NCBI GenBank assembly: GCA_038044745.1
Contig: JBBSZK010000002.1
Span: 35,790-99,789 of the forward strand
From: Nanobdellota archaeon
GTDB lineage: Archaea; Nanobdellota; Nanobdellia; Pacearchaeales; GW2011-AR1
Length of the DNA stretch: 64,000 nt
Reading direction: 5' to 3'
Part shown: positions 1-64,000 of the stretch, piece by piece
Position numbering within the stretch: position 1 is the first letter of the stretch
Layout: each line of letters begins with the position of its first letter
Translations under genes and position numbers: made by a program
Notes under the pieces: model-generated
Told to the model about the DNA's origin: nothing
Database searches by the model: none
The model's input: only the letters and a program-made list of their open reading frames with translations

Positions 1-1479
1 CACCGAGGATTTCCTGCTCACTCCCTAACAATTTCTTAAGATATGCAATAGCTTCCCGCAATCCCTTTTCTTCCTCTCGTAACTTGCCATCTTCAAGACG
101 CGTAAGCTGCTGCAAACGCGTTTCCAAAACGGCTTTAGCCTGTCTATCGGTAAGGCCAAAATTCTTCATCAACCCCTCGTGCGCAACCTGGGCATTTTCA
201 CTCTTCTTAATGAATTCAACAATCTCATCAATCTTCTTCAACGCAATAAGGAGGCCCACAACAAGTTCAAGGCGGTCTTCAGCTTTCTTCAATTCAAAAT
301 TGCTTCGGGCAGTAACAATGCGTTTTCGGTAATGAATGTACGCATCAAGAATCTCTTTCAAGTTCAACACGCGTGGCTTGCCTTCAATAAGTGCAAGAAG
401 ATTCGCATCAAACGTATCTTGCAACCTCGTCAACGTATATAATTTGTTAATGGTAAACTTAGGGCTCGCATCTTTCTTCAATTCGATAACAATACGCACT
501 TGTCCTTTAGCGGATTCGTCTCGCAGGTCACTCACATCAGGCAATTTTTTATCAGTAGCAAGCTTAGCGATGCTCGTAACAAGATCGGCCTTGTTAACCA
601 TATACGGAATTTCGGTGATAACGATATGAGTACGCCCCTTATGCTCTTCTTGCTTAATGACTCCGCGCATAACCAGCCGGCCCTTGCCTGTACGATACAT
701 CTCTTTTATACCCTCTCCACTTACCGTACCTCCGGTTGGAAAATCAGGTCCCGTAACAATATCACACAATTCTTCAATAGTAGTCGAGGGTTTATTGATG
801 ACCTGCACAAGCGCATCACAGACTTCAGTCAAATTATGCGGAGGAATATTCGTAGCCATGCCTACCGCGATACCCGTGGCGCCATTCATCAGGAGGTTAG
901 GCAACATACCGGGTAGCGTTTCAGGCTCTTCAGTAGAGTTATCATAGTTAGGCCGCATTTTTACAGTTTCTTTTTCAATATCGGCAAGCAATTCTCCAGA
1001 AATCTTGCTCAACTTTACTTCAGTATAACGCATCGCTGCAGGAGAGTCCCCATCCATGCTTCCGAAGTTACCTTGGCCGTGAATCAAAGGATATCGTAAC
1101 GAGAAGTCTTGAGCCATTCTAACAAGGGCATCATACACCGCAATATCTCCGTGGGGATGATATTTACCAAGAACTTCTCCGACAACCGTCGCAGACTTCT
1201 TCGTCGGTTTACTGGGATCGAGCCCAATCGCATGCATCGCATATAAAATTCTTCGGTGCACGGGCTTCAACCCATCTTCAACAGCAGGTAGCGCTCGATC
1301 AACAATAACGGACATAGCATAGTCGATAAACGACTGCTCCATTTCTTCAACAATCTCCGCACCCGAGACGCCCTTTTCATCACCAATTTGAGCTTTTGCT
1401 CTGCGCTCAGATTCCATTTTCTCAAGCTTCGCATCAACAGCGTCTTCACCGTTGCCGTTTTCTTTTTTATCAGGCGTCA
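1..1479 (-). CDS. gyrA: DNA gyrase subunit A, N-terminal part (3' end lies beyond window start)
   Basis: ATG at 1479-1477 on minus strand, directly after gyrB stop. Own translation MTPDKKENG...[29 protein letters not shown]...[23 protein letters not shown] matches the GyrA catalytic N-terminus. No stop before position 1, so it is absent from the ORF track. Confidence 0.9.
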
Positions 1480-3378
1480 TTAAATATCAATCTGCGCCTC
1501 CGCCGCCTTCTCAATAATAAAGTTCTTACGAGGTTCAACTTCGCTTCCCATAAGCACCGAGAATACCTGATCTGCTTTAACCGCGTCTTCAATAATCACT
1601 TTGTTCAGCAACCTATCTTTCGGATTCATGGTTGTTTCCCACAATTGTTCAGGATTCATTTCTCCCAGACCCTTGAATCGCTGCACAACCGCATTTCCCT
1701 GTCCAAGTTCTTTCAAAAGACTCTTAAGTTCATCATCAGAATAGACGTAATGATCTTTGCGTTTGCGCACTTTGTACAACGGAGAAACCGCAATATACAA
1801 ATGTCCATTTTCAATGATGGGCTTCATAAACCGATAAAAGAACGTGAGTAAGAGAGTACGAATGTGTGCACCATCAACATCAGCATCCGTCATAATAACA
1901 ATCTTGTTATAACGCAACTTCTCCAAATTGAATTGCTCCCCAACGCCTGTGCCCATCGCCGTAATTAAATTAACAATCTCATCACTTGAGAATACTTTTG
2001 CAACATTTGCTTTTTCGACATTCAAAATTTTACCTTTCAACGGGAGAATAGCCTGAAACTCCTTATTACGCGCCTGCTTAGCTGAACCGCCTGCGGAATC
2101 GCCTTCAACAATAAAGAGTTCAGTATCTTCACTCGACTTCCTCGAACAATCGGCAAGTTTTCCCGGAAGACCGCCCACACTAAATGCGCTCTTTCTTCTA
2201 ACAAGATCTTTTGCCTTCTTCGCCGCCTCACGTGCCTTCTGCGCTTCCTGTGCCTTCGCAACAATACGTTTTGCAATAGCAGGATTTTCTTCAAAGAACT
2301 CAGAAATAGACGCAAACGCAATCTTCTCAACAATTCCTTTAACTTCGGTGTTACCCAACTTCGTTTTTGTTTGTCCTTCAAATTGTGGTTCGGGCACTTT
2401 AACCGAAACAATAGCAGTCAGACCTTCACGAACATCATCGCCCGAAACACCTTCATCCTTGAAAAGCTTGTTTTTCTTACCATACTCATTAATCGCACGA
2501 GTAAGGGCCGTCCTAAACCCCGCAACGTGCGTTCCCCCCTCAACCGTATTAATCGTATTAACGAAGCTCATGATGTTCTCCTGATAACCGTTGTTATACT
2601 GAATAGAACATTCTGCCACGATTTTATCCTCTTCTTTGACAAAATACACCGGCTTATGCAACGGCTCTTTCGTTTCGTTAATCCATTTTACAAATTCTAT
2701 AAGCCCGCCCTCATAAAAGAACTTCTCTTGTTTTTGAGAAGGAACATCCTTCAAAACAATAGTGAGCCCTTTGTTAAGAAATGCAATCTCTCGAAAACGC
2801 GTCTCAAGCATTTTATAGTCGAACGTCGTTGTAGAAAAAATACTATCGTCAGGATAGAATACGACTTCAGTTCCGTGGTCGTCTTTAGCACATTCCCCAA
2901 TGGCTTTGACGGGGTGTAAGGGTTTGCCAATTTTATATTCCTGTTGATGAATTTTTCCCGCTTTCTTGACCGTAACCCTCATAAGTTTAGAGAGCGCAGC
3001 AACAACAGAAATACCGACACCGTGTAGCCCTCCAGAAACCTTATAGCTATCCTTGTCAAACTTGCCTCCCGCATGCAATCTAGTAACCACCACTTCAAGC
3101 GCAGGCACCTTATACACAGGGTGAGGGTCAACCGGAATACCTCTGCCATTATCGGTCACCGTAACACTTCCGTCCTTATTTAACGAAACCACGATGGTGT
3201 CGCAATACCCTCCCATGGCTTCATCAACCGAGTTATCAACAATCTCGTAAACCAAATGATGTAACCCTTGCTTACCTGTGCTGCCAATATACATTGCAGG
3301 GCGCAGACGAACACCTTCAAGCCCTTCAAGAACTTTGATATTGCTCGCTTCGTACTTTTTCTGGTCGACCATTTTCAC
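1480..3378 (-). CDS. gyrB: DNA gyrase subunit B
   Basis: 632 aa. N-terminus [44 protein letters not shown] is the GHKL ATPase signature of GyrB. C-terminal TOPRIM region ([14 protein letters not shown]) is present. Gene order gyrB-gyrA. Confidence 0.95.
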
Positions 3379-3400
3379 TACAATTACACGCTAAAAAGCC

Positions 3401-3412
3401 AAAAGACCTTTA
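3401..3412 (-). promoter_or_regulatory. TATA-box-like element (TTTATAAAGG on minus strand) ~25 nt upstream of gyrB ATG; probably a leaderless transcript
   Basis: Motif aaaagacctttataa at 3395-3410 recurs upstream of the giant surface gene (22817-22832) and in similar form upstream of kae1 (7521-7532). Confidence 0.3.
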
Positions 3413-3482
3413 TAAACCTTTACCTTAAAAAAAGCGATTTATCGACGACAAACAATAGAGAATCAAAAAGACTAAACAAATC

Positions 3483-3773
3483 TTACTTAGACACTTTTTT
3501 CGCTTTTTTTGCATGGACTGCATCGAGCGGAGCAGAAGCCTGTGCGATTTTATCGGCAGCTTTCTTTTCAGCAGCATAACGCTTTTCACGAGAATCATAA
3601 AACGCAGCAGTCCATTTGAGCTTTCGCTTATCACGACCCAACTTCAAATGGTTCTTGCGACATTTCAACGAGCAATAGTAATGCATGAACCCATCATTCG
3701 TAATCAAATACGTACCCGTGTAATCCTCGTAGTCCTTCCCGCAGAACACACATCTAGCGAGCGCCATTAGCAA
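3483..3773 (-). CDS. rpl24e: ribosomal protein L24e
   Basis: CVFCGKDYEDYTGTYLITNDGFMHYYCSLKC zinc-ribbon pattern typical of L24e. Lies in the conserved L7Ae-S28e-L24e neighbourhood. Confidence 0.85.
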   Translation of the reverse strand: MLMALARCVFCGKDYEDYTGTYLITNDGFMHYYCSLKCRKNHLKLGRDKRKLKWTAAFYDSREKRYAAEKKAADKIAQASAPLDAVHAKKAKKVSK

Positions 3774-4141
3774 GATTCTCCGTAAGCCCCGCGAGGAATA
3801 GTAAACCCTGCAAGCCCTTTGTCATCATCATAAATAAGGTCGCTTGGTCGCAATCTAAGAGAACGGCTAAATTCGTGAAACGCTTCTGCAGAGACACGAT
3901 AACCCATTCCTTGAAGATGAAGTTCTCTACTAGTAATCACATAATCTGATTTAGGTGTACCAATAATAATGGTGCTTCGACCAAATAGAGTATCCTCTAA
4001 TTGCAGAGCAGGATTACCAAACAATGCACGCGCACCTTCAATAAAGACGTTATCGCGAGAAGTCTCCCTAGAAGGAGGACTCACGGGCGCACGAGGTTCA
4101 CTGCGAAACAGCTGATCTGCCTTGTAACCCGAACGAGCCAT
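3767..4141 (-). CDS. hypothetical protein (124 aa from MARSGYKAD...) inserted between S28e and L24e
   Basis: ATG at 4141-4139 lies 1 nt after the S28e stop, and its stop overlaps the L24e start. No motif recognised. Longer track ORF 3767..4282 overlaps S28e in another frame. Confidence 0.4.
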   Translation of the reverse strand: MARSGYKADQLFRSEPRAPVSPPSRETSRDNVFIEGARALFGNPALQLEDTLFGRSTIIIGTPKSDYVITSRELHLQGMGYRVSAEAFHEFSRSLRLRPSDLIYDDDKGLAGFTIPRGAYGESC

Positions 4142-4142
4142 C

Positions 4143-4445
4143 TTAACTCTGTGCCCCCTTGGTAATGTTACGACGAATCTTGCGCGCTTCAATTTCAGTC
4201 TCGCGCAGGATAAGCAAATCGCCAATGCGGACCGGACCCTTGACGTTGCGACGCATAGAACGACCTCGGTTACGCCCCTCAAGAATCATAGCTTGTACTT
4301 GCGTAACTTCGCCACGGGCACCCGTACGACCTAGAAAGGCTTCAACACGAGCAGGCACGGGCCCCTCATCGGAGAATCGACTCTTAGTAGTGCCCTGCGA
4401 CTGAACAGGTTTGGCATCTTTAATACGTTGTGGCTTCGAACCCAT
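4143..4445 (-). CDS. rps28e: ribosomal protein S28e (with N-terminal extension or upstream start)
   Basis: [51 protein letters not shown] matches the S28e core (GEVTQV...ILEGRD.GR...[19 protein letters not shown]). Confidence 0.8.
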
Positions 4446-4449
4446 AGAA

Positions 4450-4797
4450 TTACTTTGCCTTCTTCAGAGAGGCAATCTCCTTATCTGATTCACCTGCATC
4501 GATAACTGCAACAGCAGCCGTAGAAACAGGTAATCCGATAGCCAGTCCAAGCTTCTGCTTAGAATCAACCTCATGACACGGAATATTTTTTTCTTTACAC
4601 AACGCAGGAAGATGCGCAACAATCTCCTTAGGATTCACATCGACCGCATACAAAACAAGTTTAGCAACGCCACGCTCTATCGCTTTCGTAACTTCGTTAC
4701 TTCCCTTGTCAACTTTTCCGGTTTTTCTTGCTATTTCGATTATTTTGTAGAAGTCCATGTCTGGCCTCCATCCAACGATGTCATTGGTTGAAAACAA
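4450..4797 (-). CDS. rpl7ae: ribosomal protein L7Ae (K-turn binding)
   Basis: [69 protein letters not shown] matches the L7Ae/L30e family. Confidence 0.85.
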
Positions 4798-4820
4798 ACT
4801 GAAATAAAGGTATTTAAATG

Positions 4821-5189
4821 TTATTGCGAAGCAAGATAATACGTACGGAGACTGTCAAAGTATTTCTTTCCGAATTCAAGTGCACATCTCGTGTTATCAT
4901 CGTTAGGATTTTGTGCCAAACAAGTTTCAAGCTGCATAATCGTACGAGAAACATCGGAACCATCTTCAATCAGAAACCGCCGACGCTCCCCTAATTCAGG
5001 ATGTTCCTCAATTAAACGTAGATAGACATGAGCGTCCTGTGTTTGTGGACCAAATACATCAAGAATAGAGCCTGCCCCGCGAACGTAGTTCATAAAGCGA
5101 CTAGAAAAAGAACGAGACGTTCGAGGAGTAAACACACGACGAGTATAGTTATCAACAACTTGTTCAAAAGAAGGAAGCGAGGGAGTCAT
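4821..5189 (-). CDS. hypothetical protein
   Basis: 122-aa ORF, no recognisable motif. AT-rich ~275 nt spacer downstream. Confidence 0.35.
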
Positions 5190-5465
5190 TAGAAATAGGA
5201 GAAAAATGAGTTTATTAATATTTTGATAAAATATCGAAAGGATTTGTTCTTGCAGAACAAGTACATAGAAACTTTTAAGAAAATTTGCAAGAGTTTGGAG
5301 AAAAGATATTCAAGATTTTTTAAACCATTGGCTTCGATGAAAATCATGTGCATTTCATGCTTCAAGCTGTGCCCAAATATTCTCCTTTCCTTCGCAACTA
5401 TTTCGAATCGTTAAGAGCCTTACAGCAATGAAACTCTTTGAAAAGCATCCGAATTTGAAAAAAAG

Positions 5466-6347
5466 TTAATAAAACAATCCGTAAATCTTGTGAGCAAAAC
5501 CCATTACCTTAACCTGCAACGAACGACCTGTGAACGTTACATCTCCTTTTTTAAAAGAAGTCGCGAACTCTTGAGTAACCCTCTCCGTCGTCCCTGCACT
5601 AGAAAGGCGTTCTGCAGCTTTCTTCTTAACACGAATCGTATTCTCAACAATCGAACCATCATCTTCAGAAACCGAAAGTACCTCATGATTTACTTTAACA
5701 ATGCGCGAGTTCTCCTCACCTTCGACTATAACTCGCGTTCTAGCTCCATCGAAATTGTCACGAGGGAAAAAAGGAATCGATCCCGTATTAAATCGAGTTC
5801 CATGTAAAATATCAACAATGCTAAAGCCAGGTATGCGAATGATAGGCGTTTCAGGCTCGCTTTCGACCGGCAAACACGCGCCCGCCTTCTGCCATTCGTC
5901 GCGAATATACTCAATTTCAGCAGCAACCTCTTCAGGGGTCATGCCTTCTGCAACCATGAGAGAAATCCACGTCGCAATAAATGATTCAAAAACAGAACTT
6001 TCGAAATGAGTAAAGGGCGTACAAACGGTACCCTCGGGACATTTCACCGTAACACGTTTAACATGACCATCAACACACGTAGCTTCTTCGATATATTCAT
6101 AGGCAGGATAAACACAACCATCCCAATTGAAAAGCCAACCATCCGCACGTTGAGACACATCATCCCATTGAATAACAAGGCCCGCATCATACACGTCTTC
6201 GCCTGCATCAGTATCGACACATCCCCCGCTCTCCGTCAAGGGTTCAACATCAGCACCAACAAGAACACCTTCATCTTTGTCATTAAGAGCGACAACAAAC
6301 GAAGAAAAAGCTAAAAGAAAAACAACCGAAAAAGCCACCACTTTCAT
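5466..6347 (-). CDS. secreted hypothetical protein (signal peptide, Cys-containing)
   Basis: N-terminus MKVVAFSVVFLLAFSSFVVALN is a signal-peptide-like hydrophobic segment. No catalytic motif recognised. Confidence 0.5.
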   Translation of the reverse strand: MKVVAFSVVFLLAFSSFVVALNDKDEGVLVGADVEPLTESGGCVDTDAGEDVYDAGLVIQWDDVSQRADGWLFNWDGCVYPAYEYIEEATCVDGHVKRVTVKCPEGTVCTPFTHFESSVFESFIATWISLMVAEGMTPEEVAAEIEYIRDEWQKAGACLPVESEPETPIIRIPGFSIVDILHGTRFNTGSIPFFPRDNFDGARTRVIVEGEENSRIVKVNHEVLSVSEDDGSIVENTIRVKKKAAERLSSAGTTERVTQEFATSFKKGDVTFTGRSLQVKVMGFAHKIYGLFY

Positions 6348-6523
6348 AAACAGATATGATGTCTTCCTATTTAAGCGTTATCTTCCTCAAAAAAGACACG
6401 TTCTTTTAATCTCCCTTATGCGCCCTTTTACAGACGTCAAGAAGCATGATGCCGAGCGCGTTCGGCGCTTCGCGCCTCACCCATAATGAGGCAATTTTCT
6501 TCGTTGTAACAACTGCGCCAAAA

Positions 6524-7498
6524 TTAGTTTCTCCATGTAACCTCTACATCGTCCGTCCGCTCGCGAGGTTTAATATCTACATCGTCAGCGTTCTCTCGTA
6601 CGCCAGCGCGGAACATGAGTTCGCCCGTAAACGCAATCATCGCCCCGTTATCTACAAGAAATTCCTTCGCAGGGCAAAACAGTCGAGCTCCTCGTTCAGC
6701 GCACATGACGCGTGCCATTTCTTGTAATCGAGCGTTACACGCAACCCCTCCACCCAGAACAAGCTCCTTCTTCCCTGTATGCGCAAGCGCACGTTCAGCA
6801 GCTTCAATGAGCATCGCAAACACCGTTTCTTGTAACGAAAACGCCAAATCCGCAAGTGGCGTTCCCCGTGTATAGAGCTGCACAAGTTTTGTATATAATC
6901 CCGAAAAACTCACATCCATTCCTTTGATGGAATACGGCAAATCAACATAGTGTCCCCCGTTAGCCTTCTGCTCAATCACCGGACCTCCAGGAAACGGCAC
7001 GTTAGCCACGCGTGCAAAACTATCAATAAAATTACCCACCCCCATATCCAACGTCTCTCCGAATACACGATACTTCCCCGCAGCAAATGCGATAATCTGC
7101 GTGTTCGCTCCAGAGGCGTATAACAACACCGAGTCCCGCGCGCCCTCGTGTTGTCCAATCTCAAGATGCGCAATGCAATGGTTAACGGGGACAAGTGGTA
7201 CGGTTAACATCCTCGCCTTCTTCTTAGCAAACTCCATACCTCCAAGCAAGCAAGGAGCAAGACCTGGCGCATTAGAAAGAGCTATTGCATCAATATCACT
7301 ATCCGAAATCTCTGCTGTCTCAAGAGCCGTAGTCCACATGCTCTCTGCAACAGCCGTATGATGAGCCGCACTTTCCATAGGAACAATGCCTCCGTGTACA
7401 GGTTTGTACATATCACGTATATTCGCAAGAATCTTGCCATTGCGCACAACCCCCACGCCAAACGTATGCGCCGTACACTCAATGCCTACCACAACCAT
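6524..7498 (-). CDS. kae1: tRNA N6-adenosine threonylcarbamoyltransferase Kae1 (KEOPS catalytic subunit)
   Basis: GIECTAHTFGVGVV N-terminus, metal-binding HCIAHLE and ...GGGVACNARL...DNGAMIAF C-terminal motifs of the Kae1/TsaD family. 324 aa, with no Bud32 fusion. Confidence 0.9.
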   Translation of the reverse strand: MVVVGIECTAHTFGVGVVRNGKILANIRDMYKPVHGGIVPMESAAHHTAVAESMWTTALETAEISDSDIDAIALSNAPGLAPCLLGGMEFAKKKARMLTVPLVPVNHCIAHLEIGQHEGARDSVLLYASGANTQIIAFAAGKYRVFGETLDMGVGNFIDSFARVANVPFPGGPVIEQKANGGHYVDLPYSIKGMDVSFSGLYTKLVQLYTRGTPLADLAFSLQETVFAMLIEAAERALAHTGKKELVLGGGVACNARLQEMARVMCAERGARLFCPAKEFLVDNGAMIAFTGELMFRAGVRENADDVDIKPRERTDDVEVTWRN

Positions 7499-7567
7499 GT
7501 CCTAAAAAAAGTAAATCCTCTTTATAAGGATACGCAAACAGATAGAAAAGAAGATAACACTCTGTTC

Positions 7568-7996
7568 TTAAAAAGAAGGATTAATACGAGATACCCACGG
7601 ACAACGCGCCTTATAACGGCGGTCGATCACCATATTCAGATCATCAACCGGTAGAACACGCACAGCATCAGTACCTTCGGGAAGCGCAACGGGGCCCATC
7701 TGTATAACATACCCCTTCGACGAAGCGTCATACGTCGCCCTATGATTGCCGGATACCGAACAACCAGGGGGCATCAAAGGGCCGAGCGTATCTTTCACAA
7801 ATCTATCAAAATGGTTCACAACATCGAAAGCAACTTCTAACGTGCGTGCATTAAGTTCGCATTGTGAACTATCAAGTTCCTCTTGACGATCGACGATTCC
7901 CCTATAGCGCGCAGCAATATCATTCAAACTCATAAAGCGCACGAACAAAGAGCATTTAAAAAGGTTTCGCAAATAGAAAAGTTTAAAAGAGAACAC
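7568..7996 (-). CDS. hypothetical protein (start may be the internal Met at ~7933, MSLNDIAARYRG...)
   Basis: ORF only; no motif recognised. Confidence 0.35.
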   Translation of the reverse strand: MFSFKLFYLRNLFKCSLFVRFMSLNDIAARYRGIVDRQEELDSSQCELNARTLEVAFDVVNHFDRFVKDTLGPLMPPGCSVSGNHRATYDASSKGYVIQMGPVALPEGTDAVRVLPVDDLNMVIDRRYKARCPWVSRINPSF

Positions 7997-8010
7997 GGAA
8001 CCTTTTTTTC

Positions 8011-8826
8011 ATGAAACGTTCCTTACCAAAAAGAAAGAAAGAACTAATGGGGGCCCGACTAAGAAAAATAACAGAGCAAAGCGGATATACGGCGAAAGAA
8101 ATGGAGGATGCTCTAGGAAGAACACGAAGCATGATTCAGATATACGAGGCAGGATTATGCCTCCCGTCTACAAAAGTCGCACTGCGATACGCAACGTTGT
8201 TCAACCTATCTCTTGAGGAACTATTTGGAGAAGAGTTGGGCGCCCATTACAAAAAAATTCAAGAATCTTATGTCTATAAGCTCAATTCTAAAAAAGAGGA
8301 ACACGCTCCCTTAAACACGCAACGCCTGCGTGAAGACAGAAAGGCAGCAGGTATTGTTCTTGAACGGATGGTTGTCAAAATAAATAAATTATGGCCCGAA
8401 CTCGTGGTTAACAAAAATCTCCTTTCTATAATAGAACGAAGAACACATATGATAACGGAAGAAGTCGCACTTGCATATGCACTCATACTCGAGAAACCTC
8501 TGAAGACCTATGAGGTACAAGAAACTCCGAACTCTTTCAACCCGTATAAGGTGTTCAGAAAACAAGAATCAAAGCCCCTTAATATCACGCTAGACGCTGA
8601 TCTTGAAACAGCCCTTGCACATTTAACGAGTACAGAAGCAGAACTAATAAGAAAAATTTATTGGGACGAAAAAAGCTTAAAAGAGATAGGTCAGGAACAG
8701 AGAGTCAGCAGGGAAAGAATCAGACAAAAAAAAGAAAGAGTAATTAACAAAATGAGAAACTTTTTCAAAAAAAATGGCTACCCCATTAGAGAAGACTTCA
8801 ACAAAAAAACAGAAACAGAGGAGTAA
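8011..8826 (+). CDS. two-domain DNA-binding regulator: N-terminal XRE-type HTH plus C-terminal sigma-70 region-4-like HTH
   Basis: The N-terminus (ITEQSGYTAKEMEDALGRTRSMIQIYEAG...LEELF) is Cro/C1-like. The C-terminus (LTSTEAELIRKIYWDEKSLKEIGQEQRVSRERIRQKKERVINKMR) aligns closely with sigma70 region 4.2 ([28 protein letters not shown]). Confidence 0.6.
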   Translation: MKRSLPKRKKELMGARLRKITEQSGYTAKEMEDALGRTRSMIQIYEAGLCLPSTKVALRYATLFNLSLEELFGEELGAHYKKIQESYVYKLNSKKEEHAPLNTQRLREDRKAAGIVLERMVVKINKLWPELVVNKNLLSIIERRTHMITEEVALAYALILEKPLKTYEVQETPNSFNPYKVFRKQESKPLNITLDADLETALAHLTSTEAELIRKIYWDEKSLKEIGQEQRVSRERIRQKKERVINKMRNFFKKNGYPIREDFNKKTETEE

Positions 8827-8854
8827 ATAAAAAATAAAAAATCAGTAAGAAGAG

Positions 8855-8980
8855 TTATCTCTTCTTTTTCTTGCGACCGCCGCGAGCCATAACGGCCTCA
8901 CAGACATTACCTTGCCCATCAACATAGTACAAGTGTCCAGGTTTACGCGCAATCACTTTTTTTACAACGATTTTTCCCAT
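8855..8980 (-). CDS. small basic protein, 41 aa (MGKIVVKKVIARKPGHLYYVDGQGNVCEAVMARGGRKKKKR)
   Basis: Not in the ORF track (<60 aa). Strong SD GGAGGTG 5-11 nt upstream of ATG at 8980. Lys/Arg-rich tail. Function unknown. Confidence 0.5.
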   Translation of the reverse strand: MGKIVVKKVIARKPGHLYYVDGQGNVCEAVMARGGRKKKKR

Positions 8981-9381
8981 AGCACACCTCCTTTTATCGG
9001 AATACATAAGATTGTCGTCGGGAGTATTTAAATGTTTCTTATTTTCCGACGAGAAAACGCGTTATTTTTGAGTTACGACGATTTAAAGGAATTTCGACCA
9101 GATAATGTGCGGAACAATGAGGCACGATTGTAAGCATGAAAGGCCGAACAATACAAGATTCAATAACCCGACGACGACTATCGAGCCAAACGGCCACAAA
9201 CGGAAAAAAAACAAACCACGAGGTCAGAGCAACTCGACACGGGCGATGAAACACAAATAGAAGCGGCCACGTATACCTTGTACGAAACATTAGACCAATC
9301 CCCCGACGAAAGTAGCCTACACGCGAAACAAACAGAGAAAACCGTCGACGACGCGCCCTAAAAATAAACTGCTCAGACATA

Positions 9382-9693
9382 CTAGACGTCAGCCATTTCA
9401 GACTTAATCTTAGAAACCTTACCAAGACGCTCAGAAACCCGATCGATATCCGTCGATAATTTCTTTTTCTTCTCGCCAAGCTTCGCTTCCTTCTCCATGA
9501 GAGAAGCAATTTTCTGCTCAAGTTCTCGTTCAAGTTCTCGATCAACATCAATAGCCATAGAAACCTGCTTGAGTTCATCCTGCAACCTATTTTTATCACG
9601 CTTAAGTGCCTTTATTTGAACTTCTAAATCCTTAAAAGCCGTGGCCAAAAGAGAAGACGAGGAAGGCAAAACACCCTTCTTTTTTAACTTCAT
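9382..9693 (-). CDS. coiled-coil protein (103 aa), last gene of the surface-protein operon
   Basis: Heptad-rich sequence LEVQIKALKRDKNRLQDELKQ...ELERELEQKIASLMEKEAKL. Co-directional with and 23 nt downstream of the 9716..10726 gene. Confidence 0.4.
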   Translation of the reverse strand: MKLKKKGVLPSSSSLLATAFKDLEVQIKALKRDKNRLQDELKQVSMAIDVDRELERELEQKIASLMEKEAKLGEKKKKLSTDIDRVSERLGKVSKIKSEMADV

Positions 9694-9715
9694 CAGGCAA
9701 CAACGACGCTGGTGT

Positions 9716-10726
9716 TTATAAACGTTTCTTTAAACGCCTATCGAGAGCATCAAGTTTAGCACGCGTAGTCTTGTAGGTGGAAGAAGTGATATACCTCTTC
9801 TTATACGCCTCGATAAGAAGCTGCCGTTGATACATCAATTTTCGATGAGCTCTACGACCATCTTGTCCGCTACGTGCCTGCTTAAGTTGATCGTCCCAAT
9901 AAGTCGCGCTCGTGACCATACGTCTGCGCCACAAATAATTGATAACTAAAAAGCTTACAAGTAAAATCCCAATAACAACTAAGGCATAATAAAATGAAGC
10001 GTTGTTGACAAGGGGTGGAGAGAGCGAAACATTGTCCGTGCGTACAAAAGTTGTCGCCGTTCCATGCGACGTTCCCGCTACAATCTCAACTGCAAGTATA
10101 AGCGGACCGTCTGAAATAGATTCCGGCAAAGGGAGTGCGGGCGAAAGCTCAAGAGTGTTCTTGACGTCGACGGATTCAACAGTATATGCAATACGAGTAC
10201 CATCAAGAGCATACACCGAAGAGCGAAGTGTAGCTATAGGATGCAAAGAGCGCAAATTATAAAGTGTAATCTGGGGTATAAAAACGTCGCCTGCACGCAG
10301 TTCAGAATAAATCGGCAATTCTCGTATTGACGCGTCAAAAAGAGGAGATTTACTTTGCACTTCAAGAACGACCGGAATCGAAACCGTCATAAATCCCTCT
10401 GAAATATCAACCGAACCAACATAGATACCAGGAGAAAGAGAATCAAACCCTAACGAGAGACGCATCGAGATACTCTGACCGGTATCAAGGAAAAAGGAAG
10501 AACGATCAACACTAAAAAAGGAGTTTAGTGAATGAGCTGCAACAGAAAAAACAGTAGGCGCGCCCCTATTAAAAATAGATACTTCGCTCGACGCGAGTTC
10601 ACCAGGCTCTACGGTAATAGACACAAGCGGTTTATTAACTTCAAAAGTAGTTTCTTCGGAATCAGCCGAAACCAAGCCAGTTACAGAGATAAAGATAACA
10701 AACATAACCAAATGAATACCCCTCAT
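9716..10726 (-). CDS. surface protein: signal peptide, CARDB-like domain, TM helix and ~70-aa basic coiled-coil cytoplasmic tail
   Basis: MRGIHLVMFVIFISVTGLVSADS signal peptide. SSEVSIFNRGAPTVFSVAAHS is CARDB-like. TM segment YYALVVIGILLVSFLVINYLWRRR is followed by a basic tail. Confidence 0.6.
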   Translation of the reverse strand: MRGIHLVMFVIFISVTGLVSADSEETTFEVNKPLVSITVEPGELASSEVSIFNRGAPTVFSVAAHSLNSFFSVDRSSFFLDTGQSISMRLSLGFDSLSPGIYVGSVDISEGFMTVSIPVVLEVQSKSPLFDASIRELPIYSELRAGDVFIPQITLYNLRSLHPIATLRSSVYALDGTRIAYTVESVDVKNTLELSPALPLPESISDGPLILAVEIVAGTSHGTATTFVRTDNVSLSPPLVNNASFYYALVVIGILLVSFLVINYLWRRRMVTSATYWDDQLKQARSGQDGRRAHRKLMYQRQLLIEAYKKRYITSSTYKTTRAKLDALDRRLKKRL

Positions 10727-11748
10727 GCTGCCCTCCGATTACCTAATCCTTGCGACCCTCTTAATTGTTTCGCCTTACGATACGTTCTAAACGAATAAAA
10801 CAAGATAAGCAAGGATAACACAAGCAAAGCAATCAAAGCAATCAGCGAATAGTCTAACGCGGTTGTAGAAACGCTGAAGTACGCACTCGCAGTCGCAAAT
10901 CCCTGTGGATACACAATCTCTACCCCAACTAAATAATCTCCCTCTTTCAAACTCCTCGTATCAAACTCCTTCAGGTAACTCTTGCTACGAAGCACCCTAA
11001 ACGTCTCAGTTTCGGTAAAGAGCGTAACTCCATCGAAGTCTTTAATCGTATATGTCGCGGTAACGTCGGTATCCTCTGCAGGCCCGACTTGTTGAAGAGA
11101 AATGAATGCCTTAAGAACCTTGCCAAGACGAAACACCTTCATGGACTCGGGTACCGTAAGTGAAACGTCGAACAGCGCATTAGCACTATGTACGTTGAGA
11201 AGCAAAATAGCATCTTTTCGCTCGCCTGCCGCGCTAAAGACAACTCTTCCCCCATAAATGCCGCCCTCGGGAGCCCGAATAGTCAACGTAACCTGTCCCG
11301 AGGCACCCGGCTCGAGTGTAAGGCTCGAGCTATCCAGCGAAACAAACGAAGCAACACCCGTGAGTGAAACGGCAATAGTAAGTGATGCGCGCCCCGTATT
11401 GCGTATAGTAATAACACGTTCTTCGAGCGCACCCGCAACAATCCCGATATTCAATTCTTCAGGATCGACAGTAAAAAGTGCAGCAGGAACACTGGCTGCA
11501 CTTCCGCCACCGCTGCTGCTGCCTCCTCCCGATGGCCCTCCTGAATCGCCTGAATCATTAGTAGCATTTGAAGGCGGAGCAGTGATAGTGAGTGAAAACG
11601 TTCCGTCTGAACTCGCTTGTGCAGAAAGTGGAAGAGACCAAAAATCAGAGCTGAAAAACAAAAAAAAGGTAAATGCGTTACACACAAACGCGAGCATGAC
11701 AAACGCCAGAACGACTGATTGGTAACGCATAATATAAAGAGGAAGCAA
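10723..11748 (-). CDS. surface protein: signal peptide, Gly/Ser linker, CARDB-like domains and C-terminal TM + basic tail
   Basis: ERVITIRNTGRASLTIAVSL is CARDB-like. C-terminus LIALIALLVLSLLILFYSFRTYRKAKQLRG. 4-nt overlap with the downstream gene. Confidence 0.6.
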   Translation of the reverse strand: MLPLYIMRYQSVVLAFVMLAFVCNAFTFFLFFSSDFWSLPLSAQASSDGTFSLTITAPPSNATNDSGDSGGPSGGGSSSGGGSAASVPAALFTVDPEELNIGIVAGALEERVITIRNTGRASLTIAVSLTGVASFVSLDSSSLTLEPGASGQVTLTIRAPEGGIYGGRVVFSAAGERKDAILLLNVHSANALFDVSLTVPESMKVFRLGKVLKAFISLQQVGPAEDTDVTATYTIKDFDGVTLFTETETFRVLRSKSYLKEFDTRSLKEGDYLVGVEIVYPQGFATASAYFSVSTTALDYSLIALIALLVLSLLILFYSFRTYRKAKQLRGSQGLGNRRAA

Positions 11749-11760
11749 CGCTATAAAAGA

Positions 11761-12222
11761 TTATCTCCTAAATTCAAACTTAAGCGAACCCTCGTAAGAA
11801 CCAAAGGCTGTACCTGAAGGCACAAGAAGGGTAAATGACGCATTGTATCGAGAAAGTGGCTCAATTGTAAATGAAGGCTCAGCCGTAGTAAGATAAAGAT
11901 TCAAGGAAGGATCAATCAACACAGTAACACCCACCGGAAACGAATACGGATTATCGATAAAAACAACACGCGAGGAAACCGTATCGGGCAATACACGACC
12001 AAAAGTAAGTGAAGAAGTGTTTATCTCTAACCCTACCGAATCTCCTACCATAAACCGTACATCGAGTGCCCGCACATCAAACGGTCGAGAAAAAATGATA
12101 AACAAAGAAACGAACACAATTAAAAGACAAAAGAACGCAATCGCGAGTATCAAAGAAGAAGGCCTATGTATCACGATACTCTTCTCCGAGGAATAGCACG
12201 TTTCCTGCGCACAAAGAACCAT
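11761..12222 (-). CDS. membrane-anchored hypothetical protein (N-terminal TM); start uncertain because it overlaps the upstream gene
   Basis: Hydrophobic segment LILAIAFFCLLIVFVSLFIIF. Same operon and orientation. Confidence 0.4.
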   Translation of the reverse strand: MVLCAQETCYSSEKSIVIHRPSSLILAIAFFCLLIVFVSLFIIFSRPFDVRALDVRFMVGDSVGLEINTSSLTFGRVLPDTVSSRVVFIDNPYSFPVGVTVLIDPSLNLYLTTAEPSFTIEPLSRYNASFTLLVPSGTAFGSYEGSLKFEFRR

Positions 12223-13265
12223 GCCGCCAAGAGCGCGACAACAACGATTGCAATCACGAGAGCTACAACGGCAACATTAATCTTTTTCACAAATGCAAGA
12301 CTAACCGCCTGCTCGCTCGATAAGCCCTCATAGAAGAGCATAACACGAGCCTCAAAGGTATCATTAACAATCGAACTTGTATCGAAATAACCTTCGAGCG
12401 TCGCTCGACCAAAGGGACTAAGCACAACAGTAGGCGTCAAAAAAGAAATATCGCTTCCAAGAACAGTTACATTCGCGAAAACATTTTCAATAGGAGCATT
12501 CCACGCGCTTTCAATATCCAAGTTAATTTTATTAATAGAATCCCGCTCAAAAAAGCGAGTATAATTAAGAATGTGCACCTCAAGTGTACCAATACGAAAA
12601 GCCTTTTCGTCAATCGCATCAGCCTCACCATACACTGCATGGGCAACCACACGATAACTTCCCGGCGAATAGAGGGTGCTGTCAATCTCTGCATGAAACA
12701 CGGCAGAATCAGTAGAACCAAGTAACGATTGAGCAACCCCCAATCGTTCAACAAATGCCTCGCCACGATAAATATCAAGGTAGACATCAAACGAAGTTGT
12801 CTCTTTTCCACGATTAATAACTGAAATGTCAAAGGGAACGACTTCTCCCTTATTTACCGAAGACGTAGCGAGCGAAACTTCAAGATACCGCCCCGGATAC
12901 GGAACATAAATGAGAATCACTCCTCGAGGTTCTCCCGAAATCCCCAATCCGAGAAGGGAAGAGGTTTCAGCACCCGTGACAAACACTCGATGGATGCCCG
13001 GCACATCCGCCTCATCGGGAAGCGTTACATATACAATGACGGTACCTGTGCTTGAAGACGTTGAATCACTCAGCTGCGCATACTGCGCGAAATCTCCCTG
13101 CAAAGAGAAAGAAAATCGAGCTTCAGGGTTAGAGGAAAGAAAAGTAAACGGAAAGGCTGCCTTCAAGCCAGGTTCGTAATTAACTTCGTATCGTGCCGGA
13201 GTAAGTCCCGCGACAACAAGAGGGGCAACAAGCACAACAAAAAAGAACAAAAACAATCTCCTCAT
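12171..13265 (-). CDS. CARDB-like surface protein, paralog of the 14276..15514 gene (signal peptide, C-terminal TM + Arg-rich tail)
   Basis: Shared blocks with the paralog: AGLTPARYEVNYEPG vs LGITPGRTTLQFEPG, LIYVPYPGRYLEV vs HVLVPYPGKYAEP, SPGSYRVVAHAVYGE vs APGSYRAVVNVLYDE. C-terminus VAVVALVIAIVVVALLAAWFFVRRKRAIPRRRVS. Confidence 0.65.
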   Translation of the reverse strand: MRRLFLFFFVVLVAPLVVAGLTPARYEVNYEPGLKAAFPFTFLSSNPEARFSFSLQGDFAQYAQLSDSTSSSTGTVIVYVTLPDEADVPGIHRVFVTGAETSSLLGLGISGEPRGVILIYVPYPGRYLEVSLATSSVNKGEVVPFDISVINRGKETTSFDVYLDIYRGEAFVERLGVAQSLLGSTDSAVFHAEIDSTLYSPGSYRVVAHAVYGEADAIDEKAFRIGTLEVHILNYTRFFERDSINKINLDIESAWNAPIENVFANVTVLGSDISFLTPTVVLSPFGRATLEGYFDTSSIVNDTFEARVMLFYEGLSSEQAVSLAFVKKINVAVVALVIAIVVVALLAAWFFVRRKRAIPRRRVS

Positions 13266-13299
13266 ACGAGTAGAAAGAAAAAATAGTTTTTATACGTTT

Positions 13300-14004
13300 C
13301 TACGAGCACGGGCCCGGAGCTTGGCAATAAATCATATGGAAGTACGACGACAGATTACCCTGCAAAGAGTCATACGGCACCCTCAAACGAACGCCGATGC
13401 GCAATGAATCAGATCCGTCCGAAAATCTGAAAACGCCACATATGGGCGTGCCAGGATTAGTGGTATTAACATCAAAGAATAATCCGAGCGGAATTAACCC
13501 GCTCACACTAGGATTGACAGAGGAGTTATCCGTACCGCCCGTCGTATTAAGACAGCTACCTGAGTCTATATTTGAAACATTATACTCAAATCGAGGATTA
13601 GTGCCTCCCAACAATTGCGTAGAATTCTTACTTGTATAAAGCAGGATAGTTGCATTTACATTACCGATGTTCTCAAGAACAAACCCGCTCGAACCCGTAG
13701 CAGACCCAATTGACCACGAACCGCCAACCGCATTGATTGTACCACCCGCCTGATTAGTTGTTAAGTTTGCTTCCGACTGTCCCTCAGTCACGTATCCCGA
13801 ACCCCATTGAACAGAGCTATTCGTAAAATTAATGCTTAACAAAGTCGCAACCGTCAAGTTAAGCGTGGCGTTTGCCTGTGACGCAAACCCTGTCACCCAC
13901 GTATCACGAAACGCAGAAAGCGAATAATAACTAAACCCTGCTGAAAAAAGCGCAGAAAACGCCGCAAGCGCCGCAACTAAAACAAGCAATTGCTCGCCTT
14001 TCAT
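13300..14004 (-). CDS. secreted/anchored Asn-Ser/Thr-rich surface protein (sequon-dense)
   Basis: N-terminal hydrophobic segment LLVLVAALAAFSALFSAGF, then many N-x-S/T sequons (NATLNLT, NFTNSS, NLTTN, NATILLYTSKNST...). Confidence 0.5.
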   Translation of the reverse strand: MKGEQLLVLVAALAAFSALFSAGFSYYSLSAFRDTWVTGFASQANATLNLTVATLLSINFTNSSVQWGSGYVTEGQSEANLTTNQAGGTINAVGGSWSIGSATGSSGFVLENIGNVNATILLYTSKNSTQLLGGTNPRFEYNVSNIDSGSCLNTTGGTDNSSVNPSVSGLIPLGLFFDVNTTNPGTPICGVFRFSDGSDSLRIGVRLRVPYDSLQGNLSSYFHMIYCQAPGPCS

Positions 14005-14219
14005 GAACCTGCACCCGGACGAGGAAGTACCTGAAGCCCAACATCACTCGAAGGGTCTCCAACCGCAAGACCCGCGCCCGTCTGACGAACCGGCACAAAG
14101 TCCGACTTAAAACTATCACGTACGCTTAAAGAAACCATAACCGAAAGAACCGAAAACAACACAGCCACCGCCAACAACAACACAATAACCTTTGTCGAAA
14201 CACCCTGTTCAAGCGCCAT
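14001..14219 (-). CDS. small membrane protein (72 aa from MALEQGVSTKVIVLLLAVAVLF...)
   Basis: Internal Met gives a start just downstream of the previous gene's stop (14276). Single TM. The longer 105-aa track ORF would overlap its neighbour. Confidence 0.35.
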   Translation of the reverse strand: MALEQGVSTKVIVLLLAVAVLFSVLSVMVSLSVRDSFKSDFVPVRQTGAGLAVGDPSSDVGLQVLPRPGAGS

Positions 14220-14275
14220 CTTTTTACAAAAGAAACACTGAGAGGCACTATATAAAGATTTCGGGCAATAAACGA

Positions 14276-15514
14276 TTATTTCCGAGCAGAAAACTTTTTT
14301 CGTAACACTAAGAACCAAAGCACGTTAATAAGTACAAGTACGCCAATAATCGTCGCAAGCACAATAACAAGCGTATTAGACTCTCCCGAATCACCCGAAT
14401 CTTTCGAAATAACGTATCCCAACCCTATAACCGAGATATCATTAGAAGAAACTTTCAGCTTAAAGTCCTGCTGGTCCGAATGTTCGTCATATCTCAAAAA
14501 GACAGACGAATCATACGTTCCTTCCTTAACACCTTCCGTATCCCAGAACGTTACAAGCAACGCTTTCCCAAGCGCAGGCACCTCATACGTCGCAGACTTG
14601 AAGTTAGCCATAATCTCCCGTTGCGCATTATACACGACCATATCCGCATATGCCCCTGAAATCGGCTGACTCCACTTATTCTCAATTAAGAGCTCAAACT
14701 TAGCAATCTCCCCAAGACTAAAATCATTAACCTCGACATTCTGCAGCTCGAGGACGCGTTTACCCACTTCAAACGTTTTTTCAACCTTCGTAACGCCTTC
14801 GTCATAGAGCACGTTTACCACCGCCCGATACGAACCAGGAGCAACTGCAGAAGCATCCCACTCAGCAACAAGTTCAGCACGAGCACCACTTGCGAGCGAA
14901 ACTTCATTCGAACTAAGCGTAATAATTTTTTCATTAAGCGCAGTATATACTTCTACGGTGGCCCGCACCCTAACAAGATCAAGTTCGCCCCGACTTACCG
15001 TGGGAATTAAGAACGTAACTTTTCCCGAATCATCAGGACCTGCAATATTCAAATCGGGTTCGGCATATTTCCCTGGATACGGAACAAGCACATGCAACTG
15101 TGTCGTCACTCCGACCGCAGCACCGACAAACGTTGCACCTGTCGCACCTCGTTTTGGCAACTTTATCACTATTATTTCAGCTGTGCGCGTACCGGGCGTG
15201 AGCGTCGAAGGTGCCCTGAAAACATAACTTAATTTCTTTTCAGATTCGCTTGCCGCAACATCCCACGAAGTAGTCGAAAGTGCAATCGTCTGATTTAACT
15301 CCCCCTGCACTAAGAGTACCAATTGCATATCTTCCTGCTCTGAATTGATAACTGTAAACTCAACGGTTTGTTCAACCCCGGGTTCAAACTGCAACGTTGT
15401 ACGCCCGGGAGTAATTCCCAATGCACTAACCTGCATCACCACAAGAACCACCATCCCTGCGAACATAAACAAACGTTTCAGGTCAATCATGTTGCCCTCC
15501 AATGAAAGAATCAC
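14276..15514 (-). CDS. CARDB-like surface protein (signal peptide, C-terminal TM + basic tail), paralog of 12171..13265
   Basis: Signal peptide MFAGMVVLVVMQVSALG. CARDB-like strands (VSRGELDLVRVRATVEVYT). C-terminus LVIVLATIIGVLVLINVLWFLVLRKKFSARK. Confidence 0.65.
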   Translation of the reverse strand: MILSLEGNMIDLKRLFMFAGMVVLVVMQVSALGITPGRTTLQFEPGVEQTVEFTVINSEQEDMQLVLLVQGELNQTIALSTTSWDVAASESEKKLSYVFRAPSTLTPGTRTAEIIVIKLPKRGATGATFVGAAVGVTTQLHVLVPYPGKYAEPDLNIAGPDDSGKVTFLIPTVSRGELDLVRVRATVEVYTALNEKIITLSSNEVSLASGARAELVAEWDASAVAPGSYRAVVNVLYDEGVTKVEKTFEVGKRVLELQNVEVNDFSLGEIAKFELLIENKWSQPISGAYADMVVYNAQREIMANFKSATYEVPALGKALLVTFWDTEGVKEGTYDSSVFLRYDEHSDQQDFKLKVSSNDISVIGLGYVISKDSGDSGESNTLVIVLATIIGVLVLINVLWFLVLRKKFSARK

Positions 15515-15977
15515 CTGCTTGTTCTAATGACTCGTCAGGAGCGAGAATTATTTTTCCCGTTAAAACGCCCTTATTGTACACGTCCACGTTCAAACGAGAA
15601 GTTCCCGCATTAGTAATGTCATAGCCCGCATCAGACACGCGCACCTGCAAATCAACAACCGATTCAACCGTAATCTGTCTAATCTCGCTCGGTAAAACTC
15701 CTTCGACCATCCAGTAATAAGTGCCCGGCTCGAGAGTAATGAGTGCTTTATCACGCACCGAAATACGTTGCGGCGACGTGAAGTCAACCGTGTCATCAAT
15801 TAACAAGAAGTCTCCACGTTCAAACGAGAAGAGCACGGCACCCGTAGCAATAACTCCATTCGAAGGAGTATTCAACAACGGAGTCGCGTAAAAGAAAGCC
15901 CAGACGACAAGCGCAAGCGTTCCCACTACTAAAAGTGCATCAACCCCGTACACTATTTTTTTACGCATATTATTCAC
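15483..15977 (-). CDS. N-terminally anchored small surface protein
   Basis: TM segment ALLVVGTLALVVWAFFYATPLL. 8-nt overlap with the giant gene's stop. Confidence 0.5.
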   Translation of the reverse strand: MNNMRKKIVYGVDALLVVGTLALVVWAFFYATPLLNTPSNGVIATGAVLFSFERGDFLLIDDTVDFTSPQRISVRDKALITLEPGTYYWMVEGVLPSEIRQITVESVVDLQVRVSDAGYDITNAGTSRLNVDVYNKGVLTGKIILAPDESLEQAGDSFIGGQHD

Positions 15978-18900
15978 TCAAACTCGCAACGAGCGTGACG
16001 TTGGCCCTCCGTACCCCGGGCGGTTCATTAATAGGAACCGTAACATTAATATCAATTTCGGCCGTATCGGTAGTATCGGTATAATTAAATGACGAAAAAC
16101 AAAGCAGAGGCGATTCAGGCAAACCATCGCTCAGAGGTATCGCCGCATAAGCGGTTTGCGACTGCGCCCAGATAAACGAACCGAGCTCAGAGCTATAATT
16201 AGCCGCTTTAAACTGGAAGTAATTCGAGCCGCCTGACTGTGTTTCCCAAAGGTGCGTTGAGGTAATCGTGACATTAACGAACGAATTACCATCATTCTCA
16301 AGCAAAAACGGTAGCGGAGCATCATCAGAGGTATCATTCCATTGTAAGTAATCAAGTGAGCCAAAGTCAATAGAATTATTCAAAAGCGTAATGCTTACCA
16401 CCGAAGAGATATTGATGCGCCAAGGTACCGTCCAGCCACTCATGCCATCGCTATCGTTAACGCGTACAGTCCAATTATAATAGTCAAGATTATCATACAA
16501 ACAGCGCAAGTCGGGCACGACAGCATAGCTCACATTGGTGCCTCCCAAAAGGCCTGTCACCGTCGCCGAATAAAAATGAGAAATATCTGTGCAGGCGCTT
16601 GTCGCTACCAAGCTCACGTTCAACTGCCACGTTGCACCTTCGTCATCTGCGTCGAATACCGTAAAGTTAAGCACAGGAGTCCTATTCGTCGTGCGGCTTG
16701 CATCAGGGGGAGCAAGATGCGTAATGTTCGGAATTGTATTCAAAACAGTCACATTATACGTTGCATTAAACGGGCCCGTATACAAAAATCCATCAAATAC
16801 ACGCACGCCACACGTCCAATTATGTCCCTTCGTTGTATTACGATCGTCCAACGTAGCTATGAAAACGCTGGCATTTGCATAACTCGTGTTGTAATCTGAC
16901 ACCAAATGAAGAACTGAATTATTGTACCAAAATACACTCGCGTTCAAGAACGTATTCGCATCGGGGTCACTTAAAGTAGTGTAACAGTTCAAGTCCTGTT
17001 CGGTTTTATTCGACCCAGAAGTCGAATTGATATGAACAAGAGTCGCTGCCGGAGCACGATTTGACACAACACCAATACTATAATTGCTCCATCGCGATAC
17101 ATTAAAGATAACCGTGCCTGCATTCAAATCGGTGAAGTTGTAACAATCAACGCATCCCGCAACATCATCCTTAAGAATAACCGGATTAACGAAATTAGTA
17201 GAAATACCGGTAAGCGTTACGTTTGCAGTCGTATTTAATCCCGAATTAACCTCGTTTCGAACGGTAGCGCTATTGTTTACAATACGCACATCCGCACTTA
17301 AATTAATACCCGAACCATTAATATAATCAAGAAACTTAATCTTTCCAAATAAGCTCGATTCAAACGTGAAATAGCGCCCGCCCGTATCAGCAAACGAATA
17401 ATTTGCGAAATAACTATCTTCGAAGCGAATATTCTGCAGATCAGTCCCTGAAGCAATAAACTGAAGGTCAGGATAGGAGCTATTGGTACCAATCACGCTC
17501 AGATTCGTGAAATTCATACGATCAAGCGCCGCACTAATTCCGTTCACATTGAAAACGAGAGCCGGGCCCGTAGAGTTATGCACAAATATGTTCGTGAAGT
17601 TATGGTCGCGAAGCGCACCCGTTGTGGGAAGGAAATGAAGAGAAATATTGTTTCTTACAAACGTCAAGTTCCTAAATATACCTACTTTAGCAGCCGTAGA
17701 AATGCGAAGACCATAGAAAGTACTGGAATTAATATACGAATTTTCAAACCATACATCCTGGGCGCTAATTAAGATACCTGCCGTATTATTATGCAGACTA
17801 AGTCGCGAAAGATTGGTTCCTGACGAAAGTGAATCTATCGAAACACCGAGTGCACTTTGCGAAACAACAACATCAGAGACAATCGGACGCGTCGCAGCCG
17901 TTATAGAGATACCCGTAGATGCCGAAGTTATAGAAAGATTTGAGATAAACGCGTTCGCAATATAACTGCCCGTACCTATAAGAGATACCCCTGTAGTAGT
18001 ATTAGTAAATACCGAATTAGTGACGTTGATTTGATTAGACCGAATGACAACCCGCGCACCCACATCGTTATCCTTAAACCATAATGTATCTAAAACAGTC
18101 ACGTTTGCCCATTCAACCAAGAGTCCTATGTCTCCCGAAATAAGCGTCGTGTTAAACACGCGAGCATTATTTGAATGATTCAAATGGATTCCCCATCCAA
18201 ACGGACCTTCGGACGAAAGACTGATATTTACCCCAGAAATCGTAGTGTTATATTCATCACTGAAAATGACTGTATAATTATACGTAGAATTAACCATCCA
18301 ATACCCGCTACCGAGAATGCTGATATTGGGCGCGTCAACACTGATGCACGGAGTAACACCACTCGGCACAAGCGTGCCAATCTGGGTATAAACAGAATTA
18401 GCCTGACTTAAGTTCACACAGATGTCAAGAGGCATAGTTAGCGTACGCAGCGTCCAGTTCGTTGCGTTCATCGCGTAGTTGCTTGAGTTATCACCCGCAT
18501 AATAATTCCAAACGTAAGTATCGTTTCGAGGAAGCACAAACGAGAGATTAACAATACCCTGGCTCACGTTCAAACTCGAGAAATTTGTACCTATCAAACT
18601 CGTAGCATTCCAGATATACAGCGTTGCGTTTGAAACGTTTATGTTATCAGAAATGTTCGCCGCAAAATAGACAATCGGAAAGCTCGCAGAACTGTCATTG
18701 GAAGGATGCATGAGAGAGACGACGGGAAAAGTTATATCAGCTAGATTAATACCATACCCCTCGTAAGTAAGGTTTCCTATCAGAATAGGAGTATAAAACG
18801 AGTTAGTTCCCGCATAGTGAAACAAAGAGACATTCGCGGAAGTCAAATTTCCAGTAAGCGGATAACCCGTAACGACATAGGCACTCCCATTATAAGAAAA

Positions 18901-21900
18901 ATTCTGTTCGGCGGCTCCATTCACCGAAAGGCTAAAATTACTATTCAAAAGTAGTTCGGCATTCTGAAGACTAACATTGACCGTTGTATTTGTTCCAAAA
19001 TCAACGGAGGTAAAGCGTTGTTCGCCCCGAGAAAAATAACGAACAGAAGCATTAGAAAAAATTTGAGAAACTTCTGAATCAGTAAGAGAGACATTAAATA
19101 TCATTACTTCATCAATGAGACCATTAAAAGCGCTAGACCCCTCTGAACCGAAGAGAAGAGGATTATTATTAAGCTTGAGCGCCTTGCTCCCTGAAACCAG
19201 AACGCGAGCTACGGGACTACCGTCCCGGTAAAGTGTAACTCCTCCGGTAGTATTATAAGTACAAAAAAAATTATACCATTGATTTTTTGACATAACCAAA
19301 GAATCAGTCGCAGCAAAATTGGTACCATCGGCGCGCTTCACAAGACAGCGCATGTTCATGCTAGCATTAGGTGTAAGCGCAAAGGTAAAATCAGAACCAG
19401 TTCCTTTAATCATGACGCGCCCAGACGACGTGCCAGAACCTCCCGACCAATTAATCCAAGCTCCCCAACTCAAATTTAAAGGTAAGTCAAAAAGACTTTC
19501 GTTGAAAGTTACATTAACAAGATCGTTCGTGCCATCAAAAAATGCGCTTGCTCCAAGAAAACCGAGCCTCGCAAACGCACCACGTTGATAAGAACCATCA
19601 CTACTATGAGAAGAAAAGTCAAAAGCAGTAATGTTATCATCTCTATCGAAAGGCCAATACCCCCTAAGGTCAGAGTAAGGAGCAGAGTTGCCAACCGTCA
19701 GATGAGTAAACAACGTTTCTTGAGTCACGTTTTGGTCTGTTGAACTACTCGCAACAAGCGTGGGGTCAACAATATGGTCAAACATCATGCTTCCATTAAG
19801 CACATGCAAATCAAATACATCTTGACTATAATTTTCAGGAAGCTCGGTCAAATAAATAGTATAATAACGCTCATCAGTCACATCATCAAACACGGCAAGC
19901 GTCGTATTCTGCGATGTCTCATACACCTTCACGAAAGGAGTGCCATTCAGCACACGCGGATAGAGCGTGATATCATTCGCCCGCGTCAAATTGCGTTCAA
20001 ACGTCACGCGCACGTAATGTCCGTCCGGAATCGGCTCACTCCAATTCCCATCGAGTTCCTTCACAGACTCGTACACATCGGAAACAAAAGTGCGATTCTC
20101 ATCAAGGTGGTCTGCTTTTGTAATAACAATAATCTCATAAGTCTGATTAGAAAAGTGTGGCACAACCCACGCCACCGAATCAATAAATCCATCCCCATCA
20201 CTATCCGTCGCTTCAAACGGAACCAAAACCTGTGCAAGAGAAGCAACCGTGACATTTTCTGAAACGGGGCGGACCGAAATCCACGCCGAATCGGATGTGT
20301 TGTCCACCTCAGCGTCTGAATTGTCAACAAATTCTGCAACAACGGCGCCCGTGAGTGAAGCCCCCTCAGAAGATTCATTCAACATCGAATCTTCCGACTC
20401 CGAAATAGTCGAAGAGTCGTTAGTTTCAGCAAGTGATTCATCTACAAGAATTTCATCAGAAAAAACATCAGACGCCGTTGCAAGATGAGCACTGTCAATT
20501 TCATCAACAAGAGCCATATCAGCTACCTCATCTTGCAACTTAAGGCTACTATAATTAACGAAGGTATCGGGAGTAAGCCATGCCAACTGAATAGTAGAGG
20601 GCTTAGTAATCCGTAACTCGTTCGGAAGAGAAGCAATCACGACCACATCAGAATAATTAAGCGCCTCAGACGCAACAAGCGTTATCGTCTTTCCTCGTGC
20701 CTGCGAAATTTCTACTGCCGCAGGAGGTGCGGTATAGTATTCGACCGTATATGCCGTAGCCCCTGCATCAAGCACGACCTCGGAAGAAGACTCGTATGAG
20801 AACGCCTCTCCCGCTCCGAGAGAAGCCGACTGATTAGAGAGTTCAGACGTAGCGTTATCAGAAGCAACCGATTCAACAGAAATATCACTCGTAACCTGTC
20901 CCGTACCTGCAACAACGGCCCCTGCAATCCAAGATGCAAAAGAAGGACGCGATTCAATAAGCGCCGTAATCTGTCCCGTAAGCGGAACAGAAAGAGTGAC
21001 GTTATCTGCCTGAACAGAGTCTCCCATCGAATCAAAGGCAGTAACACTCACGTTCTCTGCGCCAGCAGGAAGCGGCAACACGAAAGAAGAACCATCGGGA
21101 ACGCTTACGTTCGTCACCCAGTACACCGGTTGACCCAGCACAACTTTAGTACGGCGAGTTGTAAATGAAAACGTCGAGGTCCGGCTCACGACCGAAAATT
21201 CATTACTTTCGACCGAGTCGCCAGCAGACGTAAACGCCCGTATGCGCGCAGTGCGCACACCGACAAAGGGCTGCGCCGCACGCACATCCATAAAAGATCC
21301 TTCAAACGAAACAACCATATCCGAAGCAATAAGTTCGTAAGCATCAGCGCCAATAAAATACGTGCTCAAATCAAGGCGCGCACTGTAGTTCTCATCAAGA
21401 GAAAGAGAAGGAATAGTCTGCAATAGCATCAACGTGTCATTAGCAATAGTCTCATTCACAATTGTTTCATTCACTAACGTCTCGTTAAACACATCAAGGA
21501 CTTCTACAATTGTTTCGTTCTCTTCCGTAGAAGCAGCAAGCGTCAGCTCCGAACTATCGTCTACCAAGGTTACCCCTCCAAAAACAGCGGTAAGACTCAG
21601 ACGTGTAGCGTTACGTACTACAAGGTCGAACAAATCGAGAGGAATGCGCACCCGATATCGGCTCTCTCCCCGATAATCCTGCCCAAATCCTGAAAGGTTC
21701 ACTGAATAAGAACTGGACACGCGCACCGACGTCCCTTCCTGTTCAACAAGCACAAAAGAATCAGAAAGTTCTTCGCCAGCAGACCCACGCACACTTCCCG
21801 AAACTAACTGAGCCGTATACCCTTTAGAGAGCCCATACTCAAACGAATCCATTCGCGAGGCGGTACCCATAATAATATCGTTCTCATCCGAAATAACCCC

Positions 21901-22773
21901 TCCCGTTATAGTCCCCCCGCGTTCGCTTGAGCCGCCATCAGAACCAGAATCGTCCGTACCCTCTTCAGAATCAGTACTCTCGCTACCTGACTCATCATCG
22001 TCCACTTCCTTCTTCTCTTCTTTTTCTTCCTTCTCCTGTTTTTCTTCCTTCTTCTTTTCTTCGGCATCTGCAGGTGTATCGCTTCCTTCGACCCCTTGTT
22101 CAGAACCACTATCAGAGCCCTCTTCAACAGAGATAACTTCACCACCGTCTTCTAAATCAGAAGAAGAAACCTCCTCATCTACTCTCGTATCAGTTGCATC
22201 GCCTTCGTCAGAACCTGCATCGCCAGAACCACCATCAGAAGAATCCTCTTCCATCGTGCGTGTTGCGCGCAATTCAAACGTAACGTCGGGATACATAACG
22301 TTCGTTCCAGCAAGACCATATCCGGTACCGGTACCTTCCAAGTCAAATCCCTCCGCATAGAAATCACCCTCAATCGATGCAATCGTGCTTCCCGCCAAAA
22401 GTTCATGCAAGGAATACGTTTTTTCAACATCACCCAAGCGAGCCGTTATAGAAGTTGTAGCAGGAAGCAACTCGCCTTCATTAAAGATAAGTGTAAACAC
22501 ACCTTGCACTCGTTCCCCAGGAAGGTATGTACCGGAACTCTCGAATAAAACGCGTCCCGTAATAGAACGCTCGTAACTTACACCTAACCAGATAGAAAGC
22601 AAAACGAGAAAAGAGATCCCAAGAAAAAGAGAAACCCCGTAAGTTCTCTTACGTTCACCGACGACAGAACTACCTAGATACGTAGTAACAATTTTTCCGT
22701 TGACACGTTCAGTTTTGTAATAATACGGCCCAAATCGTTTGCCATCTTTGTAGGTATATTTCTTGTGCACCAC
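15970..22773 (-). CDS. giant surface protein (2267 aa): 45-aa N-terminal leader + TM, acidic low-complexity region, parallel beta-helix (PbH1-like) repeats, LamG/ConA-like domain, very high N-x-S/T density
   Basis: TM segment GVSLFLGISFLVLLSIWLGV. Acidic stretch EEKKKEEKQEKEEKEEKKEVDDDESGSESTD. LamG-like block LRGYWPFDRDDN...FDGTNDLVNV...FNGLIDEVMIFNVSLTDSEVSQIF. Beta-helix repeats NISILGSGYWMVNSTYNYT...NLSITSASTGISITAA...NNTAGILISAQDVWFENSYINSS. Confidence 0.75.
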   Translation of the reverse strand: MVHKKYTYKDGKRFGPYYYKTERVNGKIVTTYLGSSVVGERKRTYGVSLFLGISFLVLLSIWLGVSYERSITGRVLFESSGTYLPGERVQGVFTLIFNEGELLPATTSITARLGDVEKTYSLHELLAGSTIASIEGDFYAEGFDLEGTGTGYGLAGTNVMYPDVTFELRATRTMEEDSSDGGSGDAGSDEGDATDTRVDEEVSSSDLEDGGEVISVEEGSDSGSEQGVEGSDTPADAEEKKKEEKQEKEEKEEKKEVDDDESGSESTDSEEGTDDSGSDGGSSERGGTITGGVISDENDIIMGTASRMDSFEYGLSKGYTAQLVSGSVRGSAGEELSDSFVLVEQEGTSVRVSSSYSVNLSGFGQDYRGESRYRVRIPLDLFDLVVRNATRLSLTAVFGGVTLVDDSSELTLAASTEENETIVEVLDVFNETLVNETIVNETIANDTLMLLQTIPSLSLDENYSARLDLSTYFIGADAYELIASDMVVSFEGSFMDVRAAQPFVGVRTARIRAFTSAGDSVESNEFSVVSRTSTFSFTTRRTKVVLGQPVYWVTNVSVPDGSSFVLPLPAGAENVSVTAFDSMGDSVQADNVTLSVPLTGQITALIESRPSFASWIAGAVVAGTGQVTSDISVESVASDNATSELSNQSASLGAGEAFSYESSSEVVLDAGATAYTVEYYTAPPAAVEISQARGKTITLVASEALNYSDVVVIASLPNELRITKPSTIQLAWLTPDTFVNYSSLKLQDEVADMALVDEIDSAHLATASDVFSDEILVDESLAETNDSSTISESEDSMLNESSEGASLTGAVVAEFVDNSDAEVDNTSDSAWISVRPVSENVTVASLAQVLVPFEATDSDGDGFIDSVAWVVPHFSNQTYEIIVITKADHLDENRTFVSDVYESVKELDGNWSEPIPDGHYVRVTFERNLTRANDITLYPRVLNGTPFVKVYETSQNTTLAVFDDVTDERYYTIYLTELPENYSQDVFDLHVLNGSMMFDHIVDPTLVASSSTDQNVTQETLFTHLTVGNSAPYSDLRGYWPFDRDDNITAFDFSSHSSDGSYQRGAFARLGFLGASAFFDGTNDLVNVTFNESLFDLPLNLSWGAWINWSGGSGTSSGRVMIKGTGSDFTFALTPNASMNMRCLVKRADGTNFAATDSLVMSKNQWYNFFCTYNTTGGVTLYRDGSPVARVLVSGSKALKLNNNPLLFGSEGSSAFNGLIDEVMIFNVSLTDSEVSQIFSNASVRYFSRGEQRFTSVDFGTNTTVNVSLQNAELLLNSNFSLSVNGAAEQNFSYNGSAYVVTGYPLTGNLTSANVSLFHYAGTNSFYTPILIGNLTYEGYGINLADITFPVVSLMHPSNDSSASFPIVYFAANISDNINVSNATLYIWNATSLIGTNFSSLNVSQGIVNLSFVLPRNDTYVWNYYAGDNSSNYAMNATNWTLRTLTMPLDICVNLSQANSVYTQIGTLVPSGVTPCISVDAPNISILGSGYWMVNSTYNYTVIFSDEYNTTISGVNISLSSEGPFGWGIHLNHSNNARVFNTTLISGDIGLLVEWANVTVLDTLWFKDNDVGARVVIRSNQINVTNSVFTNTTTGVSLIGTGSYIANAFISNLSITSASTGISITAATRPIVSDVVVSQSALGVSIDSLSSGTNLSRLSLHNNTAGILISAQDVWFENSYINSSTFYGLRISTAAKVGIFRNLTFVRNNISLHFLPTTGALRDHNFTNIFVHNSTGPALVFNVNGISAALDRMNFTNLSVIGTNSSYPDLQFIASGTDLQNIRFEDSYFANYSFADTGGRYFTFESSLFGKIKFLDYINGSGINLSADVRIVNNSATVRNEVNSGLNTTANVTLTGISTNFVNPVILKDDVAGCVDCYNFTDLNAGTVIFNVSRWSNYSIGVVSNRAPAATLVHINSTSGSNKTEQDLNCYTTLSDPDANTFLNASVFWYNNSVLHLVSDYNTSYANASVFIATLDDRNTTKGHNWTCGVRVFDGFLYTGPFNATYNVTVLNTIPNITHLAPPDASRTTNRTPVLNFTVFDADDEGATWQLNVSLVATSACTDISHFYSATVTGLLGGTNVSYAVVPDLRCLYDNLDYYNWTVRVNDSDGMSGWTVPWRINISSVVSITLLNNSIDFGSLDYLQWNDTSDDAPLPFLLENDGNSFVNVTITSTHLWETQSGGSNYFQFKAANYSSELGSFIWAQSQTAYAAIPLSDGLPESPLLCFSSFNYTDTTDTAEIDINVTVPINEPPGVRRANVTLVASLSE

Positions 22774-22822
22774 TTTTTGTAAGAGAACCTCGACTCAGTT
22801 CCACATTGTAAAGAGAAAAGAC

Positions 22823-22832
22823 CTTTATAAGC
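22823..22832 (-). promoter_or_regulatory. TATA-box-like element (TTATAAAGG on minus strand) ~50 nt upstream of the giant-gene ATG
   Basis: Shares the 15-mer aaaagacctttataa with the gyrB upstream region. Confidence 0.3.
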
Positions 22833-22947
22833 ATTTCGCACAGGTGACCGACGATAAAAAAAGAGTTCTCTTACAGATATCGGGCTCCCCGAATCCAATA
22901 CTTTTCTTCTCCAACTTCCAATTCAGTTAAACTATTGATGCCAATAG

Positions 22948-24294
22948 TCAAAGAGAGGCAATAGAATAGGCGCCTTCGCCCGGAACTTCAATGACTACAT
23001 TCTCCTGATCAAGCGCAGTACGATTAAAACAACCTGAACAAAAAACTCCGTTGCGCGTAATAAAAAGAGGAGATGTACCCAAAGAGAGATTATAGAAGGT
23101 TACAAGAGAAGGTGTATCGAAAAATGAATTTCGCGAGGCGTTGATAGAAACAAAGTTATGAAGAATAACAATTTCTTCCGACAAATTCAAACCGGTTCCT
23201 TTAACACCGTTATAGAAATAGACGGAGCCCAGGTTAGTGCGACTTAGGGTAAAGGTACTTAACTTGTCGAGAGTATACGGACCGATAGGGGTATCAACAA
23301 AAACATGGTTGTTGCTGCTTGCTAAAACCAAGGCCAAATCATTGAAATTGGTGGGCGTATCAACAAAACGAGTGCGAACCAACGTCAGATTAGAATTTCC
23401 AGAATCCGCAGAAAGGATTTGATTCGTAATCGGGGCAACAAAAGCCGAATCGATAAAGAGTGTATTTTTTACTCCAAACAATCTAACGGATGCTCCATTA
23501 TGAAAAGAAGTAAAGTTAACAAAAGAGTTATGTGTTCCTGAAGAAGGAAAGGTAATTCCCTTATCACCATTATTACGAGTAGTTACATCAACGAAGAAAT
23601 TATATGAGGGGGCAGGCTTACCAAATCCGTAGCCTTCATTTCCAATGAAAAACCCATCGTCTATATTGGAATCTGCAACAAGCCGCTCAAATCGATTGAA
23701 GGAGCTATTCCCTTGTATAACAACACCTTTCATACGATTATGTATCATCAGCCCTCCAGAAAACCGCGAAGAAAGAACTTCGGTTAAACGCAATCCAATT
23801 TGACACTCCTCCACCCTCGGATTGAGAATAACGGCCGAGTGAACCGCGTGTAGGTGGATACCTTCTTTACCACAGTCAAAAACCCGAACGTTAGACACCC
23901 GAGGTCGAGCAGCGTTAGAAATAACAATGCCTCTGCTTAACGAAGTCCCCTCGAAAGAAACCGTACAATTTCTCAAAGTAGTATCATTTTGGTTAGAGTA
24001 AATGCCGATACCTTCTGTCGAACCTAAAATAGTTCGATCCCGACAATCAAGCGTGACACGAGGGGCCGTAATGTTAATACAAACCGTGCCCGAATTGAAT
24101 AAAATATCCCGTTTCAAAGCATAATAAGCCCCCGATATATTTAATTCAGAACAGGACTCAAGATGGGAAAGCCTTAATGCAGGCATGTTTTGAGGCAACG
24201 TTTCAGGAGACGCGGAGGCAAAAAGAAAAAAGCCCAAAATCAAAAACGAAACAACAAGCAAAATTAGACCGTTACGCATACAATCAGGACTCAA
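22948..24294 (-). CDS. secreted right-handed beta-helix protein (pectate-lyase-like fold, PbH1 repeats), Cys-rich N-terminal region
   Basis: Signal peptide with ASA cleavage-site-like motif. Repeats such as GIVISNAARPRVSNVRVFDCGKEGIHLHAVHSAVILNPRVEECQIGLRL are typical of parallel beta-helix proteins. Confidence 0.6.
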   Translation of the reverse strand: MSPDCMRNGLILLVVSFLILGFFLFASASPETLPQNMPALRLSHLESCSELNISGAYYALKRDILFNSGTVCINITAPRVTLDCRDRTILGSTEGIGIYSNQNDTTLRNCTVSFEGTSLSRGIVISNAARPRVSNVRVFDCGKEGIHLHAVHSAVILNPRVEECQIGLRLTEVLSSRFSGGLMIHNRMKGVVIQGNSSFNRFERLVADSNIDDGFFIGNEGYGFGKPAPSYNFFVDVTTRNNGDKGITFPSSGTHNSFVNFTSFHNGASVRLFGVKNTLFIDSAFVAPITNQILSADSGNSNLTLVRTRFVDTPTNFNDLALVLASSNNHVFVDTPIGPYTLDKLSTFTLSRTNLGSVYFYNGVKGTGLNLSEEIVILHNFVSINASRNSFFDTPSLVTFYNLSLGTSPLFITRNGVFCSGCFNRTALDQENVVIEVPGEGAYSIASL

Positions 24295-24339
24295 ACGACG
24301 TTTTAAAGATTTCGATGATTAAATGAAAAGAAAAATGCA

Positions 24340-24735
24340 TTAATACCCAAAAAAGCTTTTCTTATCACCCTTGAGCGAGCGATACTTATCGTGAAGGAAT
24401 TTTATATTGTCTTCGCATACGAAATCGTGCTGTCGAAAACCTCCCCCGAACGTCTTAGGAATATGCAAAAGCTCATGAATAATCACTTTGTCTTGCTCCT
24501 CGCGGGACATTCGTTCAAACCGCTCAAGAAATTCAATCGCGTAGTGGGCTTTCACGCCAATCGTTTGTTGCATGAGCTTGCCAATTGTATGACATCGTGC
24601 AATCGTTCGCTTTGTACTCGAGCCCTTACTCCGAAAGCATTTAACGCGTGTCAAATCAACATGCTCAAGCGCAAGCGTGCGTACAATATCTTCCATTCGT
24701 GTTTGTAAATCAGATGCAAATTCGTATTTCACCAA
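24340..24735 (-). CDS. putative Zn-dependent metallopeptidase (HExxH)
   Basis: IIHELLHIPKTFGGGFRQHDF carries an HExxH motif with a downstream His. Small, 131 aa. Confidence 0.5.
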   Translation of the reverse strand: MVKYEFASDLQTRMEDIVRTLALEHVDLTRVKCFRSKGSSTKRTIARCHTIGKLMQQTIGVKAHYAIEFLERFERMSREEQDKVIIHELLHIPKTFGGGFRQHDFVCEDNIKFLHDKYRSLKGDKKSFFGY

Positions 24736-24793
24736 ATATCACCTCGTCAAGCAATACATTAATTGACTGTTTTTAATCTTTGTTATAAAACAA

Positions 24794-26662
24794 TTAACAA
24801 ACCGTAGCAGTATCCTGAGAAAGTTTGACAAGGCAAGAAACGTTGTAACCTGCATCAAGAAGATACTTAAGATTAACGATGACGTGTTTGTTCTGCTGAA
24901 GCAGTGAAACCGACGTATTCCATCGCCACGCATTAAAGCACGCGTCATCACCCGTTGCACAAGTTCCCTCAGGAGGGCTACGAACGAGGTGCATCGTCGT
25001 TCCACCTGCGGCATTTAGTTCCGATTCTTTAAAGAACCGATCTTGAGGATCACTTTCAGTAAATTGCCAACGAATCTCATCTGAAATCACACTATAGCCT
25101 AACGACCAGTTTTGTCTGCGCGGAGGAACTGCCTCAAGATAGGGCTCAACGCCCAAATCACGCATGATCGCAAAATTAACAGAAATTGCCGTTGAATTCT
25201 CAGCCATGTGACCTCCCGACCAATCATACCCCACGGCGATAAACGAACCATCCATCAACTCACCTTGGTAATAATCAAAGTTTTCAGGATAGCATTGCTC
25301 GGGCACAGGAACGTAAAGCTTATCGGTAGCTTTCTCCTCACATCGAGGCATACCTAAATAGCCGAGCAACTGAATCCCATGAGCCTGTGAATACGATGTA
25401 AGCGGAGTATAATCCGTCGTAGAAGGCGAAATATTGCTTTCGGCGATAGTCAATGCCTCGAATAAGAAACTCGAATACGAATAATCGCCAATGCCATCCC
25501 CTGGGAGCCAGACGCGATACTGAGACCAACCACCCCCAATCTGAAAAAAGACCACGTCAAACGCATCATTTCCTACAACCGTGCGGACGGGGTCAATCCA
25601 ATTGGTAATAACCGAATTCCATCCCTGCTGATGATTCCACACAGCATTACTAATTGTTCCTTGTGACACATTCGAGCTTGAACCCCCTACAAGTTGGAAC
25701 AAAGAAAGACGTTTTGGTTTTCTAAAAGTCCAATCTCCCTTTTCATCAACATCCGTCGAAGAATCACATCCATAATCGCCCCCAAAGTCAACAAGCCCAT
25801 CCCCATCATTGTCAACGTCATCGTTGCAGGCTAAATTGCCATAGGTGTTTTCATCGTTATCATTCGCGTCCGTGCATCCCGAATCACCAGGGGTGCTGCC
25901 ATCCATACATATCGAATCAACAAGATCACAGAATCCATCATCATCATTATCAATTCCATCCGAACACGCCGTCATAACCGGAGGACTCTCTCCATTCATG
26001 TACGGATTGTCACAATCAGCAACATCATACCCGTCAATTAATCCATCAAAATCATCATCCTTCTGATTAGAACAGGTCGTACTTCCTTCGAGGTCTTCAG
26101 TTGGATTATCGGGATTTGTTCCACACGCAGGATCTCCGAGCCGCGAACCATCGGTACACGCACCTCCTTCAGCATCACACCATCCATCATCATCATTATC
26201 AATTCCATCCCCACATACTGGTGCGCTATTCCACCCTTCAACAAGAGTACATACGCGTGGGCTTCCTGTAAGCCCGCACGTTTCTCCGTCGACGAGAGCA
26301 GCCACATCAACCTTCGAGGGCGTAGAAATATCCCCAAAAATATAAGTCAACGCTTCAAGCGTATCGGGCAACGGAGTATTCTTATCAAGAAGTGCACTCC
26401 CCGTATTCGTTTCAAACGCAAATCGTAACCCAGTAATCTCCCCCTCCCCCACACCACGACTTACACGCACGCGCGCCATTGTCGCATTATACTCGCACGA
26501 CTCAAGCGTAAACACAAGACCCAAGCACGTTTGCGTCTGACCGCCATCATCAACGGAAGAGACGGTTGAACGCAGAGTCGTCCAAACCACCGTCACTGCT
26601 CCCAAGGAGAGCACAATAATGAACAGGGTGATAATTATCGGCGACATCCCTCTTTTTAACAT
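24794..26662 (-). CDS. archaeal type IV pilin-like protein (class III signal peptide, Pilin_N/DUF1628-like) with large extracellular domain containing Asp-rich Ca-binding (TSP3-like) repeats
   Basis: N-terminus MLKRGMSPIIITLFIIVLSLGAVTVVW matches the archaeal pilin consensus (K/R)G-(V/M)SPVI + hydrophobic stretch. Repeats CGDGIDNDDDGWCD, CSDGIDNDDDGFCD, CNDDVDNDGDGLVD. Confidence 0.7.
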   Translation of the reverse strand: MLKRGMSPIIITLFIIVLSLGAVTVVWTTLRSTVSSVDDGGQTQTCLGLVFTLESCEYNATMARVRVSRGVGEGEITGLRFAFETNTGSALLDKNTPLPDTLEALTYIFGDISTPSKVDVAALVDGETCGLTGSPRVCTLVEGWNSAPVCGDGIDNDDDGWCDAEGGACTDGSRLGDPACGTNPDNPTEDLEGSTTCSNQKDDDFDGLIDGYDVADCDNPYMNGESPPVMTACSDGIDNDDDGFCDLVDSICMDGSTPGDSGCTDANDNDENTYGNLACNDDVDNDGDGLVDFGGDYGCDSSTDVDEKGDWTFRKPKRLSLFQLVGGSSSNVSQGTISNAVWNHQQGWNSVITNWIDPVRTVVGNDAFDVVFFQIGGGWSQYRVWLPGDGIGDYSYSSFLFEALTIAESNISPSTTDYTPLTSYSQAHGIQLLGYLGMPRCEEKATDKLYVPVPEQCYPENFDYYQGELMDGSFIAVGYDWSGGHMAENSTAISVNFAIMRDLGVEPYLEAVPPRRQNWSLGYSVISDEIRWQFTESDPQDRFFKESELNAAGGTTMHLVRSPPEGTCATGDDACFNAWRWNTSVSLLQQNKHVIVNLKYLLDAGYNVSCLVKLSQDTATVC

Positions 26663-26703
26663 CGCGCAACAAAAGAAAAGGAGTATAAAAATCCTTAGAA
26701 AAA

Positions 26704-27879
26704 TTATTTAGTTAATATTTCAAGACCATCGCCGTTCTTCAAAACATGATCCTTGCCGACGGCTTTTTTTGTCTTCAAATCGAGTGCTTTGACAAACCCG
26801 TTTCCAATATCGGTATGTAATCTATACGCAAAATCAAGAGCCGTGCTTCCAGGAGGCATGAGAAAACAATCGGGCAAGACATTACCTTTGCTGTCTTCCA
26901 ATTTAAGGCTCGCCGGATAAATCGCCACATAGCCAAGTACATCAAACACCGTCAGGTTCAAAATTTGTTGCACACCCGTACCGCCAAACTCAGACATTAC
27001 TTTCTGAATCGAATCGAGCGCGAGTTGTTGCTTATCAGATACCGCACCTTTCAAAGAAAATGAGTTTTCTCCAGGAATATACTCGACCAACCCTGCTTTG
27101 TCAGCTTGCCGCAACGAGAGTTCCCCATCAGAAAAGCACGGCACAATTGGATATGAGAATCGCGCCCTAATACGTGCAACGTTTTCCATTCCTCGAGGAC
27201 GATCCACTTTATTGGCCGCGATAACCATCGGTTTTGTAACCTTGCGAAGTGCGCCCGCAAACAAAAATAGTTGGTCTTCGGTCCAGTGAGAAGGCTTTTC
27301 AAACGGCAATTTAGTTTCACGCAATACCCGTTCAACTTGATCAACAGTTACCTTAAGGCCCGAAAATTGTTTCGCCACCGACTTAGCAAGTTCTGTATGT
27401 TCCATTTCAGTCTTTCGTGCAAACACCGCCCATGCTTTCTTCAAAATGCCCAAGTACCACAAATCAAGCTCGCGTTCAATAATCGCAATATCGTGTATCG
27501 GGTCATAGTTTGTTGCGGGCTTGCCTTCCGCATCGGTCTCCCCCGACATGTCGACTACATGAATAAACGCGTCCGCTGCAGCCAAATCGTCCAAAAACTG
27601 ATTGCCAAGACCCTTGCCCTCAGAAGCACCCGCCACAAGACCCGCAACATCCATCAGTTCAAATGGCACAAAACGAAACGTACCCTTAACGTGCCCTTCA
27701 CGAGGTTTTGACACGCGTCCAAAATCAGCCGCAAGGTCACGTATTTTTACGTATGCCATCGCATGATTCGGTTTAATCGTAGCAAACGGATAATTCGCAA
27801 TAAGCACATCCATAAGCGTCGCTGCCTTGAAAAACGTGCTCTTACCCACATTAGGCTTTCCCACCAAGCCAACTAGCAT
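26704..27879 (-). CDS. Obg-family GTPase with C-terminal TGS domain (DRG-like)
   Basis: G1 GKPNVGKST, G3 DVAGLV, G4 NKVD. The C-terminal segment resembles a TGS domain. 391 aa. Confidence 0.75.
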   Translation of the reverse strand: MLVGLVGKPNVGKSTFFKAATLMDVLIANYPFATIKPNHAMAYVKIRDLAADFGRVSKPREGHVKGTFRFVPFELMDVAGLVAGASEGKGLGNQFLDDLAAADAFIHVVDMSGETDAEGKPATNYDPIHDIAIIERELDLWYLGILKKAWAVFARKTEMEHTELAKSVAKQFSGLKVTVDQVERVLRETKLPFEKPSHWTEDQLFLFAGALRKVTKPMVIAANKVDRPRGMENVARIRARFSYPIVPCFSDGELSLRQADKAGLVEYIPGENSFSLKGAVSDKQQLALDSIQKVMSEFGGTGVQQILNLTVFDVLGYVAIYPASLKLEDSKGNVLPDCFLMPPGSTALDFAYRLHTDIGNGFVKALDLKTKKAVGKDHVLKNGDGLEILTK

Positions 27880-27989
27880 AAACGATGAAGAAGCAAACGG
27901 TTTTTATACCTAAGCCCGCGCGAAAAAAGAGGAGATACGAATTAAGTGCACGAGCACAGTTTTAAATATGCTTCAACGCTGATTTTCCC

Positions 27990-28113
27990 GAGCCTATAGC
28001 TCAGCCCGGTTTAGAGCACCGCTCTTATAAGATACGCGCTCGTGAGGGCGCCATTTTCATCGAAAAAATTCGAAGAAAGGCGGGGGTCCCCGGTTCAAAT
28101 CCGGGTAGGCTCA
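27990..28113 (+). tRNA. tRNA-Ile (anticodon UAU) with ~48-nt intron (28030..28077) at the canonical 37/38 position
   Basis: Hand fold: acceptor GAGCCUA/UAGGCUC, D stem GCUC/GAGC, anticodon stem CCGCU/GGCGG, loop CUUAUAA, variable loop GGGUC, T arm CCCGG-UUCAAAU-CCGGG, discriminator A. No encoded CCA. Confidence 0.65.
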
Positions 28114-28160
28114 TGCCGAAGGTATGAAATACACGGTGCTAAGAACCGCAGTTCTTTCAA

Positions 28161-28174
28161 CCGGGTAGGCTCAT
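28161..28174 (+). repeat. 14-nt direct duplicate of the tRNA-Ile 3' end (ccgggtaggctcat), 60 nt downstream of the gene
   Basis: Exact match to 28101..28114. This is the classical footprint of integrase-mediated insertion or excision at a tRNA. Confidence 0.45.
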
Positions 28175-28241
28175 CTCGTTCTTTCGCTGCGAGTCTCCGA
28201 AGCAAAGCGAGGAGGGTCGAGCAAGAAAAGAATCGAGAGAA

Positions 28242-29174
28242 TCACTTAATACAAAATATCAACGAACACTCATTCGCCTTATCTTTAAAAAAACGCACAT
28301 GTGAAAAATACATTTTACAAAACTTTTCCAATTCTTGAGCATAATATTTGTATTGAATAGCAACCACTATTTCATCACCTGCCTTAAATCTGATGCGTTT
28401 GCCCTCGCACACGAACACTTTATCGTGTTTGATATGGTAAAAGAACTCAAGACGACCGTTAGCAAATCGCGCATCATAACGCACCTCGGACGAGGAAAAA
28501 CCAAGGCCGGCCATGAGCGAAAAAAACCATTCGTTGAATATAGGCTGTCGATATTTTTCAATACCTGCAAACCGCTTTCCCGTACGAATTCCATTCCCAA
28601 CAATCAGCAGGCCCCCATGAGCCATGGCACGACTCATAGAAAAAAGAAATTGATTAATCTCAAAACTAGCCAATGTACTACCAAGAAGAAGGTATGCGGC
28701 GCGAGCATCAGACCGAGCCCTTATTCGCCTGACCAGTTTATCGGGAGATGAAAAGTCCTCGGTGTAAGAAGGCCCTACGGAAAACGTTCGCGACGTTCGC
28801 GTCCGTAACCGTGTTTTAGCAAGATGAATCAAAGGAAGGCTGACATCAACCGGAAAATATTTTGCCTTAATTGTGGAAGGAAGCGACGTTACAAAAACCT
28901 CTGCTTTTTTTCCATCCCCGCACCCAAAATCGACAACATCAAGTTTTCCTCGAGCACCATCAAAAAAACGAGGCACATGAAAACGAATCAAATCAAGTTC
29001 TCTATCGACTACATTAAGTTTATACCTCGGCCAACACTCCAAGTTAAGAAATCCTTGAGCAAGCTGGGGAGTTATGTAAAGCAGTTTATGATTAGCAATA
29101 TTCCACACACGTTTGCCACGCTCTACAGAGTACCCGTTCTTAACTAACTCTTTCAAAACGAGTTGTTCGAACAT
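28242..29174 (-). CDS. SAM-dependent methyltransferase, EgtD-like (Methyltransf_33-type histidine-specific methyltransferase family)
   Basis: Motif I VVDFGCGDGKKAEV. LLGSTLASFEINQ resembles the EgtD LGSTIGNF block. LLIVGNG is also present. Confidence 0.6.
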   Translation of the reverse strand: MFEQLVLKELVKNGYSVERGKRVWNIANHKLLYITPQLAQGFLNLECWPRYKLNVVDRELDLIRFHVPRFFDGARGKLDVVDFGCGDGKKAEVFVTSLPSTIKAKYFPVDVSLPLIHLAKTRLRTRTSRTFSVGPSYTEDFSSPDKLVRRIRARSDARAAYLLLGSTLASFEINQFLFSMSRAMAHGGLLIVGNGIRTGKRFAGIEKYRQPIFNEWFFSLMAGLGFSSSEVRYDARFANGRLEFFYHIKHDKVFVCEGKRIRFKAGDEIVVAIQYKYYAQELEKFCKMYFSHVRFFKDKANECSLIFCIK

Positions 29175-29218
29175 AGAAAAATCAGCAAAAACATCTATTT
29201 ATACGTTTGGAAAGATCG

Positions 29219-30163
29219 CTACTTTTGACAAAGCGCGAGAGCGTAGGCCCCATCATCAGAGACGTAGAGCTTAACATTGTCAAAATACATTTTAAGATAA
29301 GAAAGAAATTCTTCCTTCGGATAATGATAAGATATGCCAACGACTATCTGATCGCCCTTATAAAACTGAACACGTTTTTCCTGAAAAGAAACAGTGGTAT
29401 CTTCAGCAAGTACAAAATAAAACTCAATGCGAGAGTTTCTGAACCTTATATCAAAGATAACGTCATCTTTAGAGAGCCCCAATTGAAGAGGAATGTATCT
29501 AAACATATTTTCAAAACCAGGATTTTCTTTGCACGCCTTGACAATACCCTCTTCAACATTATGGTTGTTCAACCCATTACCAATTAACAAGAAATCTCCC
29601 TCTTGCATACTCTCCTTAACTTCATAGAGAAGTTCATGGATCTCAAAATTACCCAACGTGTTCCCCATAAGCATAAACAGATTATTCTTGAAAGCCTTCT
29701 TATCAAAAAGTCTCGATATATTCTGAAGATTTTCAAAATCAGAAATATTCCAACCAACATCAACAACCTCTGCATTTTCAAGATGACGGACATTGTTTAT
29801 TGCGGTCTTCACCATATATCCACTAATATCAATGGGATAATATCTAACCTTATTCTTGTTACGCATCTTCTCTATCAAAAAAGCGGCTTTCTTACCATCA
29901 CCACATCCCAAATCGATAAGGTTTACCGAATTAGACTTTAGCACGGAAAGAATGTCCATAAAATGTCTTTGGATTAATTGGGATTCCTTAGGCCTAACAT
30001 CTTTCTGATAGCCTGGATGTTGAGTCAGTTCCAAATATGCCTTCGCCTGCTCAGGAGTTATATACCACAACTTCGAATCAGCAATGTTCCAAATCCGAGT
30101 CTTGCCTTCTAACGAATAACCTCTACGAACAAGCTCCCTAAAAATTAATGAGTTAATTTTCAT
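29219..30163 (-). CDS. EgtD-like SAM-dependent methyltransferase, tandem paralog of 28242..29174 (lower GC)
   Basis: LIDLGCGDGKKAAFL, LMGNTLGNFEIHE, FLLIGNG. The N-terminus MKINSLIFRELVRRGYSLEGKTRIWNIA parallels the MFEQLVLKELVKNGYSVERGKRVWNIA of the neighbour. Confidence 0.6.
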   Translation of the reverse strand: MKINSLIFRELVRRGYSLEGKTRIWNIADSKLWYITPEQAKAYLELTQHPGYQKDVRPKESQLIQRHFMDILSVLKSNSVNLIDLGCGDGKKAAFLIEKMRNKNKVRYYPIDISGYMVKTAINNVRHLENAEVVDVGWNISDFENLQNISRLFDKKAFKNNLFMLMGNTLGNFEIHELLYEVKESMQEGDFLLIGNGLNNHNVEEGIVKACKENPGFENMFRYIPLQLGLSKDDVIFDIRFRNSRIEFYFVLAEDTTVSFQEKRVQFYKGDQIVVGISYHYPKEEFLSYLKMYFDNVKLYVSDDGAYALALCQK

Positions 30164-30290
30164 AGACGGCCCTCCAGAACAAAACCTTCTGCATAATCTT
30201 CGAAAATAGCCGCCTTTTTAACCCTTCCGTTTTGCAGGTGTTCCATGCAAATAGTAACGTTTAAAACCGCTTTTCAACTCGTTTCAAAAT

Positions 30291-30363
30291 GCCCTTGTAG
30301 TCTAGTGGCCAAGGACGTCGCCCTTTCGCGGCGAAAACCCGGGTTCAAATCCCGGCAGGGGCA
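30291..30363 (+). tRNA. tRNA-Glu (anticodon UUC)
   Basis: Hand fold: acceptor GCCCUUG/CAGGGGC (one G-U), D stem GUCU/AGGAC, anticodon stem UCGCC/GGCGA, loop CUUUCGC, T arm CCGGG-UUCAAAU-CCCGG, discriminator A. No encoded CCA. Confidence 0.8.
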
Positions 30364-30380
30364 TAAACCATTTTGGCATT
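30351..30380 (+). repeat. attL: 30-bp direct repeat (cccggcaggggcataaaccattttggcatt) overlapping the last 13 nt of tRNA-Glu
   Basis: Exact copy at 57948..57977. The flanking sequence diverges on both sides. Confidence 0.8.
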
Positions 30381-30445
30381 TTCACGGAAACTCGGTCAGC
30401 CAAACGGCGGACATTGCTTATAACATAAATGTGCCCTAAAAGCAC

Positions 30446-31594
30446 ATGAAGATAGACCCATATAATAACAAAGAAAGATACCTTGCATGGCAACAATCGA
30501 CTACCAAGGGTATTCCCAATATTTCAAGCCAAAACTCTGAGATCATACTTCACTATCTAGAAGATATGGAAAGAGGGCTGAATGTAGCAATTGGAAGCCC
30601 AAAGGGTGGCCGAAGTTACCATAGATTAAATTCTCTAAAGGAACGGATGATTTTCTTTGCCAGACAATTTGCAGAACGACACGGAACAATAAAGCTGACA
30701 GAGATTACAGAGGATCAAATGTTAAACTTCTTCTTTGACATGAGAAAAGGGATAGTGAAAAAGCAAGACGGAGGCACCTATAAATCGGTCGATACATACG
30801 CTCGCATTTTTAGAGCATTTTGGCATTGGCACCAAAAAACGAGCAAGAAGCAAGGAATAGAAATCTCAGATATAACGACAGACTTGGACACAAGTGAAGA
30901 AAAACCAGACTGGGTATATCTCACAGAAAAACAAGTAAAGACGCTTGCTGAAAGCGTAAAATTCGATCATAAGGTGCTTATCATGTTTCTTTTCGATTCG
31001 GGAATACGCGCACCAACAGAACTCATCAACGTAAAAGTGTCCGATCTACACAACAATTGCAAGGAGCTTAATATTAGACAAGAAGTAAGTAAAACCTTCG
31101 GCCGTAGGATTAAACTCCTCATCTGTTCGGAACTGCTAAAAGAATACATCGAAAATAACGCCCTTCGGCCAGACGATACTCTTTTCGACATAAGTCCGCC
31201 CGTGTTTAACCGGTTCCTCAAAAGAGCAGGGTTAAAATTGTTCGGCGATAAACCCAGTCCTGCAGGACAAAATTATTCCGAGCTTACTATGTACGATTTT
31301 CGACACTGTTCTTGCTGTTACTGGTTACCACGATATAAATCGGAATCTGCCCTCAAATACAGATTTGGCTGGAAAAAAAGCGAAAAGATTCATTACTACA
31401 GTGAATTGCTAGGTATGAAAGACACAATCTCCGAAGAAGACCTCCTAATAGACACAACAAAGATAGAAATCGAGCAAAGACTCGAACGCTCAGAAAAAGA
31501 AAAAGCCATTATGCAAGATAGGATTAAGACAATGGAGTTGCAAATGGTCAATATAATGGAACTTGTCAAGCAACTCGAGATGGCTCATAAATAG
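30446..31594 (+). CDS. int: tyrosine recombinase / integrase (phage-integrase family)
   Basis: C-terminal catalytic region FDSGIRAPTELINVKVSDL...MYDFRHCSCCYWL...KIHYYSELLG is consistent with the R..H-x-x-R..Y arrangement. Lies beside the tRNA att site. Confidence 0.75.
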   Translation: MKIDPYNNKERYLAWQQSTTKGIPNISSQNSEIILHYLEDMERGLNVAIGSPKGGRSYHRLNSLKERMIFFARQFAERHGTIKLTEITEDQMLNFFFDMRKGIVKKQDGGTYKSVDTYARIFRAFWHWHQKTSKKQGIEISDITTDLDTSEEKPDWVYLTEKQVKTLAESVKFDHKVLIMFLFDSGIRAPTELINVKVSDLHNNCKELNIRQEVSKTFGRRIKLLICSELLKEYIENNALRPDDTLFDISPPVFNRFLKRAGLKLFGDKPSPAGQNYSELTMYDFRHCSCCYWLPRYKSESALKYRFGWKKSEKIHYYSELLGMKDTISEEDLLIDTTKIEIEQRLERSEKEKAIMQDRIKTMELQMVNIMELVKQLEMAHK

Positions 31595-31676
31595 ATTGCC
31601 CTAGTGTTTTTGAACTTGATCGATTGGTAACGCAGGTCTAGTTTCAGCATCGTCAAGTCTATAAAAGAGAAGACTT

Positions 31677-32843
31677 TTACTTGGCTAATTCGGCATCTAT
31701 GATTTCCTTGAAAACCGAGTAAGGTTGAGAGCCAGTCAAAGGGATCTCGTTTATGAAAAAATGAGGAGTTCCAGTTATTTTTGAAACTTGAGCATCAATT
31801 ATATCTTCTTGAACCTCTTCAGCAACGTCCGTTTCTTTAAGAAAATTAGTAATCTCAAATCCGATTTCTTTTGCCCACTTAACTAGGTCTGCTTCGAAAA
31901 AATCGACTGCACGAGTTACTTCACCTCCAGCCAAACCGCTGTCTTTAATACTCTGTTCTTTGAATATCTTTTCATACATTTTCCAATGAGCTTCGAGCCC
32001 GTAGTTCTGAAGGACAAATTCTGCGGCCTGTGCCGCAATATTAGCAGACGGATGAAACCCTAAAGGAAAGTCTCTCACAACAAACTTAACCTTCCCAGTA
32101 TCAACGTAATCCTTCTTCAATAAGGGCAATGTTTCTTTCCAAAATTTTCTACAAAATGGACACTGATAATCAAAGAACTCAAGGACGGTTACTGGAGCAT
32201 CAGCCTTTCCTATAAATGGGTCGTTCTCGTTTATTAATGCAGGCAAAGAAGATTGTTCTCCGTTTATGATACTCGCGGAGTAAATATTAAGCAGGTCTAT
32301 CATATTCTGAAGACAGTCGAGCGCATCCTCTTTGTAGTCTCTTCCTATACTGGGGTGGATATTATCATTTCTTTTCTTTTTTATCTGGTGTAAAACTCCA
32401 CAAATGTGCTCATCTAAACCAGCAACAGAAAAAAGAGTATCTATTTTTTCATCTTGACTAATTCTACCGAATTTCTCTAGTCTTCTTTTAGCAAGGCTTC
32501 TCTCTAACCCTTGTTGATAGAGATAAAGTTCGTAGAGGTAGACGCAAAATAACTCCGCCGTAATCCCCACCGATGCGATAGTCGAAAGGTATTGCTCATT
32601 CACATAGCAAAAAATTGCCTCCTTAAGACTGTCAACGACCGATCTGGGGACGTTATAGGCTCTCACATCACAGCCTATTTCGATAAAGCTATTGGCGATC
32701 GAAGAGACGTCTCGTGTATACTCTCCCACAAGCAATCCTGCGAGTCTTTCGGCCGCTTCCTTCTTAGCTGATTCGTCAGTTATCGAAGTCAATTCTTTGA
32801 GAATCGAGAATATGTTGTTCCAATAATGTTGTATGATCGCCAT
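31677..32843 (-). CDS. fusion protein: N-terminal DUF4145-like domain + C-terminal DsbA-like thioredoxin-fold domain (CPFC active site), no signal peptide
   Basis: FFDYQCPFCRKFW...GTPHFFING is a DsbA-type motif. The N-terminal region carries a HICGVLHQIKKKRNDNIHPS block like DUF4145. Confidence 0.55.
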   Translation of the reverse strand: MAIIQHYWNNIFSILKELTSITDESAKKEAAERLAGLLVGEYTRDVSSIANSFIEIGCDVRAYNVPRSVVDSLKEAIFCYVNEQYLSTIASVGITAELFCVYLYELYLYQQGLERSLAKRRLEKFGRISQDEKIDTLFSVAGLDEHICGVLHQIKKKRNDNIHPSIGRDYKEDALDCLQNMIDLLNIYSASIINGEQSSLPALINENDPFIGKADAPVTVLEFFDYQCPFCRKFWKETLPLLKKDYVDTGKVKFVVRDFPLGFHPSANIAAQAAEFVLQNYGLEAHWKMYEKIFKEQSIKDSGLAGGEVTRAVDFFEADLVKWAKEIGFEITNFLKETDVAEEVQEDIIDAQVSKITGTPHFFINEIPLTGSQPYSVFKEIIDAELAK

Positions 32844-32901
32844 AGATCAAATCCTAGTTTTATGTTTATTAGTTTTTGTATACTCAAATAAACCACCTTC
32901 T

Positions 32902-34017
32902 CTAATGATTTTCAATCAAAGAGACAAGAAGATTTATCTTCTCAAACAACTCATCAAAGGTAATTATCTCTATGTTGGACAACTCATTTCTAAAAATATC
33001 GAAGGACTTCATTTTTTCTAAATCGTTAAGTTCATCTATCGCGTTTCCGATAATTATGAATCCTCGTGGATTATAGGAATTAAATTTTGTATCTGAAGCT
33101 GCAGAGAGATTGTTAAACTCCTTAACTAAATCATCCCTCATCACACATACTTGAGTAACTGCTCCGCTAAGTTCCGGAGAGATGGAGTAGATATTATTTC
33201 TATATTTAGCTCCAATTATTTTAGCAACAGGGGTCTTTATTTCAACGATGCAGATGTTATTAGTTATTTTGTTTCTATAAAGAAAATCAGCATAATTTCC
33301 GCCTTGATTTTCTATCCCCTTTCCCCCAACATAGGCCTTATCTTTCAGAATAATATTTGGAGCAGGAGAAATATGTGAAAGAACCCAAGAATTATCTTTA
33401 AGGAGTGTCTGCCAGAATTCTTCTCTAGAATTATTCTTATTATTTTCCCATGCTTCAGTCATCCTCTTAAGAGAAGCTATATTCACCAGAGAAGAGAGTT
33501 TTTCTCCATCCTGGGTTGTTAGTTTCTTTATTGCCTGAACAAGAGCAGGAATATTGCTTGATTGGGCCACTCCAACAATAATTTCTTCTAATGTGGCAGA
33601 TCCACTTCTTTCGATTATTTTTCTGATTGCTTCACGATTCTTCAATAAATCATCTACGACCTCTCCGAGGTTCTCGTCAGTGATAGTTATCGTGTGTGTG
33701 CCCGATTTTATCCCCAATTTTTCGTAAATTTTATAACATTTATCCAACTCACTAATAAGAGTAAATAACTCTTCAGAGTGCAATTGCAATTGAGTCCATT
33801 CACCTGCCTTCAACTTATTTGCGTCAATATCTTTGTAATTTTCCCATTCTTCATTTTTACCTTTTCTTTGGAGGCGGAAAGTCCCTTTTACACTGGCCTT
33901 CGGATTCTTCTCGTTTTCTACGATAAGAGGATAAAATAAAAGTCGAGTCGTTGTTGTTTCTCGTAAGGTAATTGGGGGCGCTTCAGCAGAAGTTGAAGAT
34001 GTTGATTTGATTAGCAT
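32902..34017 (-). CDS. PD-(D/E)xK nuclease-fold protein downstream of res; possible Shedu-like (DUF4263-type) defense nuclease
   Basis: NYADFLYRNKITNNICIVEIKTP provides the D...ExK core. 371 aa. Co-oriented with and immediately downstream of the type III R-M. Confidence 0.4.
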   Translation of the reverse strand: MLIKSTSSTSAEAPPITLRETTTTRLLFYPLIVENEKNPKASVKGTFRLQRKGKNEEWENYKDIDANKLKAGEWTQLQLHSEELFTLISELDKCYKIYEKLGIKSGTHTITITDENLGEVVDDLLKNREAIRKIIERSGSATLEEIIVGVAQSSNIPALVQAIKKLTTQDGEKLSSLVNIASLKRMTEAWENNKNNSREEFWQTLLKDNSWVLSHISPAPNIILKDKAYVGGKGIENQGGNYADFLYRNKITNNICIVEIKTPVAKIIGAKYRNNIYSISPELSGAVTQVCVMRDDLVKEFNNLSAASDTKFNSYNPRGFIIIGNAIDELNDLEKMKSFDIFRNELSNIEIITFDELFEKINLLVSLIENH

Positions 34018-34079
34018 ATTATCAATCTAAAATTCACCCTTCGAGTTATAAATTCTCCTACACTACACTCAAAAGGTGT

Positions 34080-36266
34080 CTAAAACTCTAAGAACTTCCA
34101 GTCTTTACCTAAATTCGCTTCATTAAATTCGTACTTTTTACTATCATTGTAACGCCAACTGCCGTCCTTTGATACAGCTATTCCGCCCCATAATTTCTTG
34201 CCCTTTTTATTCTCTCTTTCAATGTAATGTGCTAAAGCCTCGGCCTTAGGTTTTGCGTCTTCGGCAGTCCTACCGGACTTCGTATCAAACAGCCCAACAC
34301 TTCCGTCTTTCATATAAACGATAAAGTCGACATAAAATGCCCTTTCAATACCATTTTCATCACTATACTTTACGGCAAACCATTTTATTTCGCTTTCTCC
34401 ATTTTTGAACCACCAAATCACCTTATTGCCTGCCTTTTCTAAAAGCTCGATGAATTCTTTTTCTGGTTTGCTACCTTCTTTTGCATATACGGGAACCATT
34501 ATGCTCTTCTTATAAGGCATTTTGACATATCTACTATTATGTTCGATCATTTCAGGAACCTCCCAAATGACAGGAACTTCTTCTCTCTGTTCTGCCAAAT
34601 TTTTGATAATTTTCTCAGTATATTCTTCTTTGGCCTTGTTGACTAAATCAAACAAGATTTGCCTATTTGCCTCACTTAATACTAACTTTTGTACATCGTC
34701 CCAATCTTCAACATCAACGACTTTTTCGAATAACTTGTATAACGCAGTCCTCATTACACCGCTCGAGTCTGCCGGGGCGAATGGAGTACATAGTTCTCGA
34801 AGAAGTAAATCAAAGCGATATTGTAGCTCTTTGGGAGTAAGATTGACCTTGATTCCTTCTTTATCTGACTTTACTATCTGCGCCTCATCTAGCTTAACGA
34901 TTTTACCATCGACCATTATACTCGCGATTAACTTGCCCCGATCTCTACTTATTTTTCTACCAAAATTTTGCTTTTTCCCTTCTTCTACTAATATTTTTGA
35001 AAATTCTCCCGAGAGCCTAGTCTTCTCTCTCTGTCTTTTCAAATAGATAGAATTTAGCTGAAGATTCTTATATATTACGTCATTTCTTTTTGATTCATAG
35101 ACAGTTAAGTAATCTTTGGCGATATCCTCAGCAATTTCTATGTTTGAAAGATTTGTATATACATATCCTCTGTTTAGCTTATCATTTTCATAATGTTTAA
35201 GTTCTGGCATTCGCATGATTCTTCCAACTGTCTGGATAGAGAAAACAAGGCTTTGCCATTCTCTAAACAACACCAGAATTTGAGCCCTTGGACAGTCCCA
35301 GCCTAGTGAAATAGCGTGCTTGAAGATAAGAACCTCAACATCGCTTTCATTTTTCTCTATATTTGCTAGATTAGGAGTCTTGTCTTCAGAAAGCCATCTC
35401 GCTAACTTGCCATTTTCTTCAGTTATCTTAAACTTATCTCGAAGTATTTGCTCTATATCGTCTTTCCTATCTATGACTCCAGTTTTTTTGTCAGGAAGTT
35501 GAATAAGGACTAAAGGGTTAATTTTTACCCCTTCTTTTGCGTAGGCCTTTAGAATTTCTTCGCGTTTCTTAAGTGCACACTCTAAAACTAGCTCGTCTGC
35601 ACTTTTCTTTATCTTTTCCTTATCAATTTCAGGATTTATTGAAACCTCTTTTTTGATCATTCCCTCCTCAATAACTTTTGCGAAATCAACCTCCACCATA
35701 TGACCCTCCAATTTTGGAGGTGTTGCAGTTACCTCGATAGCAACTTTGGGTGCGATCTCAGCAACAATTTCTTTCGATTTTTCACTCTTCGCAGTATGAT
35801 GGCTTTCATCAATTACAAGTATTATCTCTTGACCATCTTCTTTTGTATTTGCAATTACTGTGGAAAGGTTGTTGTCTTGTTCATTATCGCGAACATAGAG
35901 GTTTTCTTTTTTGTTGATACTTTCCCAATTGAAAAATAGAACTTCGTTCTCCCCTATTCTCTTATCTTCTAAATCTTCAAAGTCTGAGCATTTAATAATC
36001 CTAGAATCTTCAAAAAAACGGTCTAATTTTTCCTTGCTTTGTGTATGCAACTGACGAACCGAAATCCAGATAAAAGATAGGCGTTTGTTGTCAATTCTGT
36101 CAGTAACGAGTCTCTTTAACGCTTCAGCCATCATAATTGTCTTTCCGCTTCCTGTTGGAGCCTTGAAAACACAGACTTTGTTCTCCGAGAAATCAAGTAA
36201 TCGGTTCACGGTATCTCTTAATTCAGAAACCGCATCTTCTTGATAACCCTTTAATTCAATTATCAT
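34080..36266 (-). CDS. res: type III restriction enzyme, Res subunit (SF2 helicase + C-terminal nuclease domain)
   Basis: Walker A KAPTGSGKT, DEAH box VIDESHH, helicase motif VI QTVGRIMR. C-terminal FYVDFIVYMKDGSVGLFDTKSG is a PD-ExK-like nuclease block. 4-nt overlap with mod. Confidence 0.85.
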   Translation of the reverse strand: MIIELKGYQEDAVSELRDTVNRLLDFSENKVCVFKAPTGSGKTIMMAEALKRLVTDRIDNKRLSFIWISVRQLHTQSKEKLDRFFEDSRIIKCSDFEDLEDKRIGENEVLFFNWESINKKENLYVRDNEQDNNLSTVIANTKEDGQEIILVIDESHHTAKSEKSKEIVAEIAPKVAIEVTATPPKLEGHMVEVDFAKVIEEGMIKKEVSINPEIDKEKIKKSADELVLECALKKREEILKAYAKEGVKINPLVLIQLPDKKTGVIDRKDDIEQILRDKFKITEENGKLARWLSEDKTPNLANIEKNESDVEVLIFKHAISLGWDCPRAQILVLFREWQSLVFSIQTVGRIMRMPELKHYENDKLNRGYVYTNLSNIEIAEDIAKDYLTVYESKRNDVIYKNLQLNSIYLKRQREKTRLSGEFSKILVEEGKKQNFGRKISRDRGKLIASIMVDGKIVKLDEAQIVKSDKEGIKVNLTPKELQYRFDLLLRELCTPFAPADSSGVMRTALYKLFEKVVDVEDWDDVQKLVLSEANRQILFDLVNKAKEEYTEKIIKNLAEQREEVPVIWEVPEMIEHNSRYVKMPYKKSIMVPVYAKEGSKPEKEFIELLEKAGNKVIWWFKNGESEIKWFAVKYSDENGIERAFYVDFIVYMKDGSVGLFDTKSGRTAEDAKPKAEALAHYIERENKKGKKLWGGIAVSKDGSWRYNDSKKYEFNEANLGKDWKFLEF

Positions 36267-38008
36267 TTGAATATTCTCCTATACACATGAAGTATAACCT
36301 CAGGTATTGGGCACAATTTTGCTTTATTCTTAAGCTCTTTGAATTCCTTTTCGGGAACCTTCCCGTCTAATGAAAAGACGTAAACATGGATTTTTTTATC
36401 AAGCTTTTTAGCTTCCTTAACAAAGTCCTCAATAGAATCTTCATCAAACACAATACCCAAATAATAATTATGGTTCTTGAATATCTTCCATTCCCTCTTA
36501 CCCTTGACCGGAATGAATGCGTTTTCTTTAATGCAAATCATCTCTGTAGACTTATCCACAATTTTCTTTTTGTTTTTATCGGTAGGCGCTGAATCGACAA
36601 AGTCTGTCTTAAAGTATTTGAGATTTCCTCCGAGCCCTTCAACTCCCTCTTGACCTGAACTTTTGTACCCTTTGATGACTTTATTAATACGAGGGTAACA
36701 AACCTCTGTGCAGATATTATTTTCATTATTTGTGCATAAAATAAACCTTCGGCTTCCTCCGTCTTCCTTGTTTAAATCAAGGACTGCGTGGCCTGTTGTT
36801 CCAGAACCTGCAAAAAAGTCTAAAACTAAACCATTTTTTGTTGAACAATATCTTATCAGATCTTTAATCAAATAATGGGACTTGGGGCTATCGAATTTTT
36901 TCATCCCATCAAATAACTCTCTTAGAACAGTCGTAGCCGTGTCAGTTGAGTAATCACTATCAATAAGAAAAGATTTCATCTTCAATTTCTTCTCTTCGCC
37001 ATTTTTAAAAAGATAATCTTTCTGGAAAACATCCCATTCATTCCTACCAGAAACTATCTTAGCAACTAGTTCGATTGAACGAACAGTTACAGCCTTCTTT
37101 TCCCATCGCCAACAACCTTCATTACCATTCGACAACTTTGGAGTCACTTCGATATTATGAGTTTTTGTTTTTTCAACAGAAACAGTTTTTCCAACAGGGT
37201 CAATGTAAATTGGATAGAACAAATTCGGTCTATCTTTTCTTCGACTATTGGACCCCCTCTTTCTTAATCCTTGTAACCTATATTTGCCATTTTGGTCTTC
37301 TAAATTATATTCATCCAGAGACTCTGGAGTCATAGGAAGGCCATTTATCTCTGCCGAGGCAGTCTTTCTGTAAAAAAGAAGATATTCATGGGCTGTTGCA
37401 ACATACTTTTTATCGCTTCTTCCCGCAAGATTATTTACTAAACACACATTGGATATAAAGTTATTTCCACCAAAAATCTCGTCACATAAAATTCTCAGCT
37501 GAGCTTGTTCATTGTCATCGATAGAAATGACTATTAGGCCCCCATCTTTTAGAAGTTCTCTGGCAAGTTTAATTCTCTTTTCCATAAACGAGAGCCATTT
37601 ACTATGTCTATAAGCATCTTCTAAATCAACATATTGGTCATTGTATTTGAAATCTTTATTTCCAGTATTATATGGTGGATCGATATAAATAACATCAATT
37701 GATTTGTTATGAGTAAAGTTAAGGGCAGCTAAAGAATGATAGTTATCCCCTTCAATCAGTAAATTAAAATCTTTTTCTTTATCAGTTATAATCTCTTTAT
37801 CACTAACTTCTTTTAATACGGGCAGTTTGTGTTCCGTTCCAGGAAACTTCTCCTCTGTCTTTTGGCCATCCCAATTTATGTAGTAATCAAAAGCCTCTTT
37901 CGTTTTATCTTTTTCCCACACAAGCCCATAAGTCTTTTGTTTTCTTAATGCTTCAACCTCCTTGATTAAATCATCTTTAGACCAGCCAGACAAATCCCTT
38001 TTCACCAT
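36263..38008 (-). CDS. mod: type III R-M Mod subunit (beta-class N6-adenine DNA methyltransferase)
   Basis: Motif IV VIYIDPPYNTG precedes motif I VLDFFAGSGTTGHA, the beta-class order. 581 aa. Confidence 0.85.
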   Translation of the reverse strand: MVKRDLSGWSKDDLIKEVEALRKQKTYGLVWEKDKTKEAFDYYINWDGQKTEEKFPGTEHKLPVLKEVSDKEIITDKEKDFNLLIEGDNYHSLAALNFTHNKSIDVIYIDPPYNTGNKDFKYNDQYVDLEDAYRHSKWLSFMEKRIKLARELLKDGGLIVISIDDNEQAQLRILCDEIFGGNNFISNVCLVNNLAGRSDKKYVATAHEYLLFYRKTASAEINGLPMTPESLDEYNLEDQNGKYRLQGLRKRGSNSRRKDRPNLFYPIYIDPVGKTVSVEKTKTHNIEVTPKLSNGNEGCWRWEKKAVTVRSIELVAKIVSGRNEWDVFQKDYLFKNGEEKKLKMKSFLIDSDYSTDTATTVLRELFDGMKKFDSPKSHYLIKDLIRYCSTKNGLVLDFFAGSGTTGHAVLDLNKEDGGSRRFILCTNNENNICTEVCYPRINKVIKGYKSSGQEGVEGLGGNLKYFKTDFVDSAPTDKNKKKIVDKSTEMICIKENAFIPVKGKREWKIFKNHNYYLGIVFDEDSIEDFVKEAKKLDKKIHVYVFSLDGKVPEKEFKELKNKAKLCPIPEVILHVYRRIFK

Positions 38009-38043
38009 ACTTATTCCAGTAAAACAACATATAAAAATCTACT

Positions 38044-38364
38044 CTAATTACTATCTTTAACTCTTCCCAACAACAGCAAAATAGGCGTAACATCCTTCTT
38101 CTCTAAACTATCAAGTAACTGTTTTAGCTCTTTAGGCGAGCGATTATAAAACATAGCATACCCGAACTTGCCACGCTTTTCTTTGAGTTGGGGGAACATA
38201 TCCACGATTTCCTTTCGGAGCTGGATAATGTTCCATGCTTGAGTGCTTTCTTTGTAGGACAGCTTTCCCTTTATACTGATGCTCTCTCGGGGACTCAAAT
38301 ACAGCAAGTCTCTGATTGTGTTCTTCTCGTCTACTTCTTTTTCTTCTTTCATGTTAGTTCCCAC
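38044..38364 (-). CDS. hypothetical protein
   Basis: 106-aa ORF between mod and the CYTH gene. No motif recognised. Confidence 0.35.
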   Translation of the reverse strand: MGTNMKEEKEVDEKNTIRDLLYLSPRESISIKGKLSYKESTQAWNIIQLRKEIVDMFPQLKEKRGKFGYAMFYNRSPKELKQLLDSLEKKDVTPILLLLGRVKDSN

Positions 38365-38395
38365 TATCTGATTACCTTGAAGACGGTTTACTCTC

Positions 38396-38935
38396 TTATT
38401 TTACAAAGTTTACTTTACCTGTTGCAATATCGCATAACCAGACGTCGTTTCTAATCTTATCTCGTGATATTCCCATCTTTTCAAGCATCTGAGCGAGTGC
38501 TTCTTTCTTTTCAGCTATTTGCGATTCTTCACCATCAGTCTCGATTTCGATGAAATTTCCAATATCCTTTACTTCATCTAACGTGATGCTAAACTCGCCA
38601 AGCTTGAAAGTCTCTCGCTTTTTGTCGATAACTCCTAAAAGAGGAAAGTTAAGTCCATTTAGAATCTGTTTAAAGACTTCAAGGTTATCAACTGCTGTTT
38701 CGTATTCTTTTGTAACACCATCCGCAATATTGACATGATATGCAAATACACCTGTATTTTCGTTTGGTTTATACCTGAGACGAATATACTCTTTGGTTTT
38801 TCGCGTATCTCGTTGAGGATGATTGTAATATTCATCAATCTGATGCTTTTGTTTTTCTTCTTTAGCTCCTAACTTCTTAAGTTCTGCTTTGACTTTCTGC
38901 TTGTCTTCAAAGGTTGCTTTGATTTCAATTTCCAT
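38396..38935 (-). CDS. CYTH-domain protein (class IV adenylyl cyclase / triphosphate tunnel metalloenzyme family)
   Basis: N-terminal MEIEIKATF is the ExExK signature. 179 aa, a typical size for CyaB-like CYTH proteins. Confidence 0.7.
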   Translation of the reverse strand: MEIEIKATFEDKQKVKAELKKLGAKEEKQKHQIDEYYNHPQRDTRKTKEYIRLRYKPNENTGVFAYHVNIADGVTKEYETAVDNLEVFKQILNGLNFPLLGVIDKKRETFKLGEFSITLDEVKDIGNFIEIETDGEESQIAEKKEALAQMLEKMGISRDKIRNDVWLCDIATGKVNFVK

Positions 38936-38958
38936 GTAGTTGTATGCCTCCTTTCATG

Positions 38959-40410
38959 CTATGCTCCATTGACCGTAAGTTGCATATGGCGCGTTGCACG
39001 TCTATGCGAAGGTCTATGACATGTCGATTCTGTTCTAATGACTTGAATATCATTACGTTGATCTTTATCTATAATTTCCTCTAGATATAATGGATCAATG
39101 GCAGGATTGACCTCTTGCATGCCTATTGCTTCTGCAATATGATGATAGTGATCAACCATTAATCTAACTCCATTTCGACCTAAGCTAGTAGGTGTAGCAA
39201 CTGGTTGTTTATGTGTGTATCTATTATAATCTGCTGAAAGTACACGTAATTCTCCTGCCATGTTACGTTCAAATCCGCTTCCTGGGTGAGGGGTAATAAA
39301 CGAGATATAGGTAATAACGCCAGGCAATCTTCCTGTTTCTTCAATAAATACTGCGTTTTCAGCAAGTGTTTCTGGAGTTTCGCCTGGATATCCAAACATA
39401 TACACAGGATTGACTTTACATCCACTCTCTAATAGAACGTCAAATGCTCCGCGAATGGTACGTGCTTTAACGCCCTTGTCCATAGCATCAAGCATGGCTT
39501 GAGAGACTGATTCTACGCCAGTATGGATTGTATCAACTCCTGCTGCGACCATTTGCCTTATAAGGTCTGGCTTTATGCCATCAATGCGCGATTTAGCCTT
39601 ATAGTTTAACCCTAAGTTAGCTTGTTCAATAGCTCCAAAAAGCTCAGCACACCATTTTCCATTTAAGGTAATTGTTTCGTCTTTGAAGTGTACTCGCTTA
39701 AATCCAAATCCATTAAGCATTTCAAGTTCAGCTAAAATATTTTCAATAGAACGCCTGCGATAGCGATATTCCCATAGTTCATTGAGCGTGCAGTGATCGC
39801 AAGCCATTGGACAACCACGCGCTGCATATATTCCTGCAGGCGACATCTTAGCATATTCTTCAACTGGTACCAAATCATAGGCAGGCAGGGGGATTGTGTC
39901 TAAGTCTTTGATAAGTTCCTTATCGGGCATGCGCACAATATTATCTCCATCCCTAAACGCAACTCCCTTTAGATCTGTTTTATTTAAAGTACCTTCAGCA
40001 ACTCGTAAGACTTTGGACAATCCCTCTTCTCCTTCCCCAAATATTACATAATCAATTGCTCCAGTTCGCAAAACAACATCCGCGTTAAACGTAGGATATA
40101 ATCCGCCCATGACAGTTATTTTGCCCATTTCTTTAGCTTTTCGCAAGATAGCTAACGAATCTGGAGATTCAGCTGTACATGCTCCAATTCCTACCACATC
40201 AGAATCTCTAAGGTCTTGTTCAAGGTTGCGAGGAATGCCGAGAGCCTTGTTAAGTCGATAGTCTATAACTCTCACATGAGTTCCATTTCGATCTTGAACA
40301 TAGCCTGCAAGGTACAAAAGACCTAACGGAATGCCGACGTCTCCTGCGTATCCTTGTTTCTTAACTGGGAACTTAATTTCAGGCTTAATGAGAGTCAATT
40401 TAGCTGTCAT
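38959..40410 (-). CDS. B12-binding radical SAM enzyme (class B radical SAM)
   Basis: N-terminal cobalamin-binding-like Rossmann segment (DVVGIGACTAESPDS...ITVMGG). CxxxCxxC cluster ARGCPMACDHC. 483 aa. Confidence 0.75.
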   Translation of the reverse strand: MTAKLTLIKPEIKFPVKKQGYAGDVGIPLGLLYLAGYVQDRNGTHVRVIDYRLNKALGIPRNLEQDLRDSDVVGIGACTAESPDSLAILRKAKEMGKITVMGGLYPTFNADVVLRTGAIDYVIFGEGEEGLSKVLRVAEGTLNKTDLKGVAFRDGDNIVRMPDKELIKDLDTIPLPAYDLVPVEEYAKMSPAGIYAARGCPMACDHCTLNELWEYRYRRRSIENILAELEMLNGFGFKRVHFKDETITLNGKWCAELFGAIEQANLGLNYKAKSRIDGIKPDLIRQMVAAGVDTIHTGVESVSQAMLDAMDKGVKARTIRGAFDVLLESGCKVNPVYMFGYPGETPETLAENAVFIEETGRLPGVITYISFITPHPGSGFERNMAGELRVLSADYNRYTHKQPVATPTSLGRNGVRLMVDHYHHIAEAIGMQEVNPAIDPLYLEEIIDKDQRNDIQVIRTESTCHRPSHRRATRHMQLTVNGA

Positions 40411-40501
40411 TGTAAAATTACTACAAAAGTAAATTATTTAAACCCTGTTTAACTTTTTATTGAACAAAATGGAGTCTGTAAAGTAGATTACTCTGACTAA
40501 A

Positions 40502-41746
40502 ATGGAAGAAAAAACCTTTGCAATATACCCTAGCGATAAGAAAGATTATGACCTAAAGATCGTTCCAGACATAGCAGACGGCAAGTTGTTAACAGTTTTT
40601 TGTTCTTTTACTTTCATTACTCCAAACTATTCTATTCTTTTTACTTTAGAGCAATTGAGAAAATTTGCCAGCTCGGGCAATTATCAAGTGCATATTGTGC
40701 TGTGGGATATGAATATCTTAGCTAATCCTTACTTCGAAAAACTCTATTCCCTTAAGAAAATTGCTCATCCCTCTTCTTTTATTGATGATAAAGTTCAAGA
40801 GATAAAGGCTATCACCAGCTCTATGGGTTTTAATAAAGAAAAAGTATTAGTTTACAAATCTTCAGATTTATGGAAACGCCTTATTTCCTATAAAGATGAT
40901 GATCTATTCCAGGAGTTTTATTCTATTCTGGCTCAAATGAAGACTACGAGTTTTCATGTTTCAGGCGATAAGATATCTCACATGATCCAAATCCCTATGG
41001 ACATTTTCTTTTGCAACCATTTCCATAAATTGTATCCAGAAGACGTTGAACGTCCTATTGATTTAGTCTTTTTCGGAGAAAATAAAGAAGAGCTTTATCT
41101 GGCTTGTAGGGAACTTATGATTTCCAAGCGTATTGTCCAACATAAAAACCCTCTGTTTATTCTCATGAAGAATATACCTTATTTGCTGTTCAATAACATT
41201 ACTCCCGAATGGAATATGAGCTTAAGAGAAATTAAAGACATTGTTGTGGGATGCAATCCTTCCAAAAAGGACTTATTCACTCTTCTTAGTCATCTTGATG
41301 AAATTTCAGGTTTTGTTCGTATAAAGAAAAAAGGATATAATCAGGATTTAGAATATTCTTCTTTTTACAAAGAATATAAGAATATTTTAACAGAAGAATT
41401 ATTCCAAATTCTGGCAGATAATCTCTATCTTTTCTTTCAAGATAGAAAGAAGAAGTATCTGAAGGCTACTGGGGAGATTGAAGAAACAATTCTTAACCTC
41501 TCAAAAAAGAATGATGTCCAAGAAATGGGTTCGATATTGAAGAGCACGATTGCATTAGATATCCTTCTGAAAGCAGATGGGACTCGCACAACTACAGATA
41601 TAGCCAAGGAATTGAATAAGTCTATCGCTACTATAAGCACCTATGCTAATGATCTTAAGAAGATGAAGCTTATTCGGGTTTTGCCTGAAGGCAAGCTTAA
41701 AAGAAATATTAAAGGTGTGAAGATTAATCTAGAACTGGGAATTTAG
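40502..41746 (+). CDS. hypothetical protein with C-terminal winged-helix HTH; N-terminal domain weakly resembles a degenerate class I aaRS (TrpRS/TyrRS-like) Rossmann fold
   Basis: C-terminal TTDIAKELNKSIATISTYANDLKKMKLIRV is a wHTH. N-terminal LLTVFCSFTFITPNYSILFTLEQL...HIVLWDMNILANP has the pattern of the TrpRS HIGH region but lacks HIGH. Confidence 0.35.
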   Translation: MEEKTFAIYPSDKKDYDLKIVPDIADGKLLTVFCSFTFITPNYSILFTLEQLRKFASSGNYQVHIVLWDMNILANPYFEKLYSLKKIAHPSSFIDDKVQEIKAITSSMGFNKEKVLVYKSSDLWKRLISYKDDDLFQEFYSILAQMKTTSFHVSGDKISHMIQIPMDIFFCNHFHKLYPEDVERPIDLVFFGENKEELYLACRELMISKRIVQHKNPLFILMKNIPYLLFNNITPEWNMSLREIKDIVVGCNPSKKDLFTLLSHLDEISGFVRIKKKGYNQDLEYSSFYKEYKNILTEELFQILADNLYLFFQDRKKKYLKATGEIEETILNLSKKNDVQEMGSILKSTIALDILLKADGTRTTTDIAKELNKSIATISTYANDLKKMKLIRVLPEGKLKRNIKGVKINLELGI

Positions 41747-41927
41747 TTTATGGGTTTTGGATAGGATAAAGATTGGTTTTGTGATGAGATCTATCAAATT
41801 GCTGATGAGAACAAGGACTATTTACCATTGTCTAAGATTCAGTTAAAATCTTTAGCTAATTAAACGAAGTAACGGTTATCGATAAGTGAGGGATAGATTT
41901 ATATAACTCTGTTATGTATGAAAATTA

Positions 41928-43358
41928 ATGGGTGATAAGGCATTATTTATCTTATCTCTAGTTTTTTTTGCGGTCTTATTATCTTCTTTGCATTTTTCAT
42001 CAGCTATTGAAATTGAATACAACCTTACTTACGATGCAAACGGTAACCTCATACAAGGTTTCGATAAGTATTTTGAATATGACGGTTTAAACAGATTGAC
42101 TGAAGTAAGAGAAAGCGATGAGAATGGAGTTCTTCTAGAACAATATTTTTATGATTCAGTTGGAAATCGTATCAAAAAAATAACCTATAATGGCGCGCAA
42201 AACGAAACTACTTACTATATTGATAAAAATTTTGTTCAAGTTGTAAACAGTTCAGGCACCTTTAACTATACTTACTATTATGCTGACGGCCTACTATTAG
42301 CTGCTAAAGACCCTTCTGGAAAAAAGCAATTCTATCATCCAGATCATCTAGGAAGTACGAACCTTATAACCAATGAATCAGGACAAATAATAGAGAACAC
42401 AATTTACTCTCCTTACGGAGAAGTAACTGACGAGGGACAAGAAAGCCGTTATCTTTTTACAGGCAAGGAGTTTGACCGCAGTACCGATTTATATTATTAT
42501 GGCGCTCGATATTATGATCCTATTACTAATCATTTTATCCAACCAGATTCTCAGATTCAAGACGTATACAATCCGCAAGACCTAAATCGATATTCTTATG
42601 CTCGTAATAACCCGTATAGATATACCGACCCTTCTGGAAATGCGGTTAATCTTGTTACAGGAGCCATTGGAGCTACTATAGGTGGTGGAGCTTCATTTAT
42701 CATCTCAGTTATATCTCAGTATTCTTCAACAGGACAAGTCAATTGGGCTGACGCAGGCAAAGATACTGCTGCAGGTTTAGTTGCAGGAGGAGTAAGCGGT
42801 CTAACATTTGGTGCTGGTGCTGTTTTGTTGGGGGGAGAGCTATCTTCTGGTTCGATAATGATTCTTATGGGTGCCTCGGGATCCCTTGGATCAGGGGTAG
42901 GACAAATAACATCGAACTTACTTTATGATAGAGCGATTACAGATAATGTACCGCAAGCCGCTATTGCAGGCGGAGCTTTATCAGTAGCAACTGCAGGAGC
43001 AGTTAAAGGTGGGTCTTCTATACTTAAATCACTAAATATAAATTCAGGATTTAATAAATTAAATTTTGCTAGTAAAGAAGCTCTTATTAAACATTTTGAG
43101 TCGCATGGAAACGATTTTGGTTTTACTTCATCCAATCAATATTTAAAAGCAAGTCAGAATTTCTTGGCTGGAAAAGCAGGAAAAGGGGTTTTGGAATATA
43201 CTCGACCAATCGGTGATGTTGTAAGATATAATCCTCAAACAAATGAGTTTGGAGTTAAAACTGCTCAAGGGACTATAAGAACTTACTTTAAACCTACGGA
43301 AGGAGCAAGATACTATGCAAGCGATAAAGCCAATTACTTACCGGAGGTAGATGAATGA
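41928..43358 (+). CDS. secreted RHS/YD-repeat protein with RHS repeat-associated core and C-terminal polymorphic toxin domain (type unassigned)
   Basis: Signal peptide MGDKALFILSLVFFAVLLSSLHFSSA. YD repeats (YFYDSVGNRIKKITYNG). RHS core hallmark YYGARYYDPITNHFIQPD ... NPYRYTDPSGN. C-terminus has Gly-zipper GAIGATIGGGASFIISVIS and a ~150-aa unique tail. Confidence 0.75.
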   Translation: MGDKALFILSLVFFAVLLSSLHFSSAIEIEYNLTYDANGNLIQGFDKYFEYDGLNRLTEVRESDENGVLLEQYFYDSVGNRIKKITYNGAQNETTYYIDKNFVQVVNSSGTFNYTYYYADGLLLAAKDPSGKKQFYHPDHLGSTNLITNESGQIIENTIYSPYGEVTDEGQESRYLFTGKEFDRSTDLYYYGARYYDPITNHFIQPDSQIQDVYNPQDLNRYSYARNNPYRYTDPSGNAVNLVTGAIGATIGGGASFIISVISQYSSTGQVNWADAGKDTAAGLVAGGVSGLTFGAGAVLLGGELSSGSIMILMGASGSLGSGVGQITSNLLYDRAITDNVPQAAIAGGALSVATAGAVKGGSSILKSLNINSGFNKLNFASKEALIKHFESHGNDFGFTSSNQYLKASQNFLAGKAGKGVLEYTRPIGDVVRYNPQTNEFGVKTAQGTIRTYFKPTEGARYYASDKANYLPEVDE

Positions 43359-43786
43359 GCAGTAGAAGAAAAGAAACAATTAAACATGATGAAAGCCCTG
43401 TAAGAAAAATAGTACAAGACTCTAAAAGAGAAAAGTATAACAAATTTTTAAGCTTAAAGGCCGCCCTACATTATAAAGATGCTTATCTCGTTATGGAAGG
43501 AGATTGTGGAGGACAGATTTATTTAACTGTTCCAGTAAAATTTGTAAAATGTAATGAAAAAACCCTTAGAAGTCTTTTGAATGAAATAGATTCTTTGGCT
43601 TGGAAAGACCCAGAATGCGCAGGTTTTTATTTTGAAAGAAGACCTAAAGGAGAGATTCTTATAGGCGGTATGGGGGGAGGAAAGATTCAAGACGATCTAT
43701 GGGTGCATAAAGAACTTGAATATCTCAAGGAAAAAATAAGATTAATTTTGAAAGGAAAGGTTAACGCAGATGATTTGATAAAATGA
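43355..43786 (+). CDS. putative cognate immunity protein of the RHS toxin
   Basis: 143-aa ORF whose start overlaps the toxin stop (ATGA). This is the canonical position for polymorphic-toxin immunity genes. No known motif. Confidence 0.45.
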   Translation: MSSRRKETIKHDESPVRKIVQDSKREKYNKFLSLKAALHYKDAYLVMEGDCGGQIYLTVPVKFVKCNEKTLRSLLNEIDSLAWKDPECAGFYFERRPKGEILIGGMGGGKIQDDLWVHKELEYLKEKIRLILKGKVNADDLIK

Positions 43787-46700
43787 GAAGAAAATCTAAA
43801 ATTGTAATAACCTTGGTCTTTTTTATTTGTCTTGTAATTATTGCCATGTCATCGGTAAAGGCAATAGGCCCTTTACCAATCTATCTACAAGACCCTATTG
43901 TTCCTGATTCTCCCTTATCACTTCAAAGCAGGTCAGAGACAGACGTATACACAGGAGCATTTACTCAGAATTTCCCTATTCAATTACCTCTAGGTACCAA
44001 TGGGTTAAAACCCTCTTTATCTTTATATTATAATAGTCATATGTTTGATTCTCCAAGACAGAGTTTGATAGGTAATGGTTGGGATGTACAGTTAAATTAT
44101 ATAGAAAGAAGAACTAATTACACTGCTTCTAATATTTCGGACGATTACTACGTTATTGTTTTTAACGGAATCAAAGAAGAGAATTTAATTTACGACCCAG
44201 TTCAAAGATCGTATGAGACAAAAATAAGGAACTTTTTTTATATTTCTAATTTAAGTGGAGGACAAGGCACGGGAGGTTTATATTGGACAGTAAAAACTGG
44301 GGACGGATCTATATATAGATTCGGTTATTGGAATAATTCTTTATTGAAGGCTGGACTTTATAACTATACATCACGATGGTATCTTGATTTAGTTAATGAC
44401 ACCTATGGAAACCAAATTTTTTACAATTATAGCATTAACCCTTATGCAAATGATAGTTCTGCAGTTTATCCACTTTCAATAGAATATAATAACGATAGAC
44501 AGAGAAAAATAGAATTTGTTCTAACTTCAGTAGATAGAATCGATAAGAAGACTCAATATATAGAAGGTAGTTTTATCAGATTAAGTCGAGCAATAAAAGA
44601 AGTTAGGATTTTAGCTAATGGTTCTCTTGTCAGAAAGTATGATTTGGGATACAACGGTACAGATTATCGAAATCTTTTAATAAATTTAACTGAATTTGGT
44701 TCAAATAACTCTCTTTCATTAAGCCCAATATCTTTTAATTATTCATCATCTTCTAAGAATTTTACCAACATAAATTCTCAGTGGTCTATTCCTTCGGGGG
44801 TATTCTTTCATATAGGTTGGACTAATGGGGGGAGTGATACGGGTGTTCGCTTGGCCGATATCAATAGAGACGGCAAGGTAGATTTATTAAAGGCCTATTG
44901 TAATTCTAACACCTATTCGTGCTATCAAAATCCAAATCAAATAGATAGAGCAGTGTGGTTGAATAATGGAAGCGGGTGGACAAGCTCAAATCTTCAATTG
45001 CCACCTATTCCTTTTGGTGTTAGCTATAATTGGGACAGCGGAGCAAGAATTATAGATATAAACGGAGATGGTTTTACAGACATAGTACAAACTTGGATAG
45101 ATGATCAGGATCCGAATAAAGTTATAAGAGAAACGTGGTTAAATAATGGTACGGCTTTCATAAATAATACTAACTGGAGTATTGAATCCGACATTTTCTT
45201 TCACATGGGATGGGTTGATGGAGGGAGTGATACTGGAATAAGAATTGCAGATTTAAACGGAGACTCGTTACCTGACCTAGCAAAAAGTTATTGTAACAAC
45301 CCGCCGTGGTTATGTTCAAATCCTGAAAGAAAGGTATGGATTAATACTGGAAAGGGTTGGAGAAATGACTCTGGAATTTCCTTACCGCCGGTCACTTTCA
45401 GAGTTAGTAATCACGCAGAACCTGGCACATTCATAAATGATTTAAATGGAGATGGACTAGCAGATGTTGTTCAATATTGGAGGCAAGATGATTTCTCTTC
45501 GGATCAACCAACACAATTAAGTGTGTGGTTAAATAATGGAAGCGGATTTAACAATTTTACCTCTAATTGGAGCATGCCTTCAGAAGCATTCTACGTAGGA
45601 TATACTAATGGAGGTATGGATAACGGTGTTCGTTTAATAGACATAAATGGAGACAATCTTATTGATGTCATCCAAGCGAGATGTTACTCTAATACTCGAG
45701 GGTGTTATGATTCACCAGGGCTTATTCAAAAAAATGTTTGGTTAAATAATGGAAAAGGGTGGGTTCTAGACCAAAACTGGAGTCTGCCTGATCCAATTGC
45801 CTTAATTAACAATTATAACTGGGATCCTGGTACAAGAATGGCAGATATCAACGGGGATGGGATTACCGATTTTATACAGCTATGGCAGGACGGGTCTGAT
45901 GAAATTAAAGATATTTGGATAAATAATGGTCAAAAAGGATATATTCTTCAGTCAGTTAAAAATCAATTTGGAGGTATTACTCGCGCCTCGTACAAACAGT
46001 CAACTCTTCTAAATAATACAGGCGTAGACACTTTAAATGATATTGGTTTCAATTTGTGGGTAGTTGAAAATATAAGCAAGGACAATGGATTAAACACTTC
46101 GCATAAGGTTATACAGGTTGCTCGATATAATTATGTGGGAGCATTATACGAATATCCTACAAAAGAATACAGAGGGTTTGCATATAGTCGTGAGAATTTA
46201 AGTGAAGGAATAATCAAAGAACATTATTTTCTACAAGAAGAAGGCAACAGAGGTCAAGAATATCTCATTAAATTAAGTAACAAAAGCGGTTCGTTGTACA
46301 CAACCATTTATAGAGATTGGAAATTATCTTTTAGCAATGGTTTATATAAGCTAGAATTAAAAAACATAACTGAACTAGTTTATGATGGTTTGGCAATTAA
46401 CCCTCGTCCACGCCTTACTGTTTTTAATTATGATCAATTTGGGAATATAATAGTAAAACAACTATTGGGAGATCCTCAAAACTTAGAAGATGATACATAT
46501 GAATATTTTGAATATGCTACAAATAATAGTACATGGATAATCAATAAAGTTAAAAATTATACTTTGTACGGGAGCGATAACCAAACCAAGTTTAGACAAA
46601 CGCTTTATTATTATGATAATTTAGTATATGGTGGCTCTCCAACTAAAGGAAGTATCACGAAGAAAGAGGAATGGTTAAGCGGAGGAACAAATCCTTTAAC

Positions 46701-56355: not shown

Positions 56356-56682
56356 TTAGCCAGTTACAAACTGCACAACTAATGGCGCTGCCCATATTAT
56401 GACCAAACCTATGAGAACATACATTATCATCGCCTTGGCTCCTTCTCTTTTTCCTGGATCGCTTCCAGACATAATGTAGTTAGCTCCCGCCAAAAGCAAG
56501 ATTAGAACTGCAATGAAAGTAGCTGCATATTTGATAAGATTGTAAATCTTCATCACAGGCTCTAAAATTTGGTCAAAAGTCTCTTTGTCTTCATCGCTTA
56601 TAGTATCATTAAATTGTGCGGATACCAAAGGAATAAAGGACAATCCTATAAACAAAAGGACAGCAAAAGTTTGAGCTTTCAT
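56356..56682 (-). CDS. small pilin-like membrane protein (signal peptide + hydrophobic hairpin), VirB2/TrbC-like candidate
   Basis: MKAQTFAVLLFIGLSFIPLVSAQ, then two hydrophobic segments (ATFIAVLILLLAGANYIMSG, AMIMYVLIGLVIIWAAPLV). 108 aa. Confidence 0.4.
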   Translation of the reverse strand: MKAQTFAVLLFIGLSFIPLVSAQFNDTISDEDKETFDQILEPVMKIYNLIKYAATFIAVLILLLAGANYIMSGSDPGKREGAKAMIMYVLIGLVIIWAAPLVVQFVTG

Positions 56683-56870
56683 TCTTCCACCTCCTTTTCA
56701 GCTGATTGTGAACGCCACTTTTTTAGGAACTTATTGGATTGTTTGAAACGCGCCACCTCTTTTTTTAAGCCCTTTTTGTACTTGTCTTGAAAGAATCCAA
56801 AACAGGTTTCGCACAAATCTCCTTCTTGTTTTTCAATTTCTACTCCGCAAATAATGCAATTGTTTTTCAT
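56679..56870 (-). CDS. small zinc-ribbon protein
   Basis: CIICGVEIEKQEGDLCETCFGFF has CxxC...CxxC. 63 aa. Confidence 0.4.
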   Translation of the reverse strand: MKNNCIICGVEIEKQEGDLCETCFGFFQDKYKKGLKKEVARFKQSNKFLKKWRSQSAEKEVEE

Positions 56871-56962
56871 AATTGTTCGTTAGAAAGTAATTATAAAAGA
56901 AATCGGAAACCAAACGGACTACGATGTGGACTACTAAATGGACTACGAGCCAATAGTCCACT

Positions 56963-57571
56963 TTGTCCCCGACTCGTTATAAGGTTATTTTGATGGGAGA
57001 ATTCATGAAACAAAAACCATTTTCATGGAAATTTGATATACGGAAAAAGTATAGTATCATCTACGCTGACCCTCCGTGGAAATATAATACAAAAGTCAAT
57101 TACCCCACCGTTCCCATTAGAGATATTCAGAAATTCCCTATTGATCAAATTGCAGATGATAACTGCGCCTTGTTTCTCTGGGCCACCTATGCTATTCTAC
57201 CTGAATGCATAGAAACTCTCAAAAAATGGGGATTCAGATACGTTACCGTTGCATTCACGTGGGTCAAGACCAATAAAAATGACGGCAGGCCATTTTTTGG
57301 GCTAGGAGCATGGACACGAGCCAATGCAGAAGTCTGCTTATTAGGATTAAAGGGAAATGTAAAGCGAGAATCCTCAAAAGTAAAGCAAGTGGTTCTCTCC
57401 CCCTTACGCGAACACAGCCGTAAGCCTGATGAAATTCGTGATAGTATTGTAGAATTATTGGGAGACTTACCCCGTATTGAATTATTTGCTCGCCAAACCG
57501 TAAGGGGCTGGGATTGTTGGGGTAACGAAACTAAAAAATTCAACAAGGAGACTCATGGAAAGCACCATTGA
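56963..57571 (+). CDS. MT-A70-family N6-adenine DNA methyltransferase (orphan; start more likely ATG at 57005)
   Basis: YSIIYADPPWKY carries the DPPW motif. GGGAGA SD-like sequence lies upstream of the 57005 ATG. No adjacent restriction gene. Confidence 0.7.
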   Translation: MSPTRYKVILMGEFMKQKPFSWKFDIRKKYSIIYADPPWKYNTKVNYPTVPIRDIQKFPIDQIADDNCALFLWATYAILPECIETLKKWGFRYVTVAFTWVKTNKNDGRPFFGLGAWTRANAEVCLLGLKGNVKRESSKVKQVVLSPLREHSRKPDEIRDSIVELLGDLPRIELFARQTVRGWDCWGNETKKFNKETHGKHH

Positions 57572-57642
57572 AAGTGTTGATCCTGAAGAAATTATGAGAA
57601 GACTTGAGCGATTGATCGTTCTTCTGACTAAAAAATACAAAG

Positions 57643-57828
57643 TTGATAATGAAAAAGAACGTAAGACTATCGCTTAGGATAACATCAGACTTGTTAAATA
57701 ACCTTAGAAGGGAAGCTGAAGATCAAGAGACCTCAATAGCAAGCCTATGCCGAGAAAAACTGAATAATCGTTCACAATTAAATAAGATAGAGTCTATTGT
57801 CTTGGATATACAAAAGAGAGTTAAATAG
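57643..57828 (+). CDS. ribbon-helix-helix (CopG/Arc-like) DNA-binding protein
   Basis: KKNVRLSLRITSDLLNNLRREAEDQETSIASLCREKL shows a beta-strand then two helices. 61 aa. Confidence 0.45.
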   Translation: MIMKKNVRLSLRITSDLLNNLRREAEDQETSIASLCREKLNNRSQLNKIESIVLDIQKRVK

Positions 57829-57850
57829 AGAACAAATGCCAAAGACGCTT

Positions 57851-57877
57851 AAACTCGATCTCGACAATCTTTATAAA
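57851..57877 (+). repeat. copy 1 of ~25-nt repeat AAACTC-N-ATCTCGACAATC(T/C)TTA-AAA
   Basis: aaactcgatctcgacaatctttataaa. Related copies at 58621..58637 and 59195..59221. Confidence 0.5.
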
Positions 57878-57947
57878 TCGCTCCAGTCTCAGACAAATAA
57901 GGCACATTCATAAGCGAGTTTCACCGAATCTGCCAAAATGGCGCGAG

Positions 57948-57977
57948 CCCGGCAGGGGCATAAACCATTTTGGCATT
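57948..57977 (+). repeat. attR: second copy of the 30-bp direct repeat; preceded by the 11-bp inverted-repeat arm tgccaaaatgg (57931..57941), complementary to ccattttggca inside the repeat
   Basis: Exact match to 30351..30380. Confidence 0.8.
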
Positions 57978-58039
57978 AAAATTCTCGCAACCGAAATGTT
58001 TATAAATATAGCCATTATAATGGTTATAAGAATTATAAC

Positions 58040-58246
58040 ATGGAAAACACAACCATCGCGGTAAGCAACGACGTAAAAGAACAGATTAAGGAGTTCGGGA
58101 GCAAAGGCGAAACATACTCCGAGATACTAACACGATTGCTGGCGAGCGCCAGAAAAAGACAACTGCACGACCTTTTAATGAGTGAAGAAGGCACTATTCC
58201 TATAGAACAAGCCATTGCCGAGTCTAAAAGGAAATGGCAAAAGTAA
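58040..58246 (+). CDS. type II antitoxin (small DNA-binding protein) paired with the RelE-like toxin
   Basis: 68 aa. Overlaps the downstream toxin gene by 13 nt. TIAVSNDVKEQIKEFG...YSEILTRLL has an antitoxin-like fold pattern. Confidence 0.5.
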   Translation: MENTTIAVSNDVKEQIKEFGSKGETYSEILTRLLASARKRQLHDLLMSEEGTIPIEQAIAESKRKWQK

Positions 58247-58578
58247 TTATCACAGAAAGACTTAAGGAAGAGATTTACAAACAATTTAAGACCAAGTCTA
58301 CTGAAATATTCGAACTGATGTATAGCTTAAGTGAAAATCCGCATAAAGGAAAGCCACTTGGAAACGTAAGCTCGCTGGTTATAAAAGAGATAAAATATGA
58401 GAACTGTCGCTTTTATTTTATCACAGATGGGTTTAAAATAAAAATGCTTCAAAAAGAAGAATTAAGCGATTTAGTAATAAAGTTCGTGCGCATGTCAGAT
58501 AAAAAAACACAACAAAAAACCATTGATGAAATAAAAAATATTTTAAGAAAATTAGGAGAAGAAGGATTTCAGCGATAA
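58234..58578 (+). CDS. RelE/ParE-family toxin
   Basis: ENPHKGKPLGNVSSLVIKEIKYENCRFYFITDGFKIKMLQ resembles the RelE core (..P..GKPL.G....LR.G.YRiiY.i.d..i.il). Confidence 0.55.
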   Translation: MAKVIITERLKEEIYKQFKTKSTEIFELMYSLSENPHKGKPLGNVSSLVIKEIKYENCRFYFITDGFKIKMLQKEELSDLVIKFVRMSDKKTQQKTIDEIKNILRKLGEEGFQR

Positions 58579-58620
58579 TCGAGGAAATTAATTAAACACG
58601 ATAAATTTTGATTAATTATG

Positions 58621-58637
58621 TATCTCGACAATCCTTA
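58621..58637 (+). repeat. copy 2 of the repeat (tatctcgacaatcctta) between the two convergent TA cassettes
   Basis: 17-nt exact match to 59201..59217. Confidence 0.5.
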
Positions 58638-58889
58638 CTGCTCATCCTTATGATAAAACTCTAGAAACTCAATACAATTTCGATCTTTATGATAATCGTA
58701 AGAAAGCCGAAACGTTCCGCCATATAAATATACCTCGCGAGTTCCTTTTCTAGCATTACGCATTGGTTTACCAATTTCAGGATCTTCTACAATCTTCTTA
58801 ATTTTGTTTTTAACGCTCTTCTGAATTTCCGCATCTTTTACCTTAGCGACTGCACGTGTAAAGCGATCATCAAAGAGAACATCTACCAT
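58635..58889 (-). CDS. RelE/YoeB-family toxin
   Basis: EDPEIGKPMRNARKGTREVYLYGGTFRLSYDYHKDRNCIEFLEFYHKDE. 84 aa. Confidence 0.6.
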   Translation of the reverse strand: MVDVLFDDRFTRAVAKVKDAEIQKSVKNKIKKIVEDPEIGKPMRNARKGTREVYLYGGTFRLSYDYHKDRNCIEFLEFYHKDEQ

Positions 58890-59152
58890 TTCTCAAGTTC
58901 TTCAAGGAATTTATCAGCAGACAATCTTTGAAATTCCCCTTTCTCATGACGCTTATATGCTTCTTCAGTTCGCTTTGCAAATTCCAAGTCTTCTTTAAAC
59001 TGCTCGTCTAAACTATCTGCCTTCTTAAGAAGAAGTGTATTATTTTCTCGAATAATAAGTAAAGTGTCTCCTTCCTTAAATTCGTCCCGCATACTTGCAG
59101 GTATTACAATCTGACCTTTCGAACTTACCTTGGTAGTGTCTATTTGAACCAT
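58883..59152 (-). CDS. AbrB/MazE-fold (SpoVT_AbrB) antitoxin, 89 aa from MVQIDTTKVSSKGQIVIPASMR
   Basis: The swapped-hairpin motif KGQIVIPASMR is typical of the AbrB/MazE family. Stop overlaps the RelE start. The longer track ORF (163 aa) has an implausible Cys-rich N-extension. Confidence 0.55.
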   Translation of the reverse strand: MVQIDTTKVSSKGQIVIPASMRDEFKEGDTLLIIRENNTLLLKKADSLDEQFKEDLEFAKRTEEAYKRHEKGEFQRLSADKFLEELEKW

Positions 59153-59194
59153 AGTAAGATATATCTTACCCGCGTATATAAATCTTCCGTTCTT

Positions 59195-59221
59195 AAACTC
59201 TATCTCGACAATCCTTAAAAA
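59195..59221 (+). repeat. copy 3 of the repeat (aaactctatctcgacaatccttaaaaa), upstream of the AbrB antitoxin gene
   Basis: See copies 1 and 2. Confidence 0.5.
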
Positions 59222-59291
59222 CGTCCATAACATGGACACAATAAGTAGAATGCCCACTAAAATCGCATGAGGGGGGTGTTGCTCGGCAGGG

Positions 59292-59305
59292 ACATTTCTA
59301 ATCCC
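59292..59305 (+). repeat. degenerate att-like site (ctcggcagggacat, 13/14 identical to the core cggcaggggcat of attL/attR) where the low-GC DNA ends
   Basis: Abuts the pitA 3' end. Composition switches from AT-rich to ~50% GC here. Confidence 0.3.
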
Positions 59306-60300
59306 TAAAACAAACGAGCAATCAGATACGTCCCTGCGCCCACAAGTCCAGAAATAGGAATAGTCACAATCCATGCGTACACAATTTTCTTAGCAAGCTG
59401 CCAGCGAACCGCGGACTTTCGACGCACTGCCCCCGTCCCACAAATCGCCCCCGTAATAACGTGCGTGGTACTCACCGGAATACCTGCAATCGTTGAGCCA
59501 ATCACGACAAGCGAGCCAGCCGTTTCAGCACAAAAACCATTGACCGGTTGAAGCTTTGTTAAATTAAGGCCCATAGTTCGAATAACCCGTACCCCTCCCA
59601 AAAGCGTTCCAAGCGCAATAGTCGTATACGACGCAACAACAACCCAAAACGGAACGTGAAACGTCGCACCTAAAACGCCTCCGCTGAAAAGAAGAATCGT
59701 AATAATTCCAATCGTTTTCTGGGCATCGTTCGCACCATGGCTGACACTGTACGCTGTAGCCGAAAGGATTTGCAGACCTTTGAACCACGGATTTACCTGA
59801 GAACGAGAAGCATTTCTAAAAAGAAAAAAGACGAATAATTGAAACATATACGCAATGATACCTCCTAAAATAGGTGCAACAAAAATAAAAGCAATAATCT
59901 TCAAAAGCCCCGAATATATAATAGAAGCAAATCCTGCAGCGCTCACGGCGCTTCCAACAAACCCTCCAATAAGCGAGTGACTCGCGGAAATAGGCAATCC
60001 AAGATAGGTAGCAAGATATACCCAAAGAATAGAACCCACAAGACCTGCAACAACGACGAGAGGAGTCACCGCGTCAGGCAAAATAAGCCCTTTCCCAATC
60101 GTAGTAGCAACCGCAACTCCAAAAAGAAAAATGCCTGCGAAGTTTCCAAGAGCCGATAAAATAACGGCTTGCCTCAAAGAGAGAACCCTCGTAGCAACCA
60201 CGGTAGAAACCGCATTAGCCGCATCATTCAGCCCATTTCCAAAATCAAACAAAAGCGCAAGAATCACGCCGATAAGAACAAGCAAAGGAAGTTCTATCAT
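59305..60300 (-). CDS. pitA: inorganic phosphate transporter, PiT family
   Basis: GNGLNDAANAV and HGANDAQKTIG are PHO4-domain signatures. ~10 TM helices. Confidence 0.85.
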   Translation of the reverse strand: MIELPLLVLIGVILALLFDFGNGLNDAANAVSTVVATRVLSLRQAVILSALGNFAGIFLFGVAVATTIGKGLILPDAVTPLVVVAGLVGSILWVYLATYLGLPISASHSLIGGFVGSAVSAAGFASIIYSGLLKIIAFIFVAPILGGIIAYMFQLFVFFLFRNASRSQVNPWFKGLQILSATAYSVSHGANDAQKTIGIITILLFSGGVLGATFHVPFWVVVASYTTIALGTLLGGVRVIRTMGLNLTKLQPVNGFCAETAGSLVVIGSTIAGIPVSTTHVITGAICGTGAVRRKSAVRWQLAKKIVYAWIVTIPISGLVGAGTYLIARLF

Positions 60301-60301
60301 A

Positions 60302-60943
60302 TTAATCTCTTTTCATCGAAACGCTTTCAAGTGCGCGCATGGTATGATCGCATGTATCGGCGATAGCCTCAAGATGCTCATATACTTCCTTATACTGAAT
60401 TATATGAAAAGGATTACCCTTCTTCGAGAAAAGACGGAAAAGAGCCTCTCGAAATAGTTCATCAGCCTCATGTTCAAGCCGATGCACGGTGAGCGCATGA
60501 TTGTGGATATTACGAACTTTTTCAAGACGATACACACAAACCCGAACTTCTTTTGCCATAGATAAGATAACTGAAGAAAATTTTCGGATTGTTTCATCAA
60601 CCTTGGGAACATGTAAAATCAAAAGCCGTGTAGAAAACGTGGTAATGTCATCTGTAATATCATCAAGAAGGGTAGCAAGAGTATGCAAATCCTCTTTATC
60701 AATGGGAGTAATAAAACTAGAATTAAGCCGATTAATGACTGCATGCACAATTCGGTCGCCTTTATGTTCGAGGTCTTTAATGACTTGCACACGTTCCGCT
60801 CGCTGTGCAGAAGTAATTGAATCATAGTCCCCAATAAACCGATCAAGCGTCTCCGCAGCTTCACACGCAACATCAACTTGGTGCCGTAGCATGGCAAAAA
60901 ACCTATCTTGTTTGCCAAACATCCACGAAAAAAACAATCCCAT
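60302..60943 (-). CDS. PhoU-like Pit accessory protein (DUF47 family)
   Basis: 213-aa helical protein immediately upstream of pitA, the conserved Pit accessory arrangement. DLEHKGDRIVHAV block. Confidence 0.7.
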   Translation of the reverse strand: MGLFFSWMFGKQDRFFAMLRHQVDVACEAAETLDRFIGDYDSITSAQRAERVQVIKDLEHKGDRIVHAVINRLNSSFITPIDKEDLHTLATLLDDITDDITTFSTRLLILHVPKVDETIRKFSSVILSMAKEVRVCVYRLEKVRNIHNHALTVHRLEHEADELFREALFRLFSKKGNPFHIIQYKEVYEHLEAIADTCDHTMRALESVSMKRD

Positions 60944-61002
60944 AGGAAAGGCGCGAAAAAAGGCTTTTTATAATTTAGGGTATGCGGATATAACGATGAA
61001 AT

Positions 61003-61635
61003 CTAACGCATCCATCTATCTTCCCACTGTTGCATAGAATCTTCATCAAACCGATGAACAACCTTCTTTTCACGCCGCTGTGACCAAGAACGATAGACTG
61101 CCCCAAAAAACAATCCCAAAGCCATGCCCGACAAATGTGCCAAATTACCCGTGTTGTTAACCGGATTACCTGTGAAATACCCAACCGCTCCAATGATATC
61201 CCCTACGCCCCAAAAGATACCCGCGAGAAACATCGGCATGGGCATTCCAAACGCAAACACCGTAAGCGAGGGCCGAATAAGGACTAATGCCCCAATTACT
61301 CCAAAGATAGCTCCCGAAGCCCCCAAAGAAGAAGGATAAAAGAAAACCGAAAACAAATTCGCACCGATGCCTGTCACAAAATAAACTAGTAGAAAACGTT
61401 TGCCTCCCACGAGTCGCTCAAGCACTCCTCCGAAGAAGAGCAGTGCAAACATATTGTAGAGCAAGTGGCCTAGATCGCCATGCAAAAAGATAGCAGTCAC
61501 AAACCGCCAAGGTTCACCAAATGCGTGCTGATTAAGCACGAATGCATCCGTAAATCCGGGCACGGCTAGTTGAATAAAGAAAAAGAGTACACATATTCCT
61601 ATAAGCCATCCAAAATAAAATCGAAAGCGTTCCAT
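61003..61635 (-). CDS. rhomboid-family intramembrane serine protease
   Basis: GxSG catalytic GASGAIFG and His in AHLSGMALG. 6-TM topology. Confidence 0.8.
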   Translation of the reverse strand: MERFRFYFGWLIGICVLFFFIQLAVPGFTDAFVLNQHAFGEPWRFVTAIFLHGDLGHLLYNMFALLFFGGVLERLVGGKRFLLVYFVTGIGANLFSVFFYPSSLGASGAIFGVIGALVLIRPSLTVFAFGMPMPMFLAGIFWGVGDIIGAVGYFTGNPVNNTGNLAHLSGMALGLFFGAVYRSWSQRREKKVVHRFDEDSMQQWEDRWMR

Positions 61636-62337
61636 AACTTATTAAGTCAAAAGGAGAATAAAAAGCTTTATATAAACTCCCCAGAGCAACCCCGTGTGGC
61701 ACGAACGCTATTCGACTGTGTGGGTGACTGGTTTGAGAACATCGTTCAAGCACAATTTCCCGATTTACGAAAAATCCCTGACAAAAATGGAACAAGACCC
61801 GACTTTGAAGGCGACGTGTTCGACGCAGAAGGAAAAGTAGGCTTCTGGGAATACGGGTTGCAACTCAAAGAGGCCCAAGTAAAAAACTTCAAACCAATTG
61901 ACAAACCCTTAATTTATATTGCAGGGTATCACACCGCGGCAGGACTTAGAAGCGTGACTGCAAGAATGGCTGAAGAAGAAATTGATGACCTCTTACAGAG
62001 AAATGCAGGATTACATTCAGCATATGTAGTATCAAATCGTATTATAGGAAAAATATGGAAGCGAGAAAATCATACGGCTGCAAATCATCCCGAATGGAAA
62101 TACTTTTCATTAAGACCACGACACCTTGATGCAATAATTCATAACCGGCCGTTTACACGAAGAGGCATACGACATATGCCCTCTCGCCAGTATGGGCTCT
62201 GTCGCCCAGATCTGTTACTGCAACCCGCTCCGCTTCTTAACGGAAGAACGACAAAGCTCGAATTTGGAGTTATCCTTGATAAAGAAGAAGATAAACCTGC
62301 AATCGAGTACCTAAATGAAAGAGGGTTGATTTACTAG
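61570..62337 (+). CDS. hypothetical protein (start uncertain; annotated ATG overlaps the divergent rhomboid gene by 66 nt, GTG candidates at 61696 and 61720)
   Basis: ORF only; no motif recognised. Confidence 0.35.
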   Translation: MNKEKEYTYSYKPSKIKSKAFHNLLSQKENKKLYINSPEQPRVARTLFDCVGDWFENIVQAQFPDLRKIPDKNGTRPDFEGDVFDAEGKVGFWEYGLQLKEAQVKNFKPIDKPLIYIAGYHTAAGLRSVTARMAEEEIDDLLQRNAGLHSAYVVSNRIIGKIWKRENHTAANHPEWKYFSLRPRHLDAIIHNRPFTRRGIRHMPSRQYGLCRPDLLLQPAPLLNGRTTKLEFGVILDKEEDKPAIEYLNERGLIY

Positions 62338-62394
62338 CCCCAACAGCTTTTTATACCGTTTGTAAGTTCTCTATCCGAGCCGTAAGGCAAACAT

Positions 62395-62466
62395 GGCGGT
62401 TGTAGTGTACCGGTAGCACACCAGCTTGTGGCGCTGTTAGAGTGGGTTCAACTCCCACCTTCCGCT
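62395..62466 (+). tRNA. tRNA-His-like gene (anticodon GUG, encoded G-1) with two U-U mismatches in the acceptor stem
   Basis: Hand fold: G-1, acceptor GCGGUUG/CUUCCGC (5-68 and 6-67 U-U), D stem GUGU/GCAC with 7-nt loop, anticodon stem CCAGC/GCUGU, loop UUGUGGC, T arm GUGGG-UUCAACU-CCCAC, discriminator U. Lies 150 nt upstream of hisS. Confidence 0.5.
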
Positions 62467-62546
62467 TTTCCAAAAGGGGGAGTTGAACGGTTCAACTACT
62501 GAAATTCGAAGAATTGAAGTTACCGCGGAACATTGTTCTGCGAGTA

Positions 62547-62569
62547 CCCACCTTCCGCTTTTCCAAAAG
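62547..62569 (+). repeat. 23-nt direct duplicate of the tRNA-His 3' end (cccaccttccgcttttccaaaag; first copy 62454..62476), preceded by a complementary acceptor-like strand gcggaac (62525..62531)
   Basis: Exact repeat with ~70 nt between copies. The gcggaac...cttccgc pair would form a 6-bp helix. Confidence 0.6.
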
Positions 62570-62614
62570 AGGAGAACATTAGTTTTTTATAGAGCGCACA
62601 ACACCTAAGAGCGT

Positions 62615-63832
62615 ATGATATACGAACCAGACACCGTCAAGGGATTTCCCGAGTTTTTTCCCCCAGAATCACAAAAGTTCGAAGCGATAAAACGGATAGT
62701 CGAAGACGCGTTTACGCGCTACGGATTTATCCCTCTCAAAACACCCACAATTGAATTCGACGAACTTGCACGAGCCGAAAATCAAGGTACAGAAGATGAA
62801 GCAGTATCTGACCGATTTAAACTCCAGGACAAAGGCGGACGCAACCTCACACTCAGACACGAATTTACCTACCAACTTGCGCGCGTATTCAAACAGCATC
62901 AGGACATCAAGCTCCCCTTTAGACGCTACCAAATAGGTTCGGTCTTCAGAGACGAGCCTACGGCAACTGGAAGATACCGCGAATTCACCCAATGCGATAT
63001 CGACATTTTAGGAGACAGTTCCATTGAAGCCGACGCCGAATGTTTAGCCGCAGCAAGCGATATCCTAAAGGCGCTTGGTATCGACGCAAACATCCAAATA
63101 AACAACCGCAAATTAATGAATGCGATTCTAGACAGCGTACAAATTGTACAAAAAAAAGAGGTCATGCGAGAACTCGATAAATTAGACAAACTCGGCGAAG
63201 ACACCGTCAAGCTCAATCTCAAAAAATATGCCGACGCTAATCAGATTATCACTCTATTCAAACTCCTCGAAAAAGATTTAGCGTTTTTTATGAAAAACCT
63301 CTTTGACGGTGCAGAAGAGTTATTTAAGCTGAAGGACCTTGGAAAATGGTACGGCTACACAGTAAAGTTTAACCCGTTTCTTATGCGAGGGCTTTCGTAC
63401 TACACAGGCAACGTGTTCGAATGCAAAGTTAAAGAGAGCAAAAACTCCATCGCGGGAGGAGGAAGATATGCAGGCGTTGCAGGCAAGTTCATTAGACGAG
63501 AAATTCCTTCGGTAGGCATTTCGTTCAGCATTGAACGACTTATGGACTATGCAAAAATCCCAATCAGAAAAACAAAAGTGATTATTATCTCGATAGAACA
63601 ACCGCATGCAGCCATTCTCCTTGCACAAAAGTTGCGACATGAAGGCATTCCTGCGATTACGTCATTTGAAAAAGTCGGCAAAGCACTCGAATATGCCAAT
63701 GCTTATGACATTTCATTCGCGATATTTGTTGGCAAAGATGAGATAAAGAAGAAGAAGTTCAAATTAAAAGACCTCCAATCGGGTGTTGAAAAAGAGATAT
63801 CCGAAAGCACACTCTTCAAACAGCTACGTTAG
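62615..63832 (+). CDS. hisS: histidyl-tRNA synthetase
   Basis: Motif 2 YQIGSVFRDE...GRYREFTQCDIDI, motif 3 GGGRYAGVAG. C-terminal anticodon-binding domain. Confidence 0.9.
   Translation: MIYEPDTVKGFPEFFPPESQKFEAIKRIVEDAFTRYGFIPLKTPTIEFDELARAENQGTEDEAVSDRFKLQDKGGRNLTLRHEFTYQLARVFKQHQDIKLPFRRYQIGSVFRDEPTATGRYREFTQCDIDILGDSSIEADAECLAAASDILKALGIDANIQINNRKLMNAILDSVQIVQKKEVMRELDKLDKLGEDTVKLNLKKYADANQIITLFKLLEKDLAFFMKNLFDGAEELFKLKDLGKWYGYTVKFNPFLMRGLSYYTGNVFECKVKESKNSIAGGGRYAGVAGKFIRREIPSVGISFSIERLMDYAKIPIRKTKVIIISIEQPHAAILLAQKLRHEGIPAITSFEKVGKALEYANAYDISFAIFVGKDEIKKKKFKLKDLQSGVEKEISESTLFKQLR

Positions 63833-64000: not shown

Follow-up and report, generated by a model that had tools for sequence, protein, structure and literature searches.

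A gene in the archaeal DNA analysed here, a stretch of 64,000 nucleotides that we call the window, encodes a 271-aa protein with three HTH modules in a single chain: two of the XRE (Cro/C1) type, followed by one of the sigma-70 region 4 (r4) type. This combination of domains is genuine and unusual, and the literature on archaeal Sigma70_r4 proteins and on HTH_3+Sigma70_r4 fusions yielded no description of an XRE-XRE-r4 architecture. The protein is probably a multi-HTH DNA-binding regulator and not a sigma factor.

Three HTH modules in one chain

The initial annotation described an N-terminal Cro/C1-type HTH fused to a C-terminal sigma-like domain. The ORF that it delimited is exact, and both domains are present, but a second XRE HTH lying between them had been overlooked, so that the domain order is XRE-XRE-sigmaR4. 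The features of the coding region are as follows.

8011..8826, + strand: coding sequence of the 271-aa XRE-XRE-sigmaR4 protein (ORF list; ATG start; stop codon included)
8047..8226, + strand: module 1, XRE/Cro-C1 HTH, aa 13-72 (Pfam, PDB, AF2, Foldseek)
8230..8301, + strand: conserved helical connector, aa 74-97 (family alignment A1; AF2 helices 74-84 and 87-97)
8311..8487, + strand: module 2, divergent second XRE-type HTH, aa 101-159 (hhalign, AF2, Foldseek)
8521..8577, + strand: disordered linker, aa 171-189 (AF2 pLDDT <50; poorly conserved in A1)
8584..8772, + strand: module 3, sigma-70 region-4-type four-helix HTH, aa 192-254 (Pfam, NCBIfam, PDB, PHROG, AF2)
8707..8727, + strand: start of the recognition helix, SRERIRQ, aa 233-239 (RERIRQ as in sigma70 region 4.2; alignments to 1tlh_B and 1tty_A)
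8758..8787, + strand: family-specific conserved tail after r4, NFFKKNGYPI, aa 250-259 (alignment A1)

Module 1 is the Cro/C1-type HTH initially proposed. Three Pfam models place it in the XRE/Cro-C1 class, each above its gathering cut-off (HTH_31, 34.2 bits; HTH_19, 31.1 bits; HTH_3, 26.1 bits), and the XRE domain of ImmR is a PDB sequence match. AF2 models it as a block of five helices with pLDDT of about 88-93, from which Foldseek retrieves XRE domains at a TMt of ~0.8.

Module 2 gave no Pfam match when its segment was searched alone, and it carries an insertion of ~7 aa at the junction of helix 2 and helix 3. Its XRE identity was settled by profile-profile comparison and by structure: hhalign aligns it with module 1 (probability 87.8%, E 3.3e-6), it is modelled on its own at a pLDDT of 81.7, and the top 50 Foldseek matches in the PDB are all XRE domains (SinR, C.AhdI, and P22 c2 among them) with TM of 0.7-0.8. 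SinR, P22 c2, C.AhdI, and ImmR thus represent a fold common to modules 1 and 2. With its HTH junction interrupted, module 2 may have lost DNA binding.

The AF2 model of the full protein, with a mean pLDDT of 79, contains three helical modules. Residues G73, Y80, and S86, in or near the connector, are invariant in the family alignment, and the connector can also be aligned in the prophage protein P0126. Residue F252 is likewise invariant; it lies in the tail NFFKKNGYPI, which extends past the Pfam r4 model. A classical XRE protein combines a single HTH with an oligomerisation or sensor domain and recognises short palindromes as a dimer; such proteins are typically repressors, with operators that overlap promoters. 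The 271-aa protein differs from them in its tandem XRE domains, in a third HTH of another class, and in having no recognisable sensor domain.

The sigma-region-4 module

The proposed affinity of the C terminus to sigma-70 region 4 was borne out. Pfam Sigma70_r4 (PF04545) matches aa 201-250 (8611-8760) at an E value of 1.2e-10, scoring 41.1 bits where the gathering cut-off is 24.1; the match covers model positions 1-50 of 50, and the full 4.1 + 4.2 extent of the model is therefore retained. Four helices are predicted by AF2 (192-203, 207-218, 223-230, and 234-254). The domain had been assigned to the last 50 residues; it is indeed C-terminal, but spans aa ~192-254 and is followed by a tail of ~17 aa. 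The segment SLKEIGQEQRVSRERIRQKKERVINKMR, found at aa 221-248, aligns to region 4 of E. coli sigma70 and T. maritima RpoD, with V-x-RERIRQ identical in the alignment to PDB chains 1tlh_B and 1tty_A. By hand count, it has 13 of 28 residues in common with the E. coli string quoted in the initial annotation. The RERIRQ motif is kept in the 271-aa protein and its homologue P0004, not family-wide: the corresponding residues are AIQRISL in P0003 and SSARAKQ in P0005.

A profile search that could have favoured a LuxR/GerE assignment had been specified beforehand, and the r4 assignment survived it: GerE and LuxR gave no Pfam match anywhere in the protein, even at E<=10. When the C-terminal 84 aa were searched alone against the PDB, the matches were almost exclusively sigma factors (best, SigA1, E 1.5e-4), and no Tfx, LuxR, or NarL chain was among the best 60. 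The C terminus thus does not belong to the LuxR/GerE (FixJ/NarL-type) class by either search. PHROG matches of the module are phage sigma factors. YlxM/UPF0122 was considered and rejected, both of its models scoring below their cut-offs (PF04297, 22.3 against 22.7; NF045758, 21.7 against 80) and lower than Sigma70_r4.

The likeness to group 1/2 sigma factors (RpoD, SigA, RpoS) is therefore close in the full-length Sigma70_r4 match, the identical RERIRQ helix, and the best PDB matches, and it is confined to region 4. Neither Sigma70_r2 (PF04542) nor region 3 matched the protein in Pfam at E<=10, and NCBIfam sigma models align solely via their C termini (TIGR02937 scores 40, its cut-off being 42.9, and aligns at model positions 96-163). 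Sigma70_r2 is responsible for core RNAP binding, -10 recognition, and melting. Compared with bacterial sigma factors, the protein lacks regions 1.2, 2, and 3 and with them any module for core binding or -10 recognition; its 4.1-4.2 loop is four residues shorter; and its host uses an archaeal RNAP/TBP/TFB system. With regions 2 and 3 missing and r4 alone present, we rejected its identification as a sigma factor.

The initial annotation found this domain surprising on the grounds that archaea lack sigma factors. That premise is weak, since r4-type HTHs are already documented in archaeal regulators (PMC10570040, PMC5413776). The Tfx/EnfR family, ~98% archaeal, has an HTH that Pfam assigns to sigma70 r4 and that superposes on r4 of T. 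aquaticus sigmaA, and both EnfR and Tfx bind promoter regions in archaea (PMC10570040); InterPro sigma-70 r4 entries in archaeal proteins have also been listed (PMC5413776). Tfx/EnfR (MTH0916; TON_1525) resembles the 271-aa protein in being an archaeal regulator with a DNA-reading HTH of the sigma-70 region-4 type, and it provides a precedent for reading DNA through r4 in the absence of sigma factors. In Tfx, however, the r4-type HTH occupies the N terminus, ahead of TFX_C, an acidic alpha+beta dimerisation domain, whereas in the 271-aa protein r4 is C-terminal, two XRE HTHs precede it, and TFX_C gave no Pfam match at E<=10. The protein is thus not a member of the Tfx family, and since no Tfx/EnfR chain appeared in the PDB searches, its r4 is closer to genuine sigma factors.

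Domains of the r4 type can act as protein-interaction modules too. The module might then link the XRE domains with the transcription machinery or an anti-sigma-like partner, or be directed at a bacterial RNAP, that of a partner organism. Such a role would suit an r4 that is nearest, among solved structures, to group 1/2 sigma rather than Tfx/LuxR, that keeps its full 4.1 + 4.2 extent, and that is followed by a conserved family-specific tail; an RNAP alpha-CTD on the prophage protein P0126 suggests a protein class that borrows RNAP-interaction modules. We nevertheless regard it as distinctly improbable. No sigma-docking surface is known on archaeal RNAP; region 2, the main core-binding determinant of sigma factors, is missing; and the family contexts share no conserved partner gene. 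The recognition helix varies within the family, as expected of differing DNA specificities, and in the characterised archaeal precedent it is r4 that binds DNA (PMC10570040).

Genomic setting, relatives, and constraint

The window was confirmed as archaeal and chromosomal, in agreement with the host originally proposed. It encodes Kae1 (arch_KAE1, 412.8 against a cut-off of 375) and an intron tRNA; genes for L24e, S28e, and L7Ae lie within 5 kb of the gene, and the closest genome is a Woesearchaeota MAG. Archaeal genes flank the gene on both sides in the window, in a MAG, and in three or more contigs that were assembled separately, and the synteny around it is identical in independent assemblies. 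An orthologue with 80% identity (P0001) is syntenic on three Hainich groundwater contigs. The features adjoining the gene are as follows.

7568..7933, - strand: divergent 121-aa gene (MSLNDIAARY...), syntenic at orthologous loci; candidate co-regulated neighbour (ORF list)
7982..7989, + strand: TATA-like box TTTAAAAG, -29 from the ATG (sequence; kept in L001/L002)
8847..8866, unstranded: candidate terminator for both directions, a hairpin between convergent genes with T-runs flanking it on each strand (consensus scan)

The divergent 121-aa protein gave no match in Pfam, PHROG, or the PDB. The TATA-like box at -29 implies a leaderless transcript; across the window, TATA-like hexamers are most frequent at -30..-26 relative to ORF starts (15, against at most 4 in any other bin).

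Domains typical of bacteria, in samples that also contain CPR bacteria (0.1-um groundwater fraction), could reflect an assembly chimera or contamination, the gene being really bacterial. The archaeal flanks in independent assemblies effectively refute this, and the gene has its TATA box at -29 and is leaderless like the rest of the genome. The contigs of the distant homologues show the same archaeal-like TATA promoter style at every gene, which suggests that they too may be archaeal. We see practically no chance that the gene is a contaminant.

The family is very small, with about six clusters among 5.8 billion proteins. A profile search of that set found no further members, the next matches being primary sigma factors with r4 only, and a single-protein metagenome locus scan recovered only the already known Hainich contig. 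The distant homologues (P0003-P0005) are full-length and, at 34-37% identity, retain all three modules and several invariant core residues. The gene is real and, as judged from these alignments, is under long-term constraint in the family.

In the present lineage, that constraint may be relaxed: dN/dS, from the two available lineages, is ~0.62 with a dS of 0.17, compared with 0.04-0.13 for most neighbours, and the copy in the MAG L001 is frameshifted. Together with the extreme sparseness of the family and the low dS, these values could mean that the gene was recently transferred from bacteria or phage and is now decaying without function. We think this quite unlikely. Both independent lineages have intact ORFs of 268-271 aa with three modules each, no module has a dN/dS as high as 1, the promoter box has been kept, and architecture and invariant core residues persist in the distant homologues; the L001 frameshift lies at the overlap of two ORFs and may be an assembly error.

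The closest architectural relatives of the 271-aa protein are phage-like. The prophage-like P0126 has the same order, XRE-connector-XRE-linker-r4, and is collinear over aa 3-249 (24% identity, pairwise E 4e-10); it adjoins a phage integrase and carries an extra N-terminal XRE besides its alpha-CTD. P0026, an HTH_3 + Sigma70_r4 fusion, lies in a phage-like 89-kb scaffold of small ORFs. In these prophage multi-HTH proteins the chain ends in an alpha-CTD/HhH domain (a sequence-based prediction in P0026); taken separately, their parts match Firmicutes phages and plasmids, and their genes stand beside integrases or in phage gene arrays. The archaeal protein, in contrast, has no alpha-CTD, and its gene belongs to a core region of the chromosome. 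Structurally, BFVD "CI repressor" models align with it over 200-260 columns, and the best near-full-length matches are siphovirus "Repressor protein CI" entries.

Given this resemblance, the protein might be a CI-type immunity or lysogeny repressor of an integrated virus or mobile element and not a host regulator. The divergent-promoter layout and the fast protein evolution would agree, as would a GC content of 0.39 below the 0.43-0.50 of the immediate neighbours. The gene has an average GC3 and owes its A-richness to Lys/Glu codons, and its composition carries no clear sign of horizontal transfer. Its setting, however, makes this unlikely: the gene sits between Kae1, ribosomal protein, and conserved cell-surface genes, with synteny in independent assemblies, and no integrase, capsid, terminase, or repeat boundary is near it. 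Scans of IMG/VR with the 271-aa protein and with P0004 found no relatives, and GenBank phages gave nothing but r4-only matches to Vibrio phage sigma factors. The mobile/defence island of the window, at 29-56 kb, is 20 kb away.

Promoter region and proposed role

The upstream region, which the initial annotation advised checking for a conserved operator, contains an inverted repeat that brackets the TATA box.

7958..7969, unstranded: left arm of the inverted repeat, AAAAAGGTTTCG, overlapping the TATA-like box of the divergent gene (repeat search)
7996..8007, unstranded: right arm, CGGAACCTTTTT, immediately upstream of the start codon and presumed TSS (repeat search)

The arms of 12 nt are 92% complementary and separated by a 26-nt spacer; the repeat is kept in the orthologue L002 with a spacer of 31 nt. 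The significance of the repeat is weak, one as good occurring in 3.9% of dinucleotide shuffles and in 1.2% of real 111-nt tiles. Its arms are rich in A/T runs, and conservation of the right arm is not strict, with 2 of 12 positions changed in L002 and 3 of 12 in L001. The spacers of the orthologues differ by 5 bp, half a helical turn, which argues against a rigid dimer operator. The half-site AAGGTTYCG occurs three times in the window (1.2 expected); two of the three matches, at the gene's own locus, are the repeat itself, and there is therefore no sign of a regulon within the window. A scan for sigma-70-type promoters around the gene showed no enrichment, and inspection by eye revealed no TTGACA-like hexamer upstream of it.

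We propose that the 271-aa protein acts as a cytoplasmic, sequence-specific transcription regulator in a Woesearchaeota (DPANN) archaeon. Its r4 module would serve as a major-groove DNA reader, as in archaeal Tfx/EnfR and in bacterial LuxR/sigma-like regulators, and the protein would bind a composite or extended site at archaeal promoters. Once bound, it could occlude TBP/TFB binding or RNAP recruitment, a repressor role being the most plausible. The best candidate target would be its own divergent leaderless promoter, where the repeat spans the distance from the divergent gene's TATA box to its own start site; autoregulation through this repeat is a tentative suggestion, which we hold to be possible rather than probable. 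The domain identities, the archaeal chromosomal setting, the rarity of the family, the promoter architecture, and the inverted repeat are observations; DNA binding, repression, autoregulation, and descent of the XRE-XRE-r4 core from bacterial or phage regulators are what we infer.

Both possibilities initially raised, horizontal acquisition from bacteria and a repurposed -35-like reader, are plausible; the source might equally have been a phage. Acquisition would fit the nearest r4 relatives, which are bacterial and phage sigma factors, the collinear prophage-like core, and the very narrow family. A more far-reaching version, to which we assign very little likelihood, is that a bacterial-phage CI-like regulator moved into DPANN archaea and that its r4, with RERIRQ intact, keeps a sigma-like role: it would read a hexamer beside the TATA box and contact the transcription machinery as a promoter-specificity adaptor, or its target would be a bacterial partner's RNAP.

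HTH regulators of bacterial type are the rule in archaea, and r4-type examples are on record there. The finding is therefore a refinement of what is understood, not a reversal of it. If our reading of a DNA-binding regulator is correct, the protein would be a third architecture among the few archaeal regulators that use a sigma-region-4-type DNA reader. The XRE-XRE-r4 design, common to DPANN archaea and bacterial prophage regulators, would then represent cross-domain traffic in regulatory parts, and would offer a tractable case of a -35-type recognition helix redeployed on TATA/BRE promoters.

Domain composition of the regulator

The ORF at 8011..8826 (+) is present exactly as initially annotated and encodes a 271-aa protein with an ATG start. 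Pfam searches matched residues 13 to 72 to HTH_31, HTH_19, and HTH_3, each over its cut-off, in agreement with the Cro/C1-type HTH first proposed for the N terminus, and residues 201 to 250 to Sigma70_r4 (PF04545; E 1.2e-10; 41.1 bits versus a gathering cut-off of 24.1; model positions 1-50/50). Sigma70_r4_2 (20.0 versus a cut-off of 25.7) and UPF0122/YlxM (22.3 versus 22.7) matched the C terminus more weakly, below threshold, and GerE/LuxR, HTH_10, and TFX_C gave no Pfam match in the regulator at E<=10. Many NCBIfam sigma models (including RpoD, RpoH, RpoS, FliA, and SigB) matched, each through its C-terminal end only. Against PDB sequences, the N terminus of the whole regulator aligned with ImmR (XRE) and the C terminus with region 4 of RpoD, RpoS, and SigA; the motif V-x-RERIRQ is identical in E. 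coli sigma70 and T. maritima RpoD. When the C-terminal 84 aa were the sole query, nearly all PDB matches were sigma factors, with no Tfx or LuxR/NarL chain among the best 60. Because Pfam, NCBIfam, and PDB searches concur on sigma-70 region 4, the affinity originally claimed for the C terminus stands, and a generic LuxR/GerE assignment was not obtained. Regions 2 and 3 are absent by Pfam and NCBIfam, so the regulator is not itself a sigma factor.

An AlphaFold2 model, with the family alignment as input (mean pLDDT 79), divides the protein as follows.

Predicted segments of the regulator (AlphaFold2 model)
aa 7-72: helices of an XRE fold (module 1)
aa 74-97: two connector helices
aa 101-159: second helical bundle (module 2)
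aa 171-189: disordered linker
aa 192-254: r4 four-helix bundle
after the r4 bundle: disordered tail

Module 2 searched alone had no match in Pfam. Its family profile aligns to that of module 1 (probability 87.8%, E 3.3e-6), with a 7-residue insertion separating helices 2 and 3 in module 2, and the PDB structural matches of its stand-alone model (pLDDT 81.7) were XRE domains only: SinR, C.AhdI, P22 c2, ClgR, and DdrO (TM 0.7-0.8). From the profile alignment and the structural matches, the architecture is XRE-XRE-sigmaR4, three HTH modules with no recognisable sensor domain. Both domains of the XRE-plus-r4 fusion first described therefore exist; the middle XRE module, apparent from the profile and structure matches, had been overlooked. 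In the family alignment, the segment NFFKKNGYPI directly past r4 and outside the r4 model is conserved, with F252 invariant.

An r4 domain in an archaeon is not surprising per se, given the precedents of Tfx/EnfR and of archaeal InterPro r4 entries; the observation of the initial annotation is confirmed, its interpretation only in part. The Tfx family is ∼98% archaeal and carries an N-terminal HTH like sigma70 region 4; the structure of EnfR (TON_1525) has been solved, and its HTH, an r4 domain according to Pfam, can be superposed on r4 of T. aquaticus sigmaA. EnfR binds the codh promoter region (PMC10570040). Archaeal LuxR-type proteins include InterPro sigma-70 r4 entries (PMC5413776). Whereas the r4-like HTH of Tfx is N-terminal, that of the regulator is C-terminal, without TFX_C, and no sequence match to Tfx/EnfR structures was found; membership in Tfx was rejected. 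By PDB sequence searches, the r4 of the regulator resembles that of genuine group 1/2 sigma factors more than that of Tfx. Archaeal bacterial-type HTH regulators with an r4-type reader are known already, and the regulator is a new variant of them.

Archaeal host and conserved locus

The neighbouring Kae1 is of archaeal type (TIGR03722, 412.8 bits versus a cut-off of 375), and L24e, S28e, and L7Ae can be recognised at 3483-4797 and are annotated too on syntenic contigs. TATA-like hexamers in the window cluster at -30..-26 from ORF starts (15, versus <=4 in any other 5-nt bin), as is characteristic of leaderless promoters in archaea. Among species-level genomes, a relative turned up in just one, a Candidatus Woesearchaeota MAG. 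With an intron-containing tRNA (listed below), these features uphold the archaeal host of the initial annotation. Gene order (Kae1, a 119-121-aa gene, the regulator, a 41-aa gene, then 133-, 103-, 336-, and 336-aa genes) is common to the MAG and three separately assembled contigs from Hainich groundwater (0.1-um fraction), and this recurrence excludes chimerism, contamination, and a prophage location for practical purposes.

Other features of the window
4822-5454: about 630 bp missing from the orthologous Hainich contig (BLAST break 4822/5454; the Hainich locus L008 is contiguous), with an ORF at 4821-5189 (122 aa)
8847-8866: hairpin between the regulator and 41-aa genes, flanked by T-runs on both strands
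8855-8980 (-): very basic 41-aa protein, MGKIVVKKVIARKPGHLYYVDGQGNVCEAVMARGGRKKKKR, convergent with the regulator; 100% identical in the Hainich orthologue (dS 0.04), with a single substitution in the MAG; in Pfam no family, in PHROGs a faint match only
9716-15514: repeated proteins of ~336-410 aa that fall in no Pfam family and carry signal or TM segments at the N terminus; probably cell-surface proteins of a kind typical in DPANN
15970-22773 (-) and 43783-49521 (+): giant ORFs of 2267 and 1912 aa, respectively
27990-28113 (+): 124-nt tRNA (Rfam 53 bits; missed by ARAGORN), presumably carrying an intron, in agreement with an archaeal genome
28242-30163 (-): a tandem pair of paralogues in the histidine-specific SAM methyltransferase family (Methyltransf_33, EgtD-like), beside tRNA genes
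~29000-56500: genes of GC 0.31-0.40 versus 0.43-0.50 upstream, around tRNA-Glu (30290-30364); the stretch resembles a conjugative or defence island integrated into a DPANN genome and holds the next four entries
32902-34017: Shedu SduA
34080-38008: ResIII helicase and N6_N4 DNA methylase pair
41928-51071: RHS-repeat and giant proteins
51456-54513: VirB4/TraG-like ATPase and PrgI-like protein

Family members and architectural relatives

HMMER, run exhaustively against 1.84 billion representative proteins, gave only four entries at E<1e-30: a fragment identical in sequence to the window protein, and three proteins of 344-390 aa with 34-37% identity and ~100 extra C-terminal residues. A further match, of 172 aa, spans modules 1 and 2, and word-index and profile searches of 5.8 billion clusters added solely the 80%-identical Hainich orthologue (P0001). 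With so few members from searches on this scale, the family is very rare; it is a real tri-HTH family in DPANN archaea. Marker genes did not place the short contigs on which the distant members lie. On these contigs, every gene has a TATA-like box at about -28 and lacks a Shine-Dalgarno motif, a promoter style that is an indication, not proof, that these members too are archaeal.

Fusion of XRE to r4 also occurs outside this family. P0026 (HTH_3 and Sigma70_r4) lies on an 89-kb scaffold with small phage-like ORFs, and P0126 (three HTH_3, Sigma70_r4, and RNA_pol_A_CTD) adjoins a phage integrase in a prophage-like element (L012 6001-7230; L013 4015-5244). P0126 and the window protein are collinear over aa 3-249 (XRE, connector, XRE, linker, r4; 24% identity; pairwise E 4e-10). 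Taken separately, the parts of P0126 match phages of Firmicutes and plasmid regulators of Gram-positive bacteria. As a regulator, P0126 is built up from the promoter-recognition parts of RNAP, and no description of its architecture was found in the literature searched. These relatives in bacterial prophages are uncharacterised. Of the viral structures compared, those matching best over nearly the full length were metagenomic siphovirus "Repressor protein CI" entries; PHROGs linked the C terminus to phage sigma-factor families and the N terminus to phage regulators. IMG/VR held no relatives, and GenBank phages nothing beyond r4-only matches to phage sigma factors. P0026, P0126, the CI-repressor structures, and the PHROG assignments make it plausible that the XRE-XRE-r4 core originated in bacterial mobile elements, a candidate direction of transfer. 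Base composition of the regulator gene gave no clear transfer signal.

Divergence, promoter region, and proposed function

Divergence was calculated between two lineages only, the window and Hainich (L008/L002; region 7568-9700). The regulator has the highest dN/dS at the locus (0.62; dN 0.10, dS 0.17), even over all modules; Kae1 has 0.08 (dS 1.05), the divergent 121-aa gene 0.36 (dS 0.97), and the remaining neighbours 0.04-0.13. Across the locus, dS runs from 0.04 (41-aa gene) to 1.05 (Kae1), and nucleotide identity is a mosaic, 64-65% at 7601-8000 and then 92% at 8001-8400. In the MAG (L001 7887-8808, CAYHBQ010000019), the orthologue, otherwise the same as P0001, is broken into two overlapping ORFs by a frameshift around aa ~100, which is either a misassembly or a genuine inactivating allele. 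The high dN/dS, the mosaic, and the frameshift suggest, for the two lineages compared, recombination between populations together with selection on the regulator that is relaxed or diversifying.

The regulator gene is monocistronic, divergent from the 121-aa gene and convergent with the 41-aa gene. TATA-like boxes sit about 25-29 nt from the start codons of both divergent genes, so both transcripts are taken to be leaderless. A 12-nt inverted repeat (AAAAAGGTTTCG / CGGAACCTTTTT, 7958-7969 and 7996-8007) flanks the TATA box of the regulator on both sides; the left arm coincides in part with the divergent gene's TATA box, and the right arm lies directly beside the regulator start site. The case for it as an operator is weak: it is found at the orthologous locus, but with 5 bp more of spacer there and a right arm conserved less than strictly, and an equally good repeat arises in 3.9% of dinucleotide-shuffled sequences and in 1.2% of real 111-nt tiles. 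The half-site is not enriched elsewhere in the window. Given this frequency, variability, and lack of enrichment, autoregulation through the repeat as candidate operator is a tentative proposal, and we consider it rather doubtful.

By analogy with XRE repressors and Tfx/EnfR, the regulator would bind promoter DNA sequence-specifically, which is most likely its function. We are fairly confident that it is a DNA-binding multi-HTH regulator rather than a sigma factor. RERIRQ in the recognition helix is kept in the window protein and the distant homologue P0004 and differs in two others, P0003 and P0005; such variation would be expected of regulators with differing targets, not of a conserved -35 reader. 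That the r4 module retains a sigma-like, machinery-contacting role seems very improbable; if it did, the finding would be of high interest.

Follow-up and report, generated by a model that had tools for sequence, protein, structure and literature searches.

The 15-kb region described here carries a gene cassette that is real, strongly conserved and hitherto without annotation, from groundwater archaea that are tiny and probably symbiotic, and lies within a window of 64,000 nucleotides of a Nanobdellota archaeon (contig JBBSZK010000002.1). The key new result, overlooked in the initial annotation, is that, as judged from sequence comparison, the small exported protein p234 is a homolog of the C-terminal domain of a giant protein encoded in the same cassette. 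With moderate confidence we interpret the core of the cassette as a conserved surface adhesin-display system, for which we propose a mechanism of holders, clients and a stalk. The product of the cassette is most likely a stalk or fibre, coated with sugars, on which a giant sticky protein is displayed, and how such cells might attach to other cells becomes testable.

Organization and conservation of the locus

Eleven ORFs, all on the minus strand and mostly encoding exported proteins, occupy positions 9382-24294 (Table 1). As had been noted of these co-oriented genes, their ends overlap or nearly abut, the junctions being short overlaps or gaps of at most 34 nt, with the sole exception of a 174-nt spacer that separates the giant gene from the beta-helix gene. 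This spacer contains a T7 run (22856-22862) and a TTATAAA box (22824-22830), and the beta-helix gene, found free-standing upstream of the giant gene in this lineage only, is probably a separate transcription unit with its own signals. Instead of the single 15-kb operon initially proposed, the region consists of three parts: the lineage-specific beta-helix gene, a seven-gene core (giant adhesin, s164, A, s105, p234, B and s153, in this order) and an optional four-gene accessory module (C341, D336, cc103 and x113) found in ~30% of loci.

Table 1. Features of the locus, with likely true starts as corrected from homolog lengths and NCBI gene calls.
Feature	Coordinates	Strand	Likely start	Description
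Beta-helix protein	22948..24294	-		Secreted 448-aa right-handed beta-helix protein (PF13229, E 1e-15)
Giant	15970..22773	-		ORF; exported glycoprotein, 2267 aa; probable adhesin
Giant, residues 1088-1236	19066..19512	-		LamG / concanavalin-like lectin domain (PF13385, E 1.3e-19)
Giant, residues 1577-1901	17071..18045	-		Beta-helix-like segment (BLASTP against the 448-aa PF13229 protein)
Giant, ~residues 2102-2267	15973..16470	-		p234-like C-terminal domain (hhalign and HMM matches to p234)
s164	15483..15977	-	15968	N-terminal TM anchor, ~135-aa beta-rich ectodomain
A	14276..15514	-	15490	Signal peptide, three Ig-like domains, IGxGYVIS, C-terminal TM helix, RKK tail
s105	14001..14318	-	~14219	Small TM protein, probably 72 aa
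p234	13300..14004	-		Exported beta-sandwich module of ~190 aa, rich in sequons; proposed subunit of a stalk or fibre
B	12171..13265	-		Paralog of A; signal peptide, three Ig-like domains, C-terminal TM helix, Arg-rich tail
s153	11761..12222	-	12174	Likely 137 aa; N-terminal TM anchor and single ASH/PapD-like Ig domain
C341	10723..11748	-	11730	Signal peptide, short strand, Gly/Ser linker, Ig domains, C-terminal TM helix, basic tail
D336	9716..10726	-		Paralog of C341; TM helix 244-262, 74-aa basic cytoplasmic tail
cc103	9382..9693	-		Cytoplasmic coiled-coil protein; accompanies C341 and D336
x113	9039..9380	-		Small Arg-rich membrane protein; gene call, often after cc103

An N-terminal hydrophobic segment is present in 10 of the 11 proteins, in agreement with the signal peptides claimed earlier. 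The C-terminal TM helix and Arg/Lys tail ascribed to several of them were likewise borne out, the C-terminal strings quoted being exact: A, B, C341 and D336 bear such a helix, followed by a basic tail that is short in the first three. Neither PGF, PEP nor LPXTG occurs at the C-terminus of any cassette protein, as had been said of sortase-type tripeptides.

The order of the core genes recurs in ~80 species representatives, so the ORFs are not products of chance, nor are the genes scattered or non-conserved among relatives, an outcome against which the initial annotation had warned. Among loci having upstream sequence, s164 was found in 66/66 and the C-terminal module of the giant in 64/66; p234 and B were each present in 46/50 loci, s105 and s153 each in 43/50. 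The order s105>p234>B>s153 is kept in 36 loci, duplication variants besides: s105 always stands before p234, the pair is co-duplicated in three loci (L008, L042 and L079), and p234 has one to four copies per locus. The same GTPase/metallopeptidase pair adjoins the cassette in several relatives, from which the cassette looks vertically inherited. Three small components with an N-terminal anchor, s164, s105 and s153, had previously been overlooked and are likewise conserved; the core belongs to Nanoarchaeota (Woesearchaeales and Pacearchaeales).

Within the accessory module, C341 and D336 form a second paralog pair (E 1e-9; hhalign 99.8%). C341 also aligns with B (hhalign 97%) and, the TM segment left out, with s153 (96.9%), and has below-threshold matches to PF22544 (E 5e-5) and choice-of-anchor D (E 2.5e-5). 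Among loci with enough downstream sequence C341 occurs in 12/41; cc103, which has weak coiled-coil-type matches only and lacks a TM segment, occurs in 11/41 and is inverted jointly with D336 in one locus (L076). The membership of x113, which occurs in 12/41 loci and in L024 and L062 has a different position within the locus, is doubtful.

The giant protein and the domain it shares with p234

The giant begins with a conserved ~34-aa cytoplasmic N-motif, kept in full-length relatives, followed by a TM helix (residues 47-65) and an ITGR motif; its middle is hypervariable, and its last ~380 aa form a conserved module. Length among relatives ranges from ~1600 to >3100 aa. The PF13385 and PF13229 matches agree with the original description of a giant LamG/beta-helix protein next to a secreted beta-helix protein, and the beta-helix-like segment of the giant aligns with the latter over 354 columns (24% identity, BLASTP E 1.6e-10). 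LamG and beta-helix domains are frequent glycan binders.

The last ~165 residues of the giant are homologous to p234 (family-versus-family hhalign 98.5%, E 3e-15), and the relationship persists after removal of TM segments (98.8%, E 7.5e-17). The p234 HMM matches the giant with E 3e-20, the reciprocal match having E 1.5e-27. The 234-aa protein carries a conserved Cys pair and belongs to a family of 1747 cluster representatives, for which no Pfam family was found. Both proteins are rich in N-x-S/T sequons (113 versus 35 expected in the giant, 12 versus 4.3 in p234), and an enrichment of 2.3-2.5x holds for p234 and the related C-terminal stretch of the giant. Per 100 aa, sequons number 6.1 in the C-terminal module of the giant and 4.2 in the p234 family, versus 0.45 in A, 0.61 in C341, 0.46 in D336 and 0.60 in s105, all of them sequon-depleted families.

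A large, very sequon-rich exported protein encoded beside beta-sandwich proteins with C-terminal TM anchors might also belong to an S-layer or envelope module, the giant forming a lattice or canopy and A, B, and also C341 and D336, serving as membrane stalks, in the way that SlaB holds SlaA in Sulfolobales. The Haloferax S-layer protein 7ptp_A is indeed among the Foldseek matches of A (E 3e-7). We nevertheless consider this interpretation improbable: the N-terminal part of the giant varies ~two-fold in length, and also in domain content, between related species, its LamG and beta-helix domains are of adhesin type, no S-layer family is matched at threshold, and it would be left unexplained why its C-terminal domain has a small stand-alone paralog, which is sometimes multicopy.

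The AF2 monomer of p234 has a pLDDT of 75, falling below 50 at residues 22-52, and leaves the post-signal N-terminal segment unplaced. Its non-viral top Foldseek matches are nearly all donor-strand filament subunits, at a best E of 6.7e-3 and a TM-score of ~0.3, and include the thread 7pnb (top), TLP-1a, FimG/FimF/FimA/PapE and CanA. No WxL chain stands among the best 50 matches, and neither WxL motifs nor a PF13731 match were found in p234. That p234 polymerises is a possibility that we put forward tentatively. The small protein s105, which has a conserved short extracellular strand motif, was also considered as a strand-only mini-subunit, a tempting reading that lost significance, its similarity to the p234 N-terminus vanishing once the TM segment is removed.

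Ig-type membrane proteins and the proposed mechanism

A and B, paralogs as first claimed, align end to end (28% identity, BLASTP E 1e-32; hhalign 100%), so the failure to align that was to tell against their relationship did not occur. Divergence is lowest in the A family (mean p-distance 0.54, versus 0.57-0.70 in the other six), the best 120 of its 406 relatives sharing 48-100% identity, and its IGxGYVIS motif is invariant. The AF2 model (pLDDT 86.6) comprises three beta-sandwiches and a helix at 379-410. An invariant basic residue, K149, lies at the D1-D2 hinge and R38 near the mature N-terminus, a pair that may resemble Arg8/Lys112 of PapD. The invariant ITPGR motif is borne by a split N-terminal strand, as described likewise for the DUF916 domain of WxLIP (PMC10599100). 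Foldseek retrieved hydin-type ASH arrays, the WxLIP chains 9i25_C (bound to a long WxL protein; E 5e-10) and 9i1y, and the PapD-like chaperone YadV (E 2e-7), the WxLIP match standing among many generic Ig-array matches (integrins, C3, hydin). The matched WxLIP is the WxL-interacting protein of Enterococcus (E. faecium).

The CARDB-like identity first given to these proteins is not supported: at E<=1, CARDB is matched by none of the proteins of the window, and among relatives by only 1/25 of A and 1/28 of B (E ~2e-3). The recurrent weak signals are instead WxLIP_HBD for A (PF11797, in 9/25 relatives) and, for s153, the ASH/Cep192/TMEM131 type, which is PapD-like, all Pfam matches behind these assignments being below curated thresholds; no recurrent Pfam signal was found among 28 relatives of B. 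In 27 relatives of s153, Cep192_D4 was matched in 12, ASH in 7, WxLIP_PGBD in 2 and TMEM131_like_N in 1, and its PDB sequence matches are FAP65, CFAP74 and hydin (best E 1.7e-4). The Ig domains of the cassette are of the PapD/ASH/WxLIP kind.

Loose Ig-domain ('CARDB/COG1361-like') surface proteins, co-transcribed and acting independently, for instance in substrate or glycan binding, would need no joint apparatus. Ig-like folds are generic and the family assignments all below threshold, glycan binding is common for LamG and beta-helix domains, and Csc clusters were initially proposed for carbohydrate use, according to work cited in PMC9772566. Such independence is improbable in our view, given that gene order and stoichiometry are invariant over a phylum-level radiation, that CARDB membership failed, and that a joint machine is favoured by the domain common to p234 and the giant, by the sharp division into two glycosylation classes and by the correlated divergence.

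Co-variation of distance matrices resolves two blocks, {giant C-terminus, s164, A} and {s105, p234, B, s153}, which coincide with gene adjacency and which linkage instead of binding could explain. In the former, s164 (mean column identity 49%; no Pfam or PDB relatives found) co-evolves with A (partial correlation 0.74); in the latter, B co-evolves with s153, s105 and p234. We propose that A, tethered to the membrane, holds or chaperones the C-terminal domain of the giant, and that B does so for p234. In the proposed mechanism, all components would be exported or inserted by the Sec route, including two heavily N-glycosylated clients having the same ~165-aa beta-sandwich module, alone in p234 and at the extreme C-terminus of the hypervariable LamG/beta-helix adhesin. 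In the membrane, the poorly glycosylated, highly conserved A and B, each with three Ig domains on a C-terminal TM helix, together with the small N-anchored s164 and s153, would bind the client modules via beta-strand augmentation, A and s164 serving the giant, and B, s153 and s105 serving p234. The giant would then be presented to a host cell or glycan surface on a stalk anchored in the membrane, which may be a fibre of p234 linked by donor strands. What the data show directly are the content and order of the genes, their homologies, folds, topology signals, sequon bias and co-variation blocks; the structure models are of monomers, and physical binding, strand complementation, polymerisation and a role in host attachment are inferred.

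The same parts could form a static complex of WxL/Csc type, with no filament, in which A and B would each grip a single p234-type domain through non-covalent contacts at the membrane and p234 would be only a 1:1 scaffold for the giant, like the presumed role of small WxL. Its parts list agrees with WxL clusters, A resembles WxLIP, two holders and two clients accompany two co-varying blocks, and nothing positive speaks for polymerisation. The giant also retains its N-terminal TM helix; this helix and the conserved cytoplasmic N-motif suggest that it may be anchored by its N-terminus, which fits poorly with a position at the tip of a fibre unless it is cleaved. We regard a static complex as rather unlikely, however, the closest structural matches of p234 being filament subunits and not WxL, its copies numbering 1 to 4 per locus versus a single B, and its post-signal N-terminal segment being unplaced in the monomer model.

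The dedicated cell-surface apparatus of the initial annotation stands, with a conserved cassette, a giant LamG/beta-helix protein and Ig-type paralogs anchored by a C-terminal TM helix. Its suggestion of host interaction, made for an episymbiont, has become plausible since the organism is a DPANN archaeon of the Woesearchaeales type, the attachment function itself being conjectural.

Comparison with known surface systems

WxL/Csc clusters consist of a small WxL, a large WxL, a WxLIP (DUF916-DUF3324-TM helix) and often a small LPxTG protein. In these clusters, the small and the large protein have the same C-terminal domain and are accompanied by a partner of Ig-Ig-TM make-up and often by a small protein with an anchor (PMC9772566, PMC10599100); for WxLIP, it has been proposed that the Ig partner donates a strand that inserts into the client (PMC10599100). 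The cassette likewise combines, in one cluster, a ~200-aa exported protein and a large multidomain protein with a common terminal domain, a tandem-Ig partner on a C-terminal TM helix and extra small anchored proteins, and A has recurrent sub-threshold PF11797 and Foldseek matches to E. faecium WxLIP. In contrast, its host is archaeal and presumably devoid of peptidoglycan, its common domain has no Trp-x-Leu motifs, PF13731 match or detectable WxL-chain fold match, A has three Ig domains instead of two, there are two paralogous holders, the conserved s164 and s105 have no WxL-cluster counterpart, and the clients are heavily N-glycosylated.

Bacterial chaperone-usher pili (Fim/Pap) have PapD-like chaperones and two-domain tip adhesins. 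In the giant, as in FimH, a subunit-like domain at the C-terminus comes after a binding region; FimG/FimF/FimA/PapE are among the matches of the p234 model, the chaperone YadV is among those of A, and s153 falls in the ASH/PapD-like superfamily. The cassette differs in having neither usher nor outer membrane and in its putative chaperones, which are membrane-tethered and three-domain; no membership of PF00345, PF02753 or fimbrial families was found for cassette proteins.

Among archaeal donor-strand filaments, Sulfolobus threads (Saci_0406), bundling pili (AbpA), Pyrodictium cannulae (CanA) and haloarchaeal Tat-fimbriae were compared. They share with the cassette small, Sec-exported, heavily N-glycosylated beta-sandwich subunits; the thread subunit is the top Foldseek match of p234, with CanA also listed, and, as a further likeness, a paralogous 'minor' protein is encoded along with the thread subunit (PMC9715654). 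No sequence relationship between these subunits and the cassette was detectable. A chaperone-like protein was not found in the thread locus (PMC9715654), and cannulae are called chaperone-free in the title of 10.1101/2024.12.30.630787, whereas in the cassette four to five Ig-type membrane proteins are conserved and a subunit-like domain is fused to a giant adhesin. By analogy, the cassette may best be read as following, in archaea, the logic of the Gram-positive WxL/Csc clusters, and possibly that of chaperone-usher systems too.

Organization and conservation of the gene cluster

The eleven minus-strand open reading frames (ORFs) at 9382-24294 meet at overlapping or nearly overlapping junctions, in agreement with the initial annotation, which had described at least nine such co-oriented genes, and a hydropathy scan placed an N-terminal hydrophobic segment in ten of the eleven, consistent with the signal peptides proposed there. 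The same scan located the suggested C-terminal transmembrane (TM) helix with basic tail in A, B, C341 and D336, the tail being short in the first three and 74 aa long in D336, while a motif scan of the C-termini recovered neither LPXTG, PGF-CTERM nor PEP-CTERM, bearing out the absence of a sortase-type motif. A full-length alignment of A and B, named as clear paralogs, shows 28% identity (E 1e-32). C341 and D336 constitute a second paralog pair, and all four proteins, together with the single-domain s153, are linked by profile comparison. The description of the giant as a beta-helix/LamG protein was also upheld, since it contains a LamG domain (E 1e-19) and another segment resembling the PF13229 beta-helix protein encoded upstream.

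Features of the cluster and the rest of the window, with the number of related loci encoding each cluster protein
Feature	Position (strand)	Description	Related loci
x113	9039..9380 (-)	accessory module	12/41 with >=8.5 kb downstream
cc103	9382..9693 (-)	accessory module	11/41 with >=8.5 kb downstream
D336	9716..10726 (-)	accessory module, C-terminal TM helix	12/41 with >=8.5 kb downstream
C341	10723..11748 (-)	accessory module, C-terminal TM helix	12/41 with >=8.5 kb downstream
s153	11761..12222 (-)	small N-anchored protein	43/50 with >=4.5 kb downstream
B	12171..13265 (-)	three-Ig protein, C-terminal TM helix	46/50 with >=4.5 kb downstream
p234	13300..14004 (-)	234-aa exported protein	46/50 with >=4.5 kb downstream
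s105	14001..14318 (-)	small N-anchored protein; TM protein of ~65-72 aa at 14001-14219 (-), directly upstream of p234	43/50 with >=4.5 kb downstream
A	14276..15514 (-)	three-Ig protein, C-terminal TM helix	
IGxGYVIS motif	14400-14440 (-)	residues 360-370 of A	
s164	15483..15977 (-)	small N-anchored protein	66/66 with upstream sequence
giant	15970..22773 (-)	2267-aa putative adhesin	64/66 with upstream sequence (large protein with the giant's C-terminal module at its end)
giant N-terminus	22576-22773 (-)	residues 1-66	
beta-helix gene	22948..24294 (-)	PF13229 beta-helix protein	this lineage only
metallopeptidase	24340-24735 (-)	phage-type fold, PF18894 E 4e-19	
pilin-like gene	24794-26662 (-)	622 aa, 22 Cys	
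GTPase-like gene	26704-27879 (-)	391 aa, N-terminal GKPNVGKS P-loop	
tandem paralogs	28242-30163 (-)	310 and 314 aa, DxGCGDGKK motif (SAM-methyltransferase-like)	
low-GC region	30446-58000	GC 0.30-0.39	
integrase-like ORF	30446-31594		
Shedu SduA	32902-34017		
ResIII helicase and N6/N4 DNA methylase	34080-38008		
B12/radical-SAM protein	38959-40410		
FG-GAP/TcdB/RHS/LamG protein	43783-49521	1912 aa	
TraG/HerA-type ATPase	51456-53702		

The window matches a contig of the groundwater MAG GCA_964363815.1 (Hainich), labelled Nanoarchaeota/Woesearchaeota. Relatives of A numbered 406, the best 120 being 48-100% identical and uniformly near 400 aa in length. When one genome of each GTDB species was scanned, 140 encoding stretches emerged, and 80 loci were analysed by calling ORFs and building iterated HMMs for each window protein. 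Synteny is maintained among them, the order s105>p234>B>s153 recurring in 36 loci; the exceptions mostly carry extra copies of p234 or extra s105+p234 pairs. The free-standing beta-helix gene was found in this lineage only among the related loci compared and, not being kept in relatives, was rejected as part of the system; the spacer between it and the giant gene holds a T7 run, together with a TTATAAA box some 54 nt ahead of the GTG start. The locus counts, the gene order and the lineage-limited beta-helix gene together resolve the proposed single 15-kb operon, correct as to its co-oriented and conserved genes, into a core of seven genes (giant to s153), an optional module and a lineage-specific neighbour. 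None of the other ORFs in the window matches the HMMs of the cassette.

The GTPase/metallopeptidase pair found here at 24340-27879 immediately precedes the cassette in several relatives, where it is syntenic and 63-69% identical; this arrangement points to vertical inheritance. The GTPase-like member is named from its P-loop motif alone. The labels of about 76 of the 80 loci read Woese-, Pace-, Parv- or Nanoarchaeota, or just 'archaeon', and so does that of the window, which encodes the archaeal ribosomal proteins L7Ae, S28e and L24e. Four loci (L008, L031, L028 and L064) bear the labels Patescibacteria, 'bacterium' or Methanosarcinales, with A 47-54% identical; the longer two, L008 and L031, keep the usual gene order up to the end of the contig. 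The loci without a DPANN label are probably mis-binned or mis-assigned MAG contigs.

The 622-aa protein is encoded within the interval spanned by the GTPase/metallopeptidase pair. Its N-terminus, MLKRGMSPIIITLFIIVLSLGAVTVVW, is of the archaeal class-III (type IV pilin-like) kind, and it matches acidic double-disulfide repeats at a score under the curated cut-off (E 5e-5). As relatives have the GTPase/metallopeptidase pair directly beside the giant gene, this protein was discarded as a cassette component. Further along, the low-GC region (GC 0.41-0.48 elsewhere), which adjoins the integrase-like ORF, resembles an integrated element or a defence island.

A module shared by p234 and the giant protein

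Homology links p234 to the C-terminal ~165 residues of the giant (hhalign 98.5%, E 3e-15), a relationship retained after removal of the TM segments (98.8%, E 7.5e-17) and recovered by reciprocal HMM matches within the window (E 3e-20 and E 1.5e-27). The blocks common to both are NLTV..INFT..WGSG, ENIGN, YxxNVSN and a C-terminal strand pair, D..IRID..L.IP..G. Small p234 and the large giant, with their one shared C-terminal domain, are encoded together in 46 of 50 loci; outside this module, the length and domains of the giant vary widely among species. The p234 family comprises at least 1747 cluster representatives at 50% identity, mostly of 200-220 aa, and no Pfam family was found for it.

Two other similarities did not survive the same trimming. 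The p234-C341 match fell from 93% to 7.6% without the TM segment, and the hhalign score between s105 and the p234 N-terminus, which had suggested a homologous strand-only mini-pilin, dropped from 94.8% to 1% without the TM helix, leaving that reading as no more than an idea. The 98% score between s105 and C341 is due to Gly-rich low complexity. s105 itself carries a short, conserved strand motif on the extracellular side and in many cases a Gly-rich tail; its gene is always found directly upstream of p234 and has been duplicated jointly with it in three loci (L008, L042 and L079).

At its other end, the giant begins with a cytoplasmic motif of ~34 aa, VHKKYTYKDGKRFGPYYYETKRVNGKVVTTYLG, followed by a TM helix and then [FIL]TG[NRFY][AV]S, an arrangement common to full-length giants in many related loci; a similar motif, TG[FYR][AV], follows the hydrophobic segment of p234. 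This N-terminal motif could serve in targeting, in anchoring or as a site of processing and, given the cytoplasmic motif and TM helix, the giant may stay N-terminally anchored.

The AF2 model of p234 reached a pLDDT of 75, with residues 22-52 unplaced (pLDDT <50). Its top Foldseek matches, all weak (E>=6.7e-3), were the Sulfolobus thread subunit, the TLP-1a fibril, FimG/FimF/FimA/PapE and CanA, whose common theme is that of donor-strand subunits; a search of p234 against PDB sequences gave no match to Saci_0406 or to Fim/Pap proteins. A DPANN origin of the TLP-1a pond fibrils, the second of these matches, was dismissed, as they trace to Flavobacteriales-like proteins (PMC11494351).

Ig-type membrane proteins and two co-varying sets

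In the AF2 model of A (pLDDT 86.6), a signal helix leads into three beta-sandwich domains, after which come a disordered linker and a long C-terminal helix. The motif IGxGYVIS, invariant or nearly so, closes the third Ig domain 10-14 residues before the TM helix, with the linker after it, and has no equivalent in B; its role may be that of a functional strand or of a recognition site. Foldseek matches of A in the PDB included hydin-type ASH arrays, the Enterococcus faecium WxLIP (the WxL-interacting protein of Gram-positive WxL/Csc clusters) alone (9i1y) or bound to a long WxL protein (9i25_C; E 5e-10, TM-scores 0.26/0.40, amid many generic Ig arrays) and the PapD-like chaperone YadV (5ghu; E 2e-7, TMt 0.46). 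PF11797, the host-binding domain of WxLIP (DUF3324), scored 20.7 bits on A against a cut-off of 28.9; nine of 25 A-relatives also matched it (best E 7e-6), and one of the 25 matched PF06030 (DUF916); a profile search of A against PDB sequences did not reach WxLIP.

Among 27 relatives of s153, Cep192_D4 was detected in 12 and ASH in seven, TMEM131-N was also seen, and the PDB sequence matches were FAP65, CFAP74 and hydin, so that on profile evidence s153 is assigned to the ASH/PapD-like superfamily. C341 gave weak signals for PF22544 and choice-of-anchor D, and TIGR01167 touched B only in its TM segment (E 0.47). All matches of the Ig proteins in Pfam and NCBIfam lie under curated thresholds, and PDB sequence and profile searches with A, p234, B and s164 returned nothing useful. 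The CARDB-like label of the initial annotation was not sustained: CARDB (PF07705) gave no match at E<=1 in ten cluster proteins, touching one of 25 A-relatives (E 2.9e-3) and one of 28 B-relatives (E 1.8e-3), and the recurrent weak signals point instead to WxLIP and ASH/PapD-like domains.

N-glycosylation sequons are enriched 2.3-2.5-fold in the p234 and giant C-terminal families (4.2 and 6.1 per 100 aa), in contrast to their depletion in A, C341, D336 and s105 (0.45-0.61); B (1.3) and s153 (1.9) are intermediate. Furthermore, A is the least diverged family (mean p-distance 0.54 vs 0.57-0.70 in the other six). Both observations fit a division between exposed structural or adhesive clients and membrane-proximal machinery. 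Distance-matrix co-variation over 39 single-copy loci separated two blocks, one of the giant C-terminus, s164 and A and another of s105, p234, B and s153, with partial correlations of 0.74 for s164-A, 0.50 for B-s153 and 0.40 for p234-s153. This suggests two parallel sets, each of a client, a small N-anchored protein and a three-Ig C-anchored protein, a pattern that linkage could mimic.

Proposed mechanism and comparison with known systems

On the basis of the parallels with WxL/Csc and chaperone-usher systems and of the two co-variation blocks, we propose that A and B act as membrane-tethered holders or chaperones. Through strand augmentation they would bind modules of the p234 type, and in this way would anchor, or assemble, a glycosylated stalk or fibre on which the giant adhesin is presented. 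That this binding takes place, that a polymer forms and that the system attaches to a host are all inferred. A bolder version, which we consider rather unlikely, is that the cassette encodes the first archaeal donor-strand-exchange pilus with dedicated chaperones, serving host attachment in Woesearchaeales and Pacearchaeales. Tethered PapD/WxLIP-like A and B would then keep hold of the p234 subunits, and of the giant by its subunit-like C-terminal domain, and would hand these modules into a glycosylated fibre with the hypervariable adhesin at its tip; WxL/Csc systems, chaperone-usher pili and archaeal threads would thereby form one mechanistic class.

Among the uncultured archaea of groundwater and freshwater, Woesearchaeales and Pacearchaeales rank with the most abundant; they are presumed symbionts, and we know of no defined attachment structure in either. 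The cassette constitutes a concrete, conserved seven-gene candidate for one, and we found no description of it in the literature searched on archaeal WxL proteins, DPANN donor-strand assembly, or Woese- and Pacearchaeota surface adhesins. If its Ig-type proteins do hold or chaperone, the principle of WxL/Csc and chaperone-usher systems would extend to a wall-less archaeal envelope. It would also fill the chaperone gap left by the study of Sulfolobus threads, in which a chaperone-like protein was not found in the locus and the assembly pathway was called unknown (PMC9715654).

WxL/Csc clusters encode a small WxL protein, a large protein with the same C-terminal domain and an Ig-Ig-TM WxLIP, predicted to insert a strand into WxL, often adding a small anchored protein (PMC9772566, PMC10599100). 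The parts list of the cassette runs parallel: a small protein, a large one with a shared domain, a putative Ig-TM partner and a small anchored protein. However, PF13731 was not found in the giant or in 20 p234 relatives (E<=1), the conserved p234 columns lack a W-x-L pair and the top 50 Foldseek matches of p234 include no WxL chain. The hosts also differ: 91% of WxL proteins occur in Firmicutes, which are walled with peptidoglycan, whereas the cassette resides in archaea, which presumably have none.

Similarly, the cassette resembles chaperone-usher systems in its adhesin with a subunit-like C-terminal domain, its PapD-like Ig proteins and a subunit reminiscent of donor-strand pilins, but its cluster contains no usher-like match or large beta-barrel candidate, all of its proteins being accounted for as Ig-type, small TM or adhesin. 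PapD-family Pfam domains (PF00345/PF02753) had no match in the cluster proteins or in the A- and B-relatives searched. Unlike the subunits of type IV pili and archaella, p234 shows no [KR]G cleavage motif in its consensus N-terminus (MKxxNxLL), and the cluster encodes neither an ATPase nor a polytopic membrane protein, grounds on which p234 was rejected as a type IV pilin; unlike sortase- or archaeosortase-anchored proteins, the cluster proteins have no C-terminal motif before the TM helix. By its defining features, the cassette is neither a CARDB, WxL-domain or type IV pilus system nor a chaperone-usher one, the usher being absent, nor do its proteins carry a sortase-type anchor motif. By analogy of its parts, it nonetheless appears to share its working logic with the WxL/Csc and chaperone-usher systems.

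Follow-up and report, generated by a model that had tools for sequence, protein, structure and literature searches.

DPANN archaea live attached to other cells, and the contact is thought to be made by giant surface proteins. The locus described here lies in a 64-kb stretch of DNA (the window) and encodes a protein of 2,267 residues, and it raises the question of how such a protein is held at the cell surface and what its short N-terminal leader does. The original prediction, that the product is a giant modular adhesin-like surface protein, is supported by the LamG, parallel β-helix, and FN3/Ig-like domains that are present. From the features presented below we infer topology, glycosylation, and adhesion: the protein is probably an N-terminally anchored, type II (N-in/C-out) giant surface glycoprotein of the adhesin or envelope type, in which the leader would serve as a cytoplasmic handle.

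Architecture of the giant protein and its operon

The open reading frame (ORF) begins with a GTG that is its first possible start codon, with an in-frame stop 7 codons earlier. Both the ORF and the N terminus had been read correctly in the original prediction, and the N terminus is exactly as quoted there. Orthologs in DPANN MAGs have 29–49% identity to the protein, and nearly all homologs, like nearly all of 80 genome loci, belong to Woesearchaeota, Pacearchaeota, or Nanoarchaeota MAGs. The features of the locus are as follows.

15970..22773, minus strand: whole ORF of the giant surface protein, 2,267 aa, GTG start, stop codon counted in
22672..22773, minus strand: leader domain, aa 1–34, MVHKKYTYKDGKRFGPYYYKTERVNGKIVTTYLG, modelled as a three-stranded β-meander, predicted to be cytoplasmic
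22636..22671, minus strand: basic linker, aa 35–46, SSVVGERKRTYG, variable in length and sequence in relatives
22567..22635, minus strand: predicted single TM helix/signal anchor, aa 47–69, a hydrophobic stretch with an AF2 helix at 45–69
22264..22560, minus strand: membrane-proximal conserved β-sandwich, aa 72–170, with an AF2 sandwich at 75–169 and invariant alignment columns
21904..22257, minus strand: acidic/Ser-Gly low-complexity spacer, aa 173–290, 45 D/E in 118 residues
19714..21903, minus strand: β-rich ectodomain, aa 291–1020, with family-conserved blocks at approximately aa 300–450, 550–750, and 850–1000 (BLAST coverage map)
19066..19512, minus strand: LamG/concanavalin-A-like lectin domain, aa 1088–1236, Pfam PF13385
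17830..18258, minus strand: NosD-type right-handed parallel β-helix (PbH1), core aa 1506–1648, Pfam PF05048
15973..17076, minus strand: C-terminal family-conserved region, aa 1900–2267, three tandem FN3/Ig-like β-sandwiches, AF2 pLDDT 92.4
9382..15977, minus strand: collinear downstream operon of nine membrane/secreted proteins (p164, p412, ~p72, p234, p364, p153, p341, p336, p103)
22948–24294, minus strand: upstream neighbor, 448-aa secreted β-helix protein, Pfam Beta_helix
24340–24735, minus strand: upstream neighbor, 131-aa HExxH metallopeptidase, Pfam PhageMetallopep

The first 46 residues include 11 Lys/Arg as compared with 3 Asp/Glu, together with 8 aromatic residues, and are followed directly by the hydrophobic stretch VSLFLGISFLVLLSIW. 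This stretch and the AlphaFold helix that covers it bear out the single TM segment proposed earlier; no C-terminal TM segment or sorting signal is present in the ORF. The T-G immediately after the TM helix is nearly invariant (Gly73 occurs in at least 90% of the sequences) and could be a processing site. The membrane-proximal β-sandwich, with the motifs TG..., EGELLP, G.FYAEG, and G.G.GYG, is found in most leader-bearing giants, and most homologs have an acidic or Ser-rich stretch after this first module. An acidic repeat had been described in the spacer; the acidic low-complexity block is there, but it contains no true repeat array, just a short EEK micro-repeat (22005–22062).

Residues 850–1000 of the β-rich ectodomain have 50–66% identity in relatives, and a Pfam scan of residues 291–1020 gave no match. 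The LamG domain is matched by PF13385 with 71.3 bits as compared with a gathering score of 27.6 (E 1.3e-19) in the full-length scan and with an E value of 6e-21 when the segment was scanned alone. The full-length Pfam and NCBIfam scans gave at most this domain and a weak NosD match, PF05048 being missed by the full-length Pfam scan. The β-helix is visible above the cutoff because segments were scanned separately: residues 1420–1830 alone match PF05048 with 28.4 bits as compared with a cutoff of 23.6 (E 1.3e-6), in agreement with the PbH1 β-helix originally predicted. TIGR04247 also matches this region (E 4e-4), and PbH1 repeats can be seen as far as approximately residue 1800. The top Foldseek matches of the C-terminal model are FN3 tandems (E 5e-8). 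The middle third of the protein varies among relatives, and a PDB sequence search with the full protein returned nothing significant.

A conserved envelope operon with translational coupling starts with the giant gene. Adjacent genes overlap or lie 1 nt from each other, and gene order and orthology are kept in four other loci (L001–L004), in which the HExxH metallopeptidase also lies upstream of the giant gene. A role for this enzyme as a leader peptidase would be pure speculation and was discarded; it belongs to a housekeeping block (YchF-like GTPase/PF1765-like/peptidase), and in the window another ORF intervenes. Also discarded was a donor-strand or pilin-like assembly of the last domain of the giant with p234, between which there is weak pairwise similarity (E 0.002); the C-terminal model consists of ordinary FN3-like sandwiches. 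PDB sequence searches with p412 and p234 gave nothing significant. The window also contains an intron-containing tRNA, which, with the lineages of the homologs, points to a DPANN archaeon of the Woesearchaeota/Pacearchaeota type as its source.

Sequons and predicted N-glycosylation

The giant protein contains 113 N-x-S/T sequons, as compared with 34.7 ± 5.1 in whole-protein shuffles (z = 15) and 35.1 ± 5.1 (at most 50) in shuffles within 50-aa blocks (n = 500). The reversed motif, S/T-x-N, occurs 23 times. Sequons account for 66% of the Asn residues in the giant protein and for 9% of those in 25 non-envelope ORFs of the window, which have 0.41 sequons per 100 aa and contain 35 forward and 33 reverse motifs. 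The sequon density of the giant is 12-fold over this background. An extreme density had been predicted and a count against the proteome background proposed as its check; the observed density is far above both the composition-matched expectation and the background provided by the 25 ORFs. There are no sequons in residues 1–358, and all 113 are C-terminal of the TM helix; among the 25 C-terminal sequons, 16 keep their position in 75% or more of 24 homologs. Because the sequons exceed composition and background and keep their positions, the sequence argues for heavy, real N-glycosylation. No oligosaccharyltransferase gene, in the form of an AglB-sized ORF, was seen within the 64-kb window.

The leader domain and alternative readings of the N terminus

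The original prediction named absence of the leader from orthologs as the observation that would count against it; the leader is, decisively, conserved in orthologs, more so than any other segment in the family. Its consensus, MVHKKYTYKDGKRFGPYYY(E/K)T(K/E)RVNGKIVTTYLG, surpasses all other parts of the protein in conservation and is near-invariant in 20 of 23 homologs, with Gly11, Lys12, Gly15, Pro16, Tyr17, Tyr19, Arg23, and Tyr32 invariant. Identity is approximately 80% in the leader as compared with 29–49% for the rest of the protein and is 0.85, 0.96, and 0.52 at the first, second, and third codon positions, respectively; third positions vary freely. A profile search (E ≤ 1e-3 among 1.84e9 representatives) retrieved 1,456 protein clusters, in which the leader is always at the extreme N terminus (residues 1–35); these at least 1,456 clusters consist mostly of giant membrane proteins and are spread over Woesearchaeota, Pacearchaeota, and lineages near them. 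Word-indexed searches with residues 1–173 gave 5 matches and, with the 46-aa leader alignment, ORFs of 39–81 aa that are apparently length-biased. Because these matches were few or length-biased, the architecture statistics are limited to the best 150 of the 1,456 clusters and the 80 genome loci; many short matches are contig fragments. The leader is followed by a TM segment in 76 of the 80 loci, and most such proteins are longer than 1,000 aa. The linker between the two has a length of 2–82 aa (median 8) in relatives, and unrelated ectodomains also carry the leader at their N termini.

In the AF2 model, the leader strands comprise residues 2–9, 12–24, and 27–34, with pLDDT 94–96. Neither the leader profile, searched against PDB sequences, nor the N-terminal model, compared by Foldseek with PDB and BFVD, gave a significant match; most of the Foldseek matches in PDB were spurious MHC class II alignments, and the single local match was to UBP. 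No Pfam or NCBIfam model covers the leader, and literature searches on the leader motif, on DUF6788, and on DPANN giants with such an N terminus returned nothing on it. The leader domain appears never to have been described before.

The original prediction left open whether the leader is a cytoplasmic anchor or an atypical class III signal. In the latter case a PibD/FlaK-type peptidase would cut it off at ...TYG/VSL, and the protein would be built into a pilus-like filament. Like archaeal type IV pilins and archaellins, the giant is a predicted glycosylated surface protein with a positive N-terminal segment and one hydrophobic helix. In the protein from the window alone, G-VS does stand at the start of the hydrophobic stretch, and a neighboring ORF (24794–26662) begins with MLKRGMSPIIITLF, which is pilin-like by eye, with no Pfam model in support for this 622-aa product. 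The tripeptide that had drawn attention is there, but as a chance feature of one sequence, G[VI]S being found in 0 of 148 relatives, and a class III signal is rejected because the "G-VS" context is unconserved. Only 4 of 148 relatives have the pattern [KR][GA]x where the hydrophobic stretch begins, residue −2 in the window sequence is Tyr rather than Lys or Arg, and the range of linker lengths leaves no fixed leader-to-TM spacing. Unlike class III signals, the leader is 4–10 times longer than is typical, has no conserved cleavage motif, and is modelled as a conserved folded domain rather than a short unstructured n-region; no pilin resembles the globular multidomain body of 2,200 aa, and pilin and archaellin models gave no match at Pfam E ≤ 10 or NCBIfam E ≤ 1. 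With an unconserved cleavage context, variable spacing, and no matching pilin model, the proposed pilin-like filament is unsupported and highly improbable, whereas the cytoplasmic anchor fits. Cleavage of another kind is rather unlikely but merits more weight: the leader and TM segment may form a Sec signal peptide that is long, cleavable, and extended by a conserved N-terminal segment, cut near the T-G after export, the protein then being held in an S-layer-like manner by co-encoded membrane proteins. The near-invariance of the T-G is compatible with a cut there, each of the translationally coupled downstream proteins p164, p412, and p364 has a TM anchor of its own, and specifically in very large surface proteins the hydrophobic core comes after a conserved basic/aromatic N-region. 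The leader core YKDGKRF resembles, by eye, the YKxGKxW motif of TIGR03715. The ESPR system (type V secretion) and the YSIRK and KxYKxGKxW (accessory-Sec serine-rich glycoproteins) systems of Gram-positive bacteria likewise place a short basic/aromatic motif before the hydrophobic core of very long surface proteins, which are often glycosylated, as is predicted here. These systems are bacterial, however, whereas the archaeal leader is longer, is modelled as a three-stranded sheet, and has a variable linker to the TM segment, and its cleavage is putative. The models for ESPR, YSIRK, and KxYKxGKxW do not match the leader (Pfam E ≤ 10, NCBIfam E ≤ 1), its confidently folded model differs from a flexible n-region, and the residues before the T-G break the small −3/−1 rule of signal peptidase I, with Leu, Phe, Ile, Pro, or Ser at −3.

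A further alternative accepts the tethered topology and assigns a different function: the leader would be a nucleic-acid-binding β-sheet module akin to the hairpins of Sulfolobus UBP and DUF6788 ("GPY"), and the giant a ToxR-like membrane-tethered link. If this were true, adhesin contact outside would be coupled directly to DNA or RNA inside, as a contact sensor or a chromosome/mRNA tether; no such coupling has been described for archaeal surface proteins so far, and it is improbable in its own right. Three weak, partly independent matches converge on one small fold. (i) Pfam DUF6788 matches the leader of the window with an E value of 0.014 and the best of 57 leaders with 8.8e-4, and precomputed PF20586 calls are present on 16 of 71 short leader ORFs, but the match has 16 bits as compared with a gathering score of 27.2, and only 4 of the 57 leaders reach E ≤ 0.01. 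(ii) The NCBIfam UBP model NF052683 matches at profile positions 44–71 with an E value of 0.038 and 14.3 bits, as compared with an equivalog cutoff of 90. (iii) Foldseek gives a local match to UBP structures 9efe and 9eff (36% identity, probability 0.93), but the E value is 0.7 and only 41 columns are aligned, as compared with the full saddle-shaped fold with its C-terminal strand swap; UBP was not recovered by the PDB sequence profile search with the leader. The region matched by the leader includes the K63/K67/K69 "stirrup" hairpin with which UBP touches the DNA major groove (PMC12141716). The leader, strongly basic and rich in tyrosine, shares the β-hairpin pattern G-x-x-x-G-P-Y-x-Y ... G-K-x-x-x-x-Y-[LIV]-G with DUF6788 and UBP, but convergence readily yields basic/aromatic β-hairpins. 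The DUF6788 and UBP proteins are small and soluble, whereas the leader motif is fused to a TM segment and a giant ectodomain, and a DNA-binding role for more than 1,000 giant adhesin-like proteins would be without precedent. We give this reading little credence.

Proposed anchoring of giant surface proteins in DPANN archaea

In the N-in/C-out anchored arrangement that we favor, the leader would be a small, basic, tyrosine-rich three-stranded β-sheet kept in the cytoplasm. It is placed there because of the positive-inside rule, and its basic character, its modelled fold, and the variable linker to the TM segment fit this location. The short basic linker and single TM helix would act as an uncleaved signal anchor, so that approximately 2,200 residues are exported with their N-terminal end at the membrane. 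Outward from the membrane, the order would be the β-sandwich, the acidic disordered spacer, the β-rich modules, LamG, the NosD-type parallel β-helix, and, distally, the three FN3-like domains, carrying up to 113 N-glycans. Together with the membrane proteins of the operon, the giant would most likely form an adhesive outer-envelope structure that contacts the surroundings or a host.

We infer that the leader acts as a handle or sorting domain, undescribed so far and lineage-wide, that many different giant membrane proteins share. Most likely it binds a conserved cytoplasmic partner, or itself, and this binding may guide very long substrates into the membrane or set the pace of their insertion, determine their topology, or gather them into clusters. 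Size alone does not demand a leader, because the window encodes another giant secreted protein (43783–49521), and that one has an ordinary Sec signal peptide.

The nanohaloarchaeal "SPEARE"-type and LamG/PKD surface proteins, for which host contact has been proposed and which differ greatly between strains, likewise belong to tiny symbiotic archaea and have ectodomains that are very large, acidic, and modular and include Ig/FN3-like and LamG domains (PMC10266531), and their strain variability is paralleled by the variable middle third of the present giant. According to their published description, the nanohaloarchaeal giants start with an ordinary Sec signal peptide and have TM segments at the C terminus and a VirB4/TraG-like ATPase domain in the cytoplasm (PMC10266531). 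In contrast, the present protein has an N-terminal anchor and a conserved 34-aa leader, and its ORF contains none of the SPEARE-type hallmarks, be it an ordinary Sec signal peptide, an ATPase domain, or a C-terminal TM segment. A separate TraG-like ATPase is encoded at 51456–53702, 29 kb off and in an unrelated island.

The leader provides a sequence tag for finding such giants in metagenomes and a pull-down handle for the partner machinery, and the defined envelope operon is a target to look for in cryo-tomograms. By its sequons, the family makes a strong case, among uncultivated archaea, for predicted N-glycosylation that is dense and conserved in position. Should the leader turn out to be a sorting signal, archaea would have in it a counterpart of the ESPR and accessory-Sec type signals of bacterial giant adhesins. 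The finding bears on how giant surface proteins are targeted, oriented, and held in minimal cells.

Architecture and sequon density of the giant protein

The ORF encoding the giant surface protein (2,267 aa) was confirmed as real. Its GTG is the earliest possible start, with an in-frame stop seven codons before it, and the N termini of homologs are alike, reading MVHKK..., or VVHKK and LVHKK where the start codon is GTG or TTG; the N terminus in the original prediction reads as given there. Residues 1–46 include 11 K/R, 3 D/E, and 8 aromatic residues and are directly followed by the hydrophobic stretch VSLFLGISFLVLLSIW. The features recognized in the ORF are as follows.

15970..22773, minus strand: giant ORF
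21904-22257, minus strand: acidic block, aa 173-290, 45 D/E per 118 residues
aa 1088-1236, minus strand: LamG domain (Pfam, E 1e-19), the sole match of the full-length Pfam scan
aa 1506-1648, minus strand: NosD parallel β-helix (E 1.3e-6), above the gathering score when the segment was scanned separately

The NosD match confirms the PbH1 β-helix that had been proposed. The acidic repeat is retained as a low-complexity block with a short EEK micro-repeat but is not a true repeat array. In the AlphaFold model, the conserved C-terminal 368 aa comprise three tandem β-sandwiches (pLDDT 92.4), a generic bead-like architecture; among solved structures, they most resemble FN3 tandems (E 5e-8). The C terminus has no TM and no sorting signal.

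The extreme density of sequons that had been predicted is borne out. The giant protein contains 113 N-x(not P)-S/T sites as compared with 35 ± 5 expected (34.7 ± 5.1 in whole-protein shuffles, z = 15; 35.1 ± 5.1 in 50-aa-block shuffles, with a maximum of 50 among 500), and the reversed tripeptide S/T-x-N, a control for composition and codon bias, occurs just 23 times. This corresponds to 4.98 sequons per 100 aa with 66% of Asn inside sequons, as compared with 0.41 per 100 aa and 9% in 25 ORFs from the window that do not encode envelope proteins, where forward and reverse motif counts are equivalent (35 vs 33). The density therefore exceeds background, contrary to the outcome that would have refuted the prediction. 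No sequon is present in aa 1-358. When the C-terminal 368 aa were aligned with 24 homologs (~45% identity overall), 16 of 25 sequons fell in columns with a sequon in at least 75% of homologs. The sequons are thus under selection, the signature expected of real N-glycosylation.

Homologs come from MAGs of Pacearchaeota, Nanoarchaeota, or Woesearchaeota and are hypothetical proteins with lengths of 1,400–3,500 aa. A BLAST map identifies shared segments at aa 1-170, near aa 300-450 and 550-750, at aa 850-1000 (50–66% identity), and in the last ~470 residues (40–50% identity across the family). Because the middle, with LamG and β-helix, is variable among relatives and the ends are shared, the family has conserved ends and exchanges its central adhesin-like modules.

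Gene neighborhood

Genes are arranged in the order YchF-like GTPase, (PF1765-like), HExxH metallopeptidase, (optional pilin-like and β-helix ORFs), the giant gene, and then ORFs designated by length, p164, p412, ~p70, p234, p364, p153, p341, p336, p103, ..., and Kae1. Four further DPANN loci, from different MAGs, have the same arrangement, made up of true orthologs.

9382-15977, minus strand: run of nine ORFs for membrane or secreted proteins, downstream of the giant gene; orthologs are collinear in four other loci
13300-14004, minus strand: p234, 234 aa, N-terminal hydrophobic segment
24340-24735, minus strand: HExxH metallopeptidase, small, cytoplasmic (Pfam PhageMetallopep, E 4e-19)
24794-26662, minus strand: 622-aa ORF starting MLKRGMSPIIITLF, which by eye resembles a class III signal of archaeal pilins

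The giant, p164, and p412 genes, which are 1 nt apart or overlap by 8 nt, are translationally coupled. Each downstream operon protein has a signal peptide or N-terminal TM, and Ig-like domains together with a C-terminal TM and basic tail occur in several of them. Two paralog pairs, p412/p364 and p341/p336, consist of signal peptide, Ig-like body, C-terminal TM, and basic tail. None of the nine ORFs had a significant family match. The p234 protein is sequon-rich (12 vs 4.5 expected) and shows weak similarity to the most C-terminal of the giant protein's FN3-like domains (E 0.002, 26% over 126 aa). The locus would seem to belong to the core envelope genes of the lineage and not to a mobile adhesin island. 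The metallopeptidase, just upstream in 5/5 loci examined, probably belongs, like the YchF-like GTPase, to one housekeeping block; that it processes the leader is pure speculation. The 622-aa ORF has acidic double-disulfide repeats (NF033662, E 5e-5), and no Pfam model backs its pilin reading.

Other features of the window include a putative intron-bearing tRNA and a low-GC island that is probably an integrated mobile element.

8011-8826, plus strand: 271-aa protein, N-terminal HTH_31 and C-terminal Sigma-70 region 4 match (E 1e-10)
27990-28113, plus strand: tRNA match, 124 nt, Rfam; no ARAGORN call
28242-30163, minus strand: two tandem paralogs of EgtD-like histidine-specific methyltransferases (Methyltransf_33)
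~32000-58000: low-GC island, GC 0.30-0.39 vs ~0.44 elsewhere, containing the next four entries
32902-34017: Shedu SduA defense gene
34080-38008: type III-like restriction-modification pair
41928-51071: RHS/Tc-toxin-like cluster
51456-53702: TraG/VirB4-like ATPase

The Rfam match without an ARAGORN call would fit an archaeal tRNA that contains an intron. A Sigma-70 region 4 match is unusual in an archaeon. The Methyltransf_33 family is also close to the locus in two of the loci compared (L003 and L004). The RHS/Tc-toxin-like cluster of the island encodes a second giant, the 1,912-aa RHS/Tc-like ORF 43783-49521 with FG-GAP, TcdB, and LamG domains, which has 72 sequons and an ordinary Sec signal peptide; therefore size alone does not necessitate a leader.

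Conservation and distribution of the leader

Orthologs carry the leader as well, contrary to the second outcome that would have refuted the prediction: MVHKKYTYKxGKRFGPYYYETKRVNGKIVTTYLG was found in 20 of 23 first-round homologs, with ~80% identity as compared with 29–49% for the remainder of the protein. Over 27 loci, nucleotide identity in the leader is 0.85 at first, 0.96 at second, and 0.52 at third codon positions; the leader is thus translated and subject to strong purifying selection. When 1.84 billion representative proteins were searched with a 36-column profile, it matched 1,456 clusters at E ≤ 1e-3 (192 at E ≤ 1e-10), always at the extreme N terminus. Many database matches are short-contig fragments, and the architecture statistics refer to the best 150 of the 1,456 clusters and to 80 loci. 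In the best 150, a basic linker of 2–82 residues (median 8) and then a TM come after the leader; 13 with no TM in the first 400 aa (lengths 43–190 aa) are apparently truncated ORFs.

One genome per species was scanned, and 118 loci were confirmed, some genomes having two. Of these loci, 80 were retrieved. Nearly all belong to Woesearchaeota, Pacearchaeota, or Nanoarchaeota, and a few to Parvarchaeota and Aenigmatarchaeota; 76 of the 80 have a TM behind the leader, and most encode proteins >1,000 aa. Most leader-bearing giants share a membrane-proximal module with TG..SLD, EGELIP.DS, G.FYAEG, and G.G.GYG motifs, and behind it a spacer that is acidic or rich in Ser; other proteins have unrelated ectodomains behind a leader and TM of this kind. 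Complete ORFs of 40–80 aa on long contigs comprise the leader alone or with a TM (P0166, P0167, P0201, P0099; L050, L052) and may be either giant genes with a frameshift or true mini-proteins. Leader genes are also present in Omnitrophota and Methanosarcinales bins (L058, L067), most likely because DPANN contigs were mis-binned.

Giant LamG/Ig-rich surface proteins are recognized in DPANN archaea, for example the nanohaloarchaeal giants, described with a Sec signal peptide, C-terminal TM, and VirB4-like ATPase (PMC10266531); the present protein differs in having none of these. The leader has no curated family match above threshold, and its motif strings appear in no paper of the literature searched. 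The leader is therefore apparently an undescribed, lineage-wide, N-terminal domain, predicted to be cytoplasmic, on an otherwise ordinary giant archaeal adhesin-like glycoprotein.

Modeled fold and possible roles of the leader

In an AlphaFold model from a 37-sequence alignment, aa 2-34 form a three-stranded antiparallel sheet (pLDDT 94–96), aa 45-69 a helix, and aa 75-169 a β-sandwich. The invariant leader residues are the turn glycines and a tyrosine ladder. A lone sheet lacks an internal core, so that its aromatic side would probably lie against a binding partner, a second copy of the leader, or the membrane interface.

The class III signal suggested originally from the pilin-like G-VS context was rejected and is extremely improbable: G-VS is present in 0/148 relatives and [KR][GA] at the start of the hydrophobic stretch in just 4/148, the distance from leader to TM varies, and pilin and archaellin models do not match. 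Alternatively, the leader and TM may be a long signal peptide that is cleaved and bears a conserved extension, with a function comparable to that of ESPR, YSIRK, or KxYKxGKxW. This reading is favored by the near-invariant T-G behind the TM and by a local similarity between YKDGKRF and YKxGKxW, but is unlikely given that a signal peptidase I motif is absent, none of the ESPR, YSIRK, or KxYKxGKxW models match, and the leader is modeled as folded. Three matches below threshold, all to one fold, hint at a nucleic-acid-binding module. The Pfam model DUF6788 gave E 0.014 with this leader and at best 8.8e-4 over 57 leaders, the NCBIfam model UBP gave E 0.038, and Foldseek aligned 41 columns locally with UBP structures at 36% identity (probability 0.93, E 0.7). 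The matching region of UBP contains a DNA-contacting hairpin (PMC12141716). However, none of these matches is significant and a leader profile search of the PDB did not recover UBP, so that we regard such a module as very unlikely.

We infer all functions proposed here for the giant protein and its leader. The favored reading of the leader is a cytoplasmic handle that would bind a conserved partner or self-associate, and may thereby direct, pace, or orient the insertion of very long substrates, or cluster them. The giant protein is likely an N-in/C-out, N-terminally anchored glycoprotein that, together with the co-encoded membrane proteins, would form an adhesive outer structure of the cell.

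Follow-up and report, generated by a model that had tools for sequence, protein, structure and literature searches.

Modular type IV pilins have been described in bacteria, where Streptococcus sanguinis PilB combines a pilin with a vWA domain and PilC a pilin with a lectin/glucanase-like one (PMC8179133). On the archaeal side, surveys have found type IV pilus loci to be conserved in the DPANN lineages Nanoarchaeota, Woesearchaeota and Pacearchaeota (PMC11291902; bioRxiv 10.64898/2026.04.22.720090), and positions -2, -1 and +1 of the prepilin leader are those important for archaeal SPase III (PMC3387779). How ultra-small DPANN archaea recognize, hold and exploit their hosts is little understood. 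Type IV pili are prime suspects, and a role for them has already been demonstrated in the bacterial counterparts, Saccharibacteria (PMC9894109).

Here, we analyzed a gene located in a 64-kb stretch of archaeal DNA (the window). As given in the original prediction, positions 24794-26662 on the minus strand form a real ORF of 622 aa, whose first residues are MLKRGMSPIIITLFIIVLSLGAVTVVW. The product is identical to a hypothetical protein from a Nanoarchaeota MAG. It contains 22 Cys, an even number, and its sole hydrophobic segment corresponds to aa 1-32. Three modules could be distinguished: a pilin-like module (aa 1-149), an acidic stalk (aa 150-309) and a TIM barrel (aa 310-622). On balance, we favor reading the product as a modular, type IV pilin-like surface protein with an enzyme-like cargo, made by a DPANN (Nanoarchaeota-labelled) archaeon. 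The features of the gene, from the N-terminus onwards, are the following.

26648..26662, minus strand: putative class III (prepilin-type) leader MLKRG, with predicted cleavage after Gly5 and Arg4 at -2, following the rule of PMC3387779
26549..26647, minus strand: hydrophobic N-terminal alpha-1 helix, aa 6-38
26216..26548, minus strand: beta-sandwich "pilin head", aa 39-149, with four conserved Cys (C46, C56, C129, C138)
25736..26215, minus strand: acidic Cys-rich stalk, aa 150-309, recognized from its composition, motifs, NF033662 score and repeat-profile match
aa 150-180 and 233-263, within the stalk: 4-Cys variants of the repeat
aa 197-217, within the stalk: degenerate repeat
aa 279-307, within the stalk: canonical 29-aa repeat unit
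24797..25735, minus strand: C-terminal (beta/alpha)8 TIM barrel, aa 310-622, of a rare uncharacterized, glycoside-hydrolase-like family (AlphaFold2 and Foldseek)
25223..25225, minus strand: codon of Asp480, candidate catalytic carboxylate, last residue of strand beta-4
25133..25135, minus strand: codon of Glu510, candidate catalytic carboxylate, immediately past strand beta-5

The leader reads MLKR-G|MSPIIITLFIIVLSLGAVTVVW, with Arg at -2, Gly at -1 and a hydrophobic stretch directly after, as is found in class III leaders. Both Gly5 (-1) and Ser7 (+2) are invariant in the family alignment of 21 sequences. Relatives of this module were only retrieved with a profile. Indeed, aa 1-143 used as a single-sequence query returned no matches, the protein itself included, whereas a profile built from 9 sequences detected 15 stand-alone proteins of 103-163 aa, with E-values from 1e-29 to 1e-18. 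These stand-alone relatives stop at the fourth Cys, the point at which our protein runs on into the stalk and barrel. N-module homologues were also found in tandem. The AlphaFold2 model of the module (pLDDT 85.5) displayed a 31-residue helix (residues 8-38) followed by a beta-sandwich. Foldseek matched it to generic Ig/FN3 sandwiches only, the archaeal pilin 6w8u appearing at rank 32 (E 0.024).

Comparison with curated pilin profiles gave a different picture for the family and for the query. The NCBIfam profile TIGR02537 (arch_flag_Nterm) matched 14 of the 21 family members, with a best E-value of 1e-5, and the UpsA pilin profile matched three. The query did not match TIGR02537, either whole or as aa 1-143, even at lenient E-values, and neither the whole protein nor its pieces matched Pfam Pilin_N (PF07790) at a threshold as loose as E<=10. 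The original prediction had proposed both a class III signal and a fit to the Pilin_N consensus. The first part is upheld by the Arg(-2)/Gly(-1) pair, the invariant Gly5 and Ser7, the pilin-sized homologues and the helix plus beta-sandwich fold, but the proposed Pilin_N check came out negative. Altogether, the idea that the N-terminus acts as an archaeal class III signal on a pilin module is supported. The query also departs from what we take to be the FlaFind pattern by a Pro at +3, to which we gave little weight.

The absence of a curated-profile match for the query, together with the small residues S-L-G-A at aa 19-22, could point to an ordinary Sec signal peptide cut by signal peptidase I. 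The protein would then be a soluble secreted enzyme, and its pilin likeness an effect of hydrophobic-helix composition. We judge this highly improbable: the hydrophobic stretch has the length of a membrane span and falls in a single predicted helix (residues 8-38), and homology is retained (E 1e-8) when the helix is removed and the globular part of the module is used alone. Moreover, surface proteins encoded nearby bear classical Sec signals that are clearly unlike the N-terminus of the query.

Stand-alone N-module homologues of 129-182 aa include members lying within archaeal type IV pilus loci. Two such loci (L032 and L033) each contain a T2SSE ATPase, two T2SSF platform genes, Pilin_N-type small pilins and a member of the N-module family, as follows.

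7240-7695 in L032: N-module family member, beside the T2SSE gene and the two T2SSF genes
2672-3208 in L033: N-module family member, beside the T2SSE gene and the two T2SSF genes

The gene studied here lies away from such machinery. A Pfam scan of the 49 ORFs of the window gave no T2SSE, T2SSF or Peptidase_A24 match, in line with the earlier statement that the window holds no prepilin peptidase or assembly ATPase. Likewise, searches up to 10 kb from the homologues P0003, P0004 and P0005 revealed no ATPase or platform protein of a pilus and no prepilin peptidase. This isolation would suit a membrane-tethered surface enzyme that never enters a filament, in which the helix, cleaved or not, would be a signal-anchor only and the stalk and barrel would stand on the cell surface. 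Parallels would be the sugar-binding proteins of Sulfolobus that carry class III signals, or a plain type II membrane protein. Class III signals are indeed well known on non-pilin surface proteins (PMC3387779; bioRxiv 10.64898/2026.04.22.720090), the bindosome BasC profile weakly matches 8 of the 21 family members, and the bulk of the cargo, about 470 aa, makes it hard to place within the body of a filament. However, the module is a full copy of pilin-sized stand-alone proteins that are encoded in tandem and in type IV pilus loci, and bacterial modular pilins of similar size do enter filaments, where they probably occupy the tip (PMC8179133). That Gly(-1) and Ser(+2) are strictly conserved also favors processing over a plain anchor. 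We therefore consider a permanently tethered enzyme possible, though rather unlikely, and retain the modular pilin as the preferred reading. The protein comprises a pilin module, a linker and a non-pilus functional module, which makes it a modular pilin in the sense of PMC8179133, a definition published for bacterial pilins.

The linker, or stalk, contains 24% Asp and carries a net charge of -43. The strict motif C-x-DGIDNDDDG-x-CD is present twice, at aa 150 and 233, with two looser copies beginning at aa 197 and aa 279. Overall, aa 150-309 hold five overlapping D-x-[DN]-x-D-G matches across four repeats. The D-x-D-x-D-G repeats first described are thus real. The 600-aa extracellular portion had been said to carry them, but they span just about 160 aa, the last 313 aa forming a separate globular domain. 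The proposed likeness to thrombospondin type 3 repeats found no support in the TSP_3 and dockerin HMM checks: no match was obtained at E<=10 to Pfam TSP_3 (PF02412) with the whole protein or aa 144-309, or to Pfam Dockerin with the whole protein or its pieces, and EF-hand likewise gave no Pfam match.

The NCBIfam repeat NF033662 (acid_disulf_rpt) and EF-hand loops came closer. NF033662 scored 23 bits, which is below its cut-off of 41 (E 4.9e-5), over three stretches, the best being aa 230-253. The best match of a repeat profile was EF-hand loop 2 of calmodulin (E 0.026), and the stalk loops show the D-x-[DN]-x-[DN]-G pattern of EF-hand-like loops, position 8 being hydrophobic and position 9 acidic. 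The repeat region of the query itself gave only noise against the PDB (integrin beta-8, E>1). A teneurin-4 lead obtained with the repeats of P0005 and P0025 (E 0.1-0.16) was not reproduced with the query or the repeat profile and was dropped. Judging from these motifs, the stalk probably binds calcium.

The C-terminal domain was modeled by AlphaFold2 with high scores (pLDDT 94.1, pTM 0.92) as a barrel of eight beta/alpha units. Comparison with Pfam and NCBIfam gave no matches, so that the domain belongs to no described GH family in these collections, and its profile gave no matches among PDB sequences at E<=10. The family is rare: a search of 1.84 billion proteins gave 38 representatives, which come from DPANN-type archaea and Planctomycetota. 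In a Foldseek search of the PDB, glycosidases accounted for 14 of the 16 top matches, with TM-scores of about 0.4-0.5 and 8-13% identity.

Two carboxylates are invariant in an alignment of 28 sequences. Asp480 (D171 in domain numbering) ends the strand spanning domain residues 165-171, and Glu510 (E201) follows the strand spanning domain residues 197-200. The domain thus has the eight strands, and the conserved carboxylates at the C-terminal strand ends, of a glycoside hydrolase barrel. This layout on strands 4 and 5 is typical of GH13-like retaining glycosidases. As far as sequence and model can tell, the barrel family is undescribed and very rare, with a clear candidate catalytic pair. Moreover, a Cys441-Cys457 pair (PRC...EHC motifs) is kept in much of the family, which fits an extracellular protein.

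The genomic surroundings of barrel homologues were scanned with an alignment of the Planctomycetota-only subset, the 28-sequence alignment being too diverse. Sulfatase, ATP-sulfurylase and APS-kinase genes were seen near Planctomycetota homologues. As a hint of a sulfated-glycan substrate this was judged too weak, because Planctomycetota genomes are rich in sulfatases.

The original prediction described the protein as an adhesive pilin or pilus-tip subunit. Its pilin module is supported, but the TIM barrel, which makes up half of the protein, had been overlooked, and its presence favors a pilin-borne enzyme or a glycan-binding module over an adhesin. The barrel might still be non-enzymatic and serve as a glycan- or protein-binding (adhesin) module, so that the protein would be the calcium-dependent adhesive pilin first proposed. 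Adhesion is a common theme among bacterial modular pilins (PMC8179133), some other cargos of the N-module resemble binding domains (NHL propeller-like, LamG-like), and the query subfamily has GYD instead of GHD, a Tyr replacing the His that most relatives carry before the invariant Asp. Nevertheless, Asp480 and Glu510 are unchanged across 28 divergent sequences and lie at the C-terminal ends of adjacent strands, where TIM barrels have their active site, and the closest structural neighbors are predominantly glycosidases. A purely adhesive barrel therefore seems unlikely to us, and an enzyme-like cargo remains our preferred interpretation.

In related archaea, the N-module bears other cargo domains (P0005, P0008, P0025). 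A neighbor in locus L001 fuses it to an NHL-like cargo in a protein of 965 aa, and metagenome loci encode N-module fusions from 264 to more than 1792 aa. Besides the TIM barrel, the cargos seen are LamG-like and beta-helix-like domains and an NHL-like propeller. P0005 and P0025 were considered as possible carriers of a related barrel, but their C-terminal regions revealed no similarity to it on profile comparison and represent different cargos. The joining of a pilin-like module to an enzyme-like barrel suggests that the cells display working tools on or near pili.

As originally noted, an HExxH peptidase and surface genes adjoin the pilin-like gene. Pfam matches identified three neighbors.

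24340-24735, minus strand: HExxH protein matching PF18894 (PhageMetallopep)
22948-24294, minus strand: protein with a Beta_helix match
15970-22773, minus strand: 2267-aa protein with a LamG domain

The HExxH protein was weighed as a possible partner, but it lacks a signal peptide, is absent beside P0003, P0004 and P0005, and looks unrelated to the pilin-like protein.

We propose the following mechanism for the modular pilin. A PibD/FlaK-type prepilin peptidase, encoded elsewhere, would cut after Gly5. The aa 6-38 helix would serve as an anchor in the membrane or in the core of a filament: it would first retain the protein in the membrane, from which the type IV pilus machine may then lift it into a filament made mostly of small paralogues. 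Because of its bulk, the 622-aa protein would most likely be a tip or rare subunit. The stalk repeats would bind Ca2+ and act as a stiff, protease-resistant spacer. The barrel, for its part, may bind or hydrolyze glycans, either in the envelope of a host cell or in environmental polysaccharide, with Asp480 and Glu510 as the putative catalytic pair.

A bolder proposal, which we offer tentatively and regard as having well under an even chance of being right, is that the DPANN type IV pilus is a display platform for exchangeable tools. One such tool would be a glycosidase held on a calcium-stiffened stalk and cutting or gripping host envelope glycans in episymbiosis; its family would be new and shared with Planctomycetota alone. 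This would be the first archaeal modular pilin with an enzymatic cargo. One pilin module with many cargos offers concrete, clonable candidates for a host-contact toolkit, and would carry the modular pilin concept from bacteria into archaea. If active, the barrel would found a new carbohydrate-active enzyme family.

Compared with known systems, the barrel is closest in fold to (beta/alpha)8 glycoside hydrolases. Its best Foldseek matches, GH129 (5opq, 5wzq), GH13, GH18 and the GHL10 domain of Cwp19, share the eight-stranded barrel, at the low identity and TM-scores given above and with no sequence-profile match to any family. The stalk has in common with NF033662, EF-hand, thrombospondin type 3 and dockerin repeats their Asp-rich D-x-D/N-x-D-G loops. 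Its own loops are disulfide-stapled, and their consensus DGxDNDxDGxIDFP aligns with calmodulin loop 2 (DADGNGTIDFPE), although the acidic residue found at position 12 of an EF-hand is shifted by one.

With small archaeal pilins (TIGR02537; PF07790; Pyrobaculum arsenaticum pilin 6w8u), the protein shares a K/R-G leader, a hydrophobic helix and a beta-sandwich head, and its relatives match TIGR02537 and adjoin Pilin_N-type pilins in T2SSE/T2SSF loci. It differs from them in falling below every curated profile and in its size, 622 aa versus about 140 aa. The bindosome proteins of Sulfolobus (GlcS, AraS; BasABC; PMC3387779; bioRxiv 10.64898/2026.04.22.720090) are also archaeal surface proteins combining a prepilin-type leader and hydrophobic helix with a non-pilin domain, and our protein resembles them in being encoded away from pilus machinery. 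In contrast to theirs, its cargo is not solute-binding and a complete pilin head lies between helix and cargo; the weak BasC similarity is confined to its relatives.

Finally, the pilin module is archaeal, with an Ig-like sandwich unrelated in sequence to the IPR012902 pilins of bacterial modular pilins. The linker is long, acidic and disulfide-rich, the cargo is an uncharacterized TIM barrel, and assembly into a filament is a step that we infer. The overall architecture is nevertheless that of the bacterial proteins: a small N-terminal pilin module with a class III signal, a linker and a bulky functional module, with one carrier for many cargos.

The protein under study is the product of the following ORF of the window.

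24794..26662, minus strand: ORF encoding 622 aa, N-terminus MLKRGMSPIIITLFIIVLSLGAVTVVW

A database entry, 'MAG: hypothetical protein AABX53_00345 [Nanoarchaeota archaeon]', has the same sequence (100% identity), and its contig is 240,871 bp long. The query contains a single hydrophobic segment (aa 1-32), 22 cysteines and seven N-x-S/T sequons. Coverage of the sequence by its homologues delimited three modules: a pilin-like module (aa 1-149), an acidic stalk (aa 150-309) and a TIM barrel (aa 310-622). Two homologues matched over the full length (P0002, 82% identity; P0003, 43%), and a third, P0004, was similar over the C-terminal half. The query's first 150 aa and acidic repeats recurred in P0005, P0008 and P0025, whose C-terminal parts are quite different; no similarity to P0005 or P0025 was found with a barrel profile. 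Most of the remaining hits (Myxococcota, Woesearchaeota and others) matched the repeats alone.

Searching Pfam with the whole protein and with its three pieces (E<=10) gave no match whatever, and TIGR02537, the archaellin/type IV pilin N-terminal domain, did not match either. Despite this silence of the curated profiles, homology settles the identity of the first module at the sequence level. Fifteen stand-alone proteins, 103-163 aa in length, were picked up by a profile of nine fused proteins (E 1e-29 to 1e-18); they are typically of the form MNKRGLSQVVTTVLIILVVLAAIVIIWAAVRPT...C...SC...C...PVTCS, and one of them is labelled 'flagellin-like protein' by JGI. They stop just past the fourth conserved cysteine, corresponding to Cys138, where the extension of the query starts. 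Only Gly5 and Ser7 were invariant in a 21-sequence alignment of the family; they occupy positions -1 and +2 of a K/R-G site. For archaeal SPase III, the positions of importance are those taken here by Arg (-2) and Gly (-1) (PMC3387779). The pilin-like N-terminus of the original prediction is thus retained on the basis of its K/R-G-x-S site and of its stand-alone pilin-sized homologues, and not of a Pilin_N or TIGR02537 match. TIGR02537 did match 14 of the 21 family members (best E 1e-5). The profile of the pilin-module family revealed no second member across the window. P0004 seemed to be without the signal, but its database start is mis-called too far downstream, and an in-frame GTG 60 nt upstream (9941-10000 of its locus, L014) restores the leader MFGKKGLSEVV..., MFGKKGLSEVVTSVLLILIS.

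AlphaFold2, run on the module alignment, predicted a helix (8-38) and, after it, a beta-sandwich of six to seven strands (pLDDT 85.5); archaeal pilins have this architecture. Foldseek returned only generic Ig/FN3 sandwiches with this model, the Pyrobaculum arsenaticum pilin 6w8u appearing at rank 32 (E 0.024).

Scanning metagenomes with the stand-alone family yielded 19 loci. Stand-alone members (129-182 aa) were frequently in tandem, and cargo-fused members ranged from 264 to >1792 aa, with LamG-like and beta-helix-like regions among the cargos and other Cys-rich linkers. The K/R-G-x-S site is conserved, and cargos are exchanged on the pilin module. The relevant loci are as follows.

L032, 5569-14074: compact archaeal type IV pilus locus (metagenome)
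L032, 7240-7695: full-length query-family member inside the pilus cluster (E 5.5e-16)
L033, 438-10782: compact archaeal type IV pilus locus (metagenome)
L033, 2672-3208: full-length query-family member inside the pilus cluster (E 1.7e-10)
L001, 6812-9709: in the P0003 genome, gene immediately upstream of the homologue, encoding a 965-aa protein in which the query's type of pilin-like module (MFRRGIASIVVTVLVIL...) is joined through a short acidic linker to an NHL-like C-terminal region

Both L032 and L033 represent true type IV pilus loci, with one T2SSE ATPase each (E 2e-30 and 6e-29, respectively), two T2SSF platform genes per locus and at least five small genes with class III signals; their small pilins scored 22.7 and 23.3 bits against Pfam Pilin_N, slightly below the 25.2 threshold. 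Two platform genes per locus are the hallmark of 'system 1', which has been reported in DPANN (bioRxiv 10.64898/2026.04.22.720090). By sequence comparison, module 1 is homologous to pilin-sized proteins residing in pilus loci, and these two loci would be useful references for its family. The main rival reading is a protein that is only membrane-tethered, as in a bindosome, and never enters a filament. The bindosome BasC model matched 8 of the 21 family members and the UpsA pilin model 3; the members inside L032 and L033 lie among pilus genes.

As originally predicted, no prepilin peptidase or assembly ATPase is present in the window: T2SSE, T2SSF and Peptidase_A24 were absent from the 49 ORFs scanned. 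Type IV pilus loci have been reported as conserved in Nanoarchaeota, Woesearchaeota and Pacearchaeota (PMC11291902), and therefore the machinery may be located elsewhere in the genome. The query gene lies between an Obg-like GTPase gene, which it follows, and the genes for the HExxH protein, a beta-helix protein and a LamG protein of 2267 aa. In the P0003 genome its placement behind the genes for the GTPase and Methyltransf_33 is roughly kept. The HExxH neighbour was rejected as a partner and treated as unrelated, because it was not conserved in the P0003 genome or around P0004 and P0005 and its product has no signal peptide. Unlike the query, the other surface-operon proteins carry classical Sec signals.

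Several further observations concern these surroundings. The LamG protein (15970-22773) has many N-x-S/T sequons and a YTYKDGKRFGPYYYK motif ahead of its N-terminal membrane segment. Two tandem Methyltransf_33 paralogues (EgtD-like histidine-specific methyltransferase family) lie at 28242-30163, the P0003 genome having one copy at the same place. An HTH and Sigma70_r4 protein (8011-8826), divergent from and adjoining the surface-protein operon, may regulate surface or pilin genes; a protein with the same domain pair is encoded in L004 (8571-9923), where two small pilin genes in tandem lie directly downstream of it. DsbA/thioredoxin-like proteins (31677-32843, and 4717-5703 of L014 near P0004) could make the disulfides of Cys-rich surface proteins.

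The stalk contains 24% Asp and 7% Cys, with a net charge of -43. The ORF, its N-terminus and the DxDxDG motifs were found as first described, with strict copies of C-x-DGIDNDDDG-x-CD at two places (aa 150 and aa 233) and looser ones from aa 197 and 279; the repeats, first described for the 600-aa extracellular portion, are confined to aa 150-309. The canonical unit has 29 aa (CxDGxDNDGDGxIDFPxDPGCxxxxDxxE; 504 copies among the 120 proteins listed). In the query the units are:

aa 150-180 and 233-263: 4-Cys variant units
aa 197-217: degenerate unit
aa 279-307: canonical unit

NCBIfam NF033662, 'acidic double-disulfide repeat', scored 23 bits, under its cut-off of 41, and no profile backed the proposed kinship with thrombospondin type 3. 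The best solved match of the canonical-unit profile was EF-hand loop 2 of calmodulin (DGiDNDgDGliDfPa versus NEVDADGDGTIDFPE, E 0.026). At the level of motifs, calcium binding by the stalk can therefore reasonably be inferred.

The original prediction overlooked aa 310-622, half of the protein. This barrel had no match in Pfam, NCBIfam or PDB sequences and, judged by sequence, is outside every described family. The family is small: when 1.84 billion representative proteins were searched with a profile, only 38 relatives emerged, of which 24 had E<=1e-30. Some relatives (P0121, P0129, P0132) are archaeal-type, with K/R-G leaders and acidic repeats; other relatives are bacterial proteins of high GC that have ordinary signals and dockerin-like or beta-helix parts. 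A scan of species-representative genomes, which used Planctomycetota-derived patterns, placed 8/8 confirmed relatives in Planctomycetota (Phycisphaerales, Isosphaeraceae). Sulfatases, ATP sulfurylase and APS kinase are encoded near the Planctomycetota homologues, a weak hint of a connection with sulfated glycans.

AlphaFold2 (28 sequences) predicted a confident (beta/alpha)8 barrel (pLDDT 94.1, pTM 0.92). Ten residues were invariant, and the modeled fold carries two carboxylates among them, Asp480 at the end of strand 4 and Glu510 directly past strand 5. An Asp on strand 4 with a Glu on strand 5 is the GH13-type arrangement, which serves here as a lead only. Glycosidases made up 14 of the 16 top Foldseek PDB matches (GH129, GH18, GH13, GH20, GH123, GH5, Cwp19), all at low similarity (E 5e-7 to 6e-4, TM 0.4-0.5, identity 8-13%). 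Another rival reading is that the barrel binds and does not cut.

Apart from the query, a low-GC segment (about 33-39% versus about 44%) extends over approximately 30290-58000. It is missing from the syntenic P0003 region, where the rhomboid and Methyltransf_33 genes are about 1.3 kb apart, and looks like a mobile element integrated in a DPANN genome.

30290-30364: tRNA-Glu, island start
30446-31594: integrase-like ORF, island start
32902-34017: Shedu SduA, defence gene
34080-36266: ResIII/SNF2 helicase, defence gene
36263-38008: N6/N4 DNA methylase, defence gene
41928-43358: shorter RHS-repeat ORF, preceding the 1912-aa protein
43783-49521: 1912-aa protein with FG-GAP, TcdB_toxin_midN, RHS repeats and LamG
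51456-53702: VirB4/TraG-P-loop ATPase
53671-54513: PrgI-family protein
54513-55325: weak T4SS_pilin match
56963-57571: MT-A70 methylase

The RHS-repeat ORF and the 1912-aa protein resemble a polymorphic-toxin system. Type IV secretion-like genes occupy 51456-55325; conjugation-like genes are unusual for an archaeon of this kind.

Altogether, we propose that a PibD/FlaK-type peptidase would cut after Gly5, the helix would retain the protein in the membrane, and the protein would be lifted into a filament, where it would probably sit at the tip, in line with the proposal made for bulky modular pilins of bacteria (PMC8179133). Calcium would stiffen the stalk, and the barrel would hydrolyse or bind a glycan. 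If the barrel were a pilus-borne glycosidase for host contact, the finding would be clearly more interesting. The query stays under the curated cut-offs for Pilin_N, TIGR02537, TSP_3 and NF033662. In its proposed way of working, it would be like the bacterial modular pilins and the archaeal surface proteins with class III signals.
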